Shown here piece after piece: positions 1 to 64,000 of a stretch of 64,000 nucleotides of DNA. The position numbers and the translations under genes are program-made. The number at the start of each line of letters is the position of its first letter. Positions within the stretch are counted from its first letter, which is position 1. The DNA comes from Clostridia bacterium (GTDB taxonomy: Bacteria; Bacillota; Clostridia; Oscillospirales; CAG-272). The notes below the pieces were generated by a model. That model was given only the letters and a program-made list of their open reading frames with translations. It was not told the DNA's origin and did not search any database. The stretch is from NCBI GenBank assembly GCA_017453285.1, contig JAFTKL010000008.1:14434-78433 (forward strand), written 5' to 3'.

Positions 1-262
1 CAAGAACGTCATTTATGTTGAGTATAGTTCCATCGGGAAGATCAGCCTTATTTACCTGAACCTCTTCGAGCTTTGCATTGGTAACCTTCGTACCGCGCTT
101 GATATTTTCTTTGAGTCTTACTACGGTCACCTTTTCCTCATTGGAAGCACCGTTCTCCCCTGCGGGATCGTCGTTCTTATTGCAGGAAACGAGAAATCCG
201 CCGCACAGCATAAGAAGACAAAGCAATATGCAAACTGTATTTCTGAATATATTTTTCTTCAT
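1..262 (-). CDS. BH0: N-terminal part of a further SAF-like/beta-helix lipoprotein paralog. The gene runs off the left edge.
   Basis: Manual minus-strand translation from the ATG at 262-260 gives MKKNIFRNTVCILLCLLMLCGGFLVSCNKNDD (signal peptide plus LVSC lipobox). It continues VTVVRLKENIKRGTKVTNAKLEEVQV, colinear with the BH2 N-terminus. It is absent from the ORF track because no stop lies inside the window. It starts 20 nt after the BH1 stop. Confidence 0.75.
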   Translation of the reverse strand, partial: MKKNIFRNTVCILLCLLMLCGGFLVSCNKNDDPAGENGASNEEKVTVVRLKENIKRGTKVTNAKLEEVQVNKADLPDGTILNINDVL

Positions 263-282
263 ATCGATCATTCTCCTTTTAA

Positions 283-1704
283 TCATTCAAACCAATGTAC
301 CTTGCCGCGAAGGAACTTCTCGTAAGTATTGTCCGAGACCGCATTAACGTCAAATATCGGATCAAGAATACTTCCCTTTCCGTCCGTTCCGGAGAGTGAC
401 AAGAACTTGCACTGCTCAGCCGGAGCAGTGTAGAAGGCAGATACCGATCTTGCGACCGAATTCCAATTGTAAGAAGAGATAGCTACTTGGGTCTTATCTG
501 CAAAGTCCTCGGTCCATCTCGCCACACAAGACATAAGAAATGAGGTTGTGGACGAAATATTGAACGCGACACCGAAGTTGGTTGCACTGCAGTTATCGAA
601 CCAGTTTCTGCTTCCGTTATCCTGGAAGCCGTAGCAACGTTCGTACATGCTCTGCAGCTTCTTATTCATATTGAAGGTTACGTGGATATCGCGGATGAGG
701 TTTGCCGCGGTGTCGATCTTAACGCCGACCTGGACGTTAGAGATACGCATATTGGAGTATGTATTATCCCATCCTGCGATATGGAGTCCTATCGAGTTTC
801 TCTCACCGTTACCGACTATTCTGATATTCTCGATATCAGCGTCTGAAGATCCGCTGTTTGCGCCGTACTTGACGTAAAGTCCAACCTGGGTATTTACGAT
901 GGTAACATCCCTTACCGATGTCTCTCTTCCGTGGGCAACAACAACGCCGTTTGCCTTGCCGTTTCCATCGATGATTCCACCCTCAATATAGTAATTACTT
1001 CCGGGAACGGTGATGCTATTGAGCTGATCCTGTCCGCCGAGAAGGATCATTCCTTCGTGTGTATCATCCCAATCGTCGCTCGCCTTTATAACTGCGTTAT
1101 CCGAAAGCTTAAGAGAAACGCTTAAAAGACCGTTGGAGGGGGTTGCGATGGGCTTGGAGATAACATACTCTCCGTCAGGGAAATAGATGACCTGATTGAC
1201 GTTATCGGGGATATCTATAACCTTTTGGATCTCAGCAGAGAGATCCTTTCCCGTGTTGGGAGTAAGGTATTCGGTGATAACGATATATCCCTGCTCCTTG
1301 AAGCCCATATCGTTATCCTCGAGCTCAGCCCTCTTTACAGGCTCAACCGGCTTCTTTGCCGAGATATACTTGGAAATAAAGAAATCACCCTCTTCAAGAT
1401 CCATAAGCGGATACTTGCCGATAACTTCGTCGGGGTCCGAAATAGCACCGATCCAGGTCTCATTAATGTCTATCTTTACAAGTTCAAACTTGGAAGAGGT
1501 TATCTTGTCTCCCGCCTTGATCGGCTTCGTGACTCGCAGCACCTCTACCATATTGGGATCGGAATTGCCTGCATTCTCCGCTGCGGGCTCAGATGCGTAT
1601 GCATTACACGCGCTGAGAAGAGCAACGGAAAGCATAGTCACACAAAGCAAAAGTGCGATCATACACAGTCTTTGGTGCTTCCGCTTACTGTAGGTTTTGT
1701 TCAT
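283..1704 (-). CDS. BH1: lipoprotein with a SAF-like N-terminal module and a right-handed beta-helix (Pectate_lyase_3-like) domain. Subfamily A.
   Basis: The start was moved to MNKTYSKRKHQRLCMIALLL..LLSAC (lipobox), preceded by the RBS AAAGGAGA. The SAF-like stretch is VEVLRVTKPIKAGDKITSSKFELVKID...GKYPLMDLEEGDFF. The core shows GYIVITEYLTPNTGKDLSAEIQKVI..VIYFPDGEYVISKPI, GGIIDGNG, GRETSVRD and SSDADIENIRIVGN. Confidence 0.85.
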   Translation of the reverse strand: MNKTYSKRKHQRLCMIALLLCVTMLSVALLSACNAYASEPAAENAGNSDPNMVEVLRVTKPIKAGDKITSSKFELVKIDINETWIGAISDPDEVIGKYPLMDLEEGDFFISKYISAKKPVEPVKRAELEDNDMGFKEQGYIVITEYLTPNTGKDLSAEIQKVIDIPDNVNQVIYFPDGEYVISKPIATPSNGLLSVSLKLSDNAVIKASDDWDDTHEGMILLGGQDQLNSITVPGSNYYIEGGIIDGNGKANGVVVAHGRETSVRDVTIVNTQVGLYVKYGANSGSSDADIENIRIVGNGERNSIGLHIAGWDNTYSNMRISNVQVGVKIDTAANLIRDIHVTFNMNKKLQSMYERCYGFQDNGSRNWFDNCSATNFGVAFNISSTTSFLMSCVARWTEDFADKTQVAISSYNWNSVARSVSAFYTAPAEQCKFLSLSGTDGKGSILDPIFDVNAVSDNTYEKFLRGKVHWFE

Positions 1705-1768
1705 AATCAATTCTCCTTTCATAACACAATTTTCACCTAAAGCGAAAGTTTGCATTATCTATCAATGT

Positions 1769-1797
1769 ATTATAACATGCAAGCCTCACAAAGTCAA
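1769..1797 (-). promoter_or_regulatory. Sigma-A type promoter for BH1-BH0
   Basis: On the minus strand: TTGACT (1797-1792), 17-nt spacer, TATAAT (1774-1769). It lies about 65 nt upstream of the BH1 ATG. Confidence 0.6.
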
Positions 1798-1843
1798 TAC
1801 TTTTAATTATTTGTTGATTATTTTTGTACACTTTGCACAAAAG

Positions 1844-1870
1844 AAAGCTGCCGCTTTTAGCGACAGCTTT
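1844..1870 (-). terminator. Intrinsic terminator after BH2
   Basis: The hairpin pairs aaagctgccgct with agcgacagcttt (one mismatch, 3-nt loop). On the minus strand it is followed by CTTTTGTG. It sits 15 nt past the BH2 stop. Confidence 0.55.
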
Positions 1871-1884
1871 AAGGTGAATTTTAT

Positions 1885-3276
1885 TCAATTGACGATCGGG
1901 TCGTTGATAAGGTAATCTTTAGCCACGTCTCGCTCCGAAACCTTATGAACTTTGTATGCAGCACCGTCTATAGTACCGCTGCCGCCCTCCTCTCCGACGA
2001 GAAGAAAATTACATTCAATTCCCTCGGAGTTTATTCCGAATTCAGCGTCAGCCATACGGATCACCGCGTCAAACTTGCCCTCGCAGACAAACGCGTTGTG
2101 GTAGCCGTAGCCTTCGGTATACCAATAATTGAAGCAGCAGTCAAACATCGATCTGTTGCCCTCGACGAGATAAAATCCTGTTGAGAACTGATCGTTATAG
2201 CAGTTGTCGTAGAAGTTACGCGTACCGCCGTCATAAAAGGCAATACTGTCAACATAATTCTCTTCAGCCTTCAGCCCGCTTCTGAAAACGTATAGCGGAT
2301 GGAGATTGCGCAAGAAGTTTCCGTCACCGAGCAGCTTTATGCATATCTGATTTGCCGCGATACGCATATTTGTAAGAGTGTTGTTGTCGGTCTCAAGTAT
2401 AACGCCGACCGAGTCGAGCGTTCCGCTGCCGATGATGTTTGTGGTCACAACATCGACCGTCGGTCCGTTTCCGTTCTCGTCAGCTTTTACGTGTATTCCA
2501 ACCACTGCGTACTTGATAGCTGAGTATCTGATAGAAACGTTTCCGCCTCCAACCACCCAAATAGCATCCGCACGATTGTTGCCGTCGAGAATTCCGCCCT
2601 CAAACACAACGCCGTTCTCTGCGTCGGGCTCGTCACTCGCCTCGCCCTTCGCTCCTATCTTGAAGAGCGGCTCGCCGTAGGTCCAATTGTCCATAGGCTT
2701 GAACTGTGCGTAGTTTGAGAACTTGAAAGATACCTTTTTGTCGGGATCTGCCGAGGTCTCGATCGGCTTTGAAAGCATATATATTCCGTCGGGGAAATAG
2801 AGCGTGCGATTGGGATTTTCGTCGATAAGCTTCTGTATCGCATCTGACGCGTCGTTTTTCGGGTCGGGCTTGAGGTAGTCCGAGACGAGCACGTAGCCTG
2901 CGTCGGCAAAGTTGAGTTCGTTGTTCTCTTCTTTTTCGTCATCCTCTACGGCAGGCTTCTTGGATGAGATCTTCTCCGCGCTGAAAAAGTCGCCCGCGAA
3001 GATCTGTGCAGTCGCAAATTTTCCTACGACGTCCCCTTCTGTGCTCAAAGCACCATCCGGAACGACGGAGGCGTCCATAACCACGACCTCCACTTTATCA
3101 CTCGTTATTTTCGTGCCTGCCTTGATTCCCTCCTTGGCTCTGACCACGTTTACATTGTTACCGCTGAGAGTCGCCTCGGGATCATTATTGCAGGATACGA
3201 GCGCACCGCAAAGCAGCATCGAAAGACACAGCAGAGTGCTAACAAGGGCTTTTGCAAATTTATTTATTTTCATCAT
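1885..3276 (-). CDS. BH2: SAF-like/beta-helix lipoprotein paralog. Subfamily B, the most divergent.
   Basis: The N-terminus is MMKINKFAKALVSTLLCLSMLLCGALVSCNND (lipobox). The SAF-like stretch is VNVVRAKEGIKAGTKITSDKVEVVVMD..GKFATAQIFAGDFF. The core shows GYVLVSDYLKPDPKNDASDAIQKLIDENPNRTLYFPDGIYMLSKPI, GGILDGNN and DNNTLTNMRIA. Confidence 0.85.
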   Translation of the reverse strand: MMKINKFAKALVSTLLCLSMLLCGALVSCNNDPEATLSGNNVNVVRAKEGIKAGTKITSDKVEVVVMDASVVPDGALSTEGDVVGKFATAQIFAGDFFSAEKISSKKPAVEDDEKEENNELNFADAGYVLVSDYLKPDPKNDASDAIQKLIDENPNRTLYFPDGIYMLSKPIETSADPDKKVSFKFSNYAQFKPMDNWTYGEPLFKIGAKGEASDEPDAENGVVFEGGILDGNNRADAIWVVGGGNVSIRYSAIKYAVVGIHVKADENGNGPTVDVVTTNIIGSGTLDSVGVILETDNNTLTNMRIAANQICIKLLGDGNFLRNLHPLYVFRSGLKAEENYVDSIAFYDGGTRNFYDNCYNDQFSTGFYLVEGNRSMFDCCFNYWYTEGYGYHNAFVCEGKFDAVIRMADAEFGINSEGIECNFLLVGEEGGSGTIDGAAYKVHKVSERDVAKDYLINDPIVN

Positions 3277-3295
3277 CTTTTCTCCTTTGCTTCAA

Positions 3296-4693
3296 TCACT
3301 TGATGCTGCTCGATCTCAGATATTGCTTGTAAACGTCGCTATTTACGGCATTCTCGTCGAATATCGGATCGTATATATAGCCGCGTCCTTCTCTTTGTAC
3401 AACGAGAAAATCGCATTTCTCTTTAGGTGCCGTAAATTCTGCCGTAAGCGAGCGAACAACTCCGTTGAACTGTCCGTGAGTCGCGGTGAGCGCGACCTGC
3501 CGTCCGCTGCCGTAGACCTCACCCCAACTTGCCACGCAATTCGTCATCGTATCACCGTGATGAGCAAGCGAAAAGGCGGTAGAAAATCCCTCGCTGACGC
3601 AGGAATCAAACCAGCATCTGTGATCTCGGCTGAGAAATCCGTAGCTTGCCTCATAGACCGGATCGAGTCTGAAATTGGATACGTACTTCACGCGGATATT
3701 ACGGAAGATATGCGCGGGAGCGTCACATCTGACACCGATCTGGACGTTGGAGATGCGAAAATTCGTAAAGGTGCTGTCCGATCCCTCAACGTGAAGTCCG
3801 ATAGAGCCGGGCGCACCGTTTCCTATGATAGTGATATTCTCTGCATCCGAGTCTACCACGTTGCCTAAGTTATTGAAGTGAACGCCCGTTACGGTATTGA
3901 TGACCGTAAGGTTTCTTATCGAGGTCTCTCTGCCGTATTCTATCGAAATGCCGTCAGCTCTGCCATTTCCGTCGATAATTCCACCCTCAATATAGTAGTT
4001 TGCACCGATGATATCAATATTGTTGGTGGTATCATTTTTACCGAGCTGTATCATCGCACCGTTCAGTTTGTTCCAATCGTCGCTTGCCTTGATGACCGCG
4101 TTCGGTGCGAGCTTGAGCGAGATGCTCCTGGTGCCCGCGGACGACGTCATAATCGGCTTAGAGATAATATACTCACCGTCGGGAAAATAGATGACCTTAT
4201 TGATGCTCGTTGGCTTACTTATGATCTTTCTGATCTCTTCTATCAGATCGTTGCCGCCGTTAGGCGTGAGATAATCGGTGACTACAACGACTCCCTGCCC
4301 ACGAAAGCCAAAATCGTTTTTCTCAAGCTCTACCTCGACCTTCTCGGGTTCAGGCTTTTCGTCAGACAGATACGCGCCGATCAAGTAATCGCCCGCTTCA
4401 AGATCTGTCAGCGCGTACTTGCCTCTGATCAAAGCTTGATCGCTTATCGCGCCAACGGCTGCTTCGTTCTTTCCAACCCTCACCTCTTCGTACTTCGACG
4501 AAGTGATCTTCTCGCCCCTTGCAACGTCCTCGGTCAAGCGTATGACCGTAACGATGGGATCGTCGGCAAGATCTTCGCCCACGTCCTGCTTATTGCAAGC
4601 CGAGAGCGCAAATGTCAGCAGAAGAGCGCAAACGAGAGTAAGTGCGAGAGCGCGCGGACTTCTCTTTCTTTTGATTTTGCGAATGAATGCCAT
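3296..4693 (-). CDS. BH3: SAF-like/beta-helix lipoprotein paralog. Subfamily A.
   Basis: The N-terminus is MAFIRKIKRKRSPRALALTLVCALLLTFALSACNKQ (lipobox). The SAF-like stretch is VTVIRLTEDVARGEKITSSKYEEVRV..GKYALTDLEAGDYL. The core is colinear with BH1 (VIYFPDGEYIISKPI, GGIIDGNGRADG, GRETSIRN). Its stop is 19 nt before the BH2 start. Confidence 0.85.
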   Translation of the reverse strand: MAFIRKIKRKRSPRALALTLVCALLLTFALSACNKQDVGEDLADDPIVTVIRLTEDVARGEKITSSKYEEVRVGKNEAAVGAISDQALIRGKYALTDLEAGDYLIGAYLSDEKPEPEKVEVELEKNDFGFRGQGVVVVTDYLTPNGGNDLIEEIRKIISKPTSINKVIYFPDGEYIISKPIMTSSAGTRSISLKLAPNAVIKASDDWNKLNGAMIQLGKNDTTNNIDIIGANYYIEGGIIDGNGRADGISIEYGRETSIRNLTVINTVTGVHFNNLGNVVDSDAENITIIGNGAPGSIGLHVEGSDSTFTNFRISNVQIGVRCDAPAHIFRNIRVKYVSNFRLDPVYEASYGFLSRDHRCWFDSCVSEGFSTAFSLAHHGDTMTNCVASWGEVYGSGRQVALTATHGQFNGVVRSLTAEFTAPKEKCDFLVVQREGRGYIYDPIFDENAVNSDVYKQYLRSSSIK

Positions 4694-4771
4694 TCTAACA
4701 TTCTCCTTCGTATTTATTGCAAGAGGCTCGGTCAGCCGCTGCCGACCGAGCCGTGTGATAAGATCTTTCGA

Positions 4772-5794
4772 TCACTTTCTCCAGACTACTCTGTTTACCA
4801 GATATTCGCTGTAATCGTCTCCGCCGTCAAGATTTACGTCGAAGTTGGGCAGATCGAGAACTCCGCCGCCGCCTGCCTCGCCTACCTTGAGGTACGCGCG
4901 GTTGGTTACGTCGCTGCGAAGGTCAACGCGGTAGCTCTTGACGATAGAATTGAACTTTCCGTCGGAAAGGAAGCCTACCTGCTTGTCGCCGCGGTTGGAG
5001 TACCAATAAGCGTAGCAATCGGTGTAGGTCGACATAGTGTGACCGCTGGTGCGGAATCCGGTCGCAAAGTTATCGGGATAGCAGATCTCGTACCAGTTGC
5101 CGCCGCTTACATCCCAGAAGCCGATGCTGTCCTTATAGTCGTAATTGTCGCTGTAGATATAGAGGTTGTGGAGATATCTCAAGAAGTTACCTGCACCGCC
5201 GAGCTTTGTGCCGATCTCAAAGCCTGCAACACGCATATCGTTGAAGGTGTTGTCATAGCCGTCGCAGATAACGCCGATAGAGCCGGGGAGATTCATACCT
5301 ACGATGTGTACGTTCTCGATGTCCGCGTCGTTAGAGCCGTATTCCTTGTTGTACTTTACGTTAATTCCCTGCGTTACGAATTTAATGGAAAGATTTCTGA
5401 TGCAGGTCTCGCGTCCGCCGTCGATAGAAACGCCCTTTGCAACTCCGCTGCCGTCGATGCATCCGCCTGCGAGATAGTAGTTTGTACCCGTCTCCCAGAT
5501 GGTGAACTTCTTATTGAGCGCGCCGAGTCTGATCATAGCCTCGTCACTCGACCAATCCTTAGTTGCCTTGATAACTGCAAAATTGGAGAGGTTAAGAGAC
5601 ACCGCGTACTTTGCGTCGCTCGAGGTACAGAGCGGCTTCGAGATCATATATTCACCGTCGGGGAAATATATGGTTTTTCTGGGGTTGGAGTCGATGATAT
5701 TCTGCAGAGCATCTGCGAGGTCCTCGCCCGTGTTTGCCTTAACGTAATCCGTCACTACTACGTATCCAAGATCTTTTGCGTTTACTTCACTCAT
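4772..5794 (-). CDS. BH4: leaderless short beta-helix paralog. Subfamily C core, closest to BH10/BH11.
   Basis: It begins MSEVNAKDLGYVVVTDYVKANTGEDLADALQNII..TIYFPDGEYMISKPL, with the RBS GGAGG upstream and no signal peptide. The C-terminal block ICYPDNFATGFRTSGHTMSTYTDCYAYWY nearly matches BH10. Confidence 0.85.
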   Translation of the reverse strand: MSEVNAKDLGYVVVTDYVKANTGEDLADALQNIIDSNPRKTIYFPDGEYMISKPLCTSSDAKYAVSLNLSNFAVIKATKDWSSDEAMIRLGALNKKFTIWETGTNYYLAGGCIDGSGVAKGVSIDGGRETCIRNLSIKFVTQGINVKYNKEYGSNDADIENVHIVGMNLPGSIGVICDGYDNTFNDMRVAGFEIGTKLGGAGNFLRYLHNLYIYSDNYDYKDSIGFWDVSGGNWYEICYPDNFATGFRTSGHTMSTYTDCYAYWYSNRGDKQVGFLSDGKFNSIVKSYRVDLRSDVTNRAYLKVGEAGGGGVLDLPNFDVNLDGGDDYSEYLVNRVVWRK

Positions 5795-5861
5795 TTTTAA
5801 TTCCTCCGTTATTATATTTTGTATCGAATATCAATTTTACGGTGTAATATCCGTTTGGTTC

Positions 5862-5890
5862 ATTATACCATATCAAAAAAAGCAAGTCAA
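5862..5890 (-). promoter_or_regulatory. Sigma-A promoter for BH4. It overlaps the BH5 terminator.
   Basis: On the minus strand: TTGACT (5890-5885), 17-nt spacer, TGgTATAAT extended -10 (TATAAT at 5867-5862). Confidence 0.65.
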
Positions 5891-5917
5891 TTCCTTTTGG
5901 GAAAATCAGACTTGCTT
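5880..5917 (-). terminator. Intrinsic terminator after BH5
   Basis: The stem pairs aagcaagtc (5880-5888) with gacttgctt (5909-5917), plus inner ttcc/ggaa pairs. A T6 run follows on the minus strand. An A-run on the other side makes it look bidirectional. Confidence 0.65.
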
Positions 5918-5963
5918 TTTTGAAAAATTTTTATATTTTTATGCAGTTTTTACAAAAAACGAC

Positions 5964-6998
5964 TCAGATAATTCTACCCGTAACGAACTTCTTATAGGTC
6001 TTATCGGTAACGAGGTTATCATCAATGATGGGATTGTCGATAAATCCGTGTCCGCCTGCGTTCTCGGGAAGAACGAGAACTGCGTTATTTGTGGTGTCTC
6101 CTCTGAAGTGGATCTTGGGGTTGGTGATGGAAGCGTTGAAGTCGCCGTCACACTGGAAGCCGACCTCCTTGTTTCCTCTGGGGGAGTACCACATAATGAA
6201 TGCGTTCACGATAACAGCCTTGGAACCGGGGATGAGCTTGTAGCCGGTAGCCATCTGATCGCTGTAGCAGTAGTCGTACCAGTTGGTGCCCGATACTTCC
6301 TCAAGGAACGCGATGCTGTCCTCGAAGTTTATGTCGTCCTCTGCGTACTCGTAGCCGTAGATGAAGAGCGGGTGGATATTGCGCAGGCAGTTTCCGCCGC
6401 TGCGGAGCTTGATACCGACCTCGATAGCAGCTATACGCATATTGGTAAGAGTGTTGTCGTAGCCCTCGATAAGAACGCCGACAGAGCCCTTCTTATTGTT
6501 ACCTACGATATTTACGGTCTCGATATCAGCGTCGGACGAGCCGTTGTTTGCGCCGCGCTTGATGTGGATACCGATAAAGGTGTGCTTGATGGATACGTTG
6601 CGGATAGAGGTCTCACGTCCAGAGTCGATCGAGATGCCGTTTGCAACGCCGTTTCCGTCAACGATACCGCCCGCGAAGGAGTAGTTGCTTCCGTTGCGGT
6701 AGATGGTGTTATAAGGCTCAGCCGCGCCGAGACGAACCATAGCCTCGGTGTGATCCCAACCGTCAGCAGCCTTGAGGATCGCGAAGTTGGAGAGCTGAAG
6801 AGATACTGCGGTCTCGGGCTTGCCCGAGGTGCAGATCGGCTTTGCGAGGATATACTCGCCGTCGGGGAAATATATTGTTCTCATGGGGTTCTCGTCGATG
6901 ATCTTCTGGATGGCATCAGACACGTCCTTACCCGTGTTTGCCTCAAGATAATCGGTTACTACTACGTAGCCGAGAGCGTTTGCGTTGATATCGTTCAT
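5964..6998 (-). CDS. BH5: leaderless short beta-helix paralog. Subfamily D.
   Basis: It begins MNDINANALGYVVVTDYLEANTGKDVSDAIQKIIDENPMRTIYFPDGEYILAKPICTS. The core shows GGIVDGNGVANGISIDSGRETSIRNVSIKHT, SSDADIETVNIVGN and GYDNTLTNMRIA. The RBS is GGAGG and there is no signal peptide. Confidence 0.88.
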   Translation of the reverse strand: MNDINANALGYVVVTDYLEANTGKDVSDAIQKIIDENPMRTIYFPDGEYILAKPICTSGKPETAVSLQLSNFAILKAADGWDHTEAMVRLGAAEPYNTIYRNGSNYSFAGGIVDGNGVANGISIDSGRETSIRNVSIKHTFIGIHIKRGANNGSSDADIETVNIVGNNKKGSVGVLIEGYDNTLTNMRIAAIEVGIKLRSGGNCLRNIHPLFIYGYEYAEDDINFEDSIAFLEEVSGTNWYDYCYSDQMATGYKLIPGSKAVIVNAFIMWYSPRGNKEVGFQCDGDFNASITNPKIHFRGDTTNNAVLVLPENAGGHGFIDNPIIDDNLVTDKTYKKFVTGRII

Positions 6999-7048
6999 TG
7001 TTTTTTCCTCCGTTTAGAGATTTTTCGGCCTTTGCCGTTCTTATAGTA

Positions 7049-7077
7049 ATTATAACATACAAAAAATAGCAAGTCAA
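7049..7077 (-). promoter_or_regulatory. Sigma-A promoter for BH5. It overlaps the BH6 terminator.
   Basis: On the minus strand: TTGACT (7077-7072), 17-nt spacer, TATAAT (7054-7049). Confidence 0.65.
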
Positions 7078-7103
7078 TCACTTTTTTGCAATTGACCTGC
7101 TAT
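7066..7103 (-). terminator. Intrinsic terminator after BH6
   Basis: A 13-bp stem pairs atagcaagtcaat (7066-7078) with attgacctgctat (7091-7103), with one mismatch. It is flanked by A and T runs. Confidence 0.6.
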
Positions 7104-7119
7104 TTTTTAGTTTAATACC

Positions 7120-8133
7120 TTAATTTCTGTGGACCACGTGGCCTACGAGGTAATCCTTATAGGTCTCGTCGTCGCAGTTCTCGGGGGTAAAGATCGGGTT
7201 CTCTACGATTCCGAGTCCGCCGCTCTCGCTGACCTTGAGGAACGCGCGGTTAGCGCAGTCGCCGCGAAGTGCGATATTTGCGTTGCAGATGCTTGCGGCA
7301 AACTTGCCCTCTTCGCACTCAAATCCGACGTACTTAACTCCGCGGTTGGAGTACCACATACCAAAACAATGCTGGAATATGGGAGTTGCTCCGCCCTTGA
7401 ATCTGAAGCCGGTTGCCATTTCGTCGCTGTAGCAGTAGCTGTACCAGTTGTTGCCCCAGCTCTGATCGTCGAACGCGATACTCTTGGACTGATCGACCTC
7501 TCCGCCGTAAATAAAGAGCGGATGGATGTCGCGCAGCGAGTTGCCCGCACTCTTCATAAGAATACCTGTCTGAACCGACGCGATACGCATATTGCGCACT
7601 GTGTTATCGTAACCCTCGAGGAAAACTCCGACAGAATTTTCCTTGTTGTTACCTACGACGTTTACCATCTCGATATCCGAGTCGGACGAGCCGTTGTTTG
7701 CGCCGCGCTTTACGTGAATACCGATCTGTGTATTCTTGATAGAAACGTGAGAGATCAGAGTCTCGCGTCCCGAGTCTACCGAGATACCGTTTGCAACGCC
7801 GTTTCCGTCGATGATACCGCCCTTGAAGTGATAGTTACTTCCGGGGATGGTGATGCTGTTGAAGGGATAGATTCCGCCCATACGGACGAGTGCCTCGGGG
7901 CTGTCCCAGCCGTCTGCCGCCTTGATGATAGCAAAGCAGGAAAGCTCGAGAGATACTGCGATCCTCGGGTCTGCGGGGGTGCAGATCGGCTTTGCGAGCA
8001 CGTATTCACCGTCGGGGAAATAGATAGTCTTGTGGGGGTTGTCGTTGATTATCTGCTGAAGCGCGTCCGAAACATCCTTGCCGGTGTTAGCTTCGATATA
8101 GTCTGTAACTACTACGTAATTTTTGTTTTCCAT
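7120..8133 (-). CDS. BH6: leaderless short beta-helix paralog. Subfamily D.
   Basis: The start was moved to MENKNYVVVTDYIEANTGKDVSDALQQIINDNPHKTIYFPDGEYVLAKPICTP, with the RBS GAAAGGA 8 nt upstream. The longer track ORF would overlap the BH7 stop. Confidence 0.85.
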   Translation of the reverse strand: MENKNYVVVTDYIEANTGKDVSDALQQIINDNPHKTIYFPDGEYVLAKPICTPADPRIAVSLELSCFAIIKAADGWDSPEALVRMGGIYPFNSITIPGSNYHFKGGIIDGNGVANGISVDSGRETLISHVSIKNTQIGIHVKRGANNGSSDSDIEMVNVVGNNKENSVGVFLEGYDNTVRNMRIASVQTGILMKSAGNSLRDIHPLFIYGGEVDQSKSIAFDDQSWGNNWYSYCYSDEMATGFRFKGGATPIFQHCFGMWYSNRGVKYVGFECEEGKFAASICNANIALRGDCANRAFLKVSESGGLGIVENPIFTPENCDDETYKDYLVGHVVHRN

Positions 8134-8159
8134 AATATTTTCCTTTCTATTGAGAAATA

Positions 8160-9179
8160 TCAGCCTCTCCAATCGGGCATAAGGTAATCCTCGTGCGTTT
8201 TATCCGTCATATTGTCAACGCGCGATATCGGGAGATATATTATTCCCTTTCCGCCTGCTTCTCCGACTACCAAGAACGCCTTATTCGTAGCGCTGTCCTT
8301 GCATCTTACGTAGGAATTGCGAATAACGGAATTAAATTGACCGGAGCTCTCGTATCCGTGCTGTTTTCCGCCTCTGTCGGTGTACCAATAGCAATAGCAA
8401 TCGCTGTATGTGTTTATCGAATTTCCCTGCATATAAAATCCCGTAGCGAACTGATCGCTGTAGCAATTATTATACCAATTGATCGAGTTAACACAGTCAA
8501 GGAAGCCTATACTGTTCGCATATACCTCAGGATCGGCAAGCTCGCCGTCAAATATATACAGCGGATGCAGATTTTTCATTATCTGCGCCGAGCTATTCTG
8601 TATCTTAACTCCTATCTGGACTCCCGCGATACGCATATTGGTAAAGGAATTGTCACTTCCCTCAATAAGCATGCCAATAGAGCCTGCCTTACAGTTACCG
8701 ACGATATTCACGTTGAGTATATCAGCATCCGAGGAGTTTCCATTAGCACCTTTTTTGATATGCAGACCAATCGAGGTATGCTTTATTGAAGTGCCCTCTA
8801 TGCGAGTCTCACGTCCGCTCTCGATAGCAATACCCTGAGCCACGCCGTTTCCGTCAATGATACCGCCGCAAACCCTGTAGTTACTGCCGTTTTTCATTAT
8901 GGTATTGAAGGGCTCTGCCGCACCGAGTCTTATCATAGCCTCTTCGCTGTCCCATCCGTCTGCTGCCTTGACGGTGGCAAAATCCGAAAGCATAAGCGAG
9001 ACCGCGTTTGCAGGATTTGCAGGTGTGCAGATCGGCTTTGCGATAATATACTCACCGTCGGGGAAATATATAGTCCTATGAGGATTGTCGGTGATGATCT
9101 GCTGAAGAGCGTCCGAGACGTCTTTACCGCTATTCGCCTCGATATAGTCTGTAACTACTACGTATCCCTGGTTATTCAT
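8160..9179 (-). CDS. BH7: leaderless short beta-helix paralog. Subfamily D.
   Basis: It begins MNNQGYVVVTDYIEANSGKDVSDALQQIITDNPHRTIYFPDGEYIIAKPICTP. The core shows GGIIDGNGVAQGIAIESGRETRIEG, SSDADILNVNIVGN and GSDNSFTNMRIA. Confidence 0.88.
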   Translation of the reverse strand: MNNQGYVVVTDYIEANSGKDVSDALQQIITDNPHRTIYFPDGEYIIAKPICTPANPANAVSLMLSDFATVKAADGWDSEEAMIRLGAAEPFNTIMKNGSNYRVCGGIIDGNGVAQGIAIESGRETRIEGTSIKHTSIGLHIKKGANGNSSDADILNVNIVGNCKAGSIGMLIEGSDNSFTNMRIAGVQIGVKIQNSSAQIMKNLHPLYIFDGELADPEVYANSIGFLDCVNSINWYNNCYSDQFATGFYMQGNSINTYSDCYCYWYTDRGGKQHGYESSGQFNSVIRNSYVRCKDSATNKAFLVVGEAGGKGIIYLPISRVDNMTDKTHEDYLMPDWRG

Positions 9180-9192
9180 AGCTTACCTCTTC

Positions 9193-10218
9193 TCAAAGAT
9201 TTGTCATATCCTTGTCTACGACGTACTTCTTGTAAGTATGGTCAGTGAACTGCTCGGGCAATACCAGCGGATAGCTGATAGTTCCCTGTCCGCCCTCCTG
9301 AGTTTCGGTCAGATATGCCTTGAACTCGCACTCGTGGCGGTCGAAGACGTTGCAGCTACGGAGCACAGAGTTGAATCTGCCGTCTGCGTGGAATCCGACA
9401 GCCTTGCCTCCTCTGCCCGTGTACCAATAGCAGATGCAATCGGTATAGATCTGGCGCGCGCCGTCTTTCATACGGAAGCCGACTGCGAACTGATCGCTGT
9501 AGCAGCAGTTATATATGCTGTGGAACCAGGTATCGTCCCAGAACGCGCAGCTTGCCTTGAATACCTCGTCCTTCTCGAGATCGCCTCTGAAGGTATAGAG
9601 AGGATGGATATTCTTCATGAGCTGAGAAGATGCAAGTATCTTAAATCCGAACTGAACGCCCGCGATACGCATATTGGTAAAGCTGTTGTCCGAGCCCTCG
9701 ATGAGCACGCCGACCGAGCCTTCCTTGCAGTTGCCCACGATATTTACGTTCTGCACGTCAGCATCCGAGGAGTTCGAGTTTGCGCCGTGCTTGATGTGAA
9801 TTCCGACGAAGGTATTCTTGATCGACACCTTCTCGATAAGAGTCTCGCGTCCCGAGTCGATAGAAATTCCCTTTGCAACTCCGCTTCCGTCGATGATACC
9901 GCCGAAGATGCCGTAGTTGCTTCCGTTTATTCTGATATTGTTGAAGGGCTCAGCCGCGCCGAGACGAACCATAGCCTCGTCGCTGTCCCATCCGTCTGCC
10001 GCCTTGAGAGTCGCGAACTTGGAAAGCTCGAGATTTACCGCGTTAGCTCCGTTTGCAGAAGTGCAGATCGGCTTAGAAAGGATATACTCTCCATCTGGGA
10101 AATATATCGTTCTGTGGGGATTTTCGTCAATTATCTTCTGTATTGCATCCGATACATCCTTGCCGGTGTTAGCCTCGACGTAGTCGGTTACAACTACGTA
10201 GCCTCTGTTTTCGATCAT
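9193..10218 (-). CDS. BH8: leaderless short beta-helix paralog. Subfamily D.
   Basis: It begins MIENRGYVVVTDYVEANTGKDVSDAIQKIIDENPHRTIYFPDGEYILSKPICTS. The RBS is AAAGGAGAGAGG. A 13-nt gap separates it from BH7. Confidence 0.88.
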   Translation of the reverse strand: MIENRGYVVVTDYVEANTGKDVSDAIQKIIDENPHRTIYFPDGEYILSKPICTSANGANAVNLELSKFATLKAADGWDSDEAMVRLGAAEPFNNIRINGSNYGIFGGIIDGSGVAKGISIDSGRETLIEKVSIKNTFVGIHIKHGANSNSSDADVQNVNIVGNCKEGSVGVLIEGSDNSFTNMRIAGVQFGFKILASSQLMKNIHPLYTFRGDLEKDEVFKASCAFWDDTWFHSIYNCCYSDQFAVGFRMKDGARQIYTDCICYWYTGRGGKAVGFHADGRFNSVLRSCNVFDRHECEFKAYLTETQEGGQGTISYPLVLPEQFTDHTYKKYVVDKDMTNL

Positions 10219-10236
10219 AGCCTCTCTCCTTTACTT

Positions 10237-11253
10237 TTATATTACTCTGCCTACGAGATACTGCTTATAGGTCTCGTCGGTCACTCTCTCTGTGATGGGA
10301 TTTTCGATAAATCCGTGTCCGCCCTCTTCTGCAACCGTGATATACGCGTTGTTATCGTTGCTGTTGCGGTTGAAGTGAACTCTGCAATCGCGGATGATCG
10401 AATTGAACTTTCCGTCTACCTTGAAGCCTCTCTCGAGTCCGTCAGCCTTGTACCAATAGCAGAAGCAGTCAGCATATGTCAGTCTTGCGCCGTCTTTCAT
10501 ACGGAAACCTGTCGAGAACTGATCGCTGTAGCAGTTGTTGTACCAGACCTCGTGATTTGTGTCGTCCCAGAATGCACAGCTCTCTGCGTAGCGACCTGCA
10601 AGACCTGCGTCGTAGGTGTAGAGCGGATGGAGATTCTTGAGGAACTGCGAGGGAGCGAGTATCTTGAAACCGATCTCGATGTGAGCGATACGCATATTCG
10701 TAAAGGTGTTGTCGCAACCCTCGATCAGCACGCCGATAGACTCGGGCTGACCGTTACCTACGATATTTACGTTCATAATATCGGCATCCGAGGAGTTGGA
10801 ATTTGCTCCGTGCTTGATGTGGATACCTATCTGTGTATTTTTAATAGATACCTCGCGAATGAGAGTCTCTCTGCCGCTGTCGACCGACACGCCGTTAGCA
10901 ACGCCGCTTCCGTCGATGATACCGCCGATAATACCGTAGTTACTTCCGTTTACGGTTATGGTATTAAAGGGCTCTGCCGCGCCCAGACGCACGATAGCCT
11001 CCTTCTCGGTCCAATCCTTCGATGCCTTGAGAGTGGCGAACTTGGAAAGCTCGAGCGATACCGCGTTTACGGGGTTCGCCGAGGTACAGATCGGCTTCGA
11101 GAGGATATATTCGCCGTCGGGAAAATATATCGTTCTGTGCGGATTTTCATTGATGATCTTCTGAAGCTCGTCCGAGACGTCCTTGCCGGTGTTAGCCTCA
11201 ACGTAGTCTGTGACCACCACGTATCCGAATGCATTTGCATTGATATCTTTCAT
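10237..11253 (-). CDS. BH9: leaderless short beta-helix paralog. Subfamily D; first gene of the BH9-BH6 operon.
   Basis: The start was moved to MKDINANAFGYVVVTDYVEANTGKDVSDELQKIINENPHRTIYFPDGEYILSKPICTS, with the RBS AAAGGAGGT upstream. Confidence 0.85.
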   Translation of the reverse strand: MKDINANAFGYVVVTDYVEANTGKDVSDELQKIINENPHRTIYFPDGEYILSKPICTSANPVNAVSLELSKFATLKASKDWTEKEAIVRLGAAEPFNTITVNGSNYGIIGGIIDGSGVANGVSVDSGRETLIREVSIKNTQIGIHIKHGANSNSSDADIMNVNIVGNGQPESIGVLIEGCDNTFTNMRIAHIEIGFKILAPSQFLKNLHPLYTYDAGLAGRYAESCAFWDDTNHEVWYNNCYSDQFSTGFRMKDGARLTYADCFCYWYKADGLERGFKVDGKFNSIIRDCRVHFNRNSNDNNAYITVAEEGGHGFIENPITERVTDETYKQYLVGRVI

Positions 11254-11294
11254 TTTTTTACCTCCTTTGGTGGCAATTGCCACTTATTGAGTTC

Positions 11295-11323
11295 ATTATA
11301 ACACACAAAAAAAAGCAAGTCAA
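11295..11323 (-). promoter_or_regulatory. Sigma-A promoter for BH9-BH8-BH7-BH6. It overlaps the BH10 terminator.
   Basis: On the minus strand: TTGACT (11323-11318), 17-nt spacer, TATAAT (11300-11295). Confidence 0.65.
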
Positions 11324-11347
11324 TTCCTTTTGAGAAATTGACTTGCT
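11314..11347 (-). terminator. Intrinsic terminator after BH10
   Basis: A perfect 12-bp stem pairs agcaagtcaatt (11314-11325) with aattgacttgct (11336-11347). A T8 run follows on the minus strand. Confidence 0.7.
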
Positions 11348-11368
11348 AAATTTTTGATAGATTTTTTA

Positions 11369-12754
11369 TCAGCCGCCCCAGACTACCTTGCCGACGAGGT
11401 AATCCTTATAGGTGTCGTCATCGCACGCACCTACGGGGAATGCGGGATATTCAACGATGCCGTTGCCGCCCTCTTCACCGACGATCATAAATCTGCCGTC
11501 GGTCTGCGTCTCAAGGTCAACTCGGTAGTTCTTGAGGACAGAGTTGAACTTTCCGTCGGATGCAAAACCGTACTGCTTCTGTCCCTCTTCTTTTTTGTAC
11601 CAATAAGCGTAGCAGTTGTTATACACCGACATAGTGTGACCGCTGGTACGGAATCCGATAGCGAAGTTGTCGGGATAGCAGATATCGTAGGTGTTGCCCT
11701 CGCTCGTATCCCAGAAGCCTATACTGTCGCTGTAGTCGTAGTTGCTTGTGTAGATGAAGAGCATATGGAGATTGCGGAATATATTGTTCTTTCCGTTAGC
11801 CTTGGTAGCTACCTGGAAGCTTGCTACTCTCATATTGGTAAAGGTATTTCCGTCGCTGTCAACGAGAACTCCGACAGAGTCGGGAAGATTGCAGCCGACG
11901 ATGTTTACCGTCTCAATATCAGCGTAGCTCGAGGGGCTCTCGTCGTTGAGCGCGATGTGAAGTCCCTGCGTAACGAACTTGATCGATACGTATCTCACCG
12001 AGGTCTCAAGTCCGCCTGCGACCTCAACACCTCTTGCCTTATTAGAGCCGTCAATGCAACCGCCCTCCATGTAGTAGTTGCTTCCTACCTCGTCGACCGT
12101 AAATGTCTTGTCCTTAGCGCCGAGCTGGATCATATATCCGTTAGCATCATCCCAATCCGAAGCCGCCTTGATAATAGCAAAGGTCGAAAGTCTGAGTGAA
12201 ACTGCCTTGGCGGGATCGCTCGAGGTGATAAGAGGCTTGGAGATCAAATATTCTCCGTCGGGGAAATAGATAGTGGTATTGGGGTTCTCGTCGATGATCT
12301 TCTGAAGCTCTGCCGAAACGTCCTTGCGGGCATTTATTCTTATGTAGTCGGTAACTACTACGTAGCCCTTGGCTTTTGCGGTCTCTGCGTCAAGCTCTTC
12401 CTCGGGTTCTTCCTTTGAGGTTGTCTTTTTCTCGAGCATAGAGTCAGTAATGATGTCTCCCGCCTTAACGTCGACAAGGAGCTTTCTGCCGATAGCATCG
12501 GTCGCTTTGCTGAGATATCCTTCGGGTGCACTCGCCGCATCGACCTCTACCGTCTCAAGAGACACAATGCCAAAGGATGAACCTGCGGCAACATCAGTCT
12601 TTGCCTTAACGACTCTTACAAGAAGAGTGCTCTCCTGCTCGGATGGCTGTTCCTCCCCTCCGCCGTTGCAAGCACAGAGCGCAAGCATAACTACCGCAAG
12701 TACTGTGCACACGACAGTTCTGAATAATTTATTTATCGAAAATCTGTTTTTCAT
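11369..12754 (-). CDS. BH10: SAF-like/beta-helix lipoprotein paralog. Subfamily C.
   Basis: The N-terminus is MKNRFSINKLFRTVVCTVLAVVMLALCACNGGGEE (lipobox-like). The SAF-like stretch is LLVRVVKAKTDVAAGSSFG...GRKLLVDVKAGDIITDSML. An acidic linker follows, then GYVVVTDYIRINARKDVSAELQKIIDENPNTTIYFPDGEYLISKPL. Confidence 0.85.
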   Translation of the reverse strand: MKNRFSINKLFRTVVCTVLAVVMLALCACNGGGEEQPSEQESTLLVRVVKAKTDVAAGSSFGIVSLETVEVDAASAPEGYLSKATDAIGRKLLVDVKAGDIITDSMLEKKTTSKEEPEEELDAETAKAKGYVVVTDYIRINARKDVSAELQKIIDENPNTTIYFPDGEYLISKPLITSSDPAKAVSLRLSTFAIIKAASDWDDANGYMIQLGAKDKTFTVDEVGSNYYMEGGCIDGSNKARGVEVAGGLETSVRYVSIKFVTQGLHIALNDESPSSYADIETVNIVGCNLPDSVGVLVDSDGNTFTNMRVASFQVATKANGKNNIFRNLHMLFIYTSNYDYSDSIGFWDTSEGNTYDICYPDNFAIGFRTSGHTMSVYNNCYAYWYKKEEGQKQYGFASDGKFNSVLKNYRVDLETQTDGRFMIVGEEGGNGIVEYPAFPVGACDDDTYKDYLVGKVVWGG

Positions 12755-12772
12755 ATCTTCACCTCTTTACAA

Positions 12773-14131
12773 TCAACTGTTCCAGATTACATTTCCTACA
12801 AGATGGTTCACATAGCTGGTATTGTGCACCTTGCTCTTATCGAATATCGGATATTGAATAACTCCCTTTCCGCCTTCAGCACCGAGGTCAAGGAACATAC
12901 AATTCGCGTCATCCCCAAACTCCGCTCTGAAGTTGGAAACTATCGAGCTAAGACGTCCGTCGGTCGCGATAGCGGTCTGTGATGTCGCCTCGGGAGACGT
13001 CCAGCTTGCAGTGCAGTCGTTCATCATATCAAGCGCTCCGCCTCTGATTCTGAAGCCCACACGGAAGCCCTCGGCGTGAAATCCGTCCATCCAATTGCTT
13101 CCATTGGAATCAAGAAATCCGATACTGTCATTATAATCCCAGCTATCTCTGTGCTCGTAAACTGCGTGAACGTTGTGCATAAGGTTGCCTGCTTTTGTCA
13201 TCTGCATTCCGATCTCAAAGCCGCTGATGCGGATATCGGTCAGCGTGTTGTCAAGTCCGTCAACGTGAACGCCGATCGAACCGGGGAGATAGCAGCCCTC
13301 GATGTCTATAGCCTCGAAGTCGCAGTCGTTAGAGCCGTATGCCTGATTGTAAGCGATCTTGAGGCCCTGAGTTACGTTCTTGATCGAGATCTGACGGACC
13401 GAGGTCTCGCGTCCGCCCTCGAGAATGATTCCCTTTGCCTTGCGGTTACCGTCGATAATGCCGCCGTACATATAGTAGTTACTGCCGGTCTGGCTGATGG
13501 TGAAGGTCTCGTCGATAGCACCGAGCTGGATCATATGCTCGGCTCCGCCTCTCCAGCGGTCAGATGCCTTGATGACCGCGAAGCTCGACAGATGCAGAGA
13601 GACCGCCTTCTGAGGATTACTCGAGGTCTTAATTGGCTTTTCTATCGTATAAACTCCGTCGGGAAAGAAGATAGTCTTTCTCGGGTTCTTGTCGATGATC
13701 TCCTGGATCTTGTCGGTCAGGTTCTCGCCCGTGTTCGCGTCAAGATAATCGGTAACGACCACAAAACCAAGCTTTTTTGCAAGCGGAATAGTTATATTCG
13801 AGGTATCGACCTCCTTTTTCTCGGCAAGCATAGACTCTCCGATAACGTCGCCCGCCTTAATGTCAACGAGAAGCGTGCGTCCGACTATTTCACTCGTCTT
13901 GATAAGATAGTCATCGGGAGCGAGAGTTCTTTCGACCTCAACTACCTCAACGTCCTTTATTCCAAGGGCCTTTCCCGCCACCGCATCGACCTTCGTGCGA
14001 AGGGCCTTTACGAGCAACTTGGGTGCCTCTGTCTCTACCGCTTCTCCGCCGCCGTTACACGAGCAGGCGAGAAACACGGTCAGAACGAGAAGCACAAGGG
14101 CGAGCGCCTTGATAACCGTTCTTTTTTTCAT
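12773..14131 (-). CDS. BH11: SAF-like/beta-helix lipoprotein paralog. Subfamily C.
   Basis: The N-terminus is MKKRTVIKALALVLLVLTVFLACSCNGGGEA. The SAF-like stretch is LLVKALRTKVDAVAGKALG..GRTLLVDIKAGDVIGESML. The core begins GFVVVTDYLDANTGENLTDKIQEIIDKNPRKTIFFPDGVYTIEKPI. Its stop is 18 nt before the BH10 start. Confidence 0.85.
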   Translation of the reverse strand: MKKRTVIKALALVLLVLTVFLACSCNGGGEAVETEAPKLLVKALRTKVDAVAGKALGIKDVEVVEVERTLAPDDYLIKTSEIVGRTLLVDIKAGDVIGESMLAEKKEVDTSNITIPLAKKLGFVVVTDYLDANTGENLTDKIQEIIDKNPRKTIFFPDGVYTIEKPIKTSSNPQKAVSLHLSSFAVIKASDRWRGGAEHMIQLGAIDETFTISQTGSNYYMYGGIIDGNRKAKGIILEGGRETSVRQISIKNVTQGLKIAYNQAYGSNDCDFEAIDIEGCYLPGSIGVHVDGLDNTLTDIRISGFEIGMQMTKAGNLMHNVHAVYEHRDSWDYNDSIGFLDSNGSNWMDGFHAEGFRVGFRIRGGALDMMNDCTASWTSPEATSQTAIATDGRLSSIVSNFRAEFGDDANCMFLDLGAEGGKGVIQYPIFDKSKVHNTSYVNHLVGNVIWNS

Positions 14132-14192
14132 AGCTCTTTCCTTTCGAAAATATTTCTACCAAAAAGCAGATGCAAGATCTGCATACATAATC

Positions 14193-14221
14193 ATTTTACC
14201 ATAAAAAAACTGCCGTGTCAA
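14193..14221 (-). promoter_or_regulatory. Sigma-A promoter for BH11-BH10, inside DR1
   Basis: On the minus strand: TTGACA (14221-14216), 17-nt spacer, TGgTAAAAT (TAAAAT at 14198-14193). A small leader hairpin, gcagat/atctgc plus T5, lies at 14166-14182. Confidence 0.6.
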
Positions 14222-14291
14222 TACAAATCTTCTAAGCGACTTTGAGCCGAATTTTGCTCTTTTTTAACAATTCTTTGTTTTATAGAAAATT

Positions 14292-14318
14292 CCGCCTGCC
14301 GAGATTTTCGGCAGGCGG
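14292..14318 (-). terminator. Intrinsic terminator (DR1 copy) just after the lipoprotein gene
   Basis: A perfect 9-bp stem pairs ccgcctgcc with ggcaggcgg around a 9-nt loop. AATTTTCTAT follows on the minus strand. Confidence 0.6.
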
Positions 14319-14323
14319 TGGGG

Positions 14324-15220
14324 TTATTTAACGTTTATGTGCAGAACAGGAGGAGGAAAATCACTTGCGTTTTCTCCGTCAGGCAAAGTATAAACTCTTA
14401 TGTAATAATCGCCCTTAGAGTCAATTACAAGTCTTTTTTCCGCGATTTTCCATACTCCTTTAATACTTTTTTCCAAGGTGTCAAGAGCATTCTCTAATTC
14501 CTTTTTAGAGATATCCTCCTTTGCAGTATCAAACACTCCCATAAATCTTGCATTTATAGCAATAATCTTTCCTGCCTTATTAACGCTTATCTCAATATAA
14601 TCGTCAGTAAGAATTCCAAAAACATCCTCTTTTCTTTCGAAAACAATAAAATATCCTGTCTTAGTTCCGCTATCACTGAAAATCGCCTTGCTTTGAACAT
14701 AATTCTCCGCAATTTCTTTTCCATAAAGAGAATTAAGTGTTTCCTCCGCGATGTGTATTGCCTCGTCCTCGGTACAATTCCCCTCTGCCGTTCTATCTTC
14801 TCTATTGGTGATTGAGAAAAATACAATTTTATCGGTATTTTCTAAAAGCTCTACCGTCGCATCTTGACCTCTGTACTTGTTATATTTACTATACTGTCCC
14901 TTATATCGTTCAATATTTGAAAGATCATTTTTATATGATTTTACAAGACCAACAGAATATGAAAAATCAGAAATTTGAACCTCACGTGTTTTTGCCGCAT
15001 CATTGGGATCAATCTCTTCCTCATTTAAAGGAGAAAAGTCTATTTCTCCTTCGCTCTTTAGTTCTACATTATTGGGAAGGCTAATATCAAGTGCCCCACT
15101 TTGTATCCCACTTTTCAGATCAAAGTCTGAATATATCGTATATTTTATTCTTTCCCCTCCACACGAGCACAAGGATAAAACAAGCGTTATAAAGCATATC
15201 ATTGACATAATTTGTTTCAT
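14324..15220 (-). CDS. Hypothetical lipoprotein in the AT-rich insert
   Basis: The N-terminus is MKQIMSMICFITLVLSLCSCGGE (signal peptide plus lipobox). The 298-aa ORF is visibly AT-richer than its flanks. I recognise no family. Confidence 0.7.
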   Translation of the reverse strand: MKQIMSMICFITLVLSLCSCGGERIKYTIYSDFDLKSGIQSGALDISLPNNVELKSEGEIDFSPLNEEEIDPNDAAKTREVQISDFSYSVGLVKSYKNDLSNIERYKGQYSKYNKYRGQDATVELLENTDKIVFFSITNREDRTAEGNCTEDEAIHIAEETLNSLYGKEIAENYVQSKAIFSDSGTKTGYFIVFERKEDVFGILTDDYIEISVNKAGKIIAINARFMGVFDTAKEDISKKELENALDTLEKSIKGVWKIAEKRLVIDSKGDYYIRVYTLPDGENASDFPPPVLHINVK

Positions 15221-15232
15221 AGCAATTCTCCT

Positions 15233-15783
15233 TTACTGCAAATTTAAGTATTGAAACCCTTCGCCGCGATAATCCAACGGTAACTCAGATCTATATTCCA
15301 ATTGTGAACTCCCTTTATCACCAACTATAACAAAGACACCTCCAACCTTATCCGTTGCTTCCTCAATCGACTCGTTGATATTATATCCCTTATTGATGTT
15401 GTCTAAAAAATATTCAAGCCAATCATTTGTATTCGGTATACGTACCTGTTCAGTAAAGCCTAAAACAAAGTGAGCACCTTTGTTAAAAGTTTCATCTAAC
15501 AAACAAGAAATACCAGAAACAGAACTATAATTTTCATATGCCCAACCAAAGTAACCTAAATCATCCATGGTTTCACATAATAATCAACATTTTCGGTAGT
15601 ATCAAATGGCACATGTAAACCATATTCATAATGCATGTAATTGAAAGCAAATATCTCCGCATATCTTTTTTCAACCGCCATAAATGACCAATAGCATGCC
15701 GCTGTCTCTGTTGGGCTAAGATAAACATTACCACTCTCATCTTGCGCAACATATTTTGTACCTTTCGAGAATATTTCTGCCAA
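15233..15783 (-). pseudogene. 5'-truncated and frameshifted gene remnant (two overlapping ORF fragments)
   Basis: The 75-aa fragment (15556-15783) and the 111-aa fragment (15233-15568) overlap by 13 nt at CCATGGATGATTTAG in frames one nt apart. The upstream reading frame runs into DR2 with no ATG or RBS; only a TTG is available there. The RBS inherited from the repeat points at a different, junk-looking frame. Confidence 0.5.
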
Positions 15784-15813
15784 AAAGCAGATGCAAGAGC
15801 TGCATACATAACT

Positions 15814-15842
15814 ATTTTACCATAAAAAAACGATTATGTCAA
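15814..15842 (-). promoter_or_regulatory. Sigma-A promoter (DR2 copy) reading into the AT-rich insert
   Basis: On the minus strand: TTGACA (15842-15837), 17-nt spacer, TGgTAAAAT (15819-15814). Confidence 0.55.
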
Positions 15843-15912
15843 CACAAACCTTCTAAGCAACCTTGAGGCGAATTTTTCTCTTTTTTAACAATTCTTTGTT
15901 TTATAGAAAATT

Positions 15913-15939
15913 CCGCCTGCCGAGATTTTCGGCAGGCGG
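15913..15939 (-). terminator. Intrinsic terminator after the P-type ATPase (DR2 copy)
   Basis: The same ccgcctgcc/ggcaggcgg hairpin, 28 nt past the ATPase stop. Confidence 0.65.
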
Positions 15940-15966
15940 CGTGTAAATATAAGGTTTGGAGAAAGC

Positions 15967-17817
15967 TTATCTCAATCCTCGCATTGAATTCATGACTGCT
16001 ATAACAAGCACTCCGACGTCGGCAAAGATCGCGAGATCCATTCCCGCCACGCCGATCGCTACGAGCGCAAGGCAAGCGAGCTTTACGCCGATCGAGAACA
16101 CGATGTTCTGCTTTGCTATACGCATACATTTGCGAGAGAGCTTTATAGCATCCGCGACCTTGGAGATATCGTCGTCCATTATGACCACGTCAGCCGCGTC
16201 GGTCGCCGCATCCGAGCCGATACCGCCCATCGCGATACCGACGTCGGCTCTTGCGAGCACGGGCGCGTCGTTGATGCCGTCGCCGACAAAGGCGACCTTG
16301 CCGCCGCTCTCCATCAAGCTTTCAAGCTCTCCGACCTTGTCCTCGGGCAGAAGCGAGGCGCGCACGTCGCAGATGCCGACCTCACGCGCGACCGCCCGTC
16401 CGACGTCCTCGCGGTCGCCCGTGAGCATTACCGTCCGCACGCCGAGCTTTCCGAGCGCGCTGACTGCCGCCGCCGCATTCTCCTTCGGCGCGTCCGCGAG
16501 AGTTATATATCCCGCAAAGACACCGCTGACCGACACGCAAAGCAGAGTCGCGCCGTCGCTCTCTTTTGCTTGGCATCCAACAAGAGCGGGAGTTCCCACT
16601 CTTACCTCGATGCCGTCGACAGTAGCAACTACTCCCCTGCCGCGCTCCTCGCGTATCTCGCTCACTCTCGCGCGGTCGATCTTGCCGCCATAGGCAGAAA
16701 CGATGCTTTTAGCTATCGGGTGAGAGGATGCGTGCTCGGCGTGAGCCGCGTATTCAAGCAAAAGCTCGCGGCTGATCCCGACCGCCTCTACCTCTCTTAG
16801 CACGAATCTGCCGCAGGTCAGCGTACCGGTCTTGTCGGTTGCGACACACTTGAGTGATGCAAGCGTCTCAAGACAGTTCGAGCCCTTGACGAGTATTCCG
16901 CGCTTGCTCGCCCCACCAAGACTTGCGAAAAATCCCATCGGGATGCTGATGACGAGCGCACAAGGACAGCTTATAACGAGAAAGCTGAGTGCGCGGTATA
17001 TCCACTCGCCCACATTCGCGTCTCTGCCTGTAGCAAAAAGCACGAGCGGAGGCAAAAGCGCGAGCAGAAGCGCCGCCGCGCAGACCGCGGGGGTGTATAC
17101 TTTAGCAAATTTTGATATAAACTTCTCGGATTTCGACTTGCGCGAGCTTGCGTTCTCGACAAGGTCGAGAATCCTCGCGACCGCCGACTCGCCGTAGACC
17201 TTTGTCGTGCGGATGCGGAGCGGAGAGGAAAGATTGACCGACGCGCTGAGTATCTCGTCTCCGACATATACGTCGCTCGGCATACTCTCGCCCGTGAGCG
17301 CGGAGCTGTCGATTGCCGACTCGCCGCTCTCTATCACGCCGTCAATGGCAACTCGCTCGCCCGGGTTGACGACTATTATCTCGCCTATCTCTACTTCATC
17401 GGGAGAGAGCTCGTAAAGCTCACCGCCGCGCTCGACACGTGCAAAATCCGGGCGGATATCCATAAGTGCGGAGATGCTTTTGCGGCTCTTTCCGAGCGCG
17501 ATGCTCTGAAAAAGCTCGCCTATCTGGTAAAATAGCATTACCGCCACCGCCTCGGTGTAGTCTCCCCTTCCCCATATCGCGATGGCGAGCGCACCGACCG
17601 TGGCTATCGCCATAAGAAAGTTCTCGTCGAGAAGCTGACCGTGTATCAGTCCGCGCGCCGCCGAGAGCAGAACATCGTAACCTATCACGAGATAGGGCAC
17701 GAGCCAGAGGGCAAGCTCGATGTACCACTTAAGCTCGGGGGCGAGGATAAGCAGGGCGAGCATAAAGACGCCGCTGATGATTATCCGCAGAAGCCGTTTT
17801 TTCTGTTTTCTTGTCAT
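15967..17817 (-). CDS. Heavy-metal translocating P1B-type ATPase, probably Cd/Zn type
   Basis: It shows the CPC motif (SCPCALVIS), DKTGTLT, GDGINDAP and MLTGD. There is no fused N-terminal metal-binding domain; that domain is encoded by the preceding small gene. Confidence 0.92.
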   Translation of the reverse strand: MTRKQKKRLLRIIISGVFMLALLILAPELKWYIELALWLVPYLVIGYDVLLSAARGLIHGQLLDENFLMAIATVGALAIAIWGRGDYTEAVAVMLFYQIGELFQSIALGKSRKSISALMDIRPDFARVERGGELYELSPDEVEIGEIIVVNPGERVAIDGVIESGESAIDSSALTGESMPSDVYVGDEILSASVNLSSPLRIRTTKVYGESAVARILDLVENASSRKSKSEKFISKFAKVYTPAVCAAALLLALLPPLVLFATGRDANVGEWIYRALSFLVISCPCALVISIPMGFFASLGGASKRGILVKGSNCLETLASLKCVATDKTGTLTCGRFVLREVEAVGISRELLLEYAAHAEHASSHPIAKSIVSAYGGKIDRARVSEIREERGRGVVATVDGIEVRVGTPALVGCQAKESDGATLLCVSVSGVFAGYITLADAPKENAAAAVSALGKLGVRTVMLTGDREDVGRAVAREVGICDVRASLLPEDKVGELESLMESGGKVAFVGDGINDAPVLARADVGIAMGGIGSDAATDAADVVIMDDDISKVADAIKLSRKCMRIAKQNIVFSIGVKLACLALVAIGVAGMDLAIFADVGVLVIAVMNSMRGLR

Positions 17818-17819
17818 AC

Positions 17820-18038
17820 TCAGAAATAGATAACGCAGTCGCGCTCGACCTTCTTTGCCGCCTTCTGCGCAGCCTTCATTACCTTCTGCTCGTCAGCACC
17901 GTCGCAAAAATCGACGGTGAGCTTGAGTGCCATAAAGTTCACGCTCGCGTCAAGCACACCCTCAAGCTTTTTGATGCACTCTTCGACCTTGAGCGCGCAG
18001 TTGGGGCAATCCACTTCAATTTTGTATACCTTTTTCAT
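17820..18038 (-). CDS. Stand-alone heavy-metal-associated (HMA) domain protein
   Basis: The 72-aa protein reads KIEVDCPNCALKVEECIKKLEGV, the CxxC pattern seen at the N-terminus of Firmicute CadA-type pumps. Its stop is 2 nt before the ATPase ATG. Confidence 0.8.
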   Translation of the reverse strand: MKKVYKIEVDCPNCALKVEECIKKLEGVLDASVNFMALKLTVDFCDGADEQKVMKAAQKAAKKVERDCVIYF

Positions 18039-18050
18039 ATCAATACCTCA

Positions 18051-18084
18051 CATTCAATTAAATGATTGTTTAATCGTTGAATTT
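18051..18084. promoter_or_regulatory. Candidate ArsR/CadC operator
   Basis: An imperfect inverted repeat, ATTCAATTAAA..TTTAATcgTTGAAT, lies between the -10 box and the HMA start codon. Confidence 0.4.
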
Positions 18085-18113
18085 ATTATACCACATCCCC
18101 CGCCCGATGTCAA
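18085..18113 (-). promoter_or_regulatory. Sigma-A promoter of the HMA-ATPase operon
   Basis: On the minus strand: TTGACA (18113-18108), 17-nt spacer, TGgTATAAT (18090-18085). Confidence 0.65.
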
Positions 18114-18174
18114 GGGTAAAAGGAGAAAAAGTTGAATAAACGCGCTGTTTTCTTTGACGCACACACATAAAAAA

Positions 18175-18335
18175 TATATCGAACCTGTAGGGACCGGCGT
18201 CCCCGACGGTCCTAAAACAAAAATATAGATATCTTTTATATCTGTTATCCTTGTTTTGATAATAGACAAATATGCAATTTGTAACCGATACGACATTGGA
18301 CCGCCGAGGACGTCGGTCCCTACAGGTTCGATATA
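18175..18335. mobile_element. 161-bp inverted-repeat element: a REP-doublet or MITE-like non-autonomous element
   Basis: The termini are tatatcgaacctgtagggaccggcgtccccgacggtcc (left) and ggaccgccgaggacgtcggtccctacaggttcgatata (right), about 38-bp imperfect inverted repeats. They enclose an 85-bp AT-rich core. Each end is GTAGGG plus a hairpin, with the GTAG ends facing outward. Confidence 0.75.
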
Positions 18336-18423
18336 GTTTTGTGTTTCGGCAGCAGACGGAAATTCGGCTCTCTACCAATTTTCAACTTTCCACTTTCAAT
18401 TTTCAATTTTTCTCTCTTATCCC

Positions 18424-18452
18424 TTGATATTTCACTTAAAATTTGATATAAT
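18424..18452 (+). promoter_or_regulatory. Sigma-A promoter of the ArsR-family regulator
   Basis: TTGATA (18424-18429), 17-nt spacer, TATAAT (18447-18452). The ATG is at 18483, after the RBS AAAGGAG. Confidence 0.6.
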
Positions 18453-18482
18453 ATATCCGATAACGTCAGAAAGGAGATAAAT

Positions 18483-18857
18483 ATGTCGATACATCTTCCG
18501 CACGACCACGGCAACGCCGAGCGCGAGGAGCTGCTCGCTTCTATGTGGAGCCGCGAGAGCTTCGAGACCGTCTCAAGCCTCTTCAAACAGCTCTCGGACA
18601 CAACACGCCTGCGCATTTTCTGGGTGCTCTGTCACTCCGAGGAGTGCGTTATAAATCTCGCCGCTATTATGAATATGAGCTCGCCCGCCGTGTCACATCA
18701 TCTCCGCCTTCTGAAAGAAGCAGGACTCGTCGTCACGCGCAGAGAGGAAAAAGAGGTCTACTACAAGGTCGCAGACACCGAAGAAGCCTCACTTTTGCAC
18801 TCTATGATCGAGCAGCTTGAGCATATAACCTGCCCCGATGAGAAAAAAAGCAACTAA
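18483..18857 (+). CDS. ArsR/SmtB-family metalloregulator (CadC-like)
   Basis: It shows the winged-HTH signature LSDTTRLRIFWVLCHSEECVINLAAIMNMSSPAVSHHLRLLKEAGLV. It is divergent from the ATPase operon. Confidence 0.88.
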   Translation: MSIHLPHDHGNAEREELLASMWSRESFETVSSLFKQLSDTTRLRIFWVLCHSEECVINLAAIMNMSSPAVSHHLRLLKEAGLVVTRREEKEVYYKVADTEEASLLHSMIEQLEHITCPDEKKSN

Positions 18858-18871
18858 TTTGCGAAAAGATC

Positions 18872-18900
18872 TTGATTTCACGCAAAGTTTATTATATAAT
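18872..18900 (+). promoter_or_regulatory. Sigma-A promoter of asnA
   Basis: TTGATT (18872-18877), 17-nt spacer, TATAAT (18895-18900). Confidence 0.6.
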
Positions 18901-18939
18901 TATATGGTTATTTCCGTTATTTGAAAGGACACTTTTACA

Positions 18940-19947
18940 ATGAACAAAACCTTCGTACCCGAGGGCTACCGTCCTCAGCTCGATGCCTACCAGACGCAGA
19001 GAGCGATCGAATACATCAAAAGAACTTTTCAGGCTGAGTTTTCCTCGGCCCTTCACCTAAAGAGAGTTACCGCTCCCCTATTCGTTGCCGAGAATTCCGG
19101 TCTTAACGACAACCTCTCGGGCAAGGAGCGCCCCGTATCCTTCGATATCCCCGCGATCGGTCTTGATGCGCAGGTCGTTCACTCGCTTGCAAAGTGGAAG
19201 AGACTCGCGCTCAAGAGATATAATTTCGGTGTCGGCGACGGACTTTATACCGATATGAACGCAATACGGCGCGACGAGTGGCTCGATAACGTGCATTCTA
19301 TATACGTTGACCAGTGGGACTGGGAAAAGATAATCACCCGCGAGACGAGAAATATGGATTATCTCAAGCTCATAGTCACCGCGATCGTTGAGGCTATCTG
19401 CAACACCAACGACCGCCTGCGCGTGCGCTTTCCTCAGCTCACGACCGAGCTTTGCCGCAAGGTCTCATTTATCACCACGCAGGAGCTTGAGGATCTCTAC
19501 CCCGACCTTTCGGGCAACGAGCGCGAGAACGCGTATCTGCGCGAGCACAAGACTGCGTTTATTATGCAGATCGGCGGTGCGCTCCGCTCAGGCAAGCCGC
19601 ACGACAACCGCGCGCCCGACTACGACGACTGGTCGCTCAACGGCGATATCTTCTTCTGGGACGACGTACTTGGAAGAGCGCTTGAGATCTCCTCAATGGG
19701 TATCCGCGTTGACGCACAGACGCTCGACCGCCAGCTCACGATAGCAGGCTGTGACGATCGCCGCGCGCTTCCCTTCCATCAGATGCTGCTCCACGACGAG
19801 CTTCCCCTCACCATCGGCGGCGGTATCGGTCAGTCGCGCCTTTGTATGCTTATGATGGGCTGCGCTCACATCGGTGAGGTACAGTCGAGCATCTGGGACA
19901 GCGAGACTATCCGCATCTGCGAGGAAAACGGTATACCGTTGCTTTGA
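18940..19947 (+). CDS. asnA: Aspartate-ammonia ligase (asparagine synthetase A)
   Basis: The 335-aa protein begins ..QTQRAIEYIKRTFQAEFSSALHLKRVTAPLFV and continues through ..SSMGIRVD, ending GGGIGQSRLCMLMMG. This is typical AsnA, a class-II aaRS-like fold. Confidence 0.9.
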   Translation: MNKTFVPEGYRPQLDAYQTQRAIEYIKRTFQAEFSSALHLKRVTAPLFVAENSGLNDNLSGKERPVSFDIPAIGLDAQVVHSLAKWKRLALKRYNFGVGDGLYTDMNAIRRDEWLDNVHSIYVDQWDWEKIITRETRNMDYLKLIVTAIVEAICNTNDRLRVRFPQLTTELCRKVSFITTQELEDLYPDLSGNERENAYLREHKTAFIMQIGGALRSGKPHDNRAPDYDDWSLNGDIFFWDDVLGRALEISSMGIRVDAQTLDRQLTIAGCDDRRALPFHQMLLHDELPLTIGGGIGQSRLCMLMMGCAHIGEVQSSIWDSETIRICEENGIPLL

Positions 19948-20103
19948 TGGCTTTATAAATAAGGAACGTTTACATTCCTTCTCATTAGGGTGACAACCAT
20001 TTTGCTGACGTGTGCACTCCTATTTGGATAACGTCTATACCACTAATAACTTTCGGCAGAGATATTGTTTTCTCTGCCGCTTTGTGTTACAATAAAATGG
20101 GTG

Positions 20104-20619
20104 ATGAAAATGGATGAATTGAAAAACCGAAAAACTACTCGATTAAAGGGCGCTGATTATAATCGAAACCAGGTCGTTTTTTTGACGATATGCACCAAGG
20201 AACGACGCTGTATTCTCTCTCGAATTGTAGGGACCGGCGTCCTCGACGGTCCAAAAATCGAATTAACAAAATACGGACAAATTGCAGACAAATACATCAA
20301 ACAATTAAGTAATTTTTATGATGACTTTTCTGTCGAAAGCTATGTGATCATGCCAAATCACATTCATATTATGCTGTGGGTAAAAGGTGCCATAAATGGA
20401 CCGTCGGGGACGCCGGTCCCTACAAAACAAAATTCTATTCCGGCACGGTTCGTGTCAACGTTCAAGAGATTTTGCAATAAAGAATATGGGGAAAATATGT
20501 GGCAATACCGTTCTAACGATCACATCATCCGAAACCGCGAAGACTATGAAGAGCATTTGCGGTATATTTACGAAAATCCGCTACGTTGGTACTACGACGA
20601 ACTATATAAAGAAGAATAA
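20104..20619 (+). CDS. IS200-like Y1 HUH transposase-family protein (REP-associated tyrosine transposase, RAYT-like)
   Basis: The HUH motif is in YVIMPNHIHIML. A C-terminal tyrosine motif is in LRYIYENPLRW. The size is about 171 aa. No IS ends or a partner tnpB gene are present. It carries two REP-like hairpins in frame (see the two repeat features below). Confidence 0.75.
   Translation: MKMDELKNRKTTRLKGADYNRNQVVFLTICTKERRCILSRIVGTGVLDGPKIELTKYGQIADKYIKQLSNFYDDFSVESYVIMPNHIHIMLWVKGAINGPSGTPVPTKQNSIPARFVSTFKRFCNKEYGENMWQYRSNDHIIRNREDYEEHLRYIYENPLRWYYDELYKEE
20227..20252 (+). repeat. GTAGGG-hairpin (REP-like) inside the RAYT-like CDS
   Basis: The sequence is gtagggaccggcgtcctcgacggtcc, which encodes VGTGVLDGP. 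Confidence 0.85.
20398..20423 (-). repeat. GTAGGG-hairpin (REP-like) inside the RAYT-like CDS, inverted
   Basis: The reverse complement is gtagggaccggcgtccccgacggtcc. This is identical 26/26 to the intergenic copy at 18187-18212. It encodes GPSGTPVPT. Confidence 0.85.
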
Positions 20620-20624
20620 CAACG

Positions 20625-20660
20625 ATCCCCGACAGGCACTAAATCTGTCGGGGATTTTAA
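20625..20660 (+). terminator. Intrinsic terminator after the RAYT-like gene
   Basis: A perfect 11-bp stem pairs atccccgacag with ctgtcggggat, followed by TTTAATT. Confidence 0.6.
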
Positions 20661-20754
20661 TTGTGTGTTAAAATATTTTATTTTCCAAAAATCCCTTGCT
20701 TTTTTGTAGAATAGTGCTATAATTACATTTAGTGACTTTTAGCGGAGGTGTGAT

Positions 20755-22122
20755 ATGGCTCGCATAAAGAACGTAGACGTGCTCGGTGGCAAGCTTTTTC
20801 CGTCGATATTGCGATTTGGAATTCCGTTGCTTCTGGTAGCGCTTATCCAGACGCTCTTCAACGCGGTGGATATTATGGTGCTCAGCCAAATGGCAAATAA
20901 CAATGCCGTCGCGTCGGTCGGAGCGACGTCCACGATAGTAAGCCTTATCGTCAATCTCTCGCTCGGTATCTCGATGGGCGCGAAGATCGTTCTTGCGCGA
21001 CTTATCGGCGAGGGTGTAAGAGAAAAAACTCAGCAGACCGTCTTTACCACCATCGTGACCGCGATAATTCTCGGAGTTATCACTATGGTCGTGGGAATTA
21101 CGATTGCGCCTCTCTTCCTCAGACTCACTAATTGCCCGTCCGAGATATACGACGGCGCGCTGCTCTATCTGCAGATTTACTTTGCCGCCGCCCCCGCAAT
21201 AATGCTCTACAACTTCGGCTCGAACCTCATAAGAGTCTCGGGCGACTCGCAAAGACCGCTATACTATATGGTGGCATCGGGTCTGCTCAACATCGTCCTT
21301 AACTATATCCTCTGCCTCATTATGACCGAGAAGGTCGCCGCGGTAGCTATCGCGACGGCGGCGTCACAAGTACTCGGCGCAGTGCTGGTGTTGCGCAGAA
21401 CTTTGGTTATGGACAACGATTGCCGCCTCTGCATCCGCAGCTCCAAGTGGAATTGGCGCTCTTTCTATAAAATTATGGCAAACGGACTTCCGATCGGCTT
21501 CAGCTCCTCGCTCTACTCGATCGCCAATCTGCAGATACAGACCGCTCTCAACTCCTTCGGTCCCGATGCGATCGCAGGAAACGCGGCGGCGGTCAATATC
21601 GAGGCGATAACGGGCTCGATAGCCAACACGCCCTGGACCGCGACGGCAAGCGTATTTATCGGTCAGAACGTGGGCGCAGACAACAAGAAGCGCGTCAAGC
21701 AGTCTATACTTCTCTGCGGCGCGATCGCGCTCTCGCTCTCGCTCATCATCGGTGCGGTAACGATATTCTTCTCAGCACCTCTCCTCTCGCTTTTCGTTGA
21801 TACCGAAGCCGCAGTGCGCTACGGTCAGACAAGAATGCTCTACATAGTCATCCCCTACGTCATAGCCGCATTCAACGGACTTCTCGGCAACGCAATTCAG
21901 GCGTTCGGGTACTCAATATTCTCCACGCTCAACTCGATCTTCTCGGTCTTTGTTTTCCGTATGATCTGGATGAACAATATCTATCCGCTCTGCCCGACCT
22001 TCCACGTGCTGATGCAGTGCTTCCTGGTCTCCTGGATGATAACCGCGGTATTGAATACAGTATTCTTCTTCTATCTCTACTACGGAAAATTCAAAAAGAA
22101 TAAGATCAAGAAAATGGGATAA
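20755..22122 (+). CDS. MATE-family multidrug/toxin efflux transporter
   Basis: The 455-aa polytopic membrane protein begins with the typical MATE pattern ..KLFPSILRFGIPLLLVALIQTLFNAVDIMVLS and shows 12-TM-like periodicity. Confidence 0.85.
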   Translation: MARIKNVDVLGGKLFPSILRFGIPLLLVALIQTLFNAVDIMVLSQMANNNAVASVGATSTIVSLIVNLSLGISMGAKIVLARLIGEGVREKTQQTVFTTIVTAIILGVITMVVGITIAPLFLRLTNCPSEIYDGALLYLQIYFAAAPAIMLYNFGSNLIRVSGDSQRPLYYMVASGLLNIVLNYILCLIMTEKVAAVAIATAASQVLGAVLVLRRTLVMDNDCRLCIRSSKWNWRSFYKIMANGLPIGFSSSLYSIANLQIQTALNSFGPDAIAGNAAAVNIEAITGSIANTPWTATASVFIGQNVGADNKKRVKQSILLCGAIALSLSLIIGAVTIFFSAPLLSLFVDTEAAVRYGQTRMLYIVIPYVIAAFNGLLGNAIQAFGYSIFSTLNSIFSVFVFRMIWMNNIYPLCPTFHVLMQCFLVSWMITAVLNTVFFFYLYYGKFKKNKIKKMG

Positions 22123-22196
22123 GCAGGCGGAAAACAACATTATACCACAAAATAATCTTAAAATATACTCATATTAAGATTTTTTGGAGATTTTTT

Positions 22197-22388
22197 ATGA
22201 GAAACAAAAATAACAAACATCTCGGAATAGAGATTGATCCTGAATTACACTACAAACTGCACTATATTTCAAAATACTACGGTCGCTCGGCGAATGGCGA
22301 GATCCTTTATCTGATACGTCAGGAGATCAAAGCATTCGAAAAGGTCGAGGGAGAAATTGAGATTCCCAAAGAGACAAAAGACAATTAA
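22197..22388 (+). CDS. Small Arc/ribbon-helix-helix-like DNA-binding protein (tentative)
   Basis: The 63-aa protein reads LGIEIDPELHYKLHYISKYYGRSANGEILYLIRQEI, which fits a beta-strand/helix/helix pattern. A stem-loop terminator follows at about 22404-22437. Confidence 0.45.
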   Translation: MRNKNNKHLGIEIDPELHYKLHYISKYYGRSANGEILYLIRQEIKAFEKVEGEIEIPKETKDN

Positions 22389-22448
22389 ACTGTTATCATA
22401 AGCAAAAAGCACTTGCCAAATTTCGCAAGTGCTTTTGTAATTTTGATG

Positions 22449-23978
22449 TCAAAGAGTTATTTCGTTTTCTCCCGCCGCGATCTTATACTCCTTGCCGTCG
22501 ATCACGAGGGTATAGGGTGCGCTCGAGGTGACTGTGCATTTCTTACCGTCCGAGAGAATGTCGGTCTTGACGTCACCGAAGCGCAAGCCCTTTATTCCGA
22601 CCTTTCCCCAACTCTCATGCGGGTGCGACCATTCGACTCTGCGCTCAAATGCGTTCACGGTATGGAAGCCAAGCACGCACTCAATATAGATCGAGATCGG
22701 TCCGAGCGCAGACCAGCCGCAGAAATTCGGACGACACTTGTGATCGTGCGTTTCGGCAGATGCAGGCTCTGGCTTCGTGGGCGAATAGCACTCCCAGATG
22801 GTGTGAGGCTCGTAATCGGTGTAGGTCTTGTACATATGCTCGAGTATCTTCACGCCCGCGCGGTGTGCAACGTCGTAAAAGCCGTAGCGCACAAGTCCGC
22901 AGAGCGACGCGTAAGCGGTGGGCATCCAGAGCGAGCCGCGCCAATAAAGTCCGTCGCTCTCAAAGTCGTTATCCGAGCGAGAGAGCGAAAGCAGGGGCAC
23001 GTCGCCTCCCATAGTCTCGGGCTCGTCGACGCGAAGTGCGAGCTTCTCAGCCTGCTCACCCGACGCAACGCCCGAGGTCAATGCCCAATAGGACGCGGTG
23101 GTCATTACCTTGTAAAAGGAGTGGTCTCTGCGGTCGACGTCGTAGTAAAATCCGTCCTCTTCGTCCCAATAGACGCTGTTGATTATATCCTTCTTTTCGT
23201 CGTACCTCGCGCGCCAGAGCTCTGCATTCTCAGCGTCGCCGACAAGTGCGAACATCTCGCTGATTATATCCGCCGAGAGCGCCTGCTGGCAGATCGCGTC
23301 GATCCAGAGCATTTCGGGGTTGTTCGGTCTCTGCCCCTGCGCGTGCTCGGTCGTTCTTCCTCTCGGGGTGTTGTCCATTCCCGAGCATCCGCCCTCCCAT
23401 CTGTAGCCGTATTTCTCGGCGGTAAGGCAAGTGGGTAGCAGAACGTTCGGCAGCTTGACCGACTCGCGAAGGCTCTCTATCCATTCGTAGTGCTTTTGCA
23501 AAACGCCCTTATCATACAGCAGCTCGCGTAGATATTCGACGTCTCCGCGAACGAGCGCGTTTACGTACTCCGCCCACGCGAAAAGCGGCGGATTGTCGGC
23601 AAGATGGACCTTTATATTATACGGCACACCGGGAGTCGCGCCCGTCCAAAAGGGCTCGTTCTCGGGCGGTATGACCTCGGGCAGAGGCTTGCCGCCGTAG
23701 AGTGCCTCGTAGAAATTATTCAGAGTCTCGACTCCCGGAAAAACGTCCTGCGCGTATTTGCAGAAAAGCGTCATAAAGCAGGTATCCCAGATCCAGACCT
23801 GCGTGTCGCAGAACGCCTCGTCCATATAGGGAGTCTGCGGCATTCCGGGGATGTCCTTTATATGCGCAAAAGCAAGCTCCCACGCCTTTTTGTAGAATTC
23901 GTAATATTCGGGGTGCGCCTCGCACACGGGTGTCGGGATGTAGCTCTCCCAATACGCACAGCCAAATCTTTTTTCCAT
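22449..23978 (-). CDS. (alpha/alpha)6-barrel glycoside hydrolase, GH63/trehalase-like (tentative family)
   Basis: The 509-aa cytoplasmic protein shows the motif ..CDTQVWIWDTCFMTLFCKY.. and W/Y-rich acidic segments resembling MGH1/GH63-type enzymes. No search was run. Confidence 0.55.
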   Translation of the reverse strand: MEKRFGCAYWESYIPTPVCEAHPEYYEFYKKAWELAFAHIKDIPGMPQTPYMDEAFCDTQVWIWDTCFMTLFCKYAQDVFPGVETLNNFYEALYGGKPLPEVIPPENEPFWTGATPGVPYNIKVHLADNPPLFAWAEYVNALVRGDVEYLRELLYDKGVLQKHYEWIESLRESVKLPNVLLPTCLTAEKYGYRWEGGCSGMDNTPRGRTTEHAQGQRPNNPEMLWIDAICQQALSADIISEMFALVGDAENAELWRARYDEKKDIINSVYWDEEDGFYYDVDRRDHSFYKVMTTASYWALTSGVASGEQAEKLALRVDEPETMGGDVPLLSLSRSDNDFESDGLYWRGSLWMPTAYASLCGLVRYGFYDVAHRAGVKILEHMYKTYTDYEPHTIWECYSPTKPEPASAETHDHKCRPNFCGWSALGPISIYIECVLGFHTVNAFERRVEWSHPHESWGKVGIKGLRFGDVKTDILSDGKKCTVTSSAPYTLVIDGKEYKIAAGENEITL

Positions 23979-24118
23979 AGCATTTCTCCTTTGAGTCTTG
24001 TAAGAAAATTATAGCATTTTTCTCACGCTTTGTCAACAGAGAAACATTGAGTTTAGCTTTTAACCCAAAAAGGCTGCTTCACTTAGATGCAAAAGTCTCT
24101 AAATGAAGCAGCCCTCTT

Positions 24119-25060
24119 TTATGCGTTTTTGTAAGCGCCGACCATCATTCGCGTCAGCGCGGTTGCTTCGTCGATGCCGCAACCCTCAGGGGTCTCTCCC
24201 TTAACGAAGAATACTATGGGCTTGGGCAGATCCTCGTCGATCTCAAGCTCGCGTATGCCCTCTCGGTTGCGAAGAACGTACTTTCCGCCGTTCTGGTAAA
24301 TATAACCGTCAACACCGCCCACCTCAAGAGTCGTGGGACATCCGCGAGAAACGAAGCCGGTCTCGTTGATCGCGATAGCACCGTTCGGATAGGTCATCAC
24401 CGTAACCGCATTATCCTCGATACCGTCGGGATTAAGCTGTGCGTCCTTTTCGTCACGGCAGAAATGCTCAAAAGCAGATCTATATCCTGTAGGCTCGCCG
24501 AGTATCCAATGAGTCAGATACATTCCGTGCGCGCCAAGATCTATCATCGCACCTCCGCCGCACTGCTCCTTATTATAGAAATGCGCGGGAAGCCAATGGC
24601 TCGTGCTTCCGTCGTGGCAGTTGCGGAAACGCATATAGTTAGGAGTGCCGATAAGTCCGTCGTCAACAGCCTTCTTTACTGCTCTGTAACTGCCGAGCAT
24701 CTTCCAGAAAAACGAGATAACGAAACGCACACCGTTTCTCTCAACTGCCTCGCGAATGGCGTTGCAATCCTCCTCGGTAAGTGCAAGCACCTTTTCGGTA
24801 AAAATATGCTTGCCCGCGTTTGCCGCCGCTACGAGAACTTCTCTGTGCTTGTTGGTAGCCTCGTTGCAGATAACACCCTCAGCATCGCTCGCAAGAAGCT
24901 CCTCAAGAGTTGAAAATTCGTAAATATTATGCTTGTTGGCAAAATCCGCTCTGCGCTCTGCATCAGAGTCCCATACGCCTACGACCTCACCGTATTCCTT
25001 TGCGATCTTCGTATATTCGTCAGCGTGAACGTGCCACGCACCAAGAATAGCTACTCTCAT
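24119..25060 (-). CDS. Gfo/Idh/MocA-family oxidoreductase
   Basis: It has an N-terminal Rossmann fold (MRVAILGAWHVHA) and the usual C-terminal alpha/beta domain. It overlaps the upstream paralog by 4 nt. Confidence 0.8.
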   Translation of the reverse strand: MRVAILGAWHVHADEYTKIAKEYGEVVGVWDSDAERRADFANKHNIYEFSTLEELLASDAEGVICNEATNKHREVLVAAANAGKHIFTEKVLALTEEDCNAIREAVERNGVRFVISFFWKMLGSYRAVKKAVDDGLIGTPNYMRFRNCHDGSTSHWLPAHFYNKEQCGGGAMIDLGAHGMYLTHWILGEPTGYRSAFEHFCRDEKDAQLNPDGIEDNAVTVMTYPNGAIAINETGFVSRGCPTTLEVGGVDGYIYQNGGKYVLRNREGIRELEIDEDLPKPIVFFVKGETPEGCGIDEATALTRMMVGAYKNA

Positions 25061-26142
25061 TTGAAATATACCGCCTCTCCGGTCTGTGAGGACTTGTATA
25101 TAGCCTCAAGGATCTGAGATACTACGCAAGCCTGCTCGGGAAGAACAACGGGATCGGTATCGTTGATAACTGCGTCAATCCAACGTCTTGCCTCGGTCTC
25201 TGCAGGAGAAGAAGAGCTTCCGCTATAGAATGCAACTCCGCCTGCACCGAGATTTACGTTAGTGCTTACCGCTCTGTCAAGATCGATCTTGTTGATGTTA
25301 AGGCTGTTCTGCTCTACCATAAGACCTGCGCGGCTTCCGCAAAGGCGACAGCTTCCCTCCTGGATCTCACGGTCGGTGTTGAGCGCCCAGCTCGTCTCGA
25401 GCATAATCGTCGCGCCATTCTTCATAACGACGAGCGCGCAAGCCGCTTCTTCGAGAGGAGTGGTGCTGACGCCGTTATCGCCCCAGATGTTACCCGCTTC
25501 GGGATGCTCGAGCGACTTGTGGGTCTTGCCGAGGACCATAGCGGGTTCATAGTTGTTCATAAGATAGAGCGTGAGGTCAAGGGAGTGGGTAGCGATATCG
25601 ATGATAGGACCGCCGCCCTGCTCGTAGTCGTTGAGGAACACGCCCCAGTTGGGAGTACCTCTACGGCGGATAGCGTAACAGTTTGCATAATAAACTTCAC
25701 CGAGATCTCCACGGTCGATGTATTGCTTTGCGTACTGACTTGCCGCCTTATGTCTGTGCTGGTAGCCGATGGTGAGTTTTTTACCCGTCTCCTTTGCGGC
25801 TTCAACCATTCTTTTGGCGTCCTCGGCCGTTTTTGCCATAGGCTTCTCGCACATAACGTGCTTGCCTGCGTGGAGCGCGTCGATGGTGATATCGGCGTGG
25901 GAGCGGTTGGGGGTAAGCACGTGGATGACCTCGATGCTCTCATCCTTAAGCATCTCCTTGTAGTCGGTGTAGACCTTTGCGTCGGGCTCACCGTACTCAC
26001 GTGCCGCTTTGATCGCCTTCTCTTCTACGATGTCACAAAATGCGACCATCTTTGCCTCGGGGATCTTCTTGAGCGAAGGCATATGCTTTCCGTTCGCAAT
26101 ACCGCCGCATCCGATGATACCAATTCTTACTTCTCTGCTCAT
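25057..26142 (-). CDS. Gfo/Idh/MocA-family oxidoreductase
   Basis: The start was moved to MSREVRIGIIGCGGIANGKH (RBS AAAGGA). It shows the EKPMA motif (CEKPMAKT). Confidence 0.85.
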   Translation of the reverse strand: MSREVRIGIIGCGGIANGKHMPSLKKIPEAKMVAFCDIVEEKAIKAAREYGEPDAKVYTDYKEMLKDESIEVIHVLTPNRSHADITIDALHAGKHVMCEKPMAKTAEDAKRMVEAAKETGKKLTIGYQHRHKAASQYAKQYIDRGDLGEVYYANCYAIRRRGTPNWGVFLNDYEQGGGPIIDIATHSLDLTLYLMNNYEPAMVLGKTHKSLEHPEAGNIWGDNGVSTTPLEEAACALVVMKNGATIMLETSWALNTDREIQEGSCRLCGSRAGLMVEQNSLNINKIDLDRAVSTNVNLGAGGVAFYSGSSSSPAETEARRWIDAVINDTDPVVLPEQACVVSQILEAIYKSSQTGEAVYFK

Positions 26143-26301
26143 AACTAAAAATCCTTTCTTCATTAAATTATTGCTTTTATGATTTGAATTTACAAAAAAT
26201 TAATTTATTTACTTTGTATTTATTATAGCATTTTCTTGAGCGATATGCTATAATAAATATACTGAAAAGTATCAGAAATCTCATCCGGAGGAGCTTTTAA
26301 A

Positions 26302-27192
26302 ATGTCAGAATACTACATTGAAAGTGCAAATCACGAATTAGGAAAATACGGTATAGAATTTTTCTCGGTGCATCCCGAAAGCATCGGCACGGTTACCGCT
26401 CCTCATATACACTCCTCTCTCGAATTTATATACGTAAAGCGCGGAACATTTGAGGTCACGGTCGACAACAGATGCAGGATGACCGTGCAGCCTGAAAGTA
26501 TGCTTGTATTCCGTGCGAACACCATACACACCATCGTTCATATGAACGGATGCGACTCTCTCTACTACGTTCTTAAGGTCGCTCCATCTCTGCTCTTTCA
26601 GAACTTTGGCGGCGACTTGCAGAGCAAATATCTGTTTCCCTTCTTGCAAAAAAGAGCAGATGACGTAGTATGTCTCAGTGAGGCTGAGGTACCCTTAGGT
26701 GTAAAGAGCGTATGGAATGATATGATAGTTGAGGAACGGCAGAATGAGCTATTTTACGTGGCAGAGCGCATCAATGCCTCGCGTCTTTTGCTCGCGCTCG
26801 TACGCTCTGTACTTTGTCCGCAAAGCAGTAGCTGTTTGCAGGATATCAGCGAGCGCACGATCACTCAGATCTACGACACGGTAAACTATATAAACGATAA
26901 TTTTGCATACGACATAACGCCCGTAGAATGTGCCGAGCGCATACATATCAGCTACGGCTACTTTGCGAAGCTCTTCCGCAACGTGATGGGCAAGACCTTC
27001 AAGGAATATCTGCTTGATGTCCGCATGTCGCATGCACATACTATGCTACTTGCAAGCGACATATCTGTCACCGAGATCGCACTTGCGTGCGGATATTCAA
27101 ATCTTTCCTATTTCGTTGCCGAGTACCGCAGAGTTTTTGGACAAACCCCAAAAACGACACGAAAGGAGTCAAAAAGACTCCTTTCGACGTGA
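26302..27192 (+). CDS. AraC-family transcriptional regulator (cupin sensor plus HTH)
   Basis: The C-terminus shows ..ISYGYFAKLFRNVMGKTFKEYLLDVRMSHAHTMLL..ITEIALACGYSNLSYFVAEYRRVFGQTP. Confidence 0.88.
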   Translation: MSEYYIESANHELGKYGIEFFSVHPESIGTVTAPHIHSSLEFIYVKRGTFEVTVDNRCRMTVQPESMLVFRANTIHTIVHMNGCDSLYYVLKVAPSLLFQNFGGDLQSKYLFPFLQKRADDVVCLSEAEVPLGVKSVWNDMIVEERQNELFYVAERINASRLLLALVRSVLCPQSSSCLQDISERTITQIYDTVNYINDNFAYDITPVECAERIHISYGYFAKLFRNVMGKTFKEYLLDVRMSHAHTMLLASDISVTEIALACGYSNLSYFVAEYRRVFGQTPKTTRKESKRLLST

Positions 27193-27201
27193 TATTTATT
27201 T

Positions 27202-27735
27202 TCATCTCTCTCCGCCGAGAAGCTCGACGAGCTTTGCGTCGCTCGCAATTCTTATAAGCAGCGGCTCGCCGCATTCCTCGAGCAGCAGGATGCAGACAGG
27301 AGAGGTCTTCATATCCGCGCAATAGTCGTACGCCTTGCGCGATTCGTGGCGAGCGGTCGAGATCATCTCCTTTTCGCGCAGCTTATGCTCGGGATCGTTC
27401 ATATCGAACACGTGCAGCTCGGAGATATTCGCTATCGCAACACGGCAGACCGTGGTGACCTTTCTGCCGCCGTTTGCAAGCTCGGTGACGGTAAAGTCAA
27501 GCTGCCCGTCATCCTCGATCACGGCATACACGAAGCTCTTTGCGACGTATCTCGCAAGCAGGTAGATCACGGCGACGATCGCCACCGTGCCGAGAAGCTG
27601 AAATGCCCAATGAAACGGAACGCTCGGCAAAAGCAGGGGTGTGAAGAAGAGTGCCGCCGCGAGCGAGATAAGTATTATCATAGCCCCGAAGATCCTCGTC
27701 ATATTCTTTTCGGGTCTGTATTCGTATATATTCAT
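27202..27735 (-). CDS. Hypothetical two-TM membrane protein
   Basis: The start was moved to MNIYEYRPEKNM.. (RBS GGAGG). Two hydrophobic helices are present, and no family is recognised. Confidence 0.6.
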   Translation of the reverse strand: MNIYEYRPEKNMTRIFGAMIILISLAAALFFTPLLLPSVPFHWAFQLLGTVAIVAVIYLLARYVAKSFVYAVIEDDGQLDFTVTELANGGRKVTTVCRVAIANISELHVFDMNDPEHKLREKEMISTARHESRKAYDYCADMKTSPVCILLLEECGEPLLIRIASDAKLVELLGGER

Positions 27736-27838
27736 GTTGCCTCCGCAAAATTGTTTACATATATCTCTTGAATTCCCGGGGAACAAGTGATATAATATAA
27801 TAAAGTTCTTACATTTATTATACACGAAAGGAACCGAT

Positions 27839-28576
27839 ATGTCAAGAGTTTGGGTCGTATTAAAAAGACTTGGAAAGGTCATAAAATTCTTATTCGTCTG
27901 CCTTGTGCTGACCGTCTGCGTATTTATGGGCTGGCGCATTTTCTCTACGGGTATTCCGTCGGATATAAAGCCGCTTCTGCCAAACGACGAGCTTCGCGAG
28001 GCTTACGCCGAGAAGGGCGACGAGCTCTATATATTTGAGCAGAAATACGACGACATCACGCGCGCCGAGCGCAATTCGGGCTACTTTGCAGTTCCCGAGG
28101 CGGTCTTTATCCCCGAGATAGATCAGGCACAGATAGTTTTCAGATACAACAACAGTACCATCCGCCGCGTTGCCGAGGATCTCTCGCTTGATCCCGTACC
28201 TGACCGCGAGCAGAAGCTCTTTGACGTCAGCCTCGTGTTCTACGTCGATCTGACGCCCGAGGACGACACCGACAACGACGATCTCTCGTCTGCAGGACTC
28301 AAGAAGATCCGCGTCAAGCCCTCGTCGGAGAAATGCGAGCGCACGACGCTCTACAACTTCTACCGTTACTCGTTCGACTTTGATGACGCCGAGGAGCCGA
28401 TAGATATGTCCGCACTTATGGAAGAGGGACTTCTGATCGCCGTACACGCGGAATTCTATTTTGGTGACGAGCCTGACTACGAAAAGACTCCCTACGGTGC
28501 GCTCAGCCTTTACTACCATCAGCGCACGGACTACGACGTAAAGCTTTCGTCGAAGGACAAAAAGGCACTCGAATAA
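27839..28576 (+). CDS. Hypothetical N-terminally anchored protein
   Basis: The 245-aa protein has a single N-terminal TM segment (FLFVCLVLTVCVFMGW). No family is recognised. Confidence 0.6.
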   Translation: MSRVWVVLKRLGKVIKFLFVCLVLTVCVFMGWRIFSTGIPSDIKPLLPNDELREAYAEKGDELYIFEQKYDDITRAERNSGYFAVPEAVFIPEIDQAQIVFRYNNSTIRRVAEDLSLDPVPDREQKLFDVSLVFYVDLTPEDDTDNDDLSSAGLKKIRVKPSSEKCERTTLYNFYRYSFDFDDAEEPIDMSALMEEGLLIAVHAEFYFGDEPDYEKTPYGALSLYYHQRTDYDVKLSSKDKKALE

Positions 28577-28594
28577 TTCAACTGCGGGGAAAAT

Positions 28595-28924
28595 ATGGAA
28601 CAAAAGAGATTTACGAAAAACGACTCGGGATTTATATGCGCCAACTGCGGCAAGGAAGTTCTTCCTATGGGGACGAGCTCGCGCAATCACTGCCCCTTCT
28701 GCCTCTGCTCGCTCCACGTTGACATAAATCCCGGTGACCGCGCAAACGAATGCGGCGGACTTCTGCGCCCGATACGCACCGAGCCCGACGCAAGACGCGG
28801 ATTTATAATCATCCACAAGTGCGAGAGGTGCGGAGAGATCCGCCGCAATCGCGCCGCACTTGACGCGAAGGTCCAACCCGACAACCGCTCTCTGCTCATC
28901 AAGCTGACGGCGGGACAATTCTGA
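28595..28924 (+). CDS. RNHCP domain protein
   Basis: It contains the literal RNHCPFC motif plus additional Cys pairs (CANCG, CERCG). Confidence 0.75.
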   Translation: MEQKRFTKNDSGFICANCGKEVLPMGTSSRNHCPFCLCSLHVDINPGDRANECGGLLRPIRTEPDARRGFIIIHKCERCGEIRRNRAALDAKVQPDNRSLLIKLTAGQF

Positions 28925-28931
28925 GGTATAT

Positions 28932-29255
28932 ATGATCAAGAAATATTCGCAGGACGAGCTCGACCTTGACGCGATCGCATCGAGCGTGAAGTTGGAGCTT
29001 CGTGAGAGCCAGAAGCAGAGCTTTGCCAAAGATATCTGCGATATGCTCAATTATTGTTATGAAAATCTTTTTTGCGAGAGTGCCGACGGCACTCTCGAGC
29101 TTTCTTTGCGCGCATCAAAGACTCTTGGCGAGCTCCGCGACGACGAGGCTGTCGAGTGCGGATGCATCGCGCAGATGCTCGACAATTCACCTCTCGTGCA
29201 AAACGGTATGATCGCAGTACCAAAGGCGATCGGATCGGAGGGCGGCGATGAGTGA
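28932..29255 (+). CDS. gatC: Asp/Glu-tRNA amidotransferase subunit C
   Basis: It sits directly upstream of gatA and overlaps it. The C-terminus LRDDEAVE..DNSPLVQNGMIAVPKAI fits GatC. Confidence 0.75.
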   Translation: MIKKYSQDELDLDAIASSVKLELRESQKQSFAKDICDMLNYCYENLFCESADGTLELSLRASKTLGELRDDEAVECGCIAQMLDNSPLVQNGMIAVPKAIGSEGGDE

Positions 29256-30687
29256 TATCTTAAAGAGAAGCATCTCGGAGCACGCGACCGCGCTTGCGAA
29301 AAAGGAATACAGCTCGGTCGATCTGACGGGCGTGTTTTTAGAGAGAATAGAGCGCGAGAACAGCGAGATAAACGCGTACATCACGGTCGCGCGCGAGTCG
29401 GCGCTTGCCTCTGCTCGCGAGTCTGACGAACGTCGCGCATGCGGTGAGGCGCGCGGAGCTTTAGACGGAATTCCGTACGCGGCAAAGGACAATATCGCAG
29501 TGCGCGGACTTCGTCTCAGCTGCGCATCGAGAATGCTTGAAAATTATGTCTCTCCCTACGACGCGAGCGTGATCTCGTCGCTCAGAGATGCGGGCGCGGT
29601 ACTGCTCGGCAAGACCAACCTCGACGAGTTCGCGATGGGAACGGGCACCGAGAGCTCGCACTTCGGCAGAGCAAAAAATCCGCTTGACACCGACAGAGTT
29701 TCGGGCGGCAGCAGCGGTGGAAGTGCCGCGGCGGTGGCGGCTGATCTTTGCAGCTTCGCGCTCGGCTCGGACACGGGCGGCTCGGTCCGGCAGCCCGCGG
29801 CATTCTGCGGAATAATCGGTCTGCGCCCTACGTATTCGGCGCTCTCTCGAATGGGCCTTGTCGGCTTTGCGCCCTCGCTCGACACTATAGGAATTATAAG
29901 CCGTACTGTCGGCGACTGCGCGACCGTGTTTCGCGCTACCGCAAAGCGTGATCCACTTGACTCGACCTCGGCGCACTTCCCCACAGAGAGCCTTAACGGC
30001 GCGCTCCCTGCCGATATTCGCGGCAAGAGGATCGCGCTCATACGCGAGGTGATGGAGCTTGATATCTCCGAGGGTCAGCGCATCGCACACTCGCGCGCGG
30101 CAGATGCACTTCGCGAGCTTGGAGCAGAGGTGATCGAGGTCTCTGTACCCAGCCTTCGCGCGTCCTACGCGACATACTACGCGATATCCTCTGCCGAGGC
30201 ATCCTCAAATCTCGCGCGCTTTGACGGCGTGCGCTACGGTATGCGCGCAGATGACACAGAGTCGCTTGAAGAGATGTACGTCAAGAGCCGCTCGCTCGGC
30301 TTTGGCGACGAGGTGAAGCGCCGTATGATGTTCGGCGCGCTCATACTCAGCGGCGACTACAAAAAGGATATATACGAAAATGCTCTCAGAACGAGAGCGA
30401 GAATAAATGCTGAGCTTGCCGAGGCTTTCTCGGTGGCAGATCTTCTGATGCTCCCGACCTCGTCAGGATACGCATACAGAGCGGGGGAATTCAAGGACGG
30501 ACTCTTTGACGCACACGCTAAGGACGACCTTCTCTGCACGCTCTCCTCTCTTTCGGGACTTCCCTCGATCTCGCTCCCCTGCTCGACCGTCCGCAAGCTT
30601 CCGCTCGGAATTCAGCTTATCGGCAGAGCTTTTGAGGAAAAGACTCTCTTTGACGTAGCGGCGCACCTACAGTGCGCGCTCAACTGA
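29248..30687 (+). CDS. gatA: Asp/Glu-tRNA amidotransferase subunit A
   Basis: It shows the amidase signature GGSSGGSAAAVAA and GSDTGGSVRQPA. Length is 479 aa. Confidence 0.92.
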   Translation: MSDILKRSISEHATALAKKEYSSVDLTGVFLERIERENSEINAYITVARESALASARESDERRACGEARGALDGIPYAAKDNIAVRGLRLSCASRMLENYVSPYDASVISSLRDAGAVLLGKTNLDEFAMGTGTESSHFGRAKNPLDTDRVSGGSSGGSAAAVAADLCSFALGSDTGGSVRQPAAFCGIIGLRPTYSALSRMGLVGFAPSLDTIGIISRTVGDCATVFRATAKRDPLDSTSAHFPTESLNGALPADIRGKRIALIREVMELDISEGQRIAHSRAADALRELGAEVIEVSVPSLRASYATYYAISSAEASSNLARFDGVRYGMRADDTESLEEMYVKSRSLGFGDEVKRRMMFGALILSGDYKKDIYENALRTRARINAELAEAFSVADLLMLPTSSGYAYRAGEFKDGLFDAHAKDDLLCTLSSLSGLPSISLPCSTVRKLPLGIQLIGRAFEEKTLFDVAAHLQCALN

Positions 30688-30698
30688 CGGAGGAAGAG

Positions 30699-32120
30699 AT
30701 GAAAAATTACGAAATGACCGTGGGGCTCGAGGTACACGCAGAGCTTTCCACCAAAACAAAAATATTCTGCTCCTGCCCAACAGAGTTCGGCGCGCCCCCG
30801 AACAGCCAGATCTGCCCGATCTGTATGGGACTTCCGGGCACGCTCCCCGTACTCAATCGCAGAGCAGTCGAGTTTGCGATAAAGGCAGGGCTTGCGACCA
30901 ACTGCAAGATCGCGCACCGCGCGGGTATCGACCGCAAGAACTACTTCTACCCCGATCTGCCCAAAGGCTATCAGATCTCGCAGTACGCACGACCGATATG
31001 CTACGACGGATATATAGAATTCGATGGCGAGAGCGGCAGAGAGCGCGTCGAGCTTGAGCGCATCCATATCGAAGAGGACGCGGGCAAGCTTATCCACGAC
31101 GGCACCGAGCGCACGCTCGTCGACTTCAACAGATGCGGCAGACCGCTGATCGAGATCGTCTCACGGCCGCAGATATACTCATCCGAGAGCGCACGCGCCT
31201 ATCTCAAAAAGCTCCGCACGCTACTGCTTGCCGTCGGAGTTTCGGATTGCAAGATGAACGAGGGATCGCTCAGATGCGACGTAAATATCTCGGTTCGACG
31301 CGCAGGCGAGGAAAAGCTCGGCGAGCGCACAGAGATCAAAAACCTCAATTCCTTTGCGTTCGTGGCAAAGGCGATCGAGAATGAATTTTCGCGGCAGTGC
31401 GAAATGCTCGAGCGCGGCGAGAGGATAGTAAGACAAACGCTGAGATTTAACGCATCAAGCGGCAAGTGCGAGGTGATGCGTTCAAAGGAGAGCGCGACCG
31501 ATTACCGCTACTTTCCCGAACCGGACCTTGCGGATATTCTGATAGACGACGCGGATATCGAGCGCATCAGAGACGGGATACCGATGCTCCCCGACCAGAG
31601 ACGCGAGAGATATATCAAGGATCTTGCGCTTGCCGACGCAGACGCAGCGATACTTTCGTCCGATCTCGCGCTATCCGACTACTTTGACAGAGCGGCGAGC
31701 GTGACCGAGCATAAAAGAACAGTCGCGAATATGCTGATAAGCGAGGGGCTGCGACTCTCGGGAGGCGAGGACTTTTTCTGCCAGATCGCGCCCGAGAAAT
31801 TCGGGATGCTGTGCGATATGTTCGGTGAGGATAGGATAAACAGCTCGTCGGCTAAGAAGCTGCTCGCGCGTATGTGGAGCGATCCCGAGCTTGACCCTGA
31901 GGCGACGGCTGAGAGCGAGTCACTCTGGCAGATAAACGACCGCGATAGACTTCTCGGCTTGGCGTTGAGTGCGATAGAACAAAATCCGAAGGCAGTCGAG
32001 GATTACAGACGCGGCAAGAGCTTCGCACTCAAATCTATTATTGGAAAAGCTATGGGAGCGAGCGGCGGCAGAGCTAACCCGAAGATTTTAGAGGAGATCA
32101 TCCTTGAAAAAATAAAATAA
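30699..32120 (+). CDS. gatB: Asp/Glu-tRNA amidotransferase subunit B
   Basis: The start was moved to MKNYEMTVGLEVHAELSTKTKIFC (RBS GGAGG). It shows the motif ..CPICMGLPGTLPVLN. Confidence 0.92.
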   Translation: MKNYEMTVGLEVHAELSTKTKIFCSCPTEFGAPPNSQICPICMGLPGTLPVLNRRAVEFAIKAGLATNCKIAHRAGIDRKNYFYPDLPKGYQISQYARPICYDGYIEFDGESGRERVELERIHIEEDAGKLIHDGTERTLVDFNRCGRPLIEIVSRPQIYSSESARAYLKKLRTLLLAVGVSDCKMNEGSLRCDVNISVRRAGEEKLGERTEIKNLNSFAFVAKAIENEFSRQCEMLERGERIVRQTLRFNASSGKCEVMRSKESATDYRYFPEPDLADILIDDADIERIRDGIPMLPDQRRERYIKDLALADADAAILSSDLALSDYFDRAASVTEHKRTVANMLISEGLRLSGGEDFFCQIAPEKFGMLCDMFGEDRINSSSAKKLLARMWSDPELDPEATAESESLWQINDRDRLLGLALSAIEQNPKAVEDYRRGKSFALKSIIGKAMGASGGRANPKILEEIILEKIK

Positions 32121-32152
32121 TTTAATTTTTCTAAATTTTTTTGAAAAAAGAC

Positions 32153-32181
32153 TTGATTTTTATATTTTCTTGTGGTATAAT
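32153..32181 (+). promoter_or_regulatory. Sigma-A promoter of tRNA-Ser
   Basis: TTGATT (32153-32158), 17-nt spacer, TATAAT (32176-32181). It lies 14 nt before the tRNA 5' end. Confidence 0.65.
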
Positions 32182-32195
32182 AGTCAAGTCGATGT

Positions 32196-32287
32196 GGAGA
32201 GATGGCTGAGCTGGTCTAAGGCGCACGACTGGAAATCGTGTGAACGCTAATACCGTTCCGTGAGTTCGAATCTCACTCTCTCCGCCA
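32196..32287 (+). tRNA. tRNA-Ser (anticodon GGA), with encoded CCA
   Basis: The acceptor stem pairs GGAGAGA with TCTCTCC. The anticodon stem pairs CACGA with TCGTG, and the loop CTGGAAA gives anticodon GGA. It has a long variable arm, a GTTCGAATC T-loop, discriminator G and CCA. Confidence 0.92.
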
Positions 32288-32292
32288 CAAAA

Positions 32293-32327
32293 AATAAGAG
32301 GACTGCGTTGCAGTCCTCTTATTTTTT
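32293..32327 (+). terminator. Intrinsic terminator after tRNA-Ser
   Basis: A perfect 14-bp stem pairs aataagaggactgc with gcagtcctcttatt around a 3-nt loop, followed by a T-run. Confidence 0.8.
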
Positions 32328-32345
32328 GTGCCAGAGAGTACTAAT

Positions 32346-32380
32346 GCGAACTCACACTTGCGAAGCAAGTGTGAGTTCGC
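32346..32380. repeat. Perfect 16-bp-stem hairpin
   Basis: The sequence is gcgaactcacacttgc-gaa-gcaagtgtgagttcgc. A degenerate second copy of its right half lies at 32494-32524. Confidence 0.85.
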
Positions 32381-32415
32381 ATTTGAGCCTTAAGCCGACG
32401 GGAGCTCGCTCACGG
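32351..32415 (+). repeat. Direct repeat unit 1 (~65 bp)
   Basis: The unit ctcacacttgcgaagcaaNNgtgagttcgcatttgagcc..aagccg..gagctcgctca recurs 143 bp downstream. Confidence 0.75.
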
Positions 32416-32493
32416 TCGGCAAGGCGAAAAATCTTCGATCTGCGAGGAACGAGCAGAGCGAATACCTCACTCTCTAATATATTCGATCCAAAC

Positions 32494-32560
32494 CTCACAC
32501 TTGCGAAGCAAAAAGTGAGTTCGCATTTGAGCCGAAAGCCGTCTGTGAGCTCGCTCAGGA
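32494..32560 (+). repeat. Direct repeat unit 2 (~65 bp)
   Basis: See unit 1. This copy is diverged. Confidence 0.75.
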
Positions 32561-32596
32561 TGACAGTTTTAAGAAGGAAGGCGGTACCGATATCGC

Positions 32597-32620
32597 GGGC
32601 GCTTCGTGAAGCGCCCCTAC
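32597..32620 (-). repeat. GTAGGG-hairpin (REP-like), stem class GGGCGCTT
   Basis: The plus strand reads gggcgcttcgtgaagcgcccctac. The minus strand reads GTAG-GGGCGCTT-cacg-AAGCGCCC. Confidence 0.75.
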
Positions 32621-32679
32621 GAACTTGATAAAATCTCTTTGTGCCGTAGAGGGACAAAACAACGATTTCTATCTTGTGT

Positions 32680-32700
32680 GTAGGGACCGTGCGTCCCTAC
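32680..32700. repeat. GTAGGGAC palindromic hairpin (REP-like)
   Basis: The sequence is gtagggac-cgtgc-gtccctac. Its flank aggtttgatata matches the flank aggttcgatata at 18324-18335. Confidence 0.75.
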
Positions 32701-32760
32701 AGGTTTGATATAATTTTCTTGTATCGGAGACAGACGGATGTACGGCGGTGACCGATATTT

Positions 32761-32787
32761 CGGGCGAACTGTGTTCGCCCGTTGTAC
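32761..32787 (-). repeat. REP-like hairpin, stem class GGGCGAAC
   Basis: The minus strand reads gtacaacGGGCGAACacaGTTCGCCCg. It is the same element as 45937-45961 (GGGCGACCacaGGTCGCCC), with a compensatory A:T versus C:G stem pair. Confidence 0.7.
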
Positions 32788-32815
32788 GATATAAAGTCAC
32801 TTTCACGCAAAAAGC

Positions 32816-32848
32816 AAAAAGAACCTCCGAAATTCAGAGGTTCTTTTT
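32816..32848. terminator. Bidirectional intrinsic terminator that serves lemA
   Basis: The sequence is aaaaagaacctc-(9 nt)-gaggttcttttt. It lies 13 nt past the lemA stop on the minus strand. Confidence 0.75.
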
Positions 32849-32860
32849 AATTACTCTCGA

Positions 32861-33520
32861 TCAAAAGAAAACGTCGTTTGCCTTTTCCTTGATCTCCTTG
32901 GATGCGATGAACGGAAGTCTTGTGGTGTAGCCGTTTCTCGCCGCAACGATCTGCTTGGTCGGCCAGGAGAAGATCGCTCTGTTCCACGCGTTTACGGTGT
33001 CGTTGTAAAGCTCGCGCGCCGCGGTGATCTCTCTCTGCAGATACATATTCTGCTTCATCGCGTCCGCGATCTCGTTGTGCGCCTTGAGATCGGGGTAGTT
33101 CTCTACCGCGATATTGATGCTTCTCGAAAGATCGTCGATCTGTCCCGAAACTGCGTTTCTCGCCTCGTCGCCGGCGCCGCTTCTGTAGCGTGCGATGCTC
33201 TCAAAGGTGCTCTTGTCAAGGTCGATCGCCTTATCAAGCAAGCGCGCGCAGTTCTGAAGAACTACCACTCTCTGCTCAAGATAATTGTCGATCTGCGATG
33301 CGTTGTGCTGAAGCTTCTGCTCAAGCTGCTGAAGATAATTCTTTGCCTTTACCTTCATAATAAGGAATATAACGCCGGGAATGATGCCGCATACCCACAG
33401 AAGTATCTCGAATATCGTCGAGCCTACTCCCACGGTCGCGGGAATTCTCTTTGCTATAACGTTGGTCTCAAGACCCTCTTCTCTGATGTCGCCGCTAAGC
33501 TCGTCAAGCTGATTTGCCAT
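32861..33520 (-). CDS. lemA: LemA-family membrane protein
   Basis: It has an N-terminal TM helix, then NYPDLKAHNEIADAMKQNMYLQREITAARELYNDTVNAWNRAI..WPTKQIVAARNGY, which fits the LemA signature. Confidence 0.85.
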   Translation of the reverse strand: MANQLDELSGDIREEGLETNVIAKRIPATVGVGSTIFEILLWVCGIIPGVIFLIMKVKAKNYLQQLEQKLQHNASQIDNYLEQRVVVLQNCARLLDKAIDLDKSTFESIARYRSGAGDEARNAVSGQIDDLSRSINIAVENYPDLKAHNEIADAMKQNMYLQREITAARELYNDTVNAWNRAIFSWPTKQIVAARNGYTTRLPFIASKEIKEKANDVFF

Positions 33521-33534
33521 AATTCTTTCTCCTT

Positions 33535-35286
33535 TTATTGTTTTTCATTGATTATATTTGCCGTCATCCGATGGAAGAATACGCTCTCGTCTCTTCCCTC
33601 TTTCGCGCACGCAAGTCTGTATTCTCTCTCGCTGTACTCGGCTGCGCGAACTGTCATCTCGCTCTCCTTTTGTACGTAGTCGTACTCGATCCAGGGCACC
33701 GGCACGCCGTGCAATCTGCCGTCGCCGCCAAGCACGGGAACGTAGTCGAGTCTCGGTGTCGCGCTATAGCCCCACGCGAGAACCTTGACACGATCCGCAC
33801 CATCCTTGGTCGACAGATGCTCGGTCTTGTAGATCACCTCTGTCGCGCATCCCTCGGGAACGAGCTCGCCGCTCACTCTGTTTGCCATTACCTCGTGCTC
33901 GTAGTCGCCAAAGCATCTGTCGGTGCTCGGATTCTCGGCAAAGGAGGACTCGGGAGACTCGGCATACGCGGGGATCGCGATGAGCGGAGCGAGGTCGAAG
34001 AATATAGATTTGAAATACTCGTTGTTGAAATTGATGAAATTGCTCTTTATCTGCTCAATGTCAAACGAGCGGTAATTGTGCGTACCCGTGTCCATCTTCC
34101 AGGAGCGGCCGTGCTCGCTCGTTATGATATTGAGTCTCTTTTGCTTTCTGAAGTAGAAATCGTCGCCATAGCCGCTCGCGTCGGTCATAAGATCGACGGT
34201 ATTCTGCTGAGCCAGCGGCGTATACATAAGTCTGAACTGCACCTCGTGGTCGCGATTATGCGCACCGAAGAGCACCTCAAACTCGGAGTTTGCCATCGCC
34301 GCAAAGTCTGCGCCCTTCTCGACCATATCCTCTGCGTGCTTGTGCAGCTTCTTCTCGCCCTTGCGGATCTTTTTCTCAAGATCCTTCTCATCAAGAAGCT
34401 CGGAGTGCTGGGGAACTCGCATGAATGTCAGATCTGGCGCCGCCTGCGATCCGTAGCAGAGGTTGGTCTCGGTGTGATACTGAGGCTCAGGCTTGGTCAG
34501 AGATGCGTGGAGCGTCTGCGTTTTTGTCCTCGTCCGCGTTCTGCCCTCGCTGTCGCGGTATGTCTCGGTCCAGCTTATCGTCAGCGTGCCGTGATATGTA
34601 TGAGTTCCCATTTCGAAAACTCTGCTCTTTAAGAAAACGAAGGGATTTTTCGCAAAGCTGCCCGAAAGGATATCGACCATACAGTCCTTCTCGCCGAGCA
34701 GATCGAAAAAGTCGTATTCCTCGCGCAAAAGTCGCTCTCTGCTACACTCAAATCTCGGCTCGAGCTCAAGCTCGGGAATAGTTTTCTCGATCAGCATCGC
34801 CGAGTCGGTATCGTCAAACAGCTCGTTGAGCGGGCGCATCTGCTCGTACGCTTCGGCAAGATGTTTTCTTGCTTTTTCAAGATGCTTCTCGTGTAGCGCA
34901 CTTGCGTCCTTGATCTTCGGATTTATGATCTTAAATATCAGCACGAGCGAGCAGACGATCACAACAGCTCCGATGCCGAGCTTTATCGCGCCGCCTGCGG
35001 CGTCGCTTTCAATGAAGGAAATGACAGACAGCAGAGCGACGATTCCGCCTATGACCGCCGCGATTATCAAAAGCACACGCAGAGTCTTATAAAGCCTTAT
35101 GCGCTTGGCTATTTTCTCTGCCGCCGCCTCTTGCGCGCGATACTTTTTGACTGTCGCGTGGTTTGCGGCAATATCAACGCCCGAACGCGCGATAAGCTCG
35201 TCAAGATACTGCCTTGCATTTTCTTCGTGCCGCGCCCGTCCTGTGTTTTTGTAAAACTTCAACGGTTCCAAAAGCTCTTGGTTCAT
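33535..35286 (-). CDS. Hypothetical 583-aa two-TM protein, operon partner of lemA
   Basis: The start was moved to MNQELLEPLKFY (RBS GAAAGGAG). Two adjacent TM helices (LRVLLIIAAVIGGIVALLSV, IGAVVIVCSLVLIF) precede a large soluble C-terminal region. A 14-nt gap separates it from lemA. Confidence 0.7.
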   Translation of the reverse strand: MNQELLEPLKFYKNTGRARHEENARQYLDELIARSGVDIAANHATVKKYRAQEAAAEKIAKRIRLYKTLRVLLIIAAVIGGIVALLSVISFIESDAAGGAIKLGIGAVVIVCSLVLIFKIINPKIKDASALHEKHLEKARKHLAEAYEQMRPLNELFDDTDSAMLIEKTIPELELEPRFECSRERLLREEYDFFDLLGEKDCMVDILSGSFAKNPFVFLKSRVFEMGTHTYHGTLTISWTETYRDSEGRTRTRTKTQTLHASLTKPEPQYHTETNLCYGSQAAPDLTFMRVPQHSELLDEKDLEKKIRKGEKKLHKHAEDMVEKGADFAAMANSEFEVLFGAHNRDHEVQFRLMYTPLAQQNTVDLMTDASGYGDDFYFRKQKRLNIITSEHGRSWKMDTGTHNYRSFDIEQIKSNFINFNNEYFKSIFFDLAPLIAIPAYAESPESSFAENPSTDRCFGDYEHEVMANRVSGELVPEGCATEVIYKTEHLSTKDGADRVKVLAWGYSATPRLDYVPVLGGDGRLHGVPVPWIEYDYVQKESEMTVRAAEYSEREYRLACAKEGRDESVFFHRMTANIINEKQ

Positions 35287-35320
35287 ATCGGTCTCCTTTC
35301 GTAATGTCTGCTTTATTTTC

Positions 35321-35349
35321 ATTATATCACGCATATTTTTATTTGTCAA
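35321..35349 (-). promoter_or_regulatory. Sigma-A promoter of the 583-aa gene/lemA operon
   Basis: On the minus strand: TTGACA (35349-35344), 17-nt spacer, TGaTATAAT (35326-35321). Confidence 0.65.
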
Positions 35350-35485
35350 TAAAAATTTAATAGCATTATTTCCCGTCATCGAATAGCATTATATTCCGCG
35401 CCTGTCACAAATTATCAAGCATATATCGAAATTGGCGGTTAAAACTAACTTTGAACGGAAATTCCGTTTAAAAGGAGGAATTCTT

Positions 35486-35701
35486 ATGATCATGGATAGA
35501 ATTGCCTTGATAATCACGATCATCGGCGCGCTCAACTGGGGCAGCATAGGTATATTCAGCTTTGACATCGTCGCCTGGATCGGCGGAGGTCAGGACGCAC
35601 TCTTTTCCCGTATCGTTTACACGATAGTTGCTCTTGCGGGAATATGGTGCGTGTCTCTCTTGTTCCGCGCGCGTGATAAATTCGAGGCTATAGACGAATA
35701 A
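35486..35701 (+). CDS. DUF378-type small membrane protein
   Basis: The start was moved to MIMDRIALIITIIGALNWGSIGIFSFDIV (RBS AAAGGAGG). The GALNWG motif is typical of DUF378. Confidence 0.75.
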   Translation: MIMDRIALIITIIGALNWGSIGIFSFDIVAWIGGGQDALFSRIVYTIVALAGIWCVSLLFRARDKFEAIDE

Positions 35702-35736
35702 AAAAGAAATGGGATCTTCTCAAAGATCCCATTTTA

Positions 35737-36354
35737 TTATTGAAAATCATTATTCTTTATCAGGTATTCTGTCGTTTTGTCATAGAGCATCGACTCGTAG
35801 ATGATCTCTGCCATATTCTCCTTGACGTACTGCTCGGTGTAGCCATAGTCCGACACGTATTTCTGCACGTACTTACCAAAAAGGCTTTGCTTTTCGCTCT
35901 CGTTCAGCGTAATATTCGCATCGCGGCGCACAAGCTCGTAGATAACGTCGTCTGCAGCCATACTCTCTGCCTCGGCTCTTATGCTCTCCTCGGTCGCGCC
36001 GACCTCACTGAGCATATCCTCGTATGACATATCCGCCTGCTCTGCGTAATATTTATACTGTGCCTCTATCTGCGAGATATAGTAGGCGACCTGCTGCTCG
36101 GGGTGGGCTATGATCTTTGCGTTCTCCTTGACCGCGCGCCATACCGCCTCGCCCTTTGAGCCCGTTCCGACCGTAACTCTAAGACGGGTATATCCGCCGA
36201 GTGTGGCATAGCCCTCAAGCTCCTGCGAGCTTACCGCACTCATATCCATCGCCTCGCCCGTATGTTCGTTTTCATCCTTTTTGCAAGAAAAGGCAAAAAG
36301 CGCGAGAACGAGACAGAGCAGAAGTGCCGCTGTTATTGTGTATCTGTTCTTCAT
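35737..36354 (-). CDS. Hypothetical lipoprotein
   Basis: The start was moved to MKNRYTITAALLLCLVLALFAFSCKKD (RBS GGAGG). The remainder looks helical and acidic. Confidence 0.65.
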   Translation of the reverse strand: MKNRYTITAALLLCLVLALFAFSCKKDENEHTGEAMDMSAVSSQELEGYATLGGYTRLRVTVGTGSKGEAVWRAVKENAKIIAHPEQQVAYYISQIEAQYKYYAEQADMSYEDMLSEVGATEESIRAEAESMAADDVIYELVRRDANITLNESEKQSLFGKYVQKYVSDYGYTEQYVKENMAEIIYESMLYDKTTEYLIKNNDFQ

Positions 36355-36417
36355 AATTCCTCCGTGTAAAAAGAAACAGTAGCCCGTTAATTTCAAGCTA
36401 CTGTCCCTCTCGAGTTA

Positions 36418-36603
36418 TTACTTGCTCTCAACGTTGAGAACTTCCTTACCGTCATAGTAACCGCAAGCCTTGCAAACACGGTGGCTTCTTACGTATTCAC
36501 CGCACTTGGGGCACTTGGTCATGCCGGGGAGCACGAGCTTCCAATTGTTAGAACGTCTCTTGTCTCTGCGAGCCTTTGATACTTTTCTCTTCGGTACTGC
36601 CAT
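36418..36603 (-). CDS. rpmF: 50S ribosomal protein L32
   Basis: The protein is [23 protein letters not shown]...[20 protein letters not shown], with the RBS AAGGAGG. Confidence 0.95.
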
Positions 36604-36660
36604 AGTTACACCTCCTTGAAGCGTGTAAAACACGACTTTCAATTTATATTAAAAATTTTT

Positions 36661-37179
36661 TTATTTTTCGTCTTGGTCTTTGTCAAAGAAATTCTTGAGC
36701 ACTGCGAGCCGAGGATCTATCTCCTTGAACACACAACCGCAATCACCCTCGCGCTTCGGCTTACCACACTTGGGGCAAAGTCCCTCGCAATCCTCCGAGC
36801 AAAGAAGTCTTAACGGAAATCCGAGCAGAAGCTCCTCGCGGAGCGGCTCGTCAACGTCAAGCTCGTTGCCGCACAGCACGACGTATTCGTCGGCAAGCTC
36901 TTCAAGCTTATCCTCGTCGATAGTTCCCTCAGTGGTAACCGTGCGTTCGAAGTCAAGAGAGAAAACTCCGTCGACCGGAGCAAGACATCTCGCACATTCT
37001 CCGTGATAAACAAGCTCTGCCTTGAGACACAGGCGCATATATCCGCTATTGTCCGTAAGCGTACCCGATACGCGCGCGTCCTCAAACTCTACACCGTCGA
37101 GCTGCTCGGGGGAGAGCATATAGTCGATATCGATTTTTCGAATCTCTCCGCGGAGAAGCGGAGCAACGTCAACGACCAT
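36661..37179 (-). CDS. yceD: YceD/DUF177 family protein (large-subunit rRNA accumulation)
   Basis: It occupies the conserved position upstream of rpmF. It has C-terminal Cys pairs (CSEDCEGLCPKCG). The start was moved to MVVDVAPLLRGE (RBS GGAGG). Confidence 0.8.
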   Translation of the reverse strand: MVVDVAPLLRGEIRKIDIDYMLSPEQLDGVEFEDARVSGTLTDNSGYMRLCLKAELVYHGECARCLAPVDGVFSLDFERTVTTEGTIDEDKLEELADEYVVLCGNELDVDEPLREELLLGFPLRLLCSEDCEGLCPKCGKPKREGDCGCVFKEIDPRLAVLKNFFDKDQDEK

Positions 37180-37397
37180 ATTTTCCTCCGTTGCGATCTT
37201 GGTTTTTAGCACACATTTTTTCTTGACATAAAATGCGACAATACATATTATAATTCATTTTCCTTCAGTTGTCAAGAGTTTTTTTAAATATTCTTTGCAA
37301 ATAAAATATTTTTGCCGATATTTATAAAAATTCTTTACTTTTTTTGCTCTCTATGATAAAATTGTATTAAAGTAAACTTGGTTTTGTGAGGCTTATT

Positions 37398-38285
37398 ATG
37401 TCAATAGATCAGCTTTCTCACTTTTCATATGAAAGAAATGCTCTCTCGATGATGCCCGTGCGCCCCGCGCGCTCGAACAAGGGCGACTTCGGCAGAGTTC
37501 TGTGCGTTTGCGGCTCGCGCGGTATGTCGGGCGCGGCGTACCTTTCGGCAAAGGCAGCCTATCGCACGGGTGCGGGGCTCGTCGAGATCTTCACACATGA
37601 ATGCAACAGAATCGCGCTCCAGACCTCTTTGCCCAAGGCTATCGTCACGACCTACACCGACGAATACGACAAAAATACCCTGCTCTGCTCGCTCGAGCGC
37701 GCGGATACGGTGGTCGTCGGTTGCGGACTCGGGCTCACGCCGCTCTCGCGCACTATCTTCTCGGACATTCTGCACTCGCTCGAGGGAAAGGAGATCCCCC
37801 TCGTCATAGATGCGGACGCGATAAACCTGCTCGCGCGCAGTCGCTCGCTGCTAAAATACGTTCGCGGTGCGGTGCTGACTCCGCACTTTATGGAGGCTTC
37901 GCGCCTGCTTGACCGCCCGATAGGCGAGCTTCTTCCCCACACCGCCTCTGTCGCGCACGAGATCGCAGAACGTTACGGTGCAGTCTGCGTAATGAAGGAT
38001 CACGAAAGTGCGGTATCCGACGGCGGCACACGCGTGTATATAAATAAGTCGGGCAACAGCGGAATGGCGACAGGCGGCTCGGGCGACGTGCTTGCGGGAA
38101 TTCTCGGCGGACTTCTCTCGCAGAATTCAAAAGCCGCTCTCTCGCTCTCCAAACTTGAAGCGGTCGCGCTCGGCGTGTATATCCACGGCCTTGCGGGTGA
38201 CGCGGCTGCAATAAAGCTCGGTGAATACTCGCTTATGGCGACAGACATCATCGACGCGCTCCCGAGCGTGCTGAATTTCAGATAA
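37398..38285 (+). CDS. nnrD: ADP-dependent NAD(P)H-hydrate dehydratase (YjeF C-terminal / carbohydrate-kinase-like)
   Basis: It shows ..RSNKGDFGRVLCVCGSRGMSGAAYLSAKAAYRTGAG.. and GMATGGSGDVLAGILGGLL. Confidence 0.85.
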   Translation: MSIDQLSHFSYERNALSMMPVRPARSNKGDFGRVLCVCGSRGMSGAAYLSAKAAYRTGAGLVEIFTHECNRIALQTSLPKAIVTTYTDEYDKNTLLCSLERADTVVVGCGLGLTPLSRTIFSDILHSLEGKEIPLVIDADAINLLARSRSLLKYVRGAVLTPHFMEASRLLDRPIGELLPHTASVAHEIAERYGAVCVMKDHESAVSDGGTRVYINKSGNSGMATGGSGDVLAGILGGLLSQNSKAALSLSKLEAVALGVYIHGLAGDAAAIKLGEYSLMATDIIDALPSVLNFR

Positions 38286-38295
38286 CGGAGGCAGT

Positions 38296-39654
38296 ATGAA
38301 AAGAATAATTTCTCTTTTACTCATCCTCTGCACTCTTCTCGCGCTCATATCCTGCAACGAGACAGACGAGCCGAGTGCGTGCGAGAGTGAGATGCCAACA
38401 GAAGCGACCGAGAAGGCTACAAAGCCAAAGCAGACCGACAAAGACAAAGGAGACAAACCTATGATAAAGCCGAGCGAGGACGGAATACTTAAGATCCTCA
38501 CGATAGGAAACAGCTTTTCGGACGACACGATGCAGTATCTTTACAAGGTTGCAAAGAGCGCGGGTGTTGAGAAGATAAAGCTCGGAAATCTTTATATCGG
38601 CGGCTGCTCGCTTGACATTCACGCGAGCAACGCAAGAAACAACGCACGCGCGTACGACTACCGGACCAATTCGGCTGACTCGTGGGTGACTGCGCCAAGC
38701 TACAGAATGAAGGACGCAATACTTTCGGAGAATTGGGATTTTATATCGCTCCAGCAAGCGAGCGGCAGCAGCGGAATTGCCGACACCTATTCAGAGCTTG
38801 AATATCTGATCGGATACGTGCGAGAGCTCGCGCCCGAATCAAAGCTTGTCTGGAATATGACCTGGGCTTATCAGCAGGATTCGACGCACGGCGAATTTCC
38901 CAAATACGAGAGCGATCAGCTCAAAATGTACGAAAGCATCGTCGGCGCGGTGCAAAGCAGAGCGCTTGCGTGCGGCGAGTTTGAGCATATAGTTCCGAAC
39001 GGAACGGCGATACAGAACGCGCGCACGTCCTACGTTGGTGACAGACTGACGCGCGACGGCTTCCATCTCTCGCTCGACCTCGGCAGATATATCGCGTCGC
39101 TCACCTTCTTCTCAGAGCTCACGGGAATTTCGATCGAAAATATCGAATACGCCCCCGACGGCGTTGATCCCGATCTGCAAAAGATCGCCATAGAGGCGGC
39201 GACAAACGCGATCGCAGAGCCGTGGCAGGTGACAAATTCGGTCTACACCGAAGAGCCCGTGTTTGACGAAAGCCTTTACGAGCTTCTTGATCTCGAGATC
39301 ACGCTTCTCGGCTATTGGAACTCGGCATCGGGTGCGACCTCGATCGACACTGTATCCTCGAACCATATAAATTTCGCGGCAAGCAGAAAGTTCTCGCCCG
39401 AGGATATCCCCGTCGGCAGTGTGATAGTCCTCGCTGACGGCTGGCGTTACCGCCCTGACGCGTGGAAGAGCGCAGGTCCGCAATCCTCGCGCCCCGACAA
39501 CGTCACCGCAAAGCGTGTGGTCGTCACGGAGTCGTGGTGGGGTGAGTACATAAACCGCGCGTTCAACATATCCAAAGCCGACGGCTCCTCGCTCGAGGGA
39601 GTTACGCTTGACGAGATAAATCAGGCGTTCAAGATCTACGTACCGAAGGGTTGA
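38296..39654 (+). CDS. Lipoprotein with a DUF4886 / SGNH-hydrolase-like domain
   Basis: The N-terminus is MKRIISLLLILCTLLALISCNE (lipobox). The domain begins LKILTIGNSFSDDTMQYL...GNLYIGGCSLDIH. Confidence 0.7.
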   Translation: MKRIISLLLILCTLLALISCNETDEPSACESEMPTEATEKATKPKQTDKDKGDKPMIKPSEDGILKILTIGNSFSDDTMQYLYKVAKSAGVEKIKLGNLYIGGCSLDIHASNARNNARAYDYRTNSADSWVTAPSYRMKDAILSENWDFISLQQASGSSGIADTYSELEYLIGYVRELAPESKLVWNMTWAYQQDSTHGEFPKYESDQLKMYESIVGAVQSRALACGEFEHIVPNGTAIQNARTSYVGDRLTRDGFHLSLDLGRYIASLTFFSELTGISIENIEYAPDGVDPDLQKIAIEAATNAIAEPWQVTNSVYTEEPVFDESLYELLDLEITLLGYWNSASGATSIDTVSSNHINFAASRKFSPEDIPVGSVIVLADGWRYRPDAWKSAGPQSSRPDNVTAKRVVVTESWWGEYINRAFNISKADGSSLEGVTLDEINQAFKIYVPKG

Positions 39655-39683
39655 AATATTCTGAAAATAATAAATTATCCTCA

Positions 39684-39710
39684 AAAAGCACCGCGAAAGC
39701 GGTGCTTTTT
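39684..39710 (+). terminator. Intrinsic terminator
   Basis: The sequence is aaaagcaccgc-gaaa-gcggtgctttt followed by T. Confidence 0.8.
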
Positions 39711-39861
39711 GGTTATAGGCGGAGGTGCATTTTGTGACCGTAACGACCTCGGACGACCACATGGCAAGCCTGCAAGTTTTCTTCGAAAACATTGTGGTCG
39801 CCCCTACAATCATAGATATATGCCGTTTATTTGCTCAACAGACAAAGGCATCTATCTCTGC

Positions 39862-40209
39862 CTTCACAATTAAAATGAAAAAGAAACACGCGGTGGGTTG
39901 TCCGTCCGCGTGTTTCTACATCGCTTTTGTATTAAATTACAAATCGGGGATGTCGCTTTGGTTTACAATATCCCAAATCACCTTAGGGAATATCGGTGTG
40001 ATTTACGAATGCCCCCTACACCAACACCCGCAGGAAGTTCTTTTGATTTTCAAGTCGGCGCGTCCTGCGGACGATGAAGCCGACTTGAAAATAGGAAAAA
40101 ACAAGGAGTATTGGGCACGCGCTACGCGTTCGTGCTCAAGACGACTATGTTTTTGACCGAATTCTTTTCTTTCAAGAAAAGAACAGAAAAAACTCACTTC
40201 AAGCTAACT
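39862..40209 (-). repeat. Structured intergenic module, copy A (carries a ~115-bp internal insertion)
   Basis: It aligns to 46025-46250, apart from an extra hairpin-rich segment at 40049-40163. On the minus strand it begins at the stop codon of the metallophosphoesterase gene. It ends in a 12-bp-stem hairpin (39882-39917) followed by a T-run. Confidence 0.8.
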
Positions 40210-41032
40210 AAACCAGCGTTATCTCGCGGGCATATCCGTGATAGCCGCCCGCGGTCGTGATCTGTATCGCGCCGCCGGGGAGCTTCTCTTCGAAATTGAT
40301 ATGCGTATGTCCCGTTACGATAGCCTTTATCTGCGGCTCGCTGTTAATATACTCTATCGCGCGCAGAGTCACCTCGTCGGGTGACTGCTGACGGTCTCTG
40401 TCGGACGGATATTTGTCCGTATACTCGCGCGGTGCGCCCATAAGGAAAGCGCACTTGTTGCCGTTCGCAAGTATCTGATCCGCCTGCGCTCTCGTAAAGA
40501 GCGGAATGTGAAGGCCAAGCACGATCGGATATCCGCGTGCCGCCTCGGCACGAAGCAGCTCGATCTGTCCTTCGGTCATAAGGTAATAGGAATCATCAAG
40601 CGTTACGAAGTTGACTCCGTCGATCACACGCGAGTAGAAATAGAGGTTGTTGGGCAGGTGGGGCGCGGAATATTTTATTCTCTCCCACTTGTATGCGTAA
40701 TCCTCTTTAGCCTTGCCGACGAAATGGCAGAAATCGTGATTTCCCGCCGCGTATATGGTATCGGTCGAGAGAAGATATTTGTCCGCAAAAGCAAAATTGC
40801 TCTCTGTATGCGCGTCAAGCAGATCTCCCGTGTTGAGCATCGTAAGTCCGTTCTCCTTGGCATACGCGCAAGTCTGATGGAAATACTCCTCAGCGTTCGA
40901 AAAATACTTAAATCTTCCGCGCTCGTCGCCCTCGTCGTCAAGCGCGATATGTGAATCGGTAACGTGAAGCACCTTCACCTCGTGACCAAGTCCGATGTCT
41001 ACCGTCGTCTTTAATATTTTAAGCTCGGGCAT
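40208..41032 (-). CDS. Metallophosphoesterase (calcineurin-like)
   Basis: It shows the motifs VLHVTDSH, NTGDLLD, AAGNHD, GLHIP and TGHTH. Confidence 0.85.
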   Translation of the reverse strand: MPELKILKTTVDIGLGHEVKVLHVTDSHIALDDEGDERGRFKYFSNAEEYFHQTCAYAKENGLTMLNTGDLLDAHTESNFAFADKYLLSTDTIYAAGNHDFCHFVGKAKEDYAYKWERIKYSAPHLPNNLYFYSRVIDGVNFVTLDDSYYLMTEGQIELLRAEAARGYPIVLGLHIPLFTRAQADQILANGNKCAFLMGAPREYTDKYPSDRDRQQSPDEVTLRAIEYINSEPQIKAIVTGHTHINFEEKLPGGAIQITTAGGYHGYAREITLV

Positions 41033-42165
41033 CAGTCAATTCTCCATTTCGTGTAAAGTATCGACGTGCGCAGATCGTCGCCGTAAGGCTGATAGTAAAC
41101 TGTTACGAGCGATCCGTCGGCAAGCTCTGTCGTCGCAGGATAGCCGAGGTCGCCGTTGCGAGCGTCAGAGAGGATGAATTCCTCGCTGAAGGTGCGACAG
41201 CCGTCATAGCTGACTACCGCGCGAATGCCGAAGGGCGCACTTCTTCTGCCGTAGGTGACGAGTATCGAGCCGTCCTTGCGCAGAAGCAGGTGCGGAGGCG
41301 AGCCGATCTTGCCGAGGCTCCAAAGCTCGCTCCAGGTCTTTCCTCCGTCCTTGGACGAGGTGAAATATACTCCGAAATGATCGTATGCGGGATCGTCGTG
41401 CGCGCGGATCGCGACTATGATCTCACCGTCGGGAGTCTCAACGAGGTGAGGCTCGCAGAGATCCTTGTTTGCCGCGCCGTTCTTGCCGGGGAGCTTGGAT
41501 ACGTACTCCCAGCTCTCGCCGCCGTCAAAGCTCTCGTAAAGGAAGAGAGCCTCTCTGTCCTCTACAGGTGTCGTATCGGCAGAGTCGTCAAAATCATTGC
41601 TGTATCTGTTGGGAAGTCCGGGGAATTCGCGACCGACGTAGAGAAGTCTGCCGCTGACCGTCTTGACAGGTCCGTGTGGTGCGGAAACGACGGTCTTTAT
41701 GGGGTCTCCCCAGGTCTTGCCGTAGTCGTTCGAAATTCTGATAAACGAACCCGCTCTGTCCTGCTCGGGAGTATAGGTCTTGTAAGCCTCAAGGAAGCCC
41801 TCAAGCAGCGGCTTGAACTCGTCCTCAGCGTCGCCTACTATCCAATTTCTCCATATACCTTGATATATTACTGCAGGGTGATTGAACCAGGAGACGATCA
41901 TTCGTCCGTTGCCAAGATAAGTAAGTCCTGCATCTCTGTCGTCAAGCCAGGTGTCGTTGATGATGCTCGGCACGCTCCAGGTCTCGCCGCCGTCGGTCGA
42001 CGTGAACATCAGATCCTTACCAAACGTGCAAACGTGAGACGAGCGGTGTCCCGAGCAAGCGGCGTAGAGCACGCCGTTCTCGTCCTGAGTCACGGTCGGC
42101 CACGCCTGATAGCGAAACGGTCCCTCGTTTACTCTGTATACAATTCCCTTTTTGATTATCTTCAT
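41032..42165 (-). CDS. BNR/Asp-box six-bladed propeller protein (sialidase-fold, GH33-like), leaderless
   Basis: It has four Asp-boxes: STDGGETW, SNDYGKTW, SFDGGESW and SKDGGKTW. Its stop overlaps the start of the downstream phosphoesterase (TGATG). Confidence 0.75.
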   Translation of the reverse strand: MKIIKKGIVYRVNEGPFRYQAWPTVTQDENGVLYAACSGHRSSHVCTFGKDLMFTSTDGGETWSVPSIINDTWLDDRDAGLTYLGNGRMIVSWFNHPAVIYQGIWRNWIVGDAEDEFKPLLEGFLEAYKTYTPEQDRAGSFIRISNDYGKTWGDPIKTVVSAPHGPVKTVSGRLLYVGREFPGLPNRYSNDFDDSADTTPVEDREALFLYESFDGGESWEYVSKLPGKNGAANKDLCEPHLVETPDGEIIVAIRAHDDPAYDHFGVYFTSSKDGGKTWSELWSLGKIGSPPHLLLRKDGSILVTYGRRSAPFGIRAVVSYDGCRTFSEEFILSDARNGDLGYPATTELADGSLVTVYYQPYGDDLRTSILYTKWRID

Positions 42166-42284
42166 AGTCTTTACCTCCTTTTCGGTAAGCTTGCTGATGC
42201 CATTTTAACATACGCACCGCCAAATGTCAATACGAAAACAAGATAATTTTATATAAATAATAAAGTAAAAAAACACTATGACTC

Positions 42285-42313
42285 TTGACATTTGCCAAAA
42301 GATGTGATATACT
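42285..42313 (+). promoter_or_regulatory. Sigma-A promoter of ileS
   Basis: TTGACA (42285-42290), 17-nt spacer, TATACT (42308-42313). It lies about 55 nt before the ATG at 42369. Confidence 0.65.
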
Positions 42314-42368
42314 GTATTATCTATTAAAATGTGAAAGTATGTCAAAAACAGAAAGGACAGAAAACGAT

Positions 42369-45300
42369 ATGCAGGATAAATTTGAAACAAAGTATCCCTT
42401 TGTGGAAAATGAAAAGGAAGTCCTCGGCTTCTGGAAGGAAAACGATTGCTTCCAGAAACTCAAGGCAAAGAACGCAAACGGCCCGAAGTACCGCTTCATC
42501 GACGGTCCTATCACGGCTAACAACCCCATGGGTATACATCACACCTGGGGACGTACCCTCAAGGACACCTTCATCAAGTACAACGCTATGAAGGGTCGCG
42601 ACACCCACTACCGCAACGGCTTTGACTCTCAGGGTCTTTGGGTCGAGGTAGAGGTCGAAAAGGAGCTTGGCTTTAAGACCAAGCACGATATCGAGGCTTA
42701 CGGTCTTGATAAGTTTACCGAAAAGTGCATCGAGCGTGTAAAGAAGTTCTCGGGCGTTATCACTGAGCAGTCGATAAGACTCGGTCAGTGGATGGACTGG
42801 GATAACTCCTACTACACCTACACCGATGAAAATATTCAGGGCATCTGGACCTTCCTCAAGAAGTGCCACGAGGGCGGATGGATCCGTCAGGTCTATAAGC
42901 CTATGCCTTGGTGCTCGCGTTGCGGAACCTCGCTCTCCGAGCACGAAATGACAGGTTCTTATAAGGAGATCGAGCACGAGGCTGTATTCTTCAAGCTTCC
43001 CATCAAGGACACGAACGACTACATTCTCGTATGGACCACAACTCCCTGGACTCTCTCTGCTAACGTAGCTCTCGCGGTAAACCCCGAGATGACCTACGTA
43101 AGACTGCACGTTGCAGGTGAGGAGAACAACTACGTTACCTCGCTCAACTACTACAAACAGAAGTTCGAGAACAAAGAGGGCGTTGAGCTTCTCGCAACTA
43201 TGAAGGGTACTGACCTCGCAGGACTTGAGTACGAGACTTGCTTCCCCGAGATCGACGAGCAGAACTTTGCTCACAAGATCGTCCTCTGGGACGAGGTTGC
43301 CGACGACGAGGGATGCGGAGTCGTTCACATCGCTCCCGGATGCGGTGCCGAGGACTTTGCTCTCGGTGAGTCTATCGGTCTTCCCAAGATCATCCCCGTT
43401 GACGAGTACGGTATTTTCTATAACGGCTTCTCCTTCCTCTCCGGACTTGATGCGCAGGATTGCCGTCAGCTCGTATTCGACGAGCTCAAGAAGAGAAATA
43501 AGCTCTTCTACACACATAAGTATAAGCACAGCTACCCTGTCTGCTGGAGATGTAAGAAGGAGATCATCTTCCGTCTCGGCAAGGAATGGGCTATCGCTGT
43601 TGACGAGCTTCGCCCCCGCCTTATCGCTAACGCAAATAAGGTTCGTTGGGAACCCGCATATCAGGGCAAGAGAATGCTCGACTGGCTTGAGAATATGTCC
43701 GACTGGAATATCTCGCGTAAGAGATTTTACGGTCTTCCCCTTCCCTTCTATCTCTGCGACTGCGGCGAGCTGACCGTCGTTGGCTCCAAGGACGAGCTCT
43801 ACGAGCTTGCTGTCGACAAGTCCAAGGTAGACGCTATCCCCCATCTCCACCGTCCGTGGATCGACGACGTTCAGATCTGCTGCCCCAAGTGTAAAGCGGC
43901 AGTACAGAGAGTAACTCAGGTCGGCGACGTTTGGCTTGACGCGGGTATCGTTCCCTTCTCGACTCTCAAGTACCTTACCGATAAGGAATATTGGAAGCAG
44001 TACTTCCCTGCTGAGCACGTTCTCGAGATGAAGGAGCAGATCAGACTCTGGTTCTACTCTATGCTCTTTATGAGTACCGTTCTCGTTGACGAGCCTCCCT
44101 ATGAGAGAGTAAGCACACACGGTATGGTAGTTTCCGAGGACGGAAGCCGCTTCTCCAAGACCGGATTTATGATCCGCTTCGACGAGGCTGCTGACATCAT
44201 CGGTGCTGACGCATCGCGTTACATCTTTGCTTCCTCCTCGACCTCGACCGACGTACGCTTCGGCTTCAACCTCGGTGAAGAGGCAAGAAGAAAGCTCCTC
44301 GCTTTCTGGAACCTCGAGACATTCTTCGCAACCTACGCTGATATCGACGATACCAAGGTCGATCTCTCGAAGCTCGATCCCGCAAAGCTCTGCCCGATCG
44401 ACCGCTGGTTGCTCATCCGCACAAATAAGTTCATCAAGGAGACCAACGTTTATATGGCGGATTACTCCACCCGTGACGTCGTTACCCTCTTTGAGAGCTT
44501 TGTAAACGATATCTCCAACTTCTACATCCGTGTAAACCGCGGCCGCTTCTGGTCGACCGAGAACAGCGAGGATAAGCAGAACGCATATGCAGTTCTCTTC
44601 TACGCTATCAAGGCGATCACAGGAATTATGGCTCCCATTATTCCCTTTATGACCGAGTACACCTGGCAGAAGTTCATCAAGAGATACTCTGACGAAGAGA
44701 CTCTCTCGGTATTCCTCTCGGATTACCCCGAGGTAGATCCCGCGCTTGATATTTCCGACGACCGCATCCTTGCAGACGTTGAGTGCGCAAGAGAGATGAT
44801 CTCTCTCGGCCTCAAGCTCCGTAACGAGAAGCAGATCAAGATCCGCCAGCCTCTCTCGACTATGTACGTAAGTGCTACCGAGCAGAACGCAAACGCGATC
44901 GAGACCTTTGGCTCTGTTATTATGAGCGAGATGAATATCAACGCGATCGAACAGCTTGCTGATACCTCTGCGCTTGAGTCCAACTTCCTCACCGTTAACT
45001 TCAAGGTTGCAGGACGCGTTCTCAAGAACCGCGCAAACGAGGTCAAGGCATTCCTCGGCGAGCTTGACGCGGCACGTCAGCAGGAGCTTTCGAACGCAGT
45101 CAAGGCAGGACAGAACGTTTCTCTTCCCGAGCTTGAGCTCGAGGTAGAGCCCGACGTATTTACGCTGAACTCCAAACCTCTTGACAACGTGGCTATCTAC
45201 TCGAATAACGGCGAGTTCGTAGCACTTGATACCACCATCTCCGACGAGCTCGCAAGAGCAGGAATACTTCGTGATATCGTTCGTCAGTGTCAGGTATTCC

Positions 45301-45506
45301 GTAAGGCTGCAGGCTTTGACGTAAGCGACCGCATCTATATCGCGTTTGCGACCGAGTCCGAGCTTATCAAGAGCATTATCGCCGAAAAGCAGGCTCAGCT
45401 CGAGTCCGACCTTCTCGCGACATTCGAAGCTCCCGCAAATGTTGAGTACACAGGCACGATCGACCTCGACGGAACGGTCATCACCGTTTCGCTCCAGAGA
45501 AAGTGA
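42369..45506 (+). CDS. ileS: Isoleucyl-tRNA synthetase, long (about 1045 aa) type-2-like form
   Basis: It shows a HIGH-type motif (PMGIHHTWG) and a KMSKS-type motif (RFSKTG). It also has zinc-knuckle cysteines (CSRCGT, CWRCKK, CPKCKA). The start was chosen at MQDKFETKYPF. Confidence 0.92.
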   Translation: MQDKFETKYPFVENEKEVLGFWKENDCFQKLKAKNANGPKYRFIDGPITANNPMGIHHTWGRTLKDTFIKYNAMKGRDTHYRNGFDSQGLWVEVEVEKELGFKTKHDIEAYGLDKFTEKCIERVKKFSGVITEQSIRLGQWMDWDNSYYTYTDENIQGIWTFLKKCHEGGWIRQVYKPMPWCSRCGTSLSEHEMTGSYKEIEHEAVFFKLPIKDTNDYILVWTTTPWTLSANVALAVNPEMTYVRLHVAGEENNYVTSLNYYKQKFENKEGVELLATMKGTDLAGLEYETCFPEIDEQNFAHKIVLWDEVADDEGCGVVHIAPGCGAEDFALGESIGLPKIIPVDEYGIFYNGFSFLSGLDAQDCRQLVFDELKKRNKLFYTHKYKHSYPVCWRCKKEIIFRLGKEWAIAVDELRPRLIANANKVRWEPAYQGKRMLDWLENMSDWNISRKRFYGLPLPFYLCDCGELTVVGSKDELYELAVDKSKVDAIPHLHRPWIDDVQICCPKCKAAVQRVTQVGDVWLDAGIVPFSTLKYLTDKEYWKQYFPAEHVLEMKEQIRLWFYSMLFMSTVLVDEPPYERVSTHGMVVSEDGSRFSKTGFMIRFDEAADIIGADASRYIFASSSTSTDVRFGFNLGEEARRKLLAFWNLETFFATYADIDDTKVDLSKLDPAKLCPIDRWLLIRTNKFIKETNVYMADYSTRDVVTLFESFVNDISNFYIRVNRGRFWSTENSEDKQNAYAVLFYAIKAITGIMAPIIPFMTEYTWQKFIKRYSDEETLSVFLSDYPEVDPALDISDDRILADVECAREMISLGLKLRNEKQIKIRQPLSTMYVSATEQNANAIETFGSVIMSEMNINAIEQLADTSALESNFLTVNFKVAGRVLKNRANEVKAFLGELDAARQQELSNAVKAGQNVSLPELELEVEPDVFTLNSKPLDNVAIYSNNGEFVALDTTISDELARAGILRDIVRQCQVFRKAAGFDVSDRIYIAFATESELIKSIIAEKQAQLESDLLATFEAPANVEYTGTIDLDGTVITVSLQRK

Positions 45507-45526
45507 TCGTCAAATTTAAATTTAAA

Positions 45527-45565
45527 ATCACCTATGACGCGGCGCGTCATAGGTGATTTTTGTTT
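45527..45565 (+). terminator. Intrinsic terminator of ileS
   Basis: A perfect 14-bp stem pairs atcacctatgacgc with gcgtcataggtgat around a 3-nt loop, followed by TTTTGTTTT. Confidence 0.85.
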
Positions 45566-45606
45566 TGGGTGCAGACGGATGTTCATTTTGTGACCGAGGT
45601 GACCTC

Positions 45607-45629
45607 GGGAGGATAATATCCTCCCCTAC
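45607..45629 (-). repeat. GTAGGG-hairpin (REP-like), stem class GGGAGGAT
   Basis: The plus strand reads gggaggat-aat-atcctccc-ctac. Confidence 0.8.
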
Positions 45630-45682
45630 AATCCTGTTATTCATTTTTCATTATTCATCATTCGTTATTCATTTTTACATTT

Positions 45683-45705
45683 GTAGGGGAGGCTATTAGC
45701 CTCCC
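45683..45705 (+). repeat. GTAGGG-hairpin (REP-like), stem class GGGAGGCT
   Basis: The sequence is gtag-gggaggct-att-agcctccc. It differs from the 45607 copy by a compensatory stem pair. Confidence 0.8.
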
Positions 45706-45768
45706 GAAAAAAGCAGGATGAATGATATGTTTTCGTATGCAACCAAAATAACAAAATCCCCCCAAAGC

Positions 45769-45830
45769 CTTCACAATAAAAAATAGAAACCCGTGGTAGC
45801 CTGCTGTCCGCGTGTTTCTTTAATTTTAGA
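45769..45830 (-). repeat. Structured intergenic module, partial copy C (terminator-hairpin end only)
   Basis: The sequence is cttcacaataaaaaatagaaacccgtgg..ccgcgtgtttct. It matches the 5' ends (plus-strand sense) of copies A and B. Confidence 0.65.
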
Positions 45831-45886
45831 TTATAAAAGCCTTTGCTTTGGCTAAATGTCAAACGTGTATATTTTTTATCTTGTTC

Positions 45887-45909
45887 GTAGGGGCGACCTG
45901 CGGTCGCCC
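45887..45909 (+). repeat. GTAGGG-hairpin (REP-like), stem class GGGCGACC
   Basis: The sequence is gtag-gggcgacc-tgc-ggtcgccc. Confidence 0.8.
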
Positions 45910-45942
45910 GCCTTGAAATAAAAGTTACTTTTGTAGTACAAC

Positions 45943-45965
45943 GGGCGACCACAGGTCGCCCCTAC
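45943..45965 (-). repeat. GTAGGG-hairpin (REP-like), stem class GGGCGACC, inverted partner
   Basis: The sequence is gggcgacc-aca-ggtcgccc-ctac. With the 45887 copy it forms a 79-bp doublet with outward-facing GTAG ends. Confidence 0.8.
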
Positions 45966-46024
45966 CGGCATAGAGAGAAACCGTTGCTTTCGGTTACAGA
46001 TCAAACAAAGATTTAGAGCTCACT

Positions 46025-46250
46025 CTTCACAATAAAAAAGAAACACGCGGTAGCGAGCTGTCCGCGTGTTTCTACATCGCATTTATATTAAATTACAGAT
46101 CGGAGATGTCGCTTTGGCTTACAATAGCCCAAACTTCCTTAGGTAATATCGGTGCGAGCCACGTACAAACCCTACACAAACACCCACAGGAAGTTCTTTT
46201 GGTTCTTTTCTTTCAAGAAAAGAACAATAAATCCCTGCTCCAAGCTAACT
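46025..46250 (-). repeat. Structured intergenic module, copy B (~226 bp)
   Basis: On the minus strand it starts at the stop codon of the 251-aa gene. An 8-bp hairpin (gttctttt/aaaagaac) comes first. It ends in a perfect 12-bp-stem hairpin, agaaacacgcgg/ccgcgtgtttct (46039-46073), followed by T5. Confidence 0.8.
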
Positions 46251-47000
46251 CCTATACCAAGCTCGGCGCCCCTCGGTGCGCTTGTCGATAAGACCGATGT
46301 GAGAGAGGAGATTGAGGGCGGAATAAAGGTCTCTGCCGCGCAGACGGGTGTGTGGCTGATAGTCAGCAGCAGAGAATTCCTTGCCGATAAGCTCGGCAGG
46401 CAGAAATTCCACGTAATCCGCGACCTCGCGCAGTTCAACGAGCTCGACGAGCTTCGTAGGAAAGACCTCGTTGTCGTACTTGCCGCTCTTGCGGTAGCGT
46501 ACCGCTTCGGAATAGCGATATTCCTCGACTTCGACGAGCGCGACAATGATAGAAAAGCGCGAGTGACCTATAAAATCGCGCAGATAGTAGAGCTTCGGGA
46601 GAATATCCTCAAGATGCGCCCTCTTCGGCGAGGAACGCACGTAGGATATCTCGCCGCTCTCGCGGTCGGCGCGGATTATCTTCCGCTTGACCACGAGCGG
46701 ATGCACCACGGTCACGAAATTGTCGGTCTCGTTCAGATAATAACCGATCTTGTCGGTAAGCGGAGCAAATGACGCGCACTGTATCTCGTAGATGTGTCCG
46801 TCGCACAGCACGTCGGCAGTGTAGCGACCGACCTTGATCTCAAAGAAATTCTCGTTGTCGCAAAAGGTGCGCTTGAGCACCCGATGCAGCCGCTTTTCGT
46901 TGTATATGCCAATTCCCTCCTCGGCGGAGAGTCCTTTTACCGTATAGGACTCAGCCGCCGCAAGAGTGGCAAATCTTTCATAAAAATTAACGTCCGTCAC
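46245..47000 (-). CDS. Hypothetical protein with a CoiA-like PD-(D/E)XK nuclease motif (tentative)
   Basis: The stretch ..FFEIKVGRYTADVLCDGHIYEIQCASFAPLTDKIGYY.. fits the D..(E)xQ core of restriction-endonuclease-like folds. Its start overlaps the stop of the upstream ABC gene by 4 nt. Confidence 0.5.
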   Translation of the reverse strand: MTDVNFYERFATLAAAESYTVKGLSAEEGIGIYNEKRLHRVLKRTFCDNENFFEIKVGRYTADVLCDGHIYEIQCASFAPLTDKIGYYLNETDNFVTVVHPLVVKRKIIRADRESGEISYVRSSPKRAHLEDILPKLYYLRDFIGHSRFSIIVALVEVEEYRYSEAVRYRKSGKYDNEVFPTKLVELVELREVADYVEFLPAELIGKEFSAADYQPHTRLRGRDLYSALNLLSHIGLIDKRTEGRRAWYRS

Positions 47001-48874
47001 GTCGCAATACCCGCAAACTGATTGGAATAGAGCTTGTGGTACTCGCCGCCAAGCGCGAGCAGCTCCTCGTGACTTCCCGCCTCGGCAACTCTGCCGTCCT
47101 TGATGACCACGATCTTGTCCGCATCACGAATGGTCGAGAGTCGGTGCGCGATTATGAGCGAGGTACGGTTCTCCATCAGCGCGACCATAGCCTGCTGAAT
47201 GTGCATCTCGGTTCGCGTGTCAACGCTCGAGGTCGCCTCGTCGAGTATGAGTATCTTCGGATCGGCAAGCACCGCGCGTGCGATCGAGAGAAGCTGTCGC
47301 TGTCCCTGCGAGAGATTGCTTCCCGACTCGGCAAGCATCGTGTCATAGCCGTCGGGCAGACGCTCGATAAAGGTGTCCGCCTTTGCAAGCGCCGCCGCGG
47401 CGCGCATCTCTTCGTCGCTCGCCTCAAGTCTGCCGTACTTTATGTTTGCCCTGATGGTGTCCGAGAAAAGCACGGTGTCCTGCAAAACTATCGCAATAGA
47501 GCGGCGGAGCGTCTCCTTCGGTATCGTGGTAATGTCTCTGCCGTCGATCGTGATAACACCGCCGTCGACCTCGTAAAATCTCGTCAGCAGATTTACGACG
47601 GTAGTCTTTCCCGAACCGGTAGCACCGACGATCGCAATCTTCTGCCCCTTCTTGAGCCAGAGATCAAGTCCCTTGAGGACGGGCTCGCCCTCTTCATACG
47701 CAAAATCGATGTTCTCAAAGCGGATGTTGCCCTCGATCTCGCTCACGTGCACCTCTACCGTGCCCTCGTCGATCTCGTCCGCGCTGTCCATTATCTCAAA
47801 TATTCGCTCCGCGCCCGCGAGAGCCGTGAGTATTGACGCGTATTGGTTTGCGATCTCGTTTACGGGACGGGTGAATTTCTTGGAGTACTGAAGCATCGAG
47901 TGGATGTCGCCAAGCATAAGCGAGGGAACGAGCGGATTGGGATTGAGTACGAAAAATCCGCCGAACGCCGCGATAAGAACGTATTGGAAGTTACCAAGGA
48001 AGTTCATACACGGGCCCATGATCGAGCCCCAGACGCGCGCGAGGATACTGCTCTTCTTGAGCTCACCACTCGTCACGCCAAAGTCCTCTATCGCCTTGCC
48101 CTCCTTACCGTACGCAACGACCGTTTTGTAGGAAGTGACCATCTCCTCGACCTGACCGTTGAGCGCACCGACGAGCTTCTGCCGCTTGACGAAATATTTA
48201 CGCATAAACTTTGCAAGATTTGTGGATATCGCGATGGTCATAGGAATAGTGATGCAGGCGATGAGCGCCATTACCCAGCTATAATATACCATCATCGTGA
48301 ACGCTCCGATGAGCGTGAGAATGCTCGATATGAGCGATGCTATCGACTGCGAGACCGCGTTTGAAACGTTCTCGACGTCGTTGGTCATTCTCGACATTAT
48401 GTCGCCGTGCTTGTGCGTGTCTGTGTACTTGATCGGGAGCTTGGAGATTTTCTTGAACAGATCGTTACGCATCATATAAACGGTGTTCTGCGAAAGCTTT
48501 GCCGCGATTATTCCCTGCGCGAGTCCAAGTCCTGCGCTGATCAGGAACAGAACACCCATCGCTCCAAGGCAGAGGAACATCGTGTCAAGATCGACCGAAA
48601 GACTTCCGTCCTCGGCGACCTTGATGGTGTTGATCGCCGCGCCCTGAAGTGCAGGTCCTGCGAGGTCGGAGACCGTGACTATCGCCATAATGCAGACAAG
48701 TGCAATAACGAGCAGCTTGCTCTTTCCTATGTACTTAAGCAGTCTTCCAAGCGTCTGCAGAGTGTTCTTCGGCTTCTCTCTGTTCACTCTCGCACCCATA
48801 GGTCCGCCGCCACCACCGCCGGGGCGGCGCATATCCGGCATCTTTGCCTGAGGTGCTTTTCTCTGATCATTCAT
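46997..48874 (-). CDS. ABC exporter, fused permease/ATPase (type I, heterodimer partner)
   Basis: It shows Walker A (GATGSGKTT), the signature LSQGQRQ and Walker B (ILILDEATS), with a 6-TM N-terminal half. Confidence 0.9.
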   Translation of the reverse strand: MNDQRKAPQAKMPDMRRPGGGGGGPMGARVNREKPKNTLQTLGRLLKYIGKSKLLVIALVCIMAIVTVSDLAGPALQGAAINTIKVAEDGSLSVDLDTMFLCLGAMGVLFLISAGLGLAQGIIAAKLSQNTVYMMRNDLFKKISKLPIKYTDTHKHGDIMSRMTNDVENVSNAVSQSIASLISSILTLIGAFTMMVYYSWVMALIACITIPMTIAISTNLAKFMRKYFVKRQKLVGALNGQVEEMVTSYKTVVAYGKEGKAIEDFGVTSGELKKSSILARVWGSIMGPCMNFLGNFQYVLIAAFGGFFVLNPNPLVPSLMLGDIHSMLQYSKKFTRPVNEIANQYASILTALAGAERIFEIMDSADEIDEGTVEVHVSEIEGNIRFENIDFAYEEGEPVLKGLDLWLKKGQKIAIVGATGSGKTTVVNLLTRFYEVDGGVITIDGRDITTIPKETLRRSIAIVLQDTVLFSDTIRANIKYGRLEASDEEMRAAAALAKADTFIERLPDGYDTMLAESGSNLSQGQRQLLSIARAVLADPKILILDEATSSVDTRTEMHIQQAMVALMENRTSLIIAHRLSTIRDADKIVVIKDGRVAEAGSHEELLALGGEYHKLYSNQFAGIAT

Positions 48875-50687
48875 TTGCAGCTACCTCCTTCTCGTCCGCG
48901 CCCTTCATCTGCGAATTGTAGATATCGCGATAGGTCTCGCTGGTTCTCATAAGCTCGTCGTGCGATCCACAATCCTTGATGGTTCCGTTCTCGATGACCG
49001 CAATTCGATCTGCCTCCTTGACGCTGGCAATTCTCTGCGCGATCATAATGACCGTCGAGCCGCTCAGCTCTTCGCGAAGAGCTTTGCGCAATCTCGCCTC
49101 GGTAGCGAGGTCGAGTGCGGATGTCGCATCGTCAAGAATTATCATCTCGGGGCGACGGACGATAGCGCGCGCGATCGACATTCTCTGCTTCTGTCCGCCC
49201 GAGAGCGACGCGCCCTTCTCCGCTATGTAGTCGTCAAATCCGCCCGAGAAGCTGTTGACAAAGTCCTCAGCCTGCGCGATCCTTGCCGCCGCGCGTACCT
49301 CTTCGTCGGTCGCGTCGGGCTTTCCCCAACGGATATTCTCCGCGATAGTTCCCGAGAAGAGCTCGCTCTTCTGCATAACGTAGGATATGCTCGAGCGCAG
49401 AGCGGCGAGGTCGTATTCCTTTACGGGAATTCCGTTGACCAACACCTCTCCCTCGGTCGCGTCGTAGAAGCGGAGTATCATATTCACAAGCGAGGTCTTG
49501 CCCGATCCCGTAGCACCGATGATCGCGAAGGTCTCGCCCTTCTTTATGTCAATATTTATATCGTGAAGCACGGGGCGACCTGTTGCGGAGGGATACCTGA
49601 AGCTCACGTTACGGAAGGACACCGCGATCTCCTCAGACTCTCCGACCTTGTCTCCCGATATGATCACAGGGTCAGCGTCAAGCACCTCGTTTACACGCTT
49701 GACCGATGCCATAGCGCGAGATACCGAGGTAAAGAGCATAGTTACCATCATTATCGACATGATTACCTGCGTTACGTAGGTGACCGCCGCCATGATAGTT
49801 CCCGCGCTCATCTCGCTTCCCGCAACGTTTGCGATATCAAGACCGCCGATAAGTATTACCGCGATGATAGCCGCGTTCATTACCACCGTCAGCACGGGGT
49901 GCATTATCGCCATCATTTTCTGAACCTTCATATTGGTGTCGCGGAGCTCGCCGTTAGCCGTCTTGAAGCGTTCGAATTCGTGATCCTCGCGCACGTACGC
50001 CTTGACCACTCTCGCACCCGTCACGTTCTCCTGAACGACCGAGTTGACGCGGTCGAGCTTCTGCTGTATCTTGCTGAATATCGGCACTGCGCGAGTCAGC
50101 ACAAAGGTGAGCATCAGTGCCATTATCGGCAGAGCGCAGAGCAGCACGAAGCCGAATTTAACGTCGAGCGTGCAGAGCATTACCGTGCCGCCGATAAAGA
50201 ACATCGGCGAGCGCACGAGCATACGCAGAAGCATTTCGGTGAATTCTATTATCATCGTGACGTCGTTGGTCATTCGCGTTACGAGCGAGCCCGTGGTGAA
50301 TTTGTCGGTCTGCTCGATCGAGAGCGACATTACCTTTTTGTATGCGTCACGGCGCAGATCGTCGCCAAGGCTCTGGGATGCCTTAGCCGCGGTGTAGGCG
50401 CAGAACACGCCGAAAAATCCGCCGACCAGCACCACAAGCAGCATAAGCACACCGAAGGTGATTATGACCTGCATAGAGCTGTATGTACCCTCGCCGTAAA
50501 GCAAGCGCATCACAGTCGAGCCGAGCTCGGACTCCGAGACGTCGCCCGCCGCGTTTATTCCGTAGTCTACGATGACCGTCATAAGCTTCGGCAGAAACAG
50601 ATCTGCCATTACCTCGCCTATCATCAGCAAGGGCGAGATTATCGCAAGAAGCGCATATGGCTTCAGATATCGAAATACCGTTTTCAT
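48867..50687 (-). CDS. ABC exporter, fused permease/ATPase (type I, heterodimer partner)
   Basis: It shows Walker A (GATGSGKTS), the signature LSGGQKQ and Walker B (MIILDDATS). Confidence 0.9.
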   Translation of the reverse strand: MKTVFRYLKPYALLAIISPLLMIGEVMADLFLPKLMTVIVDYGINAAGDVSESELGSTVMRLLYGEGTYSSMQVIITFGVLMLLVVLVGGFFGVFCAYTAAKASQSLGDDLRRDAYKKVMSLSIEQTDKFTTGSLVTRMTNDVTMIIEFTEMLLRMLVRSPMFFIGGTVMLCTLDVKFGFVLLCALPIMALMLTFVLTRAVPIFSKIQQKLDRVNSVVQENVTGARVVKAYVREDHEFERFKTANGELRDTNMKVQKMMAIMHPVLTVVMNAAIIAVILIGGLDIANVAGSEMSAGTIMAAVTYVTQVIMSIMMVTMLFTSVSRAMASVKRVNEVLDADPVIISGDKVGESEEIAVSFRNVSFRYPSATGRPVLHDINIDIKKGETFAIIGATGSGKTSLVNMILRFYDATEGEVLVNGIPVKEYDLAALRSSISYVMQKSELFSGTIAENIRWGKPDATDEEVRAAARIAQAEDFVNSFSGGFDDYIAEKGASLSGGQKQRMSIARAIVRRPEMIILDDATSALDLATEARLRKALREELSGSTVIMIAQRIASVKEADRIAVIENGTIKDCGSHDELMRTSETYRDIYNSQMKGADEKEVAANE

Positions 50688-51178
50688 TCTTCCTCCTCAT
50701 TCTTCTGCTCGGACAGCAGATTTTCGCGTATTTTTCCAAGCAGAGTCATCAGCGTCGCCCTCTCGTCCTCACTCAGTCCCTCGAGCGCCAGCGCGTCGGT
50801 CTGTCTTATCTTCTCAAGACCGTTCCGATCTATCTCTCTTCCCTTTTGCGTGAGCCTTGCGCGAAGCTCGCGCTTGTCCTCGGGGTTCTTAAATAGCTCG
50901 ACTATCTCCTCGTCCTGCATCTTGCGCAGTATCACGCTGACCGTCGGCGGCCGCAGATGAGTCATCTCGACTATCTCGCGCTGACTTGCTCCGTCGCTCA
51001 TCGCAAGAGCCGACAAAACCAGCCGCGCGCCGTGCTGTGACATTACTCCCTCTATGTTCGCGCCTCTCACCCTCGCACCCGTGAGCCTTGAGATCTCGTG
51101 GCAGAGCTTGACGGGATTACTGCCAAGCTCGCATCTGCGAGGCGGTGTCGGCATAGAAAAGCATTGTTTTTTTGCCAT
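50684..51178 (-). CDS. MarR-family transcriptional regulator
   Basis: It has a winged HTH (..SQREIVEMTHLRPPTVSVILRKMQDEEIVE..DKRELRARLTQKG). It is the first gene of the ABC operon. Confidence 0.85.
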   Translation of the reverse strand: MAKKQCFSMPTPPRRCELGSNPVKLCHEISRLTGARVRGANIEGVMSQHGARLVLSALAMSDGASQREIVEMTHLRPPTVSVILRKMQDEEIVELFKNPEDKRELRARLTQKGREIDRNGLEKIRQTDALALEGLSEDERATLMTLLGKIRENLLSEQKNEEEE

Positions 51179-51216
51179 TTTTTCTTCCTTTCGCCAAAAT
51201 TTTAAAAAATAGTTAG

Positions 51217-51256
51217 TTACCTAAGTAATTATATCTCAACGTTCCCTATTTGTCAA
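51217..51256 (-). promoter_or_regulatory. Sigma-A promoter of the MarR operon, plus a candidate MarR box
   Basis: On the minus strand: TTGACA (51256-51251), 17-nt spacer, TATAAT (51233-51228). The near-palindrome TTACTTAGGTAA (51228-51217) lies at the predicted transcription start. Confidence 0.55.
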
Positions 51257-51435
51257 TAGGTGCGCGCTATTTTGAGCGAGCGATCAAGGAATTATTTTTT
51301 TCTGTTTTGATTTTAAACCCACAATTGAAACATATTTCAACGGTTGCTTTTTCTCTTTTCGCAAATGCTAATATTGTATCCGAAAATTTTCGGCATACTC
51401 CCGTTCTTTATCAAATTCAATAAAGAGGAAAAATT

Positions 51436-52605
51436 ATGAGAAGAAAATTCAAAAGATTTTGCACTCTGGCGCTCGCGCTTCTCCTGCTTGGTGCCCTGAT
51501 CCCGTCAGGCAGAGAGAGGCTCTCAAGCATAGCCGCCTCGGTCAGCGACGCGTTCTCGCAGAGCTTTGACGCTGACGACTACAGAGAGGTCATGATCGAG
51601 CCCGACGTGCTCACGGGCAGCGGCTACGCAACGCTGACCAAGAATGAGCTCAAGTCTCTGCGCCTCTACCCCGGCGGCACACCATTCGGCGTGAAGTTTA
51701 TGACCGAGGGCGTGCTCGTGGTCGGATTTTGCGACGTCGACACGAGCTCGGGACGCGTAAATCCCTCGAGCAACGCGGGGCTCTCGGTAGGCGACCGCAT
51801 AATCTCGCTCAACGGCAAGAGGATCTCAGGATCAGCCGAGCTCTCGCAGATAGTCGAGAGCAGCGCGGGCAAGAGCATCTCGATCGTCTACCGCCGCGGC
51901 GGCAGCGAGCACACCGCAACACTGACTCCTGCCTATTCGGTCAGCGAGGGCTGTTATAAGACCGGCGCGTACGTCAAGGACAACGGCGCGGGCATCGGCA
52001 CCGTGACCTATATCCTGCCAAACTCGCTTGAGTTCGGCGGACTCGGACACGGAATCTGCGAGGGCGACGGCGGTAAGCTCGTGCCTATCTCGCGAGGATC
52101 GGTTGTAAACGTCGGCATCGACGGAGTTGAAAAGGGCGAGTGCGGCAACCCCGGCGAGCTCCGCGGACACTTCAAGTCGGGCAAGAGCGGCTCGCTTTTG
52201 CAGAACACCGACTGCGGCGTGTTCGGCGTTCTCGCATCTCTCCCCGAAGGGCTCCCGAGCGAGCCGCTCTACCTTGGTCTGCGAGAGGACGTAAAGGAGG
52301 GGCGCGCGTATATCTGGTCAACGCTTGAAGGATGCGTACCGAGAAAATACGAGATCGAGATATCGAACATCGACCGAAGCGCCACCGCAGGCAAGTGCTT
52401 TACCGTCAAGATCACCGATAAGGATCTCATCGCAACGAGCGGCGGCATCGTTCAGGGAATGAGCGGCTCGCCGATAATCCAGAACGGCAAGCTCGTCGGA
52501 GCCGTCACGCACGTTATGATCAACGATCCCACATCCGGCTACGGAATATTCATCGAGAATATGCTCAATGCCGCGCAGAGTCAAGTAATGCCCAAAGTTG
52601 CTTAG
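51436..52605 (+). CDS. spoIVB: Stage IV sporulation protein B (S55 signal peptidase)
   Basis: It has an N-terminal anchor and a PDZ-like region (GLSVGDRIISLNG). The S55 catalytic region reads GIVQGMSGSPIIQNGKLVGAVTHV. Confidence 0.9.
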   Translation: MRRKFKRFCTLALALLLLGALIPSGRERLSSIAASVSDAFSQSFDADDYREVMIEPDVLTGSGYATLTKNELKSLRLYPGGTPFGVKFMTEGVLVVGFCDVDTSSGRVNPSSNAGLSVGDRIISLNGKRISGSAELSQIVESSAGKSISIVYRRGGSEHTATLTPAYSVSEGCYKTGAYVKDNGAGIGTVTYILPNSLEFGGLGHGICEGDGGKLVPISRGSVVNVGIDGVEKGECGNPGELRGHFKSGKSGSLLQNTDCGVFGVLASLPEGLPSEPLYLGLREDVKEGRAYIWSTLEGCVPRKYEIEISNIDRSATAGKCFTVKITDKDLIATSGGIVQGMSGSPIIQNGKLVGAVTHVMINDPTSGYGIFIENMLNAAQSQVMPKVA

Positions 52606-52648
52606 AAAAAAGGCAATACCACTTTTTGAGTGGTATTGCCTTCTTAAA

Positions 52649-53416
52649 TTATTTATAATTTTTCGGAGAAACGCCAAAGCGTTTCTTAAACTCCCGCGAA
52701 AAATGACAGGGCTCGGCATAGCCGCACATCTGCGCCGCCTCGGCGACACCCACCTCACCCGAGGATAAAAGCTGCTTTGCGTACTCCATTCTTAGCGATA
52801 TCATATACTCCTTTGGACTTACTCCAAACTTTTTTTCAAATACTTTCCGCAAATAGACCTCGCTCACTCCGCAAAGCTGAGCAAGATGCGACACACTCAG
52901 ATCATTATCGGTAAATCGAGCATCAAGTGCCGCTACTGCGGGCAAAATTTTTCGCTCTGTTTCCTTGCCAATATACTGCTCTGAATTCTCCTGCCCCCTG
53001 TGTATACTTTCATATAGCGCGACCATTGCCGCGGCGCTACGCGCAGGCGACTGTCGCATCCACTCGTCGCACGCAATCTTGAAACTCCTGCGCAGCTTAT
53101 CCCTACCCTTGGGCTTTAAGCAAAACGGCTCGTCCTCGATATCTGCCTCAAAGTTGATGGCATGGCAGCCGCCCCTACGTACGTCTTTTACAAAATACGA
53201 CGAGCCACGTGGCAGATAGAAAAGGCAACCGCCCTCGGTGCGCATAACTCTTCCGTCAGAGAAGAAATAATCCTTGACGGCATCATCGTCATTTATCACG
53301 AAGCCGTGATACGCTCTGTTCTTATGTGCGCTTTTTCCGCCACCTGCCGGTACGTATACTGCACCGCACACACAAAAAATAACGGTATCCTTCCATTTAT
53401 CGATCATTTTCATCAC
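52649..53416 (-). CDS. AraC-family transcriptional regulator
   Basis: It has an N-terminal cupin-like domain. The C-terminal HTH pair reads LAQLCGVSEVYLRKVFEKKFGVSPKEY ... AAQMCGYAEPCHFSREFKKRFGVSP. It is divergent from the GRE gene. Confidence 0.85.
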   Translation of the reverse strand: MMKMIDKWKDTVIFCVCGAVYVPAGGGKSAHKNRAYHGFVINDDDAVKDYFFSDGRVMRTEGGCLFYLPRGSSYFVKDVRRGGCHAINFEADIEDEPFCLKPKGRDKLRRSFKIACDEWMRQSPARSAAAMVALYESIHRGQENSEQYIGKETERKILPAVAALDARFTDNDLSVSHLAQLCGVSEVYLRKVFEKKFGVSPKEYMISLRMEYAKQLLSSGEVGVAEAAQMCGYAEPCHFSREFKKRFGVSPKNYK

Positions 53417-53530
53417 CTCGGATATATTATATATTTTTGTTTCGATTTTGTCAAGTGTTTTCTTTTATTCATTTACTAATAAATCTTCATATGATATAAT
53501 TAAGCAAAACCCAAAGGAGAGATTTCAGGT

Positions 53531-55753
53531 ATGTATATGATCAAAAATGAAGATTACGAATATATCAGAAACAAATATCACGATACTTCGCGTCCGTTTG
53601 ATCCTTTTAATAGATTTATCCGCCGCGACGACCTTTTTTCATCGGAAACGGGGATGGATCCCGATCAGATCCTTGCGCATATACCCGTGCAGGACGCCGA
53701 GCACGCGAGAGAGAGCCATCCCGTAAGAAAGGCATACGCGTTGTCATTTGTTTTGAAAAACACAAGAATTTCCTGCGATCCACGTGATATTTTCCCCGCG
53801 ATCAATATGGTAGACAGACCGCTCCGAGAAGCTCTCATTGAAAAATGGAAAAAGGAGATCTTCACGAACTTTATCCCGGAGGTTGCTGCAAGGCGCGCTC
53901 AGCTTGAGAATGACGGCATCGTAACTATGTGGCTGGATTATGACCACAGTGTTCCTGTTTGGGATCGCATTTTCGAGGTGGGCTTTGAGGGACTTTTGCG
54001 CGAAAGCGAAGCTGCGCGTGCGAACAGAGAGCTTTCGCCTGAGCAGAATGATTTTTTTGAGGGTATCCGGATCACCTACGAAGGAGTGCTTACTTTTTTG
54101 GAGCGTCTCTCTGTACTCGCAAGCAATACCAAGGGTTCTGAAAAAATGGCGGCGGCGCTTAAAAACATCCGTCACCGTCCGCCGAGCACCTTTTATGAGG
54201 CGCTTCTTACCGTGTACCTTTATTTTATGATAAGCGAGCATATCGATTGTCTTCAGGTACGCTCTCTGTCGAATTTTGACAGACTGTTTTTGCCTTTTTA
54301 TCAAAGTGATTTGACCAACGGCGTTAGCGAAGAAGAGATTCGGGCAGACCTTGCGTATTTTTTGATGCAATTTACCGCTATCGGCAATTATTGGAATCAA
54401 CCGATCTTTCTCGGCGGAGAGAATGCTGACGGCTCTACGGTAATAAGTGAGCTTTCATATCTGTTTTTGGACGTCTATGACAAAATGAAGATCTATAATC
54501 CAAAGGTGCAGATAAAGGTGTCCGATAGCACACCCAAGTCTTTTTTGCTCCGCGCGCTTGATATGATACGTCACGGACACAACAGTATTGTATTTGTGTG
54601 CGACAACACGATGCGCAAAGAGTTGATGCTCGCGGGCGCGAGCGAGGATGAAGCGCGTCTTTGCAACGTGACAGGCTGCTACGAATATTCGCTTCGCGGC
54701 TCTTACGGCACGGGAATGAACTATTCAAACCTCTTAAAGCCCTTGGAATACACCTTGCACGAGGGGCGCGACGGAGTTACGGGAGTAATGGCAGGACTTC
54801 CTTGTCCGCCTGCTTCGGAGTATGAAAGCTTTGATGAATTCTATGCGGAATATAAGCGTCAGCTGAAGAATTTGATAGATATCACGACTGCAGTCAACAA
54901 CTCGTACGATGAATATCTTTGCGAGATCAATCCTCTGTCCTTTCTCTCGGCAACCTTCCCAAGCTGTATCGAGCGCGCAAGAGATGCGATAGGCGGCGGT
55001 GCCGTTATGAACAACACCACGATGGCATTCGGTTTTATTGCCGATCTCGCCGATTCTCTTACAATGCTGCAAAAATATGTTTTCGAGCGCAAAGAACTTA
55101 CACTCCCCGCATTTGTTGAGATGCTTGATCACAATTTTGAAGGAAATGAGAATTTCCGCGCAAAGCTGCGCGCAGACCGCGAAAAATACGGCAACAACAA
55201 AGAGCGTCCCGACGCCTTTGCAACCGATATCGTGAATTTTATCATTGAAACTATCGGAGACCGGCCGAACAGCGAAAAACGCGGAGGCAAATGGGGAGCC
55301 AGCTTCCACGTTGCGCGTATGAGCTACACACAGGGCAAGCTTACAGCTTCCTCACCAAACGGCAGACTTTACGGAGAAGAGCTTTCAAAAAATCTCTCGG
55401 CGTCTATGGGACAGAACCGCGAAGGAGCAACAGCAGCCATTCTTTCCGTCACGAAGATCGACGCTACAAAGATACGGTGCGACGCGCCGCTCGACCTCGG
55501 TCTGCTCCCATCGGCAGTCAAGGGAGAGGACGGTCTTGAGGCAATGTACGGTCTGCTTATGACCTTCTGCAGACGCGGCGGCCATGCGATCCATATCAAT
55601 GTGTTTGATGCCGACACCCTCCGCGATGCACAAGCGCACCCCGAAAAATATCAGGACCTGCAGATAAGAGTCTGCGGTTGGAACGTGCTATGGAATAACA
55701 TAAATAAAGAAGAGCAGGACGGATTCATCCGTCAAGCGGAGGCACTTATATGA
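53531..55753 (+). CDS. Glycyl radical enzyme (PFL2/dehydratase-like), substrate unknown
   Basis: The C-terminal glycyl-radical motif is IRVCGWNV (Gly codon at 55676-55678). The Cys-loop is NVTGCYEY (Cys codon at 54677-54679). It is followed by an overlapping activase gene. At 740 aa it is shorter than the roughly 800-850-aa GREs I know. Confidence 0.85.
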   Translation: MYMIKNEDYEYIRNKYHDTSRPFDPFNRFIRRDDLFSSETGMDPDQILAHIPVQDAEHARESHPVRKAYALSFVLKNTRISCDPRDIFPAINMVDRPLREALIEKWKKEIFTNFIPEVAARRAQLENDGIVTMWLDYDHSVPVWDRIFEVGFEGLLRESEAARANRELSPEQNDFFEGIRITYEGVLTFLERLSVLASNTKGSEKMAAALKNIRHRPPSTFYEALLTVYLYFMISEHIDCLQVRSLSNFDRLFLPFYQSDLTNGVSEEEIRADLAYFLMQFTAIGNYWNQPIFLGGENADGSTVISELSYLFLDVYDKMKIYNPKVQIKVSDSTPKSFLLRALDMIRHGHNSIVFVCDNTMRKELMLAGASEDEARLCNVTGCYEYSLRGSYGTGMNYSNLLKPLEYTLHEGRDGVTGVMAGLPCPPASEYESFDEFYAEYKRQLKNLIDITTAVNNSYDEYLCEINPLSFLSATFPSCIERARDAIGGGAVMNNTTMAFGFIADLADSLTMLQKYVFERKELTLPAFVEMLDHNFEGNENFRAKLRADREKYGNNKERPDAFATDIVNFIIETIGDRPNSEKRGGKWGASFHVARMSYTQGKLTASSPNGRLYGEELSKNLSASMGQNREGATAAILSVTKIDATKIRCDAPLDLGLLPSAVKGEDGLEAMYGLLMTFCRRGGHAIHINVFDADTLRDAQAHPEKYQDLQIRVCGWNVLWNNINKEEQDGFIRQAEALI

Positions 55754-56571
55754 CCGCAACAATATTTGAAATCAAACGCTTTGCCGTCCACGACGGCGAC
55801 GGGATACGAACTACGGTATTTTTCAAGGGATGTCCACTGCGTTGCGTGTGGTGCCATAATCCCGAAGGACTTTCGGCAAAGTATGAGGTTGGCTTTTATG
55901 AGCACAAATGCATAGGCTGCGGTGAATGCAAAAAAGATAATTTTGAGGTTTCGGACTGTCTTGGCAATGCGCGTGTAGAATACGGTAAGGAAATAAGCGT
56001 TTCCGAGATTTTGCCCCTGCTACTTGAAGATAAGGAATTCTACGATAATTCAGAAGGCGGTGTTACCCTTTCAGGTGGCGAATGTCTTATTCAAGCCGAC
56101 TTCTGCGCTGAACTTTTGAAGGAATTAAAAAGGCTGGGCATCCATACCGCCGTGGATACCTGCGGTTTTGTATCAAGAAATGCTTTAGACAAGGTCATTC
56201 CATACACCGACGTATTTCTTTACGATGTCAAGGCATACGACGAGGATGTACATATCAGATGCACGGGGGTATCGAACAAACAAATACTTGAGAATTTGAA
56301 ATCTTTGAATATGCTGGACAAGAAAATTGAAATTCGCATTCCATACGTTCCCGACTATAACGACGGTCAGATTGAGAAAATTGCTTGCTTTCTCGCCCCT
56401 CTCAAGAACATCACAAAAATACGTGTATTACCGTATCACAATTATGCGGGATCAAAATATGAAGCATTGAACCTTCCGGACGCACTTCCAAATAGATTGC
56501 CCACGGACGAAGAAATAAAAATAGCCGCAGAAAAGATAAAAGTTATCACAAATTTTGTTGTCATTTCTTGA
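55750..56571 (+). CDS. Glycyl-radical-enzyme activating enzyme (radical SAM)
   Basis: It shows CPLRCVWCHNPE (CxxxCxxC) and an extra ferredoxin-like CIGCGECKK. An ATGA overlap couples it to the GRE gene. Confidence 0.9.
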   Translation: MTATIFEIKRFAVHDGDGIRTTVFFKGCPLRCVWCHNPEGLSAKYEVGFYEHKCIGCGECKKDNFEVSDCLGNARVEYGKEISVSEILPLLLEDKEFYDNSEGGVTLSGGECLIQADFCAELLKELKRLGIHTAVDTCGFVSRNALDKVIPYTDVFLYDVKAYDEDVHIRCTGVSNKQILENLKSLNMLDKKIEIRIPYVPDYNDGQIEKIACFLAPLKNITKIRVLPYHNYAGSKYEALNLPDALPNRLPTDEEIKIAAEKIKVITNFVVIS

Positions 56572-56670
56572 AAATATGCTCGCGGCGGCGTAGTTCTAAT
56601 AAAAATAATCCCTTATATAGCCTGCAAGGAGTTATATAAGGGATTATTCTCTTATTTGGGATGACAATTT

Positions 56671-57801
56671 TTATTCTTCAAAAATCACTCGATTTATGAA
56701 AATACTGTTATCGCTGCCGTATTTTGCGCACGCGTCCCAGCCGTGCGGATCGTTCTGCATCCACTCAGCCGCGTAGATATAGCCCTCGCTTTCGGAATAT
56801 GACTGACAGCCGAAGTTCCCGAGCCGCGCGCCTCTCTCGGCGACCGCGATCTGCTCGGTCGAGCGGATGACGCACATTCTCTCGGGATCGAATTCGGCAA
56901 TAAAGAGCGGTGCGCGGTGGCGGAAGATGTGGTCGTTCACACCCGCTCTACGCGTGTAGACGAGCCAGAGTTTGCCGCCGCCCGTCAGCCAATGCTGCTG
57001 GGTGTTGTAGTTACCTATATTCTCGCCGTCGTCAAAGCAGAGCTCGCGCGCGTCCTCGAAATGCAAGCCGTCAGAGCTTTTGGTAACAAATCCCGTCACG
57101 TCGTTGCGCAGGGTGAGGAAATATTCGTCCTTATGCTTTATTATCGACGGTTCGTCAAAGCCGCGCGGAACGTCAATGCTGAGCGCGTGCCCTATCTCGA
57201 TCACGCGTATGCTCCCGCCGTCAAACGAGCAACGCATCACGGCGGCATCCGAGCAAGCGTCACCTCCTGTGCACTTTTCGTAGGAGCGGTAGTATATCGG
57301 GATAAGCAGCTCGCCCGACTCGGTCTCGAGTATCTGCGAGCATCCCGCGCCTGCCGAGAAGTATGCCGCCTCGTCGGGCATCACGACGCTCTTCCATTTC
57401 CCGAAATCCTCACGCTCCTCGTCGTACACCGCATACGCGGTGCTCCTCGGGCGAGGATCCTTTAATATTTTATTATCCGCGCCGTAGACTACGGTATGCC
57501 CCGTGAGAATGATCTTGCCGCTCTTTTTGTGGTAAAACGGAGTCGCGTCGCTCATCACAACACTGCTACCGTCGGCAAAATATCTGCGAGCGAGTCCTCG
57601 GCAAAGCTTGGGGGCTGAGTAGCTCTTACCGCCGTCACGTGTGATCACTATCTCAATTCCGCTAAAGACGTCGCAACCCGAAATATCAAGCTTCTGCATC
57701 GTGACGATTCCGAAGCCGCAGGGCATCATCAGCCCTCTCGCGTGCACGTAACAGCGATCCTTTTCGCATTCCCATCTTACAGATCTGTTTTCTATTCTCA
57801 T
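56671..57801 (-). CDS. Hypothetical protein, possibly a sialidase/BNR-like beta-propeller (tentative)
   Basis: The start was moved to MRIENRSVRWE, which makes an ATGA overlap with the upstream AraC gene. One Asp-box-like TRDGGKSYS is present, and the composition looks beta-rich. The family call is weak. Confidence 0.35.
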   Translation of the reverse strand: MRIENRSVRWECEKDRCYVHARGLMMPCGFGIVTMQKLDISGCDVFSGIEIVITRDGGKSYSAPKLCRGLARRYFADGSSVVMSDATPFYHKKSGKIILTGHTVVYGADNKILKDPRPRSTAYAVYDEEREDFGKWKSVVMPDEAAYFSAGAGCSQILETESGELLIPIYYRSYEKCTGGDACSDAAVMRCSFDGGSIRVIEIGHALSIDVPRGFDEPSIIKHKDEYFLTLRNDVTGFVTKSSDGLHFEDARELCFDDGENIGNYNTQQHWLTGGGKLWLVYTRRAGVNDHIFRHRAPLFIAEFDPERMCVIRSTEQIAVAERGARLGNFGCQSYSESEGYIYAAEWMQNDPHGWDACAKYGSDNSIFINRVIFEE

Positions 57802-58637
57802 TTTGATCCTCTCTTTCTGTACTCGCTCGGAGAAACTCCGACGCATCTTTTGAACACGTTTGCAAAATAGGTCGAGTCGCAAAATCCGACAGAGAGCGCG
57901 ATCTCGGTCACGCTGAGTGACGAATAGCGCAAAAGCGTTTTCGCATCCTCTATCCTCAGCTCGCAAAGATACTCACGAAAGCTCTTGCCCGTGCTCCTCT
58001 TGAAGCTGTGGCTTATAGAAGAGCGACTGCAAGCGAATTCCTTGCATATATCCTCAAGCGTGATATTCTGCGTGTGATAGCGCTTTACGTAGCGCAGTAT
58101 TTTGCCCATCATCCCCTCTTCGTGTGTCGCAACACCCTCGGTGCGCAGATACGCAAGCTCGAGCATACTGCAAAGCGGCTGCACCAGCGTGTCGATGTAT
58201 TCCTTTGGCGGCATCTCTACCTTGAGACTTTGATATGCCTCACACAATCTCTCTTCGGGTATGTGGTAGGTCTGCGCCGTTCTTTTGATAAACGAGTCGG
58301 CATTCTCCGTGCGATATCCGCTGACCGAGATAAATCCGACCGTCTCGTGTCCGTTACTTATCGGGTATACGTACTCCGAAACACCCGCGAAGCACCTGCC
58401 GCAAAACGAGCCCTCGCGGCAACGCCCACGCACCTTGCTCTGCCGCTCGATACAGTGCTTTTGCGCGCGCTCGAAGGTCTTGATGTAAACACAATAGGGG
58501 TTGTCGTGAATATTGAAGGTGATAAGGTCGCTCAGACTTATCAGCGACTCGTTGCCGTATGGGTGAAGCGTGAGCGAGAGTCCGCACTCGCTCCGCAGAT
58601 AAAGTATGTAATTTTTTATGTCTTTTGTGTCGTACAT
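57798..58637 (-). CDS. AraC-family transcriptional regulator with a Cys-rich N-terminal sensor domain
   Basis: The C-terminal HTH reads ..LEDICKEFACSRSSISHSFKRSTGKSFREYL..VTEIALSVGFCDSTYFANVFKRCVGVSPSEY. The start is at MYDTKD (RBS AAGGAGAG). Confidence 0.85.
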   Translation of the reverse strand: MYDTKDIKNYILYLRSECGLSLTLHPYGNESLISLSDLITFNIHDNPYCVYIKTFERAQKHCIERQSKVRGRCREGSFCGRCFAGVSEYVYPISNGHETVGFISVSGYRTENADSFIKRTAQTYHIPEERLCEAYQSLKVEMPPKEYIDTLVQPLCSMLELAYLRTEGVATHEEGMMGKILRYVKRYHTQNITLEDICKEFACSRSSISHSFKRSTGKSFREYLCELRIEDAKTLLRYSSLSVTEIALSVGFCDSTYFANVFKRCVGVSPSEYRKRGSK

Positions 58638-58738
58638 AGTCTCTCCTTGCACGTTTTTACATAAATACAGCGCATAATCTAAGGAATACAGACTGTTTTT
58701 GTGCTATCATTATACCATAAGCTTTAGGAGGTTTCAAT

Positions 58739-60013
58739 ATGAAATACGAAATTGATCTGAAAATAAATTCGAGCTACGACGTTATCGTGGTAGGCTCGGG
58801 TCCTGCGGGAGTAGCGGCGGCTATCAGCTCGGGAAGAAACGGAGCGAGCACTCTGCTTATCGAGAGCTGTGGCAGAGTGGGCGGCATCTCGACCTCGGGA
58901 ATGATGAGTCATTTCACGGGCAGATGCGGAAATCCGCTCTACCGCGAGATACTGCAAAGATCCGCCGACAAGAACTATTTTGCGCCGGGCGAGGTTACGA
59001 AATACATTGACCCCGATATGCTCACGCTGACCTATATCGAGATGCTCGAGGAGGCGGGAGTAAAGACTCTGCTCTACACCACGTTCTGTGACGTTATGAT
59101 GGATGGCGAGAAAGTCACGGGTATCATCTGTCACTCAAAGGACGGATTTTCTGCTTTTGGCGCGAAGATCGTAATCGACGCGAGCGGAGACGGCGACGTA
59201 GCTTACAAGAGCGGTGCGGAATATATCAAGGGACGCGAGAGCGACGGCAAGATGCAGCCCGCAACGCTGATGTTCAAGGTCGGCGGAGTTGATATGGAGC
59301 GCGCGGTATTCCCCGGCTCGTTTGAGACGCTCGTTCCCACCGAGCGCGGAGAGCTTCAGGCGCTCGCAAAAGAGATACTTCCCCACCCCGCAGGTCACGT
59401 TCTGCTCTACCGATCGACCATCCCCGGCATCGTAACCTGCAATATGACCAACGTAACCGATATCGACGGCACTTCTGCCGAGGATCTGACACGCGCGGAG
59501 ACCGTATGCCGCAAGCAGATACCGCGCATAGTCAAATTTCTGCGTGAGTACGTCCCGGGATACGAGAACTGCTATATCATAGGCTCCGCATCGCTTATGG
59601 GAATTCGCGAGACAAGGCACTTCAAGGGAGTAAGCACCATAACCGAGCAGGAGATCTCTGCGGCAGCTCAGCACGAGGACGCGGTGGTGTTTGACGCACA
59701 CTTCAATTTTGACGTTCACAACATCACGGGCGCAGGACTTGATAAGACGGGCTGTCAGAAAAACTTCAAGCAACAGAACGGCTACACCATTCCTTACGGC
59801 TGTCTCGTTCCCGAGAGGATAGACGGACTTCTGCTCTCGGGCAGAAATATCTCGGGTACGCATATGGCACACTCTAACTTCCGAGTAATGCCGATATGCA
59901 TCGGCATCGGCGAGGCTTGCGGAGTCGCGGCGGCTCTCGCATCGAAAAGCGGCAGACAGCCGCGAGAGATAGATGCCGCAGAGATACGCGCGGTAATACT
60001 TAAAGAGATATGA
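58739..60013 (+). CDS. FAD-dependent oxidoreductase (FAD_oxidored/GIDA-like)
   Basis: It shows YDVIVVGSGPAGVAAAISSGRNGASTLLIE (GxGxxG plus acidic end). The RBS is AGGAGG. Confidence 0.8.
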   Translation: MKYEIDLKINSSYDVIVVGSGPAGVAAAISSGRNGASTLLIESCGRVGGISTSGMMSHFTGRCGNPLYREILQRSADKNYFAPGEVTKYIDPDMLTLTYIEMLEEAGVKTLLYTTFCDVMMDGEKVTGIICHSKDGFSAFGAKIVIDASGDGDVAYKSGAEYIKGRESDGKMQPATLMFKVGGVDMERAVFPGSFETLVPTERGELQALAKEILPHPAGHVLLYRSTIPGIVTCNMTNVTDIDGTSAEDLTRAETVCRKQIPRIVKFLREYVPGYENCYIIGSASLMGIRETRHFKGVSTITEQEISAAAQHEDAVVFDAHFNFDVHNITGAGLDKTGCQKNFKQQNGYTIPYGCLVPERIDGLLLSGRNISGTHMAHSNFRVMPICIGIGEACGVAAALASKSGRQPREIDAAEIRAVILKEI

Positions 60014-61062
60014 TTAGAATTCACGGTGATTTTATCGGCGGAAACATCCGCGTAAGTGAGATATACGGCGATAGAGTCTTGCTCCAAAACGAGCTTCGCG
60101 ACACGGTCGGCGATTGGTTCTATTGGGCATTCTGCGTCGAGGGCGCAGAGGGGCGCGAGCTGCGCTTTGAGCTTGGACAAAACCGCATCGGATACTTTGG
60201 ACCTGCAGTAAGCTATGACCTTTGCGAGTGGCATTGGCTCGGCAAGTGCGAGGGCAACTCATTCGTATACCACTTTGGCGAGAACGAAAGCCGCGTATAT
60301 TTTGCGCATCATATGCTCTACCACCCCGCGCGCTTCTTCTCGCTCTGTCAGCGGCTCGGACTTCAGACAGACGAGCTCTGCAAGAGCCGCAAGGGGCGCA
60401 GCGTTCCCTGCCTCTATATCGGTGAGGGCAAGCGCAGTATTATCTTTTGCGCGCGCCACCACGCCTGCGAGTCAACGGGCAGCTACGTCATGGAGGGCAT
60501 TATTGAAGAGCTGGCAAGCTCTCCTATCGAGAACGCGCGCTCTCTCTTCGTTCCGTTCGTAGATTTCGACGGAGTGGTCGACGGAGATCAGGGGAAAAGC
60601 CGCTATCCGCACGACCACAACCGCGACTACACGGACGAGCCGCTCTACCCCGAGGTGCGCGCCATCTGCGAATATCGTGAAAAGCACGGCTCCACACTCG
60701 GCTTTGATCTTCATTCCCCTTGGCACAAGGGCGGAGTCAACGACAAGATCTTTGTCGTGCGCAATATGTGCGAGAAGGCTCACAGATTTGACGAATTCTC
60801 GGCTCTGCTCGAGTCCGAGATCACCGAAAGCTCGATGAAATATTCGCACACCAACGATTTCCCACCGCTCACCGCCTGGAATCAGCCGAGTGCGAATTTT
60901 GCCTATACGACAAACTCTCGCCCCGATTGCCGCCTCGCCTTCTCGCTTGAGAGCGCGTATTTCGGCACCGAGGACGATCGCGTATCGGGCGCGAAGCTTG
61001 TCGAGCTCGGCAGATGCTTTGCAAGAGCGGTCAAAAAATACTTTTTGGAGGCAGAGATATGA
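60010..61062 (+). CDS. M14-like zinc carboxypeptidase-fold protein (tentative)
   Basis: It shows an HxxE motif (ARHHACES) and a downstream NRDY. ATGA overlaps couple it to both flanking FAD genes. Confidence 0.5.
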   Translation: MIRIHGDFIGGNIRVSEIYGDRVLLQNELRDTVGDWFYWAFCVEGAEGRELRFELGQNRIGYFGPAVSYDLCEWHWLGKCEGNSFVYHFGENESRVYFAHHMLYHPARFFSLCQRLGLQTDELCKSRKGRSVPCLYIGEGKRSIIFCARHHACESTGSYVMEGIIEELASSPIENARSLFVPFVDFDGVVDGDQGKSRYPHDHNRDYTDEPLYPEVRAICEYREKHGSTLGFDLHSPWHKGGVNDKIFVVRNMCEKAHRFDEFSALLESEITESSMKYSHTNDFPPLTAWNQPSANFAYTTNSRPDCRLAFSLESAYFGTEDDRVSGAKLVELGRCFARAVKKYFLEAEI

Positions 61063-62747
61063 GAACACTTGAATATAACGTGGATCTTTGCGTTGTCGGC
61101 GGTGGAATGTCGGGACTCTGCTGTGCGATAGCCGCGGCGCGACACGGCATAAAGGTCGCGCTCATCCAGGACAGAGCCGTGCTTGGCGGAAATGCGTCAA
61201 GCGAGATCAGAATGTGGATAGGCGGAGCGCACGGCAAGGATAACCGCGAGGGCGGCATCATCGAGGAGATCTTCCTTGAAAACTTTTATCAGAACCCCTC
61301 TCTCAAATATCCGATATGGGACAGCGTACTCTATGAGAAGGCAATACTCGAGGAAAATATCACTCTATTGCTCAACTCCTCTTGCCTTGATGCTACGATG
61401 GATAAAAACAGGATCGTCAGCGTAAAGGCGTGGCAGTCGAATGCGGAGACCTTTCACGTGGTACGCGCCAAATATTTTGCAGACTGCTCGGGCGATTCCA
61501 TCCTCTGCCCGCTGACGAATGCCGAATATATGTACGGCAGAGAGGCAAAGGCGGAGTTTGGCGAGAGTATACCGCCCGACGTGGCAGACAAAAAGACTAT
61601 GGGAATGAGCTGTCTGTTTCAGATCCGCGAGACCGATCACAAGGTCGAATTCACTCCGCCATCCTGGGCATATAAATACGAAACTGATGCCGATCTGCCC
61701 TACAAGGATCACAACAGGGGCAACAACTTCTGGTGGATAGAGATCGGCGGCGAATGGGATTGCATCCACGACACCGACAAATGCCGCGATGAGCTTCTGA
61801 AGATATGCTACGGCGTTTGGGATCATATGAAAAACCGTGGCGAGCACGACGTTGACAATTGGGAGCTTGAGTGGATAGGATTTTTGCCCGGCAAGCGCGA
61901 GAGCCGCAGATATATCGGAAAATATATAGTCACGCAGAACGACGTTGAGGCGGAGGGACGCTTTGACGACATAGTTGCCTACGCAGGCTGGACTATGGAC
62001 GACCACTTTCCCGAGGGCTTTTACTACCGTGCAGGGCATCCGACGATCTATCATCCCGCACCACAGCCCTGGGGACTTCCTTTGCGCTGTATGATCTCGA
62101 AAAATATCGAAAATCTCGTATTTGCGGGCAGAAATATCAGCGTAACACACGCCGCGCTCTCTTCCTCGAGAGTTATGGCGACCTGCGCTATTCTTGGTCA
62201 GGCACTCGGTACGGCGGTGGCTCTTGCGACAGAGAGCGGCAAAAGCGTCGAGGACGTGGACATCGCAAAGCTACAACAGACTCTTATGGAGGACGACTGC
62301 TACATTCCGTGGCACCGCCGCGAGCTGCCTGCTCTTACGAAAAACGCATACTGCAGCGCAGAGATCGTGCGCAACGGGCTTGACCGCGGAGAAGAAAATC
62401 TCTGGATCGGCAAAGAGGGTGAGGGCATCGAATATATCTTTGACGGCGACGTTGACCTGCAGGAAATAAGATTGGTATTTGATAACGATATGAATAGAAA
62501 ATATCACAATATGCCCTGCAATTATCCGCTGATCCAGGATAAATTCAAGCTTCCGCGCACGCTCATAAAGGAATATATACTCGAGGGCGAGGACTCGGAG
62601 GGCAACAGCTTTAACATTCACGTCACCGACTCGTATCAGCGATTCGTAAGACATAACGTCGGCAAAAAGGTCTGCCGCCTGCGCTTTATCCCCCTCTCCA
62701 CCCACGGAGCAAAGGATTTCAGGCTTTTCTCATTTGAGGTACGCTGA
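61059..62747 (+). CDS. FAD-dependent oxidoreductase (FAD_oxidored-like)
   Basis: The start was moved to [49 protein letters not shown]. Confidence 0.8.
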   Translation: [562 protein letters not shown]

Positions 62748-62825
62748 GAGCCTTCATTTGTAACAAATTGTTAACACACTACTCTCTCGCTTTGTGATAT
62801 AATTAAAAAAACGGAGGTGGCGGAT

Positions 62826-64000
62826 ATGACTGATCACGAATTGTTTTTATCAATAAACGAGCCTTTTGCAGCAGGTCTTTTTGAACTTGAGGGCGCGTCG
62901 CCCATGATCCGATTTGCCAACGCGCTCAAGCGTTTCTGGGAGAGCGCGGCTCTTCCGCCCTACGCGAGCGGCAGACTCTACCCGTCGGGCAGAAATATAT
63001 TCACCTTTAGCGGAGAGTACGCAGTAAAGCCACACAACTCTAACGTCTTTGAGGTCAATTGGTCTCTGCTCTCGTCCAAGAGCGAGAGAGCCTGCGAGCT
63101 TATGCGCGCCGAGTACGACCTCGTCTTTAAATTCTACGGCAATCCGCACACGGTCGGAGGAATGGGCTGGACTCACTCCTTTCCGAACTACACAAGAATT
63201 CTTCGCGACGGGCTCTCGGGCTACGAAGCGAGGGTAAGCGCGCTCGAGGATGGCGACTTCAAGCAGAGTCTGCTGATACTGCTTGAGGGAATAAAGCTCT
63301 ACCGCGCGCGCTGTCTTGAGCATCTGAGAGAGCAGAATGCGCCGAGCGAGCTTATCTCGGCTCTGCAGAGAATGCCCTACGAGACACCGAAGAGCTTTTA
63401 CGAAGCGCTAATCTCGCTCAACTTCTGCTATTATCTCGACGGCTGTGACGACATCGGACCTATCGACCGCACGCTCCTGCCCTACTACAAGGGCGAGGAC
63501 ATCGACGAGCTGGTCGGACTCTTCCGTGAGTTTTTCAAAAACGTAGACGTAAACGACGGCTGGTCGGGCACACTCGGACCTGAGTACAACGAGCTGACGC
63601 GCGCCGCTATCCGCGCGATAAAGAACGGACGGCGACCTAATCTTCAGCTACTTGTCACAAAGGATATGCCCGATTGGGTATGGCAGGAATGCGCCGACAC
63701 GCTCTCAAGCAGCTGCGGTCAGCCTGCGTTTTACAACTATGCGCTCTACACCGAGCGTCTGCGTCTGCTGATGCCCGACGTACCCGAGGAGGATATGCGC
63801 CGCATAGCCTTCGGCGGATGCACCGAGACTATGTTCGAGGGGCTCTCGAACGTCGGCTCGGACGATGCGGGCATAAACACCGCGCTCGTGCTCTCGGACT
63901 ATATGCGCCGCGAGCTTGCGAGCCGCGATAGCTACGAGGACTTCTATCTTGGCTACGTGGAAGAGCTGAGGCGGGTTATTGCCGAGGTTGAGGATCTCGT
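62826..64000 (+). CDS. Second PFL-like / glycyl-radical-enzyme-family protein, 5' part (runs off the right edge)
   Basis: Manual translation from the ATG at 62826 (RBS GGAGGTGG) gives MTDHELFLSINEPF... The frame stays open to the window end. It shows P.SFYEAL, SCGQPAFYNY and FGGCTETMFEG (a GCxE Cys-loop), paralogous to 53531-55753. It is absent from the ORF track because no stop lies in the window. Confidence 0.7.
   Translation, partial: MTDHELFLSINEPFAAGLFELEGASPMIRFANALKRFWESAALPPYASGRLYPSGRNIFTFSGEYAVKPHNSNVFEVNWSLLSSKSERACELMRAEYDLVFKFYGNPHTVGGMGWTHSFPNYTRILRDGLSGYEARVSALEDGDFKQSLLILLEGIKLYRARCLEHLREQNAPSELISALQRMPYETPKSFYEALISLNFCYYLDGCDDIGPIDRTLLPYYKGEDIDELVGLFREFFKNVDVNDGWSGTLGPEYNELTRAAIRAIKNGRRPNLQLLVTKDMPDWVWQECADTLSSSCGQPAFYNYALYTERLRLLMPDVPEEDMRRIAFGGCTETMFEGLSNVGSDDAGINTALVLSDYMRRELASRDSYEDFYLGYVEELRRVIAEVEDL

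Follow-up and report, generated by a model that had tools for sequence, protein, structure and literature searches.

Lipobox-bearing long forms and leaderless short forms of one beta-helix core are mixed in a tandem gene array of a gut Clostridia bacterium

Mixing of secreted and non-secreted isoenzymes already has precedent. Geobacillus has an extracellular and an intracellular GH10 xylanase (XT6 and IXT6, respectively). Gut Firmicutes pair secreted and non-secreted GH members in one locus, e.g., in the gpPULs of Roseburia, where three GH53 genes share a locus and two of them carry a signal peptide and CBM61 (PMC5320581). The tandem array described here, from a gut Clostridia genome, is similar to these loci in that neighbouring paralogs either carry or lack a signal peptide and accessory domain. 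It differs in having 17 paralogs, in the use of a lipobox and SAF anchor rather than a signal peptide and CBM, and in that its products are putative enzymes. An earlier note on this DNA had regarded the combination of anchored and leaderless members as odd for glycan enzymes, a view that is not supported in light of the gut Firmicutes loci and of the finding that leaderless copies, including single copies, are the common form of the family in Clostridia.

The array comprises 11 long and 6 short genes, those in the window all being on the minus strand. The window, i.e. the whole stretch of 64,000 nucleotides that was analysed, cuts the array at its left edge. The array continues beyond it, and G0, of 479 aa in the full contig, is seen as a complete gene in loci L076 and L084. 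The block of short genes, G4–G9 (4772–11253), is flanked by long paralogs on either side, G1–G3 (283–4693) and G10–G11 (11369–14131). The features are as follows.

2..286, minus strand: G0, C-terminus of an additional long paralog, cut by the left window edge (family HMM E=2.7e-14)
283..1722, minus strand: G1, long form with lipobox signal (LSAC), SAF and beta-helix core (479-aa gene-caller product)
1885..3276, minus strand: G2, long form with lipobox LVSC, SAF and core
3296..4693, minus strand: G3, long form with lipobox LSAC, SAF and core
4772..5794, minus strand: G4, leaderless short form (MSEVNAKDLGYVVVTDY), body related to long G10
5858..5925, minus strand: hairpin and T-run overlapping a near-consensus promoter (TTGACT-17-TATAAT, TG-extended) upstream of G4
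5964..6998, minus strand: G5, leaderless short form, own transcription unit
7045..7108, minus strand: terminator-like hairpin, the 3´ arm of which bears the -35 box of the G5 promoter
7120..8133, minus strand: G6, leaderless short form (MENKNYVVVTDY), start MENKNY, last gene of the G9–G6 operon (337-aa gene call)
8160..9179, minus strand: G7, leaderless short form, complete beta-helix in the AlphaFold2 model
9193..10218, minus strand: G8, leaderless short form
10237..11253, minus strand: G9, leaderless short form (MKDINANAFGYVVVTDY), start MKDINANAF, first gene of the G9–G6 operon (338-aa gene call)
11291..11354, minus strand: terminator-like hairpin after G10, overlapping the G9 promoter (TTGACT-17-TATAAT)
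11369..12754, minus strand: G10, long form with lipobox LCAC, SAF at 46–108, linker and core
12773..14131, minus strand: G11, long form with lipobox ACSC, SAF and core, first gene of the array
14221-14193, minus strand: predicted G11 promoter

The short genes encode complete beta-helix domains of ~340 aa each, and our analysis confirms that they are leaderless and cut at the domain boundary. All six proteins start 4–9 residues ahead of G/N-YVVVTDY, and in every short gene there are in-frame stops 5–26 codons upstream of the core. Intergenic gaps of 13–169 bp leave no room for a hidden signal and SAF module (~120 aa), and the alternative upstream starts encoding signal peptides, which had been named as a threat to this description, do not exist upstream of the short genes. 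SAF (PF08666) was absent from all short forms in a Pfam search of the window genes, and a lipobox was found in 0 of 66 clostridial short forms by a rule-based scan. Each short gene has a Shine-Dalgarno sequence; the original claim that these are strong applies to G4, G5, G8 and G9 (GGAGG-type) but not to G6 and G7, where they are weaker. In the AlphaFold2 model of G10 (pLDDT 92.9), the linker at 111–122 (pLDDT ~61) is followed by a short cap helix at 123–128 (ETAKAK) just ahead of GYVVVTDY, and the starts of the short forms coincide exactly with this cap position. With no export signal, the short forms would be expected to stay in the cytoplasm.

In this organism all 11 long forms are lipobox-positive, as are 43 of the 48 long forms over all loci, in the same rule-based scan, which is a pattern test only and asks for a positively charged n-region, a hydrophobic h-region and a lipobox Cys within the first ~20–35 residues. 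SAF is found in all five long forms of the window (G1 25.0, G2 37.1, G3 24.5, G10 40.5 and G11 30.0 bits; gathering score 21 bits). The long forms are thus predicted Sec/SPII lipoproteins, in which SAF (a beta-clip domain) and the acidic linker would hold the core off the membrane at the cell surface. The hydrophobic anchor followed by SAF is reminiscent of CpaB/RcpC and FlgA, and aligns with positions 8–104 of the CpaB model TIGR03177 and with the FlgA C-terminal domain. However, the scores of 24–34 bits are far from the cutoff of 71, only the N-terminal ~100 model positions are covered, and the CpaB C-terminal domain is missing, the SAF module carrying a beta-helix instead. No pilus or flagellar genes were found near the array in the window flanks. 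We therefore rejected the identification of the long forms as CpaB (Flp pilus assembly protein), given the partial, sub-cutoff match to TIGR03177 and the absence of Tad/Flp pilus genes.

The same core of ~335 aa is common to both topologies, and the homology between the paralogs is clear. PF12708 (Pect-lyase_RHGA_epim) was found in all long and short forms of the window, at or above its gathering score of 27 bits in seven (G1 29.1, G3 33.1, G4 30.0, G5 35.9, G6 29.6, G8 30.8, G9 27.8) and below it in four (G2 26.5, G7 21.2, G10 24.6, G11 22.6). The N-terminal motif VVTDY...D.S.AIQ..I....TIYFPDGEY matches PF12708 as well as the second domain of GH55. G7 is modelled by AlphaFold2 as a complete beta-helix (pLDDT 95.1, pTM 0.93), and Foldseek relates the right-handed parallel beta-helix to GH55, GH87, tailspikes, RbmB lyase and PfbA with a probability of 1.0. 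However, identity to the nearest solved structures is only 10–15% with TM-scores of 0.3–0.5, and no catalytic signature of any curated family was recognised in the cores. Over 87 sequences of both forms, D166, D279 and R309 are invariant and D235, E250 and H330 nearly so (G10 numbering). Short and long cores are alike in cysteine content. Database members are all named "hypothetical protein", and the family can be placed in the pectate-lyase-fold superfamily as an uncharacterised member, its fold suggesting that it binds or cuts glycans.

Arrays in which long and short forms are mixed recur in at least nine other Clostridia MAG loci (L001, L002, L003, L004, L007, L009, L014, L017 and L019), as found by the search of other genomes that the earlier note had proposed. 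In all, ~540 clusters at 50% identity match the family; they are from Clostridia, Bacteroidota and PVC bacteria, and in these searches the family is confined to bacteria of the gut and rumen. Copies from Bacteroidota, Verrucomicrobia and Lentisphaerae have an SPI or SPII signal fused directly to GYVVVTDY, those from Acutalibacteraceae bear an SPI-type signal, and in other Clostridia copies either collagen-like repeats or a coiled coil come after a lipobox. The latter resemble collagen- and coiled-coil-stalked surface proteins of Firmicutes, in that SAF is swapped for Gly-X-Y repeats (P0096 with PF01391; L009_6879, L014_2564 and L024) or for a coiled coil (L022), either of which lies between anchor and core. 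None of these variants is found inside the window, and they show only that the N-terminal module is interchangeable. Because export is encoded by ordinary signals elsewhere in the family, the missing signal in the short forms is informative.

The short genes are under purifying selection, with dN/dS of 0.01–0.04 in comparison with L007 (0.03 for G4) and 0.06–0.11 in comparison with L001, and orthologs keep the same order across genomes. A promoter, TTGACT-17-TGnTATAAT, is kept upstream of short genes in many MAGs, and the short forms are probably transcribed from their own near-consensus sigma-A promoters. Low dN/dS, the promoters and the AlphaFold model mark the short genes as functional. Long forms evolve faster than short forms: dN in comparison with L007 is 0.010–0.052 for long and 0.004–0.010 for short forms, and the best L001 match is 63% identical for G10 and 84–92% for the short genes. 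Among the representatives of the 50%-identity clusters, long forms make up the majority. G3 lacks a predicted promoter of its own and is therefore probably read through from the G4 promoter, such that G3 and G2, both long, probably share a transcript with short G4.

G4 had been described as closer to the long G10 and G11 than to the other short genes. This is borne out for G10 (59% core identity, as compared with 47–52% to the other short genes) but not for G11 (49%), so the kinship is special to G10. In neighbour-joining trees, the topology of which can be distorted by recombination between paralogs, the G4 orthogroup, represented in 5 genomes, forms a single clade in 60/60 bootstraps, is sister to long form L014_5631 in 55/60, and groups with long forms to the exclusion of G5–G9 in 58–60/60, a grouping that holds for the full core as well as for its N-terminal and C-terminal parts. 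Thus, G4 falls outside the main short clade, and the single clade of short forms that would have spoken against repeated changes is not seen. Parsimony gives 7–11 changes of N-terminal state over 81 sequences. The promoter and hairpin, the RBS and the first ~100 nt of G4 resemble those of short G5 and G9, which suggests that recombination grafted a short 5´ end that already existed onto G4, rather than that a separate deletion took place. The proposal that the module was lost or gained at least twice is consequently upheld as to several changes, but the second "loss" looks like a graft and not an independent deletion. We propose that the array has grown by tandem duplication and that recombination within the conserved GYVVVTDY...IYFPDGEY region repeatedly swapped the 5´ targeting module. 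In this scheme, G4 would be a long-type body that acquired both its promoter and its short N-terminus from a short paralog, and its grouping with long forms instead of G5–G9 points to several exchanges of N-terminal modules.

We give about an even chance to the full reading, in which long forms at the surface and short forms in the cytoplasm share one glycan-type beta-helix core, with modules exchanged by recombination. From their sequences, the most likely assignment is that the short forms are enzymes of the cytoplasm and that the long forms are relatives displayed at the surface. The surface forms may diversify fast against external glycans. The conserved cytoplasmic forms would work on a substrate that is internal or has been internalised. 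Among the three explanations in the earlier note (imported oligosaccharides, co-assembly and non-classical export), a cytoplasmic role appears to fit best, but the neighbouring genes do not support oligosaccharides as the substrate. The array is bordered by a gene for a PnuC-like NMN transporter at one end and by genes for a lipoprotein, a P-type ATPase and ArsR at the other. Sugar transporters, regulators and other carbohydrate genes are missing from the flanks of both the array and the single-copy short genes, and sugar transporters are also absent at the syntenic arrays in L003, L007, L009, L014 and L017; an oligosaccharide-processing role is therefore without contextual support. For lack of an adjacent transporter or regulator, the array is not a gpPUL as defined by Sheridan et al. 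(2016) either.

A different possibility, which we consider unlikely, is that the short forms exit by a non-classical route (lysis, vesicles or a holin-like channel) and may oligomerise with anchored long forms as tailspike-like trimers. The short block always adjoins long genes in arrays, the probable co-transcription of G4 with G3 and G2 would suit such complexes, the fold is like that of trimeric tailspikes, and the collagen-like or coiled-coil stalks of some members imply a possible oligomeric display of the core. However, short genes are found without a long gene nearby and in housekeeping surroundings on several contigs of other Clostridia (L077, L085, L086 and L087; 15–21 kb examined), which makes obligatory co-assembly unlikely, and neither the array nor its flanks contain holin, secretion or lysis genes. 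Since lipoproteins cross the membrane unfolded, any assembly with them would need to be extracellular. Wherever export is evident in the family, it relies on ordinary signal peptides, and the far higher conservation of short cores is unexpected for equally exposed partners. The bolder version, that leaderless cores exported by an unrecognised route form mixed oligomers with SAF-anchored paralogs as a combinatorial kit for variable glycan-binding or glycan-cutting complexes, we find more doubtful still. The best PDB match is not an enzyme but the pneumococcal adhesin PfbA (E=2.9e-6), and there is no curated CAZy-type family match beyond the N-terminal PF12708 motif. The family could on these grounds be non-enzymatic, the long forms being PfbA-type surface adhesins and the short forms having an unrelated binding or scaffolding role in the cytoplasm. 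This we regard as improbable, since the invariance of acidic and basic residues in both forms is more in keeping with a common active site than with binding surfaces that diverge, and most structural neighbours are glycanases, lyases and depolymerases.

Two further readings have very little in their favour. One of them sees the short genes as remnants in decay, or as silent donor cassettes for recombination into expressed long genes (antigenic variation); it is largely refuted and in our estimate highly improbable. The paralogs are in tandem with conserved segments in common, and at least one 5´ exchange is evidenced (G4), but the frames are intact with dN/dS of 0.01–0.11, such that the concern that these are pseudogenes is dispelled, and the short genes are equipped with near-consensus promoters of their own, with ribosome-binding sites and with start codons, and show a conserved ortholog order. 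Short-to-long DNA identity is mostly 60–65% (best patches 80% over 176 nt), which is low for frequent homologous conversion, and we rejected a likeness to known silent-cassette systems, the donors of which are promoterless, often partial and share high-identity tracts. An origin from prophage tailspike or depolymerase genes, in which a leader would be missing since phage proteins are assembled within the cytoplasm, would agree with the tailspike-like fold and a weak match of G10 to a PHROG tail-spike family (E=1.8e-7). It is equally far-fetched, given that the short forms have 0 PHROG matches, that a single remote relative (27% identity) was found among 2.9 million viral contigs (IMG/VR), and that the surroundings are chromosomal, housekeeping and syntenic across genomes. 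Identity as a phage tailspike or capsule depolymerase was rejected in the absence of phage context and of an N-terminal particle-binding, or virion-attachment, domain.

In conclusion, we describe an unannotated family within the beta-helix glycanase superfamily that in some Clostridia has expanded into arrays of up to 17 copies with two topologies mixed. For annotation, it follows that leaderless copies are real genes, to be neither extended nor discarded. The family is a natural experiment in targeting, with the core occurring bare or with SPI, a lipobox, a lipobox and SAF, a lipobox and collagen-like repeats, or a lipobox and a coiled coil. If the cores are enzymes, they would constitute a candidate new CAZy family, and the arrays would offer a clean system for studying the division of glycan processing between surface and cytoplasm in Gram-positive gut bacteria.

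The beta-helix paralogs of the window (G1-G11) lie head to tail on the minus strand at 2-14131. Long forms combine a lipobox signal and a SAF domain with the beta-helix core, and short forms consist of the bare core.

Beta-helix paralogs in the window
2-286, minus strand, additional family copy, truncated by the window's left edge
283-1722, minus strand, G1, long form
1885-3276, minus strand, G2, long form
3296-4693, minus strand, G3, long form
4772-5794, minus strand, G4, short form
5964-6998, minus strand, G5, short form
7120-8133, minus strand, G6, short form
8160-9179, minus strand, G7, short form
9193-10218, minus strand, G8, short form
10237-11253, minus strand, G9, short form
11369-12754, minus strand, G10, long form
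12773-14131, minus strand, G11, long form

The products in the window measure 452-479 aa (long) and 337-344 aa (short). Beyond the left edge, the same contig in the ENA assembly (locus L084, 11437-20153) holds six extra long paralogs with lipobox and SAF (454-479 aa), and the array ends there at a gene for a PnuC-like NMN transporter. The whole array comprises 17 paralogs, 11 long and 6 short. The source of the window is a ruminant-gut Clostridia/Oscillospiraceae-like MAG, and its nearest relatives in these searches were Clostridia bacterium RGIG9137 (locus L007) and Oscillospiraceae SIG681 (L001). An Rfam scan of the window matched a tRNA and nothing else. The two copies of a 208-nt direct repeat (14129-14336 and 15750-15957, 87% identity) include a terminator hairpin (CCGCCTGCCG...CGGCAGGCGG) together with a TTGACA-17-TAAAAT promoter. 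Between the copies lies a low-GC (37%) stretch encoding an unrelated lipoprotein, G12 (14324-15220), with a weak DUF4901/YcdB-YcdC match; the arrangement suggests that an insertion here led to duplication of the first array gene's regulatory region.

The earlier note described the short forms as devoid of signal peptide and SAF and as cut at the domain boundary, and both descriptions hold. A rule-based scan found a hydrophobic stretch with a lipobox Cys in 11/11 long forms vs 0/66 clostridial short forms. In Pfam, each of the window's five long forms scores above threshold for SAF (PF08666) and none of its short forms does; PF12708 is matched by all window paralogs of both types, by some of them below the gathering score. 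All short genes open with an ATG behind a Shine-Dalgarno sequence, and their proteins have 4-9 residues ahead of G/N-YVVVTDY. Hidden upstream starts or exons are excluded by in-frame stops 5-26 codons 5´ of the core and by upstream gaps of 13-169 bp, which leave no space for a signal and SAF module of ~120 aa. In the AlphaFold2 model of G10 (pLDDT 92.9), a signal helix (7-27) and SAF (45-110) are followed by a low-confidence linker (111-122), a short cap helix (123-128) and then the beta-helix. The cut is at the domain boundary because the short forms start at the equivalent of this cap helix and G7, modelled alone, is a complete beta-helix (pLDDT 95.1, pTM 0.93). Cys content and pI were dropped as proxies for location, the former being uninformative (6.0 in short and 5.8 in long cores, p=0.56) and the latter only slightly different.

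Among the short genes, G4 had been considered closer to the long G10 and G11 than to the other short genes. This is true of G10 (59% identity) and not of G11 (49%, with 47-52% to the remaining short genes). In core trees of 81-98 sequences with a Bacteroidota root, the G4 orthogroup from five genomes is monophyletic (60/60 bootstraps) and groups with the long forms, apart from G5-G9 (58-60/60), whether the whole core, the first 200 columns or the last 129 columns are used; the short forms do not make up a single clade that includes G4. Its sister is a long form, L014_5631 (55/60). Fitch parsimony requires 7-11 changes of N-terminal state, which, together with the placement of G4, bears out the proposal that the module was lost or gained at least twice, probably an underestimate. 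A sliding-window comparison concentrates the excess similarity of G4 and G10 in the C-terminal third. A mosaic artefact is nevertheless out, as trees of the N-part and the C-part (81 sequences) both put the G4 group with the long forms. In G4, short-like sequence is limited to the 5´ flank and the ~35 initial codons: the flank shares homology with the G5 and G9 flanks (89% over 47 nt vs that of G9), the first 60-120 nt of coding sequence match G5 at 73-77% vs G10 at 60-63%, and protein columns 1-20 are likewise biased to the short type, a bias that flips beyond ~column 35. Since flank and first codons are short-like and the body is long-like, we infer that the G4 lineage was shortened by recombination with an existing short paralog, whose 5´ end it gained, and that its short form would represent no second independent deletion.

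The view that the short genes are pseudogenes or silent cassettes is refuted by selection and promoters. Against L007 orthologs dN/dS is 0.01-0.04 (dS 0.16-0.29), against L001 orthologs 0.06-0.11 (dS 0.7-1.2), and a near-consensus promoter (TTGACT, 17 nt, TATAAT, TG extension) precedes each of G9, G5 and G4; the short genes are thus alive. The promoters overlap a hairpin and T-run that would form the terminator of the upstream gene, and within the 64 kb window this element is confined to the array.

Promoter/hairpin elements in the conserved 5´ region of short genes
5858-5925, minus strand, promoter/hairpin element
7045-7108, minus strand, promoter/hairpin element
11291-11354, minus strand, promoter/hairpin element

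The same 5´ region occurs at L001, L007, L009, L014, L017, L019, L026, L035, L050, L057 and L068, and comprises a -35 box TTGACTTGCT and a TG-extended TATAAT separated by a T-rich spacer, followed after ~10 nt by a small hairpin that is rich in GC and shows some compensatory changes, and then by AAAA and the RBS ACGGAGGA. In arrays, the -35 box doubles as the 3´ arm of the preceding gene's terminator hairpin. Of 30 matches to the element pattern, 22 lie 65-125 nt before the point where the core of a leaderless family gene begins; in RNAalifold, modest covariation is limited to 4 pairs of the 5´-UTR hairpin. The predicted transcription units are G11-G10, G9-G8-G7-G6, G5, G4(-G3-G2) and G1 onwards. 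In the G4-G3 spacer (4694-4771), which has no predicted promoter, a GC-rich hairpin (GGCTCGGTC...GACCGAGCC) lacks a clear T-run, so that short G4 and long G3 and G2 may be on one common transcript. Mother-cell (sporulation-specific) expression was rejected as the cause of the missing signals because the promoters are of the sigma-A type (TTGACT-17-TATAAT).

The family consists of "hypothetical proteins" of gut and rumen metagenomes (537 representatives at the 50% cluster level, E<=1e-3), in which ~340 aa and 440-510 aa forms are both frequent. Across 75 genome loci with 160 cores, the long/short mix sought in other genomes recurs as tandem arrays in nine (L001-L004, L007, L009, L014, L017, L019); the L007 array matches the window gene for gene, and the same P-type ATPase adjoins the array in several of them. 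Leaderless short genes are common in Clostridia and also occur amid housekeeping genes with no long genes nearby (L077, L085, L086, L087). The single-copy leaderless genes at L077, L086 and L087 (7001-8044 region) have a common divergent neighbour, a radical SAM protein of ~320 aa (PF04055 + PF16199); L077 and L086 additionally have in common a downstream aminotransferase, a DinG-like helicase, MecA and PG_binding_1 proteins.

Copies from Bacteroidota (Alistipes, Rikenellaceae), Verrucomicrobia and Lentisphaerae carry a signal peptide of SPI or SPII type directly before the core, and those from Acutalibacteraceae have an SPI signal ahead of it. In other Clostridia the preceding module is a lipobox with collagen-like repeats, with a coiled coil or with a simple linker, or a TM segment with collagen-like repeats. 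Judged from this variety of sequences across taxa, the targeting module is interchangeable; intended export appears always to be plainly encoded. Stalks replacing SAF (L009:6879-8402, L014:2564-4063, L024:9653-12411, L022:9725-12375 and the database protein P0096) are collagen-like Gly-X-Y repeats with a repeated SAYEIAVENGFEG..EEWL motif on either side, or Ala/Glu-rich coiled coils, both behind a lipobox or TM anchor, and suggest that oligomeric display of the core is possible. Putative tandem-core or multidomain variants, with 2-3 matched core stretches or long C-terminal extensions, are P0126 (662 aa), P0128 (697 aa), P0144 (706 aa) and P0147 (1159 aa). In Alistipes/Rikenellaceae (L025, L031, L062; ~9900-11750), a signal-peptide-bearing single copy lies within conserved housekeeping genes and in no Sus-type locus. 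The order is DapB-like, LepB-like, family gene, TruA-like, LpdA-like (neighbours named from N-terminal sequence only), and the TruA-like start overlaps or directly abuts the family gene's stop. The ~50% identity between Alistipes/Rikenellaceae and Clostridia copies suggests transfer of the family between phyla in the gut.

Most likely, the long forms are lipoproteins that would expose the core at the cell surface via a SAF stalk, and the short forms would be strongly expressed, stand-alone cores in the cytoplasm. This split is supported by the faster evolution of the long forms, with dN vs L007 of 0.010-0.052 (short forms 0.004-0.010), an identity of G10 to its best L001 match of 63% vs 84-92% for the short genes, and most 50% clusters being long forms. 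It also draws on the distribution of signals across phyla, as Bacteroidota copies have Sec signal peptides, some of the SPI type and probably periplasmic, and most Clostridia copies are leaderless. A further argument is that, within one family, gut Firmicutes are already known to have both secreted and non-secreted isoenzymes, e.g. the GH53 trio in Roseburia (PMC5320581), which resembles the array in this respect. The topology mix, which had been thought odd for glycan enzymes, is therefore not in itself anomalous.

As to the suggestion that the short forms act on imported oligosaccharides, the cross-phylum pattern fits an enzyme that would act on internalised glycan fragments, and gene neighbourhoods give no support. 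Unlike a gpPUL, the array has no transporter or regulator adjacent to it among the neighbouring genes, and gpPUL membership was rejected on this ground. Non-classical export of the short forms and their co-assembly with long forms is disfavoured, since short genes are found without long ones nearby and export genes are absent. A phage origin is refuted by genomic context, the family not being phage-borne.

The models give a right-handed beta-helix whose solved neighbours are the adhesin PfbA, GH55 and GH87 glucanases, RbmB lyase and phage tailspikes, alike in fold but only 10-15% identical (E 1e-5 to 1e-6, TM 0.3-0.5); viral structure models give the same picture. Sequence kinship to known proteins is limited to the N-terminal PF12708 motif, and the literature yielded no paper pairing PF12708 with PF08666, or SAF with a beta-helix and a lipoprotein. 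A number of acidic, basic and aromatic positions do not vary between long and short forms, among them the Asp residues of FPDG and SSDADI; this points to a putative active or binding site common to both.

In conclusion, the observation of leaderless short forms among lipoprotein long forms is confirmed and generalises to other genomes, and the interpretation in the earlier note was right in part. The beta-helix family described here is uncharacterised, its targeting modules are swappable, and its arrays of mixed topology are unusually large. It would gain sharply in significance if leaderless forms turned out to be at the surface, or if the core had a new enzymatic activity.

Follow-up and report, generated by a model that had tools for sequence, protein, structure and literature searches.

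An AT-rich insert between two copies of a predicted terminator-promoter-leader module in a gut Clostridia bacterium, with filled, empty and donor-type loci

How does foreign DNA come to lie directly upstream of a large operon when no mobility gene accompanies it, and how does a complete regulatory module come to stand on each side of the newcomer? These questions are raised by a locus in a 64-kb stretch of DNA (64,000 nucleotides, here called the window) from an uncultured gut Clostridia bacterium, in which a 1.6-kb insertion lies between a metal-pump (ATPase) gene and a large operon, the BH11 array. Every gene in the region from the ATPase gene to BH11 is carried on the minus strand. The features of the locus are listed in Table 1.

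The sequence-only reading of the window had reported two 181-bp copies of a module, aligned without indels, with about 17 mismatches and about 62 identical nt, and realignment gave an exact match: copies A and B are each 181 nt long and align without gaps, with mismatches at 17/181 positions. In minus-strand orientation the copies differ at position 2 of the module, positions 3-64 (62 nt, made up of a hairpin, here called T, and 35 nt) are identical, and the remaining 16 differences are all within positions 65-181. An automated repeat search returned a 208-nt pair with 87% identity and a spacing of 1621; this extended repeat was rejected, as the matches beyond 181 nt are chance matches. The TATG beyond copy A derives from K-Y-V codons of the donor gene described below. 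Neither the hairpin nor the promoter core was found again within the 64-kb window (0 further occurrences expected by chance).

That each copy holds a terminator hairpin, a TTGACA-17-TAAAAT site and a small leader hairpin with a T-run was confirmed in both copies. T has an 11-bp stem in each copy, with a folding energy of about -24 kcal/mol and a z of about -7, and it has the make-up of an intrinsic terminator, i.e., a GC-rich stem followed by the tail AAUUUUCUAU; a consensus scan flagged both copies as predicted terminators. An Rfam scan of 12000-19000 gave no match at T or the module, and sub-threshold matches to miRNA precursors were set aside as belonging to an unrelated long hairpin, not the module. 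A DNA pattern of the hairpin plus spacer had 0 matches in JGI metagenomes. Both copies contain a predicted sigma-70-type promoter, and TTGACA-17-TAAAAT is kept in all of the single-copy alleles considered below. The leader hairpin scored as terminator-like in copy B and not in copy A, because of a stem-breaking A-to-C change in the latter. A role of the leader hairpin as an attenuator was considered and dropped, its folding being no better than that of shuffled sequence.

Table 1. Coordinates of the features of the locus in the window.
Feature	Position	Strand	Remarks
Heavy-metal P-type ATPase gene, upstream neighbour of the target	15967..17817	(-)	Pfam E1-E2_ATPase (2.4e-44) and Hydrolase
Module copy A (proximal)	15761..15941	(-)	hairpin, 35-nt AT-rich spacer, promoter, leader, RBS
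Hairpin T, copy A (CCGCCTGCCGA-AAATC-TCGGCAGGCGG)	15913..15939	(-)	11-bp stem, -24.2 kcal/mol, z -6.8
Promoter-like site, copy A	15814..15842	(-)	TTGACA-17-TAAAAT with TG motif; 11/12 consensus
Left junction, microhomology AAGG	15761..15764	(-)	window aligned with L004 and L009
X' pseudogene	15233..15760	(-)	remnant of 487-aa secreted Big_2 / GHG...C protein X
Putative lipoprotein gene, passenger	14324..15220	(-)	intact, 298 aa; weak DUF4901/YcdB-like match
Module copy B (distal), apparently near-ancestral, 5' of BH11	14140..14320	(-)	
Hairpin T, copy B; right junction	14292..14318	(-)	donor lipoprotein terminator meets target
Promoter-like site, copy B	14193..14221	(-)	11/12 consensus with TG
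Leader mini-hairpin and T-run (GCAGATCTTGCATCTGC TTTTT), copy B	14166..14182	(-)	intact in B, weakened in A
BH11	12773..14131	(-)	gene 1 in 11-gene array of SAF / pectate-lyase-like proteins

The 1,440 bp between the copies had been described as richer in AT than its surroundings, which holds: the GC content is 0.354, versus 0.582 in the ATPase gene and 0.514 in BH11. The insert contains only X' and the lipoprotein gene. The latter, as had been read, is an intact ORF, and its product has 84% and 55% amino-acid identity to the cassette homologues at L004 and L006, respectively. Since insertion its dN/dS has been 0.85, from 13 changes, with no signal of purifying selection. X' had been described as a remnant whose reading frame runs into the repeat without a start codon and is split by a frameshift at 15556-15568. 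The startless frame, which enters copy A, and the frameshift stood, and the site did not, the 1-nt deletion being at 15575/15574. Two further lesions distinguish X' from full-length X: a 5' truncation, such that the remnant begins at about residue 220 of X, and a 246-nt in-frame deletion at 15504/15503, with which the GHG...C region was lost. The in-frame deletion had been missed in the sequence-only reading. In a related strain (L009) X' has an additional 46-nt deletion. The conserved GHG...C motif is the sole feature that hints, weakly, at X being protease-like.

Alignment scans with the lipoprotein found no relatives among JGI metagenome contigs and viral contigs, and tblastn found no match to it in plasmids and phages; tblastn with X against plasmids, the only set searched, gave one irrelevant match to an Ig domain. 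PADLOC gave no match. PDB sequence searches yielded nothing informative, X giving only weak matches in the Big_2 region, and AlphaFold models of the X C-terminal domain (pLDDT 37) and the lipoprotein (44) were discarded, their quality being too poor for use.

Comparison with other genomes revealed three states of the locus or its parts. The layout that had been proposed as ancestral, ATPase stop, terminator-promoter, BH11, was found as an empty site (ATPase stop, 27 nt, one module, BH11 start) in four related lineages (L012, L020/L021, L101), and the BH11 orthologues at these sites are 77-94% identical to the window's BH11. The same ATPase gene is 5' of the single module at L012, L021 and L101; an exact look-up with the ATPase protein gave no match, and a 72-aa HMA protein, used as the query in its place, did give matches. 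The filled structure was found in four independent assemblies (L001, L002, L003 and L009) and is limited to a tight clade with at least 95.6% DNA identity. The sequence-only reading had named the same two-copy structure in all relatives, with an intact, in-frame upstream gene, as an outcome that would count against capture; single-copy sites were found in four lineages. The donor locus with a full-length version of the truncated gene, which had been looked forward to, was found in several genomic contexts. At L004/L005 an intact X, the lipoprotein gene and the hairpin are 5' of a MATE gene, with 90% identity to window positions 15503-14271; at L006/L007 the cassette has a trypsin-like gene on one side and the same hairpin on the other, and the empty state of that site is seen at L038; L008 has a further full-length X. 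In three hosts whose GC content is 0.51-0.58, that of the cassette is about 0.36, and the L008 genome (0.365) is the sole one to match it. With empty sites, filled sites and donor-type loci all located, the earlier proposal that a foreign fragment was captured with duplication of the module is supported.

Two rival explanations are affected by these comparisons. Mis-joining at the repeat, or a chimeric contig, is a general risk of metagenome assembly, and this general risk is all that speaks for an artefact, an outcome that had been flagged beforehand. The same structure, junctions and frameshift are present in the four independent assemblies, whose samples differ. At 99.98% identity, L003 extends across both copies, the 4.4%-diverged strain L009 has the same junction as the window, and the longest exact repeat between A and B is 62 nt, with 17 differing positions in the module. 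The chance of an artefact is practically negligible. It might also be supposed that the filled state is ancestral and that single-module loci arose by deletion between the direct repeats; the 62-nt identity could support a RecA-mediated deletion, and the single-copy module of L021 mixes A-type with B-type states. Against this, empty sites are found in four divergent lineages and filled sites in one tight clade, the spacers and hairpin loops of the empty sites (GCAA, TCCTT) match neither A nor B, and the insert is foreign in composition and has a truncated gene with its junction inside an RBS. This order of events, already disfavoured, is very improbable.

The junctions bear on the route. At the left junction the AAGG is common to the module RBS (GAAAGG) and donor gene X (GCAAGGT), and illegitimate junctions are typically marked by 3-10 bp of microhomology (PMC3240628). 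The right junction is within T, where the similarity to L004 continues through the hairpin and about 20 nt more, to window position 14271. What donor-type loci have in common with empty sites there is limited to the 11-bp arms of the stem and a few tail bases, and the loops differ, being AAATCC in donor-type loci and GCAA or TCCTT at empty sites; both window copies have AAATC. On the target side the AAGG junction is 179 nt downstream of the hairpin junction, so that the T-to-AAGG interval is found on both sides of the insert; relative to the empty sites, no recipient base was lost and 179 nt were duplicated. Among window genes near the insert, none had a Pfam hit to a transposase or recombinase family, no recombinase, transposase or integrase family was among the precomputed Pfam hits on the L003 and L010 gene calls that cover the flanks, and the insert ends have no inverted repeats besides the two hairpins. 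The earlier argument against classical transposition is upheld by the absence of a transposase and of terminal inverted repeats and by the nature of the junctions, and that for a recombination- or replication-type capture by microhomology at the left and short homology at the right.

We regard the structure as a derived insertion variant in which a cassette fragment was captured by a template switch or an unequal exchange, with duplication of the module, and put the probability of this reading at roughly 0.6. The ancestor would have had the ATPase stop, 27 nt, T, the AT-rich spacer, a sigma-70-type promoter, the leader and RBS, and BH11. The incoming DNA would have been part of an AT-rich cassette that moves horizontally and has two genes, one for the secreted Big_2/GHG...C protein X and one for the lipoprotein, with a terminator at its end whose 11-bp stem is that of T. 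One junction would have formed by short homology in or beside the hairpin, and the other where the BH11 RBS and a site inside gene X have the 4-nt microhomology AAGG in common. The likeliest route would be either a template switch during replication or an unequal exchange between sister strands with the foreign DNA as a bridge, and the trigger may have been a fork that stalled, or a break, at the hairpin. BH11 would have retained the untouched promoter copy B, and the lipoprotein gene would have come to lie between the second copy, A, and its own terminator. With this placement the insertion would be non-polar. It is plausible that the copy A promoter drives the lipoprotein gene. Afterwards X' decayed further, copy A drifted, and the hairpin-plus-spacer block probably underwent gene conversion. 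It tells against the favoured route that the hairpin offers no more than 11 + 11 nt of homology, with unlike loops in between, which is short for RecA-dependent recombination, and that classical homology-facilitated illegitimate recombination (HFIR), to which we return below, gives an insertion with a deletion, not a duplication (PMC3240628).

The divergence of the copies is uneven, with 0/62 differences in the identical block versus 16/117 in the remainder (Fisher p = 0.0014). The promoter-leader segment of copy B differs at only 3 positions from the single-copy allele of L101, and, with this near-ancestral allele as the reference, 13 of the 16 promoter-leader differences are carried by copy A; four of copy A's differences are common to copy A of L009 and three are window-specific. 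Copy B thus appears to be near-ancestral and copy A to be the faster-diverging copy, the redundant copy A having drifted about 4 times faster than the operon-serving copy B. The identical block suggests that hairpin and spacer were probably homogenised between the copies by gene conversion. The loops also tell against the favoured route. Under a simple one-step model the loop of A should be of the recipient type, and both loops are near the donor type, so that either an extra step of gene conversion or an unsampled recipient allele is needed. The block between -35 and -10 is TAATC in A versus CGGCA in B. Both circulate as alleles of single-copy strains, and the copies could therefore come from different alleles.

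The last observation fits a Campbell-type single crossover, in which a fragment from a conspecific donor, extending from inside X to the RBS and recircularised at AAGG by end-joining, would have integrated through one homologous crossover in the module of a recipient with an empty site. The donor would have had an intact cassette directly 5' of an orthologous module, and A would be donor-derived and B the recipient's, as their different circulating spacer-block alleles (TAATC/AG versus CGGCA/GA) might indicate. A single crossover classically leaves an insert between direct repeats of the homologous segment, and the exchange could have taken place within the 62-nt identical block. In E. coli, true HFIR was much rarer than duplications of 109-950 bp produced by recircularised incoming DNA (PMC3240628). 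However, among the retrieved loci, a small sampling, none has an intact cassette adjoining the module, and the A-lineage states at module positions 80G, 83T, 163C and 173C are absent from all single-copy alleles that cover those positions. Further, the block in copy A of L009 is TGGCA, which is B-like, so that the window's TAATC looks like a later patch, and the one loop common to both hairpins is left unexplained. On balance we consider a single crossover unlikely.

Capture by template switch or unequal exchange gives T a part at one of the junctions. Because the same 11-bp stem ends the cassette wherever it was found, following the lipoprotein gene in every other context, T is not purely a target sequence and probably supplied the homology for one junction. 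In three genomes, at three unrelated loci, the cassette is directly followed by the same 11-bp stem, and T is already present at both sites for which the empty counterpart is known. A stem-only scan found 6 loci in one related MAG, RGIG9137. The stems at L050, L080 and L089 adjoin distant homologues of the lipoprotein domain (22-36% amino-acid identity), and L050 and L080 share T and a downstream MreB flank at 76% identity, with different upstream genes. These observations would fit a hairpin-directed exchange, in which T is a portable recombination site for an unknown recombinase, or a fragile fork-stalling palindrome, with cassettes that end in T being inserted or swapped again and again. 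In this group of uncultured Clostridia T might then, speculatively, be a portable anchor or hot spot for recombination of AT-rich DUF4901-like extracytoplasmic cassettes across species, without an element-encoded recombinase; the cassettes might include X-lipoprotein pairs and sigma/anti-sigma pairs, and the window event might be one with an unusually long target duplication. However, unrelated taxa, Pseudomonas and Streptomyces among them, have the same stem as an ordinary terminator, so that a convergent origin is possible, no recombinase family is among the Pfam hits near the insert or on the flank-covering loci, and the left junctions, at a handful of loci, are at no fixed position relative to T. 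A half-hairpin at the L006 left junction, with 14/22 matches, was too weak to use. An exchange directed by the hairpin is, in our judgement, distinctly improbable. However it is to be explained, the same hairpin does recur at the edges of related cassettes at several loci in related genomes.

Capture through short homology at the hairpin and microhomology at AAGG would be a well-documented and fairly ordinary illegitimate recombination event, and not a new kind of system. The locus is of interest as a natural case of the gain of a foreign gene without mobile-element machinery for which all three states, filled, empty and donor-type, are at hand. As the whole terminator-promoter-leader unit was duplicated, the newcomer gained a putative promoter and the resident 11-gene operon kept its own. 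Decay after capture is also seen, with the dead gene collecting deletions and the redundant promoter copy drifting. The locus thus offers a data point for models of illegitimate recombination and of regulatory rewiring after horizontal transfer.

Among known systems, transposons and IS elements likewise leave an insert between direct duplications of the target. The duplication is 179-181 nt here versus 2-14 nt for transposases, so that it is no fixed short target-site duplication; the insert has neither a transposase nor terminal inverted repeats, and one of its ends truncates a gene at a microhomology. Nor does the insert resemble an integron cassette: T pairs perfectly over 11 bp around a loop of 4-6 nt, a structure that is not attC-like, the Pfam hits of flank-covering loci include no integrase family, and Rfam has no match at T. 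HFIR during the uptake of foreign DNA is reportedly to be credited to de Vries and Wackernagel in 2002. The event resembles HFIR in that there is no mobility gene, one junction is by similarity, here the terminator stem, and the other is at a microhomology, here AAGG, whose 4 nt are within the 3-10 bp described (PMC3240628). It differs in that the HFIR anchor is normally >100 bp and the similar stretch here is about 26-47 nt, and in that HFIR normally deletes recipient DNA, whereas here no recipient base was lost and 179 nt were duplicated. Campbell-type integration, with its insert between direct repeats of 109-950 bp (PMC3240628), has the same geometry as the two collinear 181-nt copies with their period of 1621 nt. 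In that case the incoming molecule must carry the whole module, whereas copy A looks like a diverged B and not an imported allele, and the donor hairpins at L004/L005 and L006/L007, a small sampling, are followed by unrelated sequence (the MATE gene and another flank, respectively). Microhomology-mediated break-induced replication, or fork stalling and template switching, yields both insertions and duplications, with junctions at 2-5 nt of microhomology and switches that return to positions already copied (Hastings et al. 2009, PMC2621351). Most descriptions of it concern copy-number variation in eukaryotes and switches inside one genome, whereas here one template would be foreign and the route is one that we infer; the strong hairpin at this locus is a plausible site for the stall with which such a switch would begin.

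Alignment of the two module copies without gaps gave exactly 17 mismatched positions in 181 nt, where the sequence-only reading had counted about 17, and the identical end of about 62 nt reported there corresponds to 62 consecutive identical positions covering the terminator hairpin, T, and the spacer. The differences between copies A and B are clustered (0/62 versus 16/117; Fisher p = 0.0014). The parts that had been recognized in each copy, i.e., terminator hairpin, TTGACA-17-TAAAAT promoter, leader hairpin with T-run and a terminal RBS, that of BH11 in copy B, are present in both. The repeat proper starts with the first base of T, ends with AAGG and is 179 nt long; its period is 1621 nt. 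A 208-nt repeat pair was also considered and was rejected: the surplus flanking matches are due to chance, and the TATG that follows copy A belongs to donor coding sequence. The hairpin, promoter core and leader have no third copy within 64 kb, the chance expectation also being none. The insert had been described as AT-rich, and its GC content is 35.4%, compared with 58% in the ATPase gene and 51% in BH11. The minus strand is the coding strand for every gene in this region of the window.

Features of the ATPase-BH11 region in order of transcription, followed by the parts of the module
Feature	Window position	Strand	Remark
HMA metallochaperone gene	17820-18038	-	first in transcription order
P-type ATPase gene	15967-17817	-	downstream of HMA gene
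Module copy A	15941-15761	-	between ATPase gene and X'
Gene remnant X'	15760-15233	-	between copy A and lipoprotein gene
Putative lipoprotein gene, 298 aa	15220-14324	-	between X' and copy B
Module copy B	14320-14140	-	between lipoprotein gene and BH11
BH11, SAF + pectate-lyase-like protein	14131-12773	-	downstream of copy B
Ten more BH11 paralogues	down to 283	-	beyond BH11
Hairpin T, CCGCCTGCCGA-AAATC-TCGGCAGGCGG	in each module copy	-	-24 kcal/mol
AT-rich spacer, 35 nt	in each module copy	-	after hairpin T
Promoter-like TTGACA-17-TAAAAT + TG motif	in each module copy	-	sequence match
Small hairpin, then T-run	in each module copy	-	leader
GAAAGG	in each module copy	-	BH11 RBS in copy B

The 11 tandem minus-strand paralogues (283-14131) encode pectate-lyase-like beta-helix proteins; a SAF domain and lipoprotein-type signal peptide are also found in the first two of the 11, and gene count and order in the array differ across the related loci L003, L011, L012 and L091.

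The possibility that the duplication is an assembly artefact was ruled out, the same structure being present at four other filled loci. L003 covers both copies, with 99.98% identity to the window across 4.39 kb; L001 is 99.6% identical, and L001 and L002 come from samples other than that of the window. L009, from a strain 4.4% diverged, has the left junction, frameshift and internal deletion of the window, its contig stopping within the distal hairpin. Several independent metagenome contigs (L001, L003, L009, L010, L013, L014 and L018) start or stop inside the ATPase gene, in a segment of 69% GC (16240-16490) that lies about 300-500 nt upstream of the module; poor coverage of high-GC DNA or branching between strains could be the cause.

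Empty sites were sought among contigs with the exact 72-aa HMA protein and contigs with BH11 homologues. Four single-module loci were found, with the layout ATPase stop, 27 nt, one T-spacer-promoter-leader unit, BH11, which is the ancestral arrangement that had been proposed. The hairpin loop is GCAA in L012 and L020/L021, whose BH11 genes are 77% and 94% identical to that of the window, respectively, and TCCTT in L101 (BH11 87%). Further, a third allele, without hairpin and spacer, was found in L022-L024 and ten JGI contigs (L091-L100); here the ATPase frame runs into the promoter and has its stop inside the -35 box, TTGACA (L022:2215-2260, L091:2030-2060; also L023, L024 and L092-L100). The third-allele junction is at GCGAGG(T)TTG, a string that the L021 allele also has, upstream of its -35 box. 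The ATPase-BH11 intergenic site is a structural-variation hot spot. Because relatives carry single-module and hairpin-less alleles, the filled state is derived, and it is restricted to one tight clade.

The claim that the insert is a foreign fragment was supported by loci in which a full-length version of the truncated gene, X, lies beside the lipoprotein gene. Relatives of the lipoprotein are very few in a collection of 5.8 billion proteins. L004/L005 have an intact X gene and lipoprotein gene (84% aa identity), then the hairpin CCGCCTGCCGA-AACC-TCGGCAGGCGG, then a MATE gene. In L006/L007 the cassette consists of promoter, long leader, a gene for a 487-aa X protein (a signal peptide and Big_2, followed by a conserved GHG...C region) and the lipoprotein gene (55%), with a trypsin-like gene on one side and the hairpin with loop AAATCC on the other. 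The 320-nt promoter-plus-leader region upstream of this intact X gene (L006:3257-3576) contains GC-rich segments that look paired; a regulatory RNA or leader may lie here. A more distant X-lipoprotein pair is found in L008, whose own genome is 36.5% GC. The cassette is about 36% GC in each of three GC-richer hosts, and so is foreign in all three. The window and L004 are 90% identical over 15503-14271, with 92-98% identity for the first 700 nt of the lipoprotein gene, 84% for the 5' part of X' and about 70% for the last 200 nt of the lipoprotein gene; this variation by segment indicates that L004 is a mosaic relative of the donor rather than the actual donor. When L004 and L006 are compared, their lipoprotein genes are only 54-65% identical along most of the length but 94% identical at nucleotides 701-800, and the 3' untranslated stretch ahead of the hairpin is also in common (L004:1577-1773 versus L006:5752-5948); the cassette 3' end has thus recently passed between lineages.

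At the left junction, module sequence ...CGAAAGG|T meets donor gene sequence ...GCAAGG|T through a 4-nt microhomology, AAGG (15764-15761). X' starts at about residue 220 of 487. At the right junction, the sequence remains donor-like past the lipoprotein stop, across T and for about 20 nt more; beyond this it tracks the empty-site alleles. X' has the 1-nt frame change that had been noticed, not at 15556-15568 as then placed but as a deletion at 15575/15574. It also has a 246-nt in-frame deletion (15504/15503) which removes the conserved GHG...C region and whose edges in L004 carry the repeat TTTG(A/T)TAGATGA, and L009 lacks an additional 46 nt. X' is a pseudogene in decay. The junction also put a donor-internal ATG at the BH11-start distance from GAAAGG, opening a spurious, probably coincidental, 59-codon frame across X' (15752-15573); transcripts from promoter A may allow its translation.

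Changes in the module were polarized with L101, L021, L012, L022 and L091 as outgroups. Of the 16 promoter-leader differences, 13 fall on copy A; copy B departs from L101 at only three positions in the promoter-leader. Four copy A changes (module positions 80, 83, 163 and 173) are common to L009 copy A, and three (65, 99 and 143) are specific to the window, that at 143 weakening the leader hairpin; position 74 is polymorphic across alleles. The 5-nt spacer block reads TAATC in window copy A, CGGCA in copy B and TGGCA in L009 copy A; single-copy alleles include TAATC as well as CG(G/A)CA. The copy A promoter-leader of L009 is 7.7% different from that of the window, versus 1.1-1.8% for neighbouring segments, with L009 having the B-type state at most differing positions. 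We read this pattern as in-place duplication followed by relaxed constraint on copy A, with patches of recombination or gene conversion. Hairpin loops and spacers vary between strains, unlike the 62-nt A/B identity, for which conversion of one copy by the other would be the simplest explanation.

No terminator-like sequence separates promoter A from the lipoprotein gene, which has a good RBS; its expression from promoter A is plausible. Long-term dN/dS versus L004 is 0.28. Since insertion (window versus L009) there have been 3 synonymous and 10 non-synonymous changes, for a dN/dS of 0.85, which is the neutral expectation, and any function of the gene is putative.

A scan for the hairpin stem, with one genome per species, gave 66 loci. 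Because many are in unrelated phyla, the stem can have independent origins. Six are in one related MAG, RGIG9137 (L038, L072, L074, L080, L085 and L089). L038 corresponds to the cassette site of L006 in its empty state and already has the hairpin. L080 and L089 have sigma/anti-sigma pairs directly upstream of the hairpin, as does L050 from another species, and the extracytoplasmic domain of these anti-sigma proteins is a distant homologue of the lipoprotein (22-36% aa identity). Between L050 and L080, the hairpin plus downstream MreB flank is 76% identical, but the upstream genes differ. An identical terminator stem beside such diverged proteins is odd, and suggests, for this small sample of loci, that the hairpin marks or promotes cassette exchange; if it holds up, the recurrent hairpin could be a lead of greater interest. 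The sigma/anti-sigma pairs are of the ECF type, and in RGIG9137 the hairpin also follows two serpin-like paralogues and a trypsin-like gene. At 18170-18340 and 20225-20425 there are two MITE-like elements, whose terminal inverted repeats are 29-43 nt long (GTAGGGACCGGCGTCCnCGACGGTCC); one of the two is between the HMA and ArsR genes, and related copies are found in L010 and L074 (the latter in RGIG9137). Plant miRNA-precursor model matches at the element between HMA and ArsR were sub-threshold and due simply to its long hairpin.

The sequence-only reading had preferred recombination or slippage to transposition, and indeed the Pfam hits on genes near the insert include no transposase, and the insert has neither inverted repeats at its ends nor a short target duplication; nor did the lipoprotein gene have a homologue in the plasmids or phages searched. 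The junctions show 4 nt of similarity at one and about 11-27 nt at the other, and the 179-nt duplication follows from the inverted order of the junctions on the target. Two known routes lead to such geometry. One is a template switch or unequal exchange in which, as in MMBIR/FoSTeS, the point of leaving is downstream of that of re-entry. The other is a single crossover of a recircularised molecule carrying the repeated segment, which has produced 109-950-bp duplications in experiments (PMC3240628). We favour the template switch or unequal exchange, the single crossover being the less likely alternative, because no donor with the cassette adjoining the module was seen among the retrieved loci and because copy A resembles a diverged copy of B. 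The microhomology at the left junction also fits classical HFIR, but the HFIR outcome, deletion (PMC3240628), does not. In sum, the repeat structure is confirmed, and the inference of the sequence-only reading is supported and refined: the locus is a clear natural case in which illegitimate, short-homology recombination captured foreign DNA and the entire regulatory module was duplicated, a new example of an already known kind of event.

Follow-up and report, generated by a model that had tools for sequence, protein, structure and literature searches.

GTAGGG hairpins in a Clostridia contig as probable GTAG-type REPs, and an in-frame hairpin pair within a RAYT/TnpA_REP-like gene

Overview

The GTAGGG hairpins dispersed through the window, the whole 64-kb stretch of DNA analysed here, are very probably GTAG-type REPs that serve as substrates of RAYT/TnpA_REP-family enzymes, with each stem class cognate to one RAYT lineage. 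This reading draws on the hairpins themselves, their enrichment and covariation, the match between class and protein clade, and the motifs and predicted fold of the protein. The REPs are arranged as singles, REPIN-like inverted doublets, a collapsed double-foot form and mosaic BIME-like clusters. Less ordinary is the enzyme gene, where the active-site motif lies between two in-frame copies of the gene's own hairpin.

By analogy with the TnpA_REP proteins of E. coli, Stenotrophomonas and Marinomonas, we infer binding, cleavage and mobilisation. In single-stranded DNA, the hairpin would form on the strand with the 5' GTAG, where a Y1 HUH enzyme of the RAYT/TnpA_REP family would bind it and cut and rejoin nearby, and this activity would seed intergenic DNA with hairpin copies. 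The 20104-20619 product is probably one of these enzymes, from a large, mostly Oscillospirales branch resembling tnpA_REP subclass 2.4; its gene holds its own REP class twice, inverted and in frame, in two surface loops around the HUH motif. Each stem class would be the cognate substrate of a separate RAYT lineage, and RAYT paralogues in other parts of the genome probably account for the remaining window classes.

Hairpin copies in the window

Strict sites were defined as GTAGG plus a hairpin with at least 7 Watson-Crick pairs and at most one mismatch. The window contained nine, compared with 0.24 ± 0.48 (maximum 2) expected from 200 first-order Markov nulls. Beyond these, the window holds one copy without GTAG, one double-foot palindrome and one copy with an expanded loop (Table 1). 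Bare GTAGGG gave 24 matches vs 12.6 ± 3.2, and a loose definition allowing G.T pairs was non-discriminating (27 vs 12.8). Across 1.1 Mb of flanks of 80 related genes, REP-hairpin density was 0.133 per kb.

Table 1 Hairpins, flank modules and the RAYT-like gene in the window.
Feature	Position	Strand or orientation	Details
REPIN-like inverted doublet, GGACCG class	18170..18340	GTAG ends outward	2 REPs
REP, GGACCG class	18187-18212	+	6-bp stem, G.A mismatch, 2 bp more (DNA folding)
REP, GGACCG class	18298-18323	-	sequence reading and DNA folding
RAYT/TnpA_REP-like Y1 HUH gene	20104..20619	+	171 aa; HUH = NHIH, Tyr motif = RYIYENP
Intragenic REP site 1, GTAGGGACCGGCGTCCTCGACGGTCC	20227..20252	+	in frame, encodes VGTGVLDGP
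Intragenic REP site 2, inverted copy	20398..20423	-	in frame, encodes GPSGTPVPT
REP, class GGGCGCTT (GTAGGGGCGCTTCACGAAGCGCCC)	32597-32620	-	sequence reading and DNA folding
Double-foot REP, GTAGGGAC-cgtgc-GTCCCTAC	32680-32700	palindrome	-8.5 kcal/mol, z = -4.1
GTAG-less REP copy, class GGGCGAAC	32761-32781	+	-11.4 kcal/mol, z = -5.9
23-nt flank module CATTTTGTGACCG...	39728-39750		beside loop-expanded REP
Loop-expanded REP and flank	39728..39807	-	GTAG at 39804-39807
REP and flank modules CAGACGGATGT, CATTTTGTGACCG	45572..45629	-	REP at 45607-45629
REP, class GGGAGGAT	45607-45629	-	sequence reading and DNA folding
REP, class GGGAGGCT	45683-45705	+	sequence reading and DNA folding
REP, class GGGCGACC	45887-45909	+	sequence reading and DNA folding
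REP, class GGGCGACC	45943-45965	-	sequence reading and DNA folding

All 11 copies listed by an earlier sequence-only reading were real hairpins on reading and DNA folding, with one strand corrected: the 32761 copy (ATTTCGGGCGAACTGTGTTCGCCCGTTGTAC), previously placed on the minus strand, lines up with the GTAG-bearing strand of 45965(-) (GTAGGGGCGACCTGTGGTCGCCCGTTGTAC) and is therefore in + orientation, its leader lost. The GTAGGG leader, described as invariant, is thus present in 10 of the 11 copies. What had been taken for a half-site at 39796-39807 is instead a loop-expanded REP, in which a structured 31-nt loop sits on an 11-bp GGGCGACCACA stem with one G.T pair (39752-39804, minus strand; -14.9 kcal/mol, z = -4.1).

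Several copies form doublets. The arms of the 18187/18323 doublet are 43 nt long, 91% complementary and separated by 85 AT-rich nt, and fold separately, each with the stem given for 18187-18212 in Table 1, at -9.6 and -9.9 kcal/mol. Stems of this GGACCG class, intragenic copies included (18187, 18298-18323, 20227 and 20398-20423), have an internal G.A or A.G mismatch. The copies at 45607-45629 and 45683-45705 make up a GTAG-inward doublet with 27-nt arms (93% complementary), and the two GGGCGACC REPs a REPIN (45887..45965) with 39-nt arms (79% complementary) that folds in DNA as a single long hairpin (-32.1 kcal/mol, z = -7.8). In the double-foot palindrome at 32680-32700 the stem includes GTAG, and its 3' flank AGGTTYGATATARTTTT is shared with 18324-18340. 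Double-foot REPs were described by Quentin et al. (2018), and the same product occurs within a related RAYT gene (L083); the copy here was probably left behind by an inverted doublet that collapsed.

The shared fragments said to accompany the hairpins do so, every copy adjoining one. CAGACGGATGT has two exact copies, at 32731 (32731-32741, 5' of the GTAG-less REP) and 45572, and CATTTTGTGACCG has two, at 39728 and 45584, plus a third at 18275 with two mismatches. The intergenic copies are mostly found downstream of genes, as had been proposed, and the 32.6-kb cluster follows a tRNA gene (32196-32284), but the 18187/18323 doublet sits between divergently transcribed genes.

A RAYT gene with an in-frame hairpin pair

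The ORF at 20104-20619 is, judging from profile matches and a structural model, a divergent RAYT/TnpA_REP. Its protein matched NCBIfam REP_Tyr_transpos (E = 1e-13) at 51 bits, under the curated cut-off of 80, and a Pfam search gave no match, Y1_Tnp included. The family profile of the ORF matched E. coli TnpA_REP 4ER8 (E = 4e-13), and IS200/IS605 TnpAs only at 1e-4 or weaker. With the AF2 model (pLDDT 86), the best PDB match in Foldseek was 4ER8_A (E = 1.8e-7, TM 0.60). The proposed link to a Y1 HUH enzyme is thus supported by the HUH and Tyr motifs and by 4ER8 ranking top with both the family profile and the AlphaFold model.

In the window gene, site 2 differs from site 1 in the loop alone. 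The AF2 model places the site 1 peptide in the beta-hairpin loop between beta1 and alphaA, and the site 2 peptide in a low-confidence loop after the HUH strand. Among 83 related genes, mostly from Oscillospirales, 67 carry one gene-specific class twice in the ORF, inverted, in frame and bracketing HUH, and the GTA of site 1 is a Val codon in all 67. Quentin et al. (2018) reported in-frame REP insertions in tnpA_REP subclass 2.4; we found no description there of a conserved inverted pair or its co-variation, nor of HUH-deleted alleles or inverted-junction contigs. Both kinds of allele occur in public contigs: the HUH segment is deleted on an 83.8-kb contig, and three contigs contain inverted junctions, the hairpin-bracketed segment being apparently flipped. 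Such a flip would introduce stop codons in 65 of the 67 genes. The intragenic pair makes the RAYT gene deletion-prone, yet it is kept.

Selection on hairpin structure

Between site 1 and site 2 of the same gene, the 67 genes showed 14 compensatory stem changes, no single stem-breaking change, and 35 changes in loops or unpaired positions. Two alignments of gene-internal sites were 92% and 100% paired, compared with 71% and 74% in shuffles. They scored 0.55 and 0.71 for covariation, where shuffles gave 0.14 and 0.19 and slid controls no more than 0.17; the input to this test, as to the Mantel test below, was related sequences, with hairpin geometry groups picked by three closing pairs. The two compensatory pairs noticed earlier in the window, GGGAGGAT/ATCCTCCC vs GGGAGGCT/AGCCTCCC and GGGCGACC/GGTCGCCC vs GGGCGAAC/GTTCGCCC, are real. 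Selection on hairpin structure, as the sequence-only reading suggested, is therefore strongly supported, although arm-to-arm templated repair could also produce paired changes in a DNA palindrome. Its corollary that sequence is not under selection was too strong, since class sequence is near-identical across species and the GTAG and two closing G-C pairs are constant.

Non-Watson-Crick positions, read on the GTAG strand, comprised 24 G.A/A.G, 13 G.T/T.G and no A.C/C.A. The GTAG strand is the structured strand, and this spectrum fits the strand-specific recognition of the REP but not its complement (Corneloup 2021).

Stem classes and their probable cognate enzymes

Across related genes, stem class tracks protein clade: with hairpin-coded residues masked, protein distance correlated with hairpin distance among these related sequences (Mantel r = 0.316, p ≤ 0.001, permutation maximum 0.129). 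At 18 of 36 loci, an out-of-gene copy lay within two mismatches of the gene's own hairpin, compared with 1.8 expected (maximum 7). The 64-kb window contains a single RAYT gene, and three of the four stem classes have no cognate gene there. These other classes are the internal pairs of RAYT lineages L044, L054 and L049: the 32597-32620 REP has exactly the sequence that both internal hairpins have in the L049 gene, the 32761-32781 stem equals site 1 of the L054 gene, and the AT/CT variant pair of the 45607/45683 doublet recurs in the L044 gene as its sites 1 and 2. Two paralogues with different classes also occur in one genome or locus (L001+L018, L013, L030). Since the extra window classes are the internal classes of other RAYT lineages, these sequence comparisons favour multiple cognate enzymes over relaxed specificity.

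Alternative explanations

Relaxed specificity would mean that the 20104-20619 enzyme alone serves all classes, reading GTAG and a generic G+C-rich hairpin. Such an enzyme would suit the constancy of GTAG and the two closing G-C pairs in all classes, the occurrence of flank module CATTTTGTGACCG with different classes, the single RAYT gene in 64 kb and the reported flexibility of Marinomonas TnpA_REP. However, we consider it improbable, because hairpin class follows protein clade, both internal copies of each gene stay in one class, different-class paralogues coexist, and hairpins close to a gene fit its own class ten times as often as expected. Similarly unlikely is that the hairpins act chiefly at the RNA level, for instance as stabilisers of mRNA 3' ends or as terminators, and are kept for host expression, with a historical RAYT link. 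The majority of intergenic copies are downstream of genes, G.T pairs are tolerated, and many REPs are transcribed, as argued by Di Nocera (2013). Yet no T-run follows the hairpins, and upstream of the 45572..45629 region a terminator-like hairpin of IleS (45524-45560) comes first. Copies also point either with or against transcription, a doublet separates two divergent genes, an Rfam search gave no family match, and intragenic G.T/G.A mismatches fall on the GTAG strand, which is mRNA-like at site 1 and template at site 2.

The intragenic copies could also be passive, tolerated REP insertions in permissive loops that are insertion hot spots, with no function of their own. Both peptides lie in low-confidence surface loops, some family members lack intragenic copies (P0146, P0158, P0169, P0214), and in more distant members the hairpins flank the gene or only one is internal (L050, L066, L069, L072). 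Slippage-like tandem in-frame expansions point the same way, as does the reading that Quentin et al. (2018) gave to subclass 2.4 insertions. We regard this as a real possibility but lean against it, as the positions, the frame (67/67 at site 1) and the inverted orientation are kept over more than 50% protein divergence and more than 20 classes, and the pair persists despite the deletion-proneness it confers.

Comparison with known systems

GTAG-type REPs, BIMEs and REPINs with RAYT/TnpA_REP are well described (Nunvar 2010; Bertels & Rainey 2011; Ton-Hoang 2012; Di Nocera 2013; Corneloup 2021). The window hairpins resemble them in having a 5' GTAG foot before a G+C-rich palindrome (19-22 nt), in being intergenic with inverted doublets that fold as one long hairpin, in forming several families per genome, and in their tie to a Y1 HUH gene of TnpA_REP fold with its own REP class. 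In stem form, the window class whose mismatch is conserved recalls E. coli group 2, and the remaining, perfectly palindromic classes recall group 3. The studied systems come from proteobacteria, this one from an uncultured lineage of gut Clostridia; also unlike those systems, the window gene is not REP-flanked, its cognate pair lies inside the ORF, and its protein falls under the curated NCBIfam cut-off.

The window gene also resembles a subclass, tnpA_REP 2.4, that Quentin et al. (2018) defined on a sample of chiefly Cyanobacteria and Bacteroidetes and that equals group 4 of the RAYTs in Bertels et al. (2017). Shared features are the NH[IFV]H and WQ motifs, a YIxxNP-like Tyr motif, three G-C pairs at the REP foot, double-foot REPs, in-frame REPs in the beta3/alphaC loop of the gene, and short repeats that vary loop length. 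In contrast to subclass 2.4, a second same-class copy precedes HUH (beta1-alphaA), always inverted to the first, and both copies co-vary with protein clade.

IS200/IS605 elements (IS608, ISDra2) have the Y1 HUH fold and ssDNA hairpins with a 5' guide tetranucleotide, but they match more weakly than 4ER8 (E about 1e-4 vs 4e-13; TM 0.39-0.48 vs 0.60). Their ends are one-strand hairpins flanking the whole gene, and they form multi-copy units, often with tnpB, neither arrangement being seen here. An ORF segment set between inverted repeats, with stop codons added by its flip, also characterises premature-stop intragenic invertons (Chanin et al., bioRxiv 2023.03.11.532203), and for the RAYT genes studied here there are contigs with apparently flipped junctions. 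Unlike in those invertons, the inverted repeats of the RAYT gene are the gene product's own presumed substrate.

The RAYT gene and its family

The RAYT gene of the window encodes a TnpA_REP-like Y1 HUH protein of 171 aa with the motifs MPNHIHIM (HUH) and LRYIYENP (Tyr), and residues H83, H85, Y151, I152, and N155 were invariant across 44 diverse family members. The protein matched NCBIfam NF047646 (REP_Tyr_transpos) with E = 1e-13 and 51.4 bits, under the cut-off of 80. No Pfam-A match was found for it at E ≤ 1, and a few shorter relatives had a precomputed match to PF01797. A profile of the 44 diverse relatives matched the E. coli TnpA_REP 4ER8 at E = 4e-13 and IS200/IS605 transposases at 1.7e-4 or weaker. 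Foldseek searches with the AlphaFold (AF2) model of the window protein (pLDDT 86, pTM 0.81) ranked 4ER8_A at the top for the predicted structure (E = 1.8e-7, TM 0.60), followed by ISDra2, IS608, and IS200. The system is of a known kind, REP/RAYT. Its family comprised 13,700 cluster representatives (50% identity, E ≤ 0.001). The genome loci retrieved belonged chiefly to Oscillospirales MAGs from animal guts, with a few from Synergistaceae and Chloroflexota; among isolates, Gemmiger formicilis DFI.6.10 (L030) and Ruminococcus flavefaciens SAb67 (L045) have family members. No record of the exact window protein was found, and the best genome locus was 83% identical. In the window, the nearest REPs (GTAGGG-hairpin units) outside the gene were 1.8 kb away.

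Directly upstream of the gene is a conserved palindrome, CGGCAGAGA-N10-TCTCTGCCG, and behind it comes an extended -10-like motif, TGTTATAAT, which reads TGTTACAAT in the window. Equivalents were found at three related loci (L082, 1447-1495; L083, 1451-1497; L084, 1451-1495), and the palindrome was kept in four relatives despite otherwise diverged flanks. The palindrome could serve as an operator or as a regulatory hairpin at the 5' end.

An inverted hairpin pair inside the gene

The hairpin pair inside the RAYT-like gene turns out to be the rule among related genes. When the 260 nt preceding the HUH codons were aligned against the reverse-complemented 260 nt that follow, an inverted GTAGGG-hairpin pair around the HUH was found in 67 of 83 related genes. 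The upstream member (site 1) lay at a median of 114 nt before the HUH, and its GTA was a Val codon in all 67 genes; the downstream member (site 2) ended ~76 nt past the HUH and was read in a single frame in 60 of the 67. In the AF2 model, the peptide encoded by site 1 forms a beta-hairpin loop located between beta1 and alphaA, and site 2 falls in a low-confidence loop following the HUH strand. Stems fell into more than 20 sequence classes among the genes, and site 1 and site 2 of one gene were always of the same class. The encoded peptides varied widely and were reverse-complement translations of each other (e.g., VGGDVLDAP/GASRTSPPT and VGADAHIGP/GPMWASAPT), which argues that the constraint acts on the nucleic acid rather than on the peptide.

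The length variation among homologues was located exactly at sites 1 and 2, as in-frame tandem 27-nt units. Site 1 of protein P0013 (L081, 660-790) contained an in-frame tandem array of the 27-nt ACCGGCGTCCTCGACGGTCCGCCTTCG, with four full units, a partial fifth, and five hairpin cores. In-frame arrays were seen in many other proteins too, and comparable arrays at site 2 occurred in proteins of 167-226 aa. Neighbouring units of these arrays can pair mutually, which would favour slippage. In more distant members (L050, L066, L069, and L072), the hairpins flanked the gene, or site 2 alone was inside, arrangements that would fit a stepwise movement of REPs into the ORF.

Comparison of the two sites within each of the 67 genes showed 14 compensatory double changes, no single stem-breaking change, and 35 changes in loop or unpaired positions; the sites were identical in 19 genes. 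For the alignments, sites were chosen by position and not by folding. Pairing reached 92% (26-nt geometry) and 100% (23-nt geometry), compared with 71% and 74% in shuffled alignments. Covariation scores were 0.55 and 0.71, against 0.14 and 0.19 after shuffling and at most 0.17 in slid controls.

In the long class, one stem position was non-Watson-Crick in 28 of 47 sequences, which is consistent with a conserved mismatch and brings to mind the bulge that is essential in REPs of E. coli. Over all geometries, the commonest non-Watson-Crick pair was G.A (21 of 47 mismatched positions). Read on the GTAG strand, the non-Watson-Crick positions were G.A/A.G in 24 cases, G.T/T.G in 13, and A.C/C.A in none; the sequences counted are phylogenetically non-independent, and a mismatch shared by both sites would follow from inverted copying alone. 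Mismatches of G.T or G.A, never A.C, indicate that the structured strand is the one carrying GTAG, both at site 1, where it is the coding strand, and at site 2, where it is the template. They are also indirect evidence for a putative strand-specific binding, cleavage, and rejoining of REP ssDNA.

Hairpins across the window

The GTAG-GG-stem-loop-stem units claimed by the sequence-only reading could be read at their positions in the window (see table), and all listed copies folded as predicted stem-loops in single-stranded DNA, with minimum free energies of -7.7 to -14.9 kcal/mol and z-scores of -2.7 to -5.9. Under a strict definition, in which GTAGG is followed by a stem of 7 or more Watson-Crick pairs and no more than one mismatch, nine sites were found against 0.24 ± 0.48 expected from 200 first-order Markov nulls, whose maximum was 2. 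Bare GTAGGG occurred 24 times against 12.6 expected, only a twofold enrichment. A loose definition that admitted G.T pairs and any GTAG gave 27 against 12.8 and was abandoned for the strict one as non-discriminating; the size of the enrichment thus depends on the hairpin definition chosen. Hairpins occurred at about 0.14-0.17 per kb across the 64-kb window; for related loci, totalling 1.1 Mb, the density was 0.133 per kb.

Features of the window (REP, GTAGGG-hairpin unit)
Feature	Position (strand)	Remark
Inverted doublet	18170-18340	
REP	18187 (+)	
REP	18298-18323 (-)	
Upstream palindrome	20054-20100	
RAYT gene	20104-20619 (+)	
REP, site 1	20227-20252 (+)	
REP, site 2	20398-20423 (-)	
tRNA gene	32196-32284	89 nt
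Palindrome	32278-32338	29-nt arms
Palindrome	32343-32383	perfect, 19-nt arms
Direct repeat	32494-32541	repeats the post-tRNA palindrome region, 143-144 nt downstream
REP	32597-32620 (-)	
REP, double-foot	32680-32700	GTAG paired with CTAC
REP	32761 (+)	leader replaced
Short ORF across REP	39709-39873 (+)	
Long-loop hairpin	39752-39804 (-)	
~170-nt module	39870-40040 (-)	
Short ORF across REP	45528-45644 (-)	
Inverted doublet	45605-45707	
REP	45607-45629 (-)	
Short ORF across REP	45658-45774 (-)	
REP	45683 (+)	
~170-nt module, partial	45780-45819	
Short ORF across REP	45876-46004 (-)	
Single hairpin	45883-45969	-32 kcal/mol
Inverted doublet	45887-45965	
REP	45887 (+)	
REP	45943-45965 (-)	
~170-nt module	46030-46200 (-)	

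Some details of the sequence-only reading were revised. The leader had been called invariant; GTAG was present in 10 of the 11 window copies and at all 134 gene-internal sites of related genes, and was absent from the copy at 32761. This copy is a + strand unit with a replaced leader (ATTTC-GGGCGAAC...), judging by its 3' flank, GTTGTAC, which is shared with the copy ending at 45965 (-). The supposed half-site at 39796-39807 was actually part of a complete 11-bp stem enclosing a 31-nt structured loop upon DNA folding. The unit at 32680 was a "double-foot" palindrome, in which GTAG itself lies inside the stem. The copies were intergenic except for the two within the RAYT gene, as stated, and the location given as mostly downstream of convergent or terminal genes does not apply to the doublet at 18.2 kb, which lies between divergent genes. 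From translations inspected by eye (region 15967-19947), this doublet appears to lie within a promoter region shared by a metal-ATPase and chaperone pair (-) and an ArsR-like regulator (+). A tRNA gene precedes the 32.6-kb cluster.

The stem classes in the window were the RAYT gene's own class (with a G.A mismatch), GGGAGG, GGGCGAC, and GGGCGCTT. The shared fragments described beside the hairpins do exist and adjoin hairpins of different classes. A derivation of these flank modules from RAYT coding or 5' sequence was set aside: CATTTTGTGACCG and CAGACGGATGT resemble the stretch coding for YFVTVCT in L044, and the match is short and rearranged. The doublet at 45887-45965 folds into a single hairpin and is REPIN-like; spacers of same-class doublets were unrelated when the window was compared with L007, which gives no sign of movement as a unit. 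The idea that doublets derive from the gene by internal deletion, keeping a conserved spacer, was discarded, as no alignment was obtained among the spacer of the window doublet, that of the 137-bp same-class doublet of L007, and the gene segment. Sub-threshold Rfam matches of the REPIN-like hairpin to miRNA precursors were attributed to chance, arising from the long hairpin. Short spurious ORFs ran across REPs, giving for example the peptides IVGEDIILP, LIASPT, and VGATCGRP, and annotations of these genomes probably list ORFs of this kind as hypothetical proteins.

Two further repeat families were noticed. A ~170-nt module occurs downstream of two different - strand genes and ends with a terminator-like hairpin, AGAAACACGCGG...CCGCGTGTTTC, plus a T-run; it contains 2 of the 24 GTAGGG matches, without a hairpin. 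Rfam gave no match for this module in the copies at 46 kb and 45.8 kb (e-value scan) or window-wide at gathering thresholds, and at threshold only the tRNA passed in the window. The palindromes and direct repeat following the tRNA gene make up a repeat family of their own, adjacent to the REP cluster.

Several cognate enzymes or relaxed specificity

Several stem classes in one window had been explained by either multiple cognate enzymes or the relaxed specificity of one. With hairpin-coded residues masked before protein distances were calculated, protein and hairpin distances were correlated (Mantel r = 0.316; maximum of 999 permutations, 0.129). Classes were always shared by proteins less than 20% divergent and in 2% of pairs more than 50% divergent. 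Classes in the window recurred as the internal pairs of other lineages: GGGAGGAT/GGGAGGCT at sites 1 and 2 of L044, GGGCGAAC/GGGCGACC at sites 1 and 2 of L054, and GTAGGGGCGCTTCACGAAGCGCCC at both sites of L049. Paralogues of different classes occurred together in one genome or locus (L001 with L018, L013, and L030). Among 149 further GTAGGG hairpins in 1.1 Mb around 80 genes, a copy of the gene's own class was present outside the gene at 18 of 36 loci, against 1.8 expected. With the internal pairs of 67 of 83 genes, these copies show RAYT genes physically linked to their own REP class, as in a REPtron. Taken together, the class-clade correlation, the internal pairs of other lineages, the coexisting paralogues, and the own-class outside copies favour several cognate enzymes over relaxed specificity, as judged from the genes of relatives and this window. 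The sequence-only reading was essentially right, and its interpretation is sharpened here to several cognate enzymes.

Rearranged alleles

Because each REP is itself palindromic, the inverted pair is also a direct repeat of stem arms. We sought rearranged alleles in a protein collection using the ORFs predicted for a flipped segment and recovered six deletion alleles (P0290, P0295, P0308, P0314, P0316, and P0319); P0436 was an in-frame deletion. In L083, a contig of 83.8 kb, the N-terminal part is joined to the C-terminal half via a perfect double-foot, GTAGGGACCGGCG-TCCT-CGCCGGTCCCTAC, and the HUH segment is absent. The double-foot in the window probably arose through a deletion of this type. 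Truncated gene fragments breaking exactly at site 1 or site 2 were also observed (P0289, P0329, and L085 990-1070), fused either with a REP from a different class or with another copy's 5' leader, so that intragenic REPs behave as general rearrangement breakpoints. At first sight a flipped allele, P0390 (L085) was rejected, as this gene remnant lacks its 5' part and begins at site 2, beside a REP of a different class.

Flipped junctions were found in three contigs from three assemblies (ERZ27318269, ERZ27227529, and GCA_016852305.1), representing three sequence variants and each with an end in the segment or no more than 4 nt from it. In L082, upstream sequence leads into a reverse-complemented site-2 array, then the entire segment in reverse, the complement of site 1, and 4 nt; in L084, upstream sequence leads into site 1 and then the HUH region in reverse; and L086 consists of the reversed segment, a site-2 array, and the normal C-terminal half. 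Contig ends at the segment are expected of a mixed-orientation population in an assembly graph and are also where artefacts arise, and L082 may be a fold-back assembly artefact. Its last 4 nt are aata, compared with aacg in the reverse complement of its own upstream flank, and aata fits a real downstream variant (PT-IQNS, as in P0039), although four bases are not decisive. We refer to the three junctions as possible inversions. Flipping brings stop codons in 65 of the 67 genes, and an alternative protein encoded by the flipped segment was rejected on this count.

Significance

Three things make this variant interesting: the cognate hairpins, fixed in frame to either side of the catalytic motif, their paired evolution, and the deletions and possible inversions of the catalytic segment. 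The internal pair may have a function of its own, as a switch, fuse, or linkage device, or may merely be tolerated. It is conceivable, though we think it rather improbable, that the in-frame inverted pair is a functional self-targeting module, in which recombination would flip the catalytic segment (OFF by premature stop) or delete it and leave a double-foot REP. Such a module would be a built-in, possibly enzyme-driven switch or self-limiting fuse, and would keep the enzyme welded to its recognition site. If flipped and deleted alleles are real and recurrent, they would illustrate how a domesticated transposase could be switched off by its own substrate.

To our knowledge, nearly all work on REP/RAYT systems concerns Proteobacteria. 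The family described here is very large, is seen mainly in uncultured gut and rumen Oscillospirales, and carries two recognition hairpins of its own in each enzyme gene, so that the gene sequence suffices to match a REP class with its enzyme and no whole genome is needed. The hairpins also explain many spurious small ORFs (VGATCGRP-like peptides) and flag assembly breakpoints at RAYT genes, and the internal pair offers a natural experiment in overlapping constraints on DNA hairpin, reading frame, and protein loop.

Comparison with known systems

In IS200/IS605 elements, hairpins at the ends lie on the same strand and flank tnpA, with or without tnpB, in a multi-copy unit, whereas here they are inverted and internal; PDB similarity to these elements was also weaker than to 4ER8. 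No tnpB was found beside the RAYT gene, whose neighbours appeared AsnA-like and MATE transporter-like in translations inspected by eye. An intragenic inverton shows both orientations in one population, and the segment here may be one: flipped junctions were seen in the L082, L084, and L086 contigs, each from a different assembly.

The existing literature covers GTAG REPs, REPINs, BIMEs, and RAYTs well. Intragenic REPs as such are not new, since in-frame REP insertions that keep the frame have been reported, generally between HuH and Y, in the variable beta3/alphaC loop with short repeats, along with "double-foot" REPs (Quentin et al. 2018). In that study and the literature searched, we found no upstream second site forming a conserved inverted pair around the HUH, no co-variation of two sites with the protein clade, and no rearranged (HUH-deleted or flipped) alleles. 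The window protein loosely fits the signatures of tnpA_REP subclass 2.4 (Quentin et al. 2018): it has NHIH and WQ, its Tyr motif reads YIYENP where the subclass has YIxNNP, the beta3/alphaC loop holds site 2, and a double-foot REP occurs in the window.
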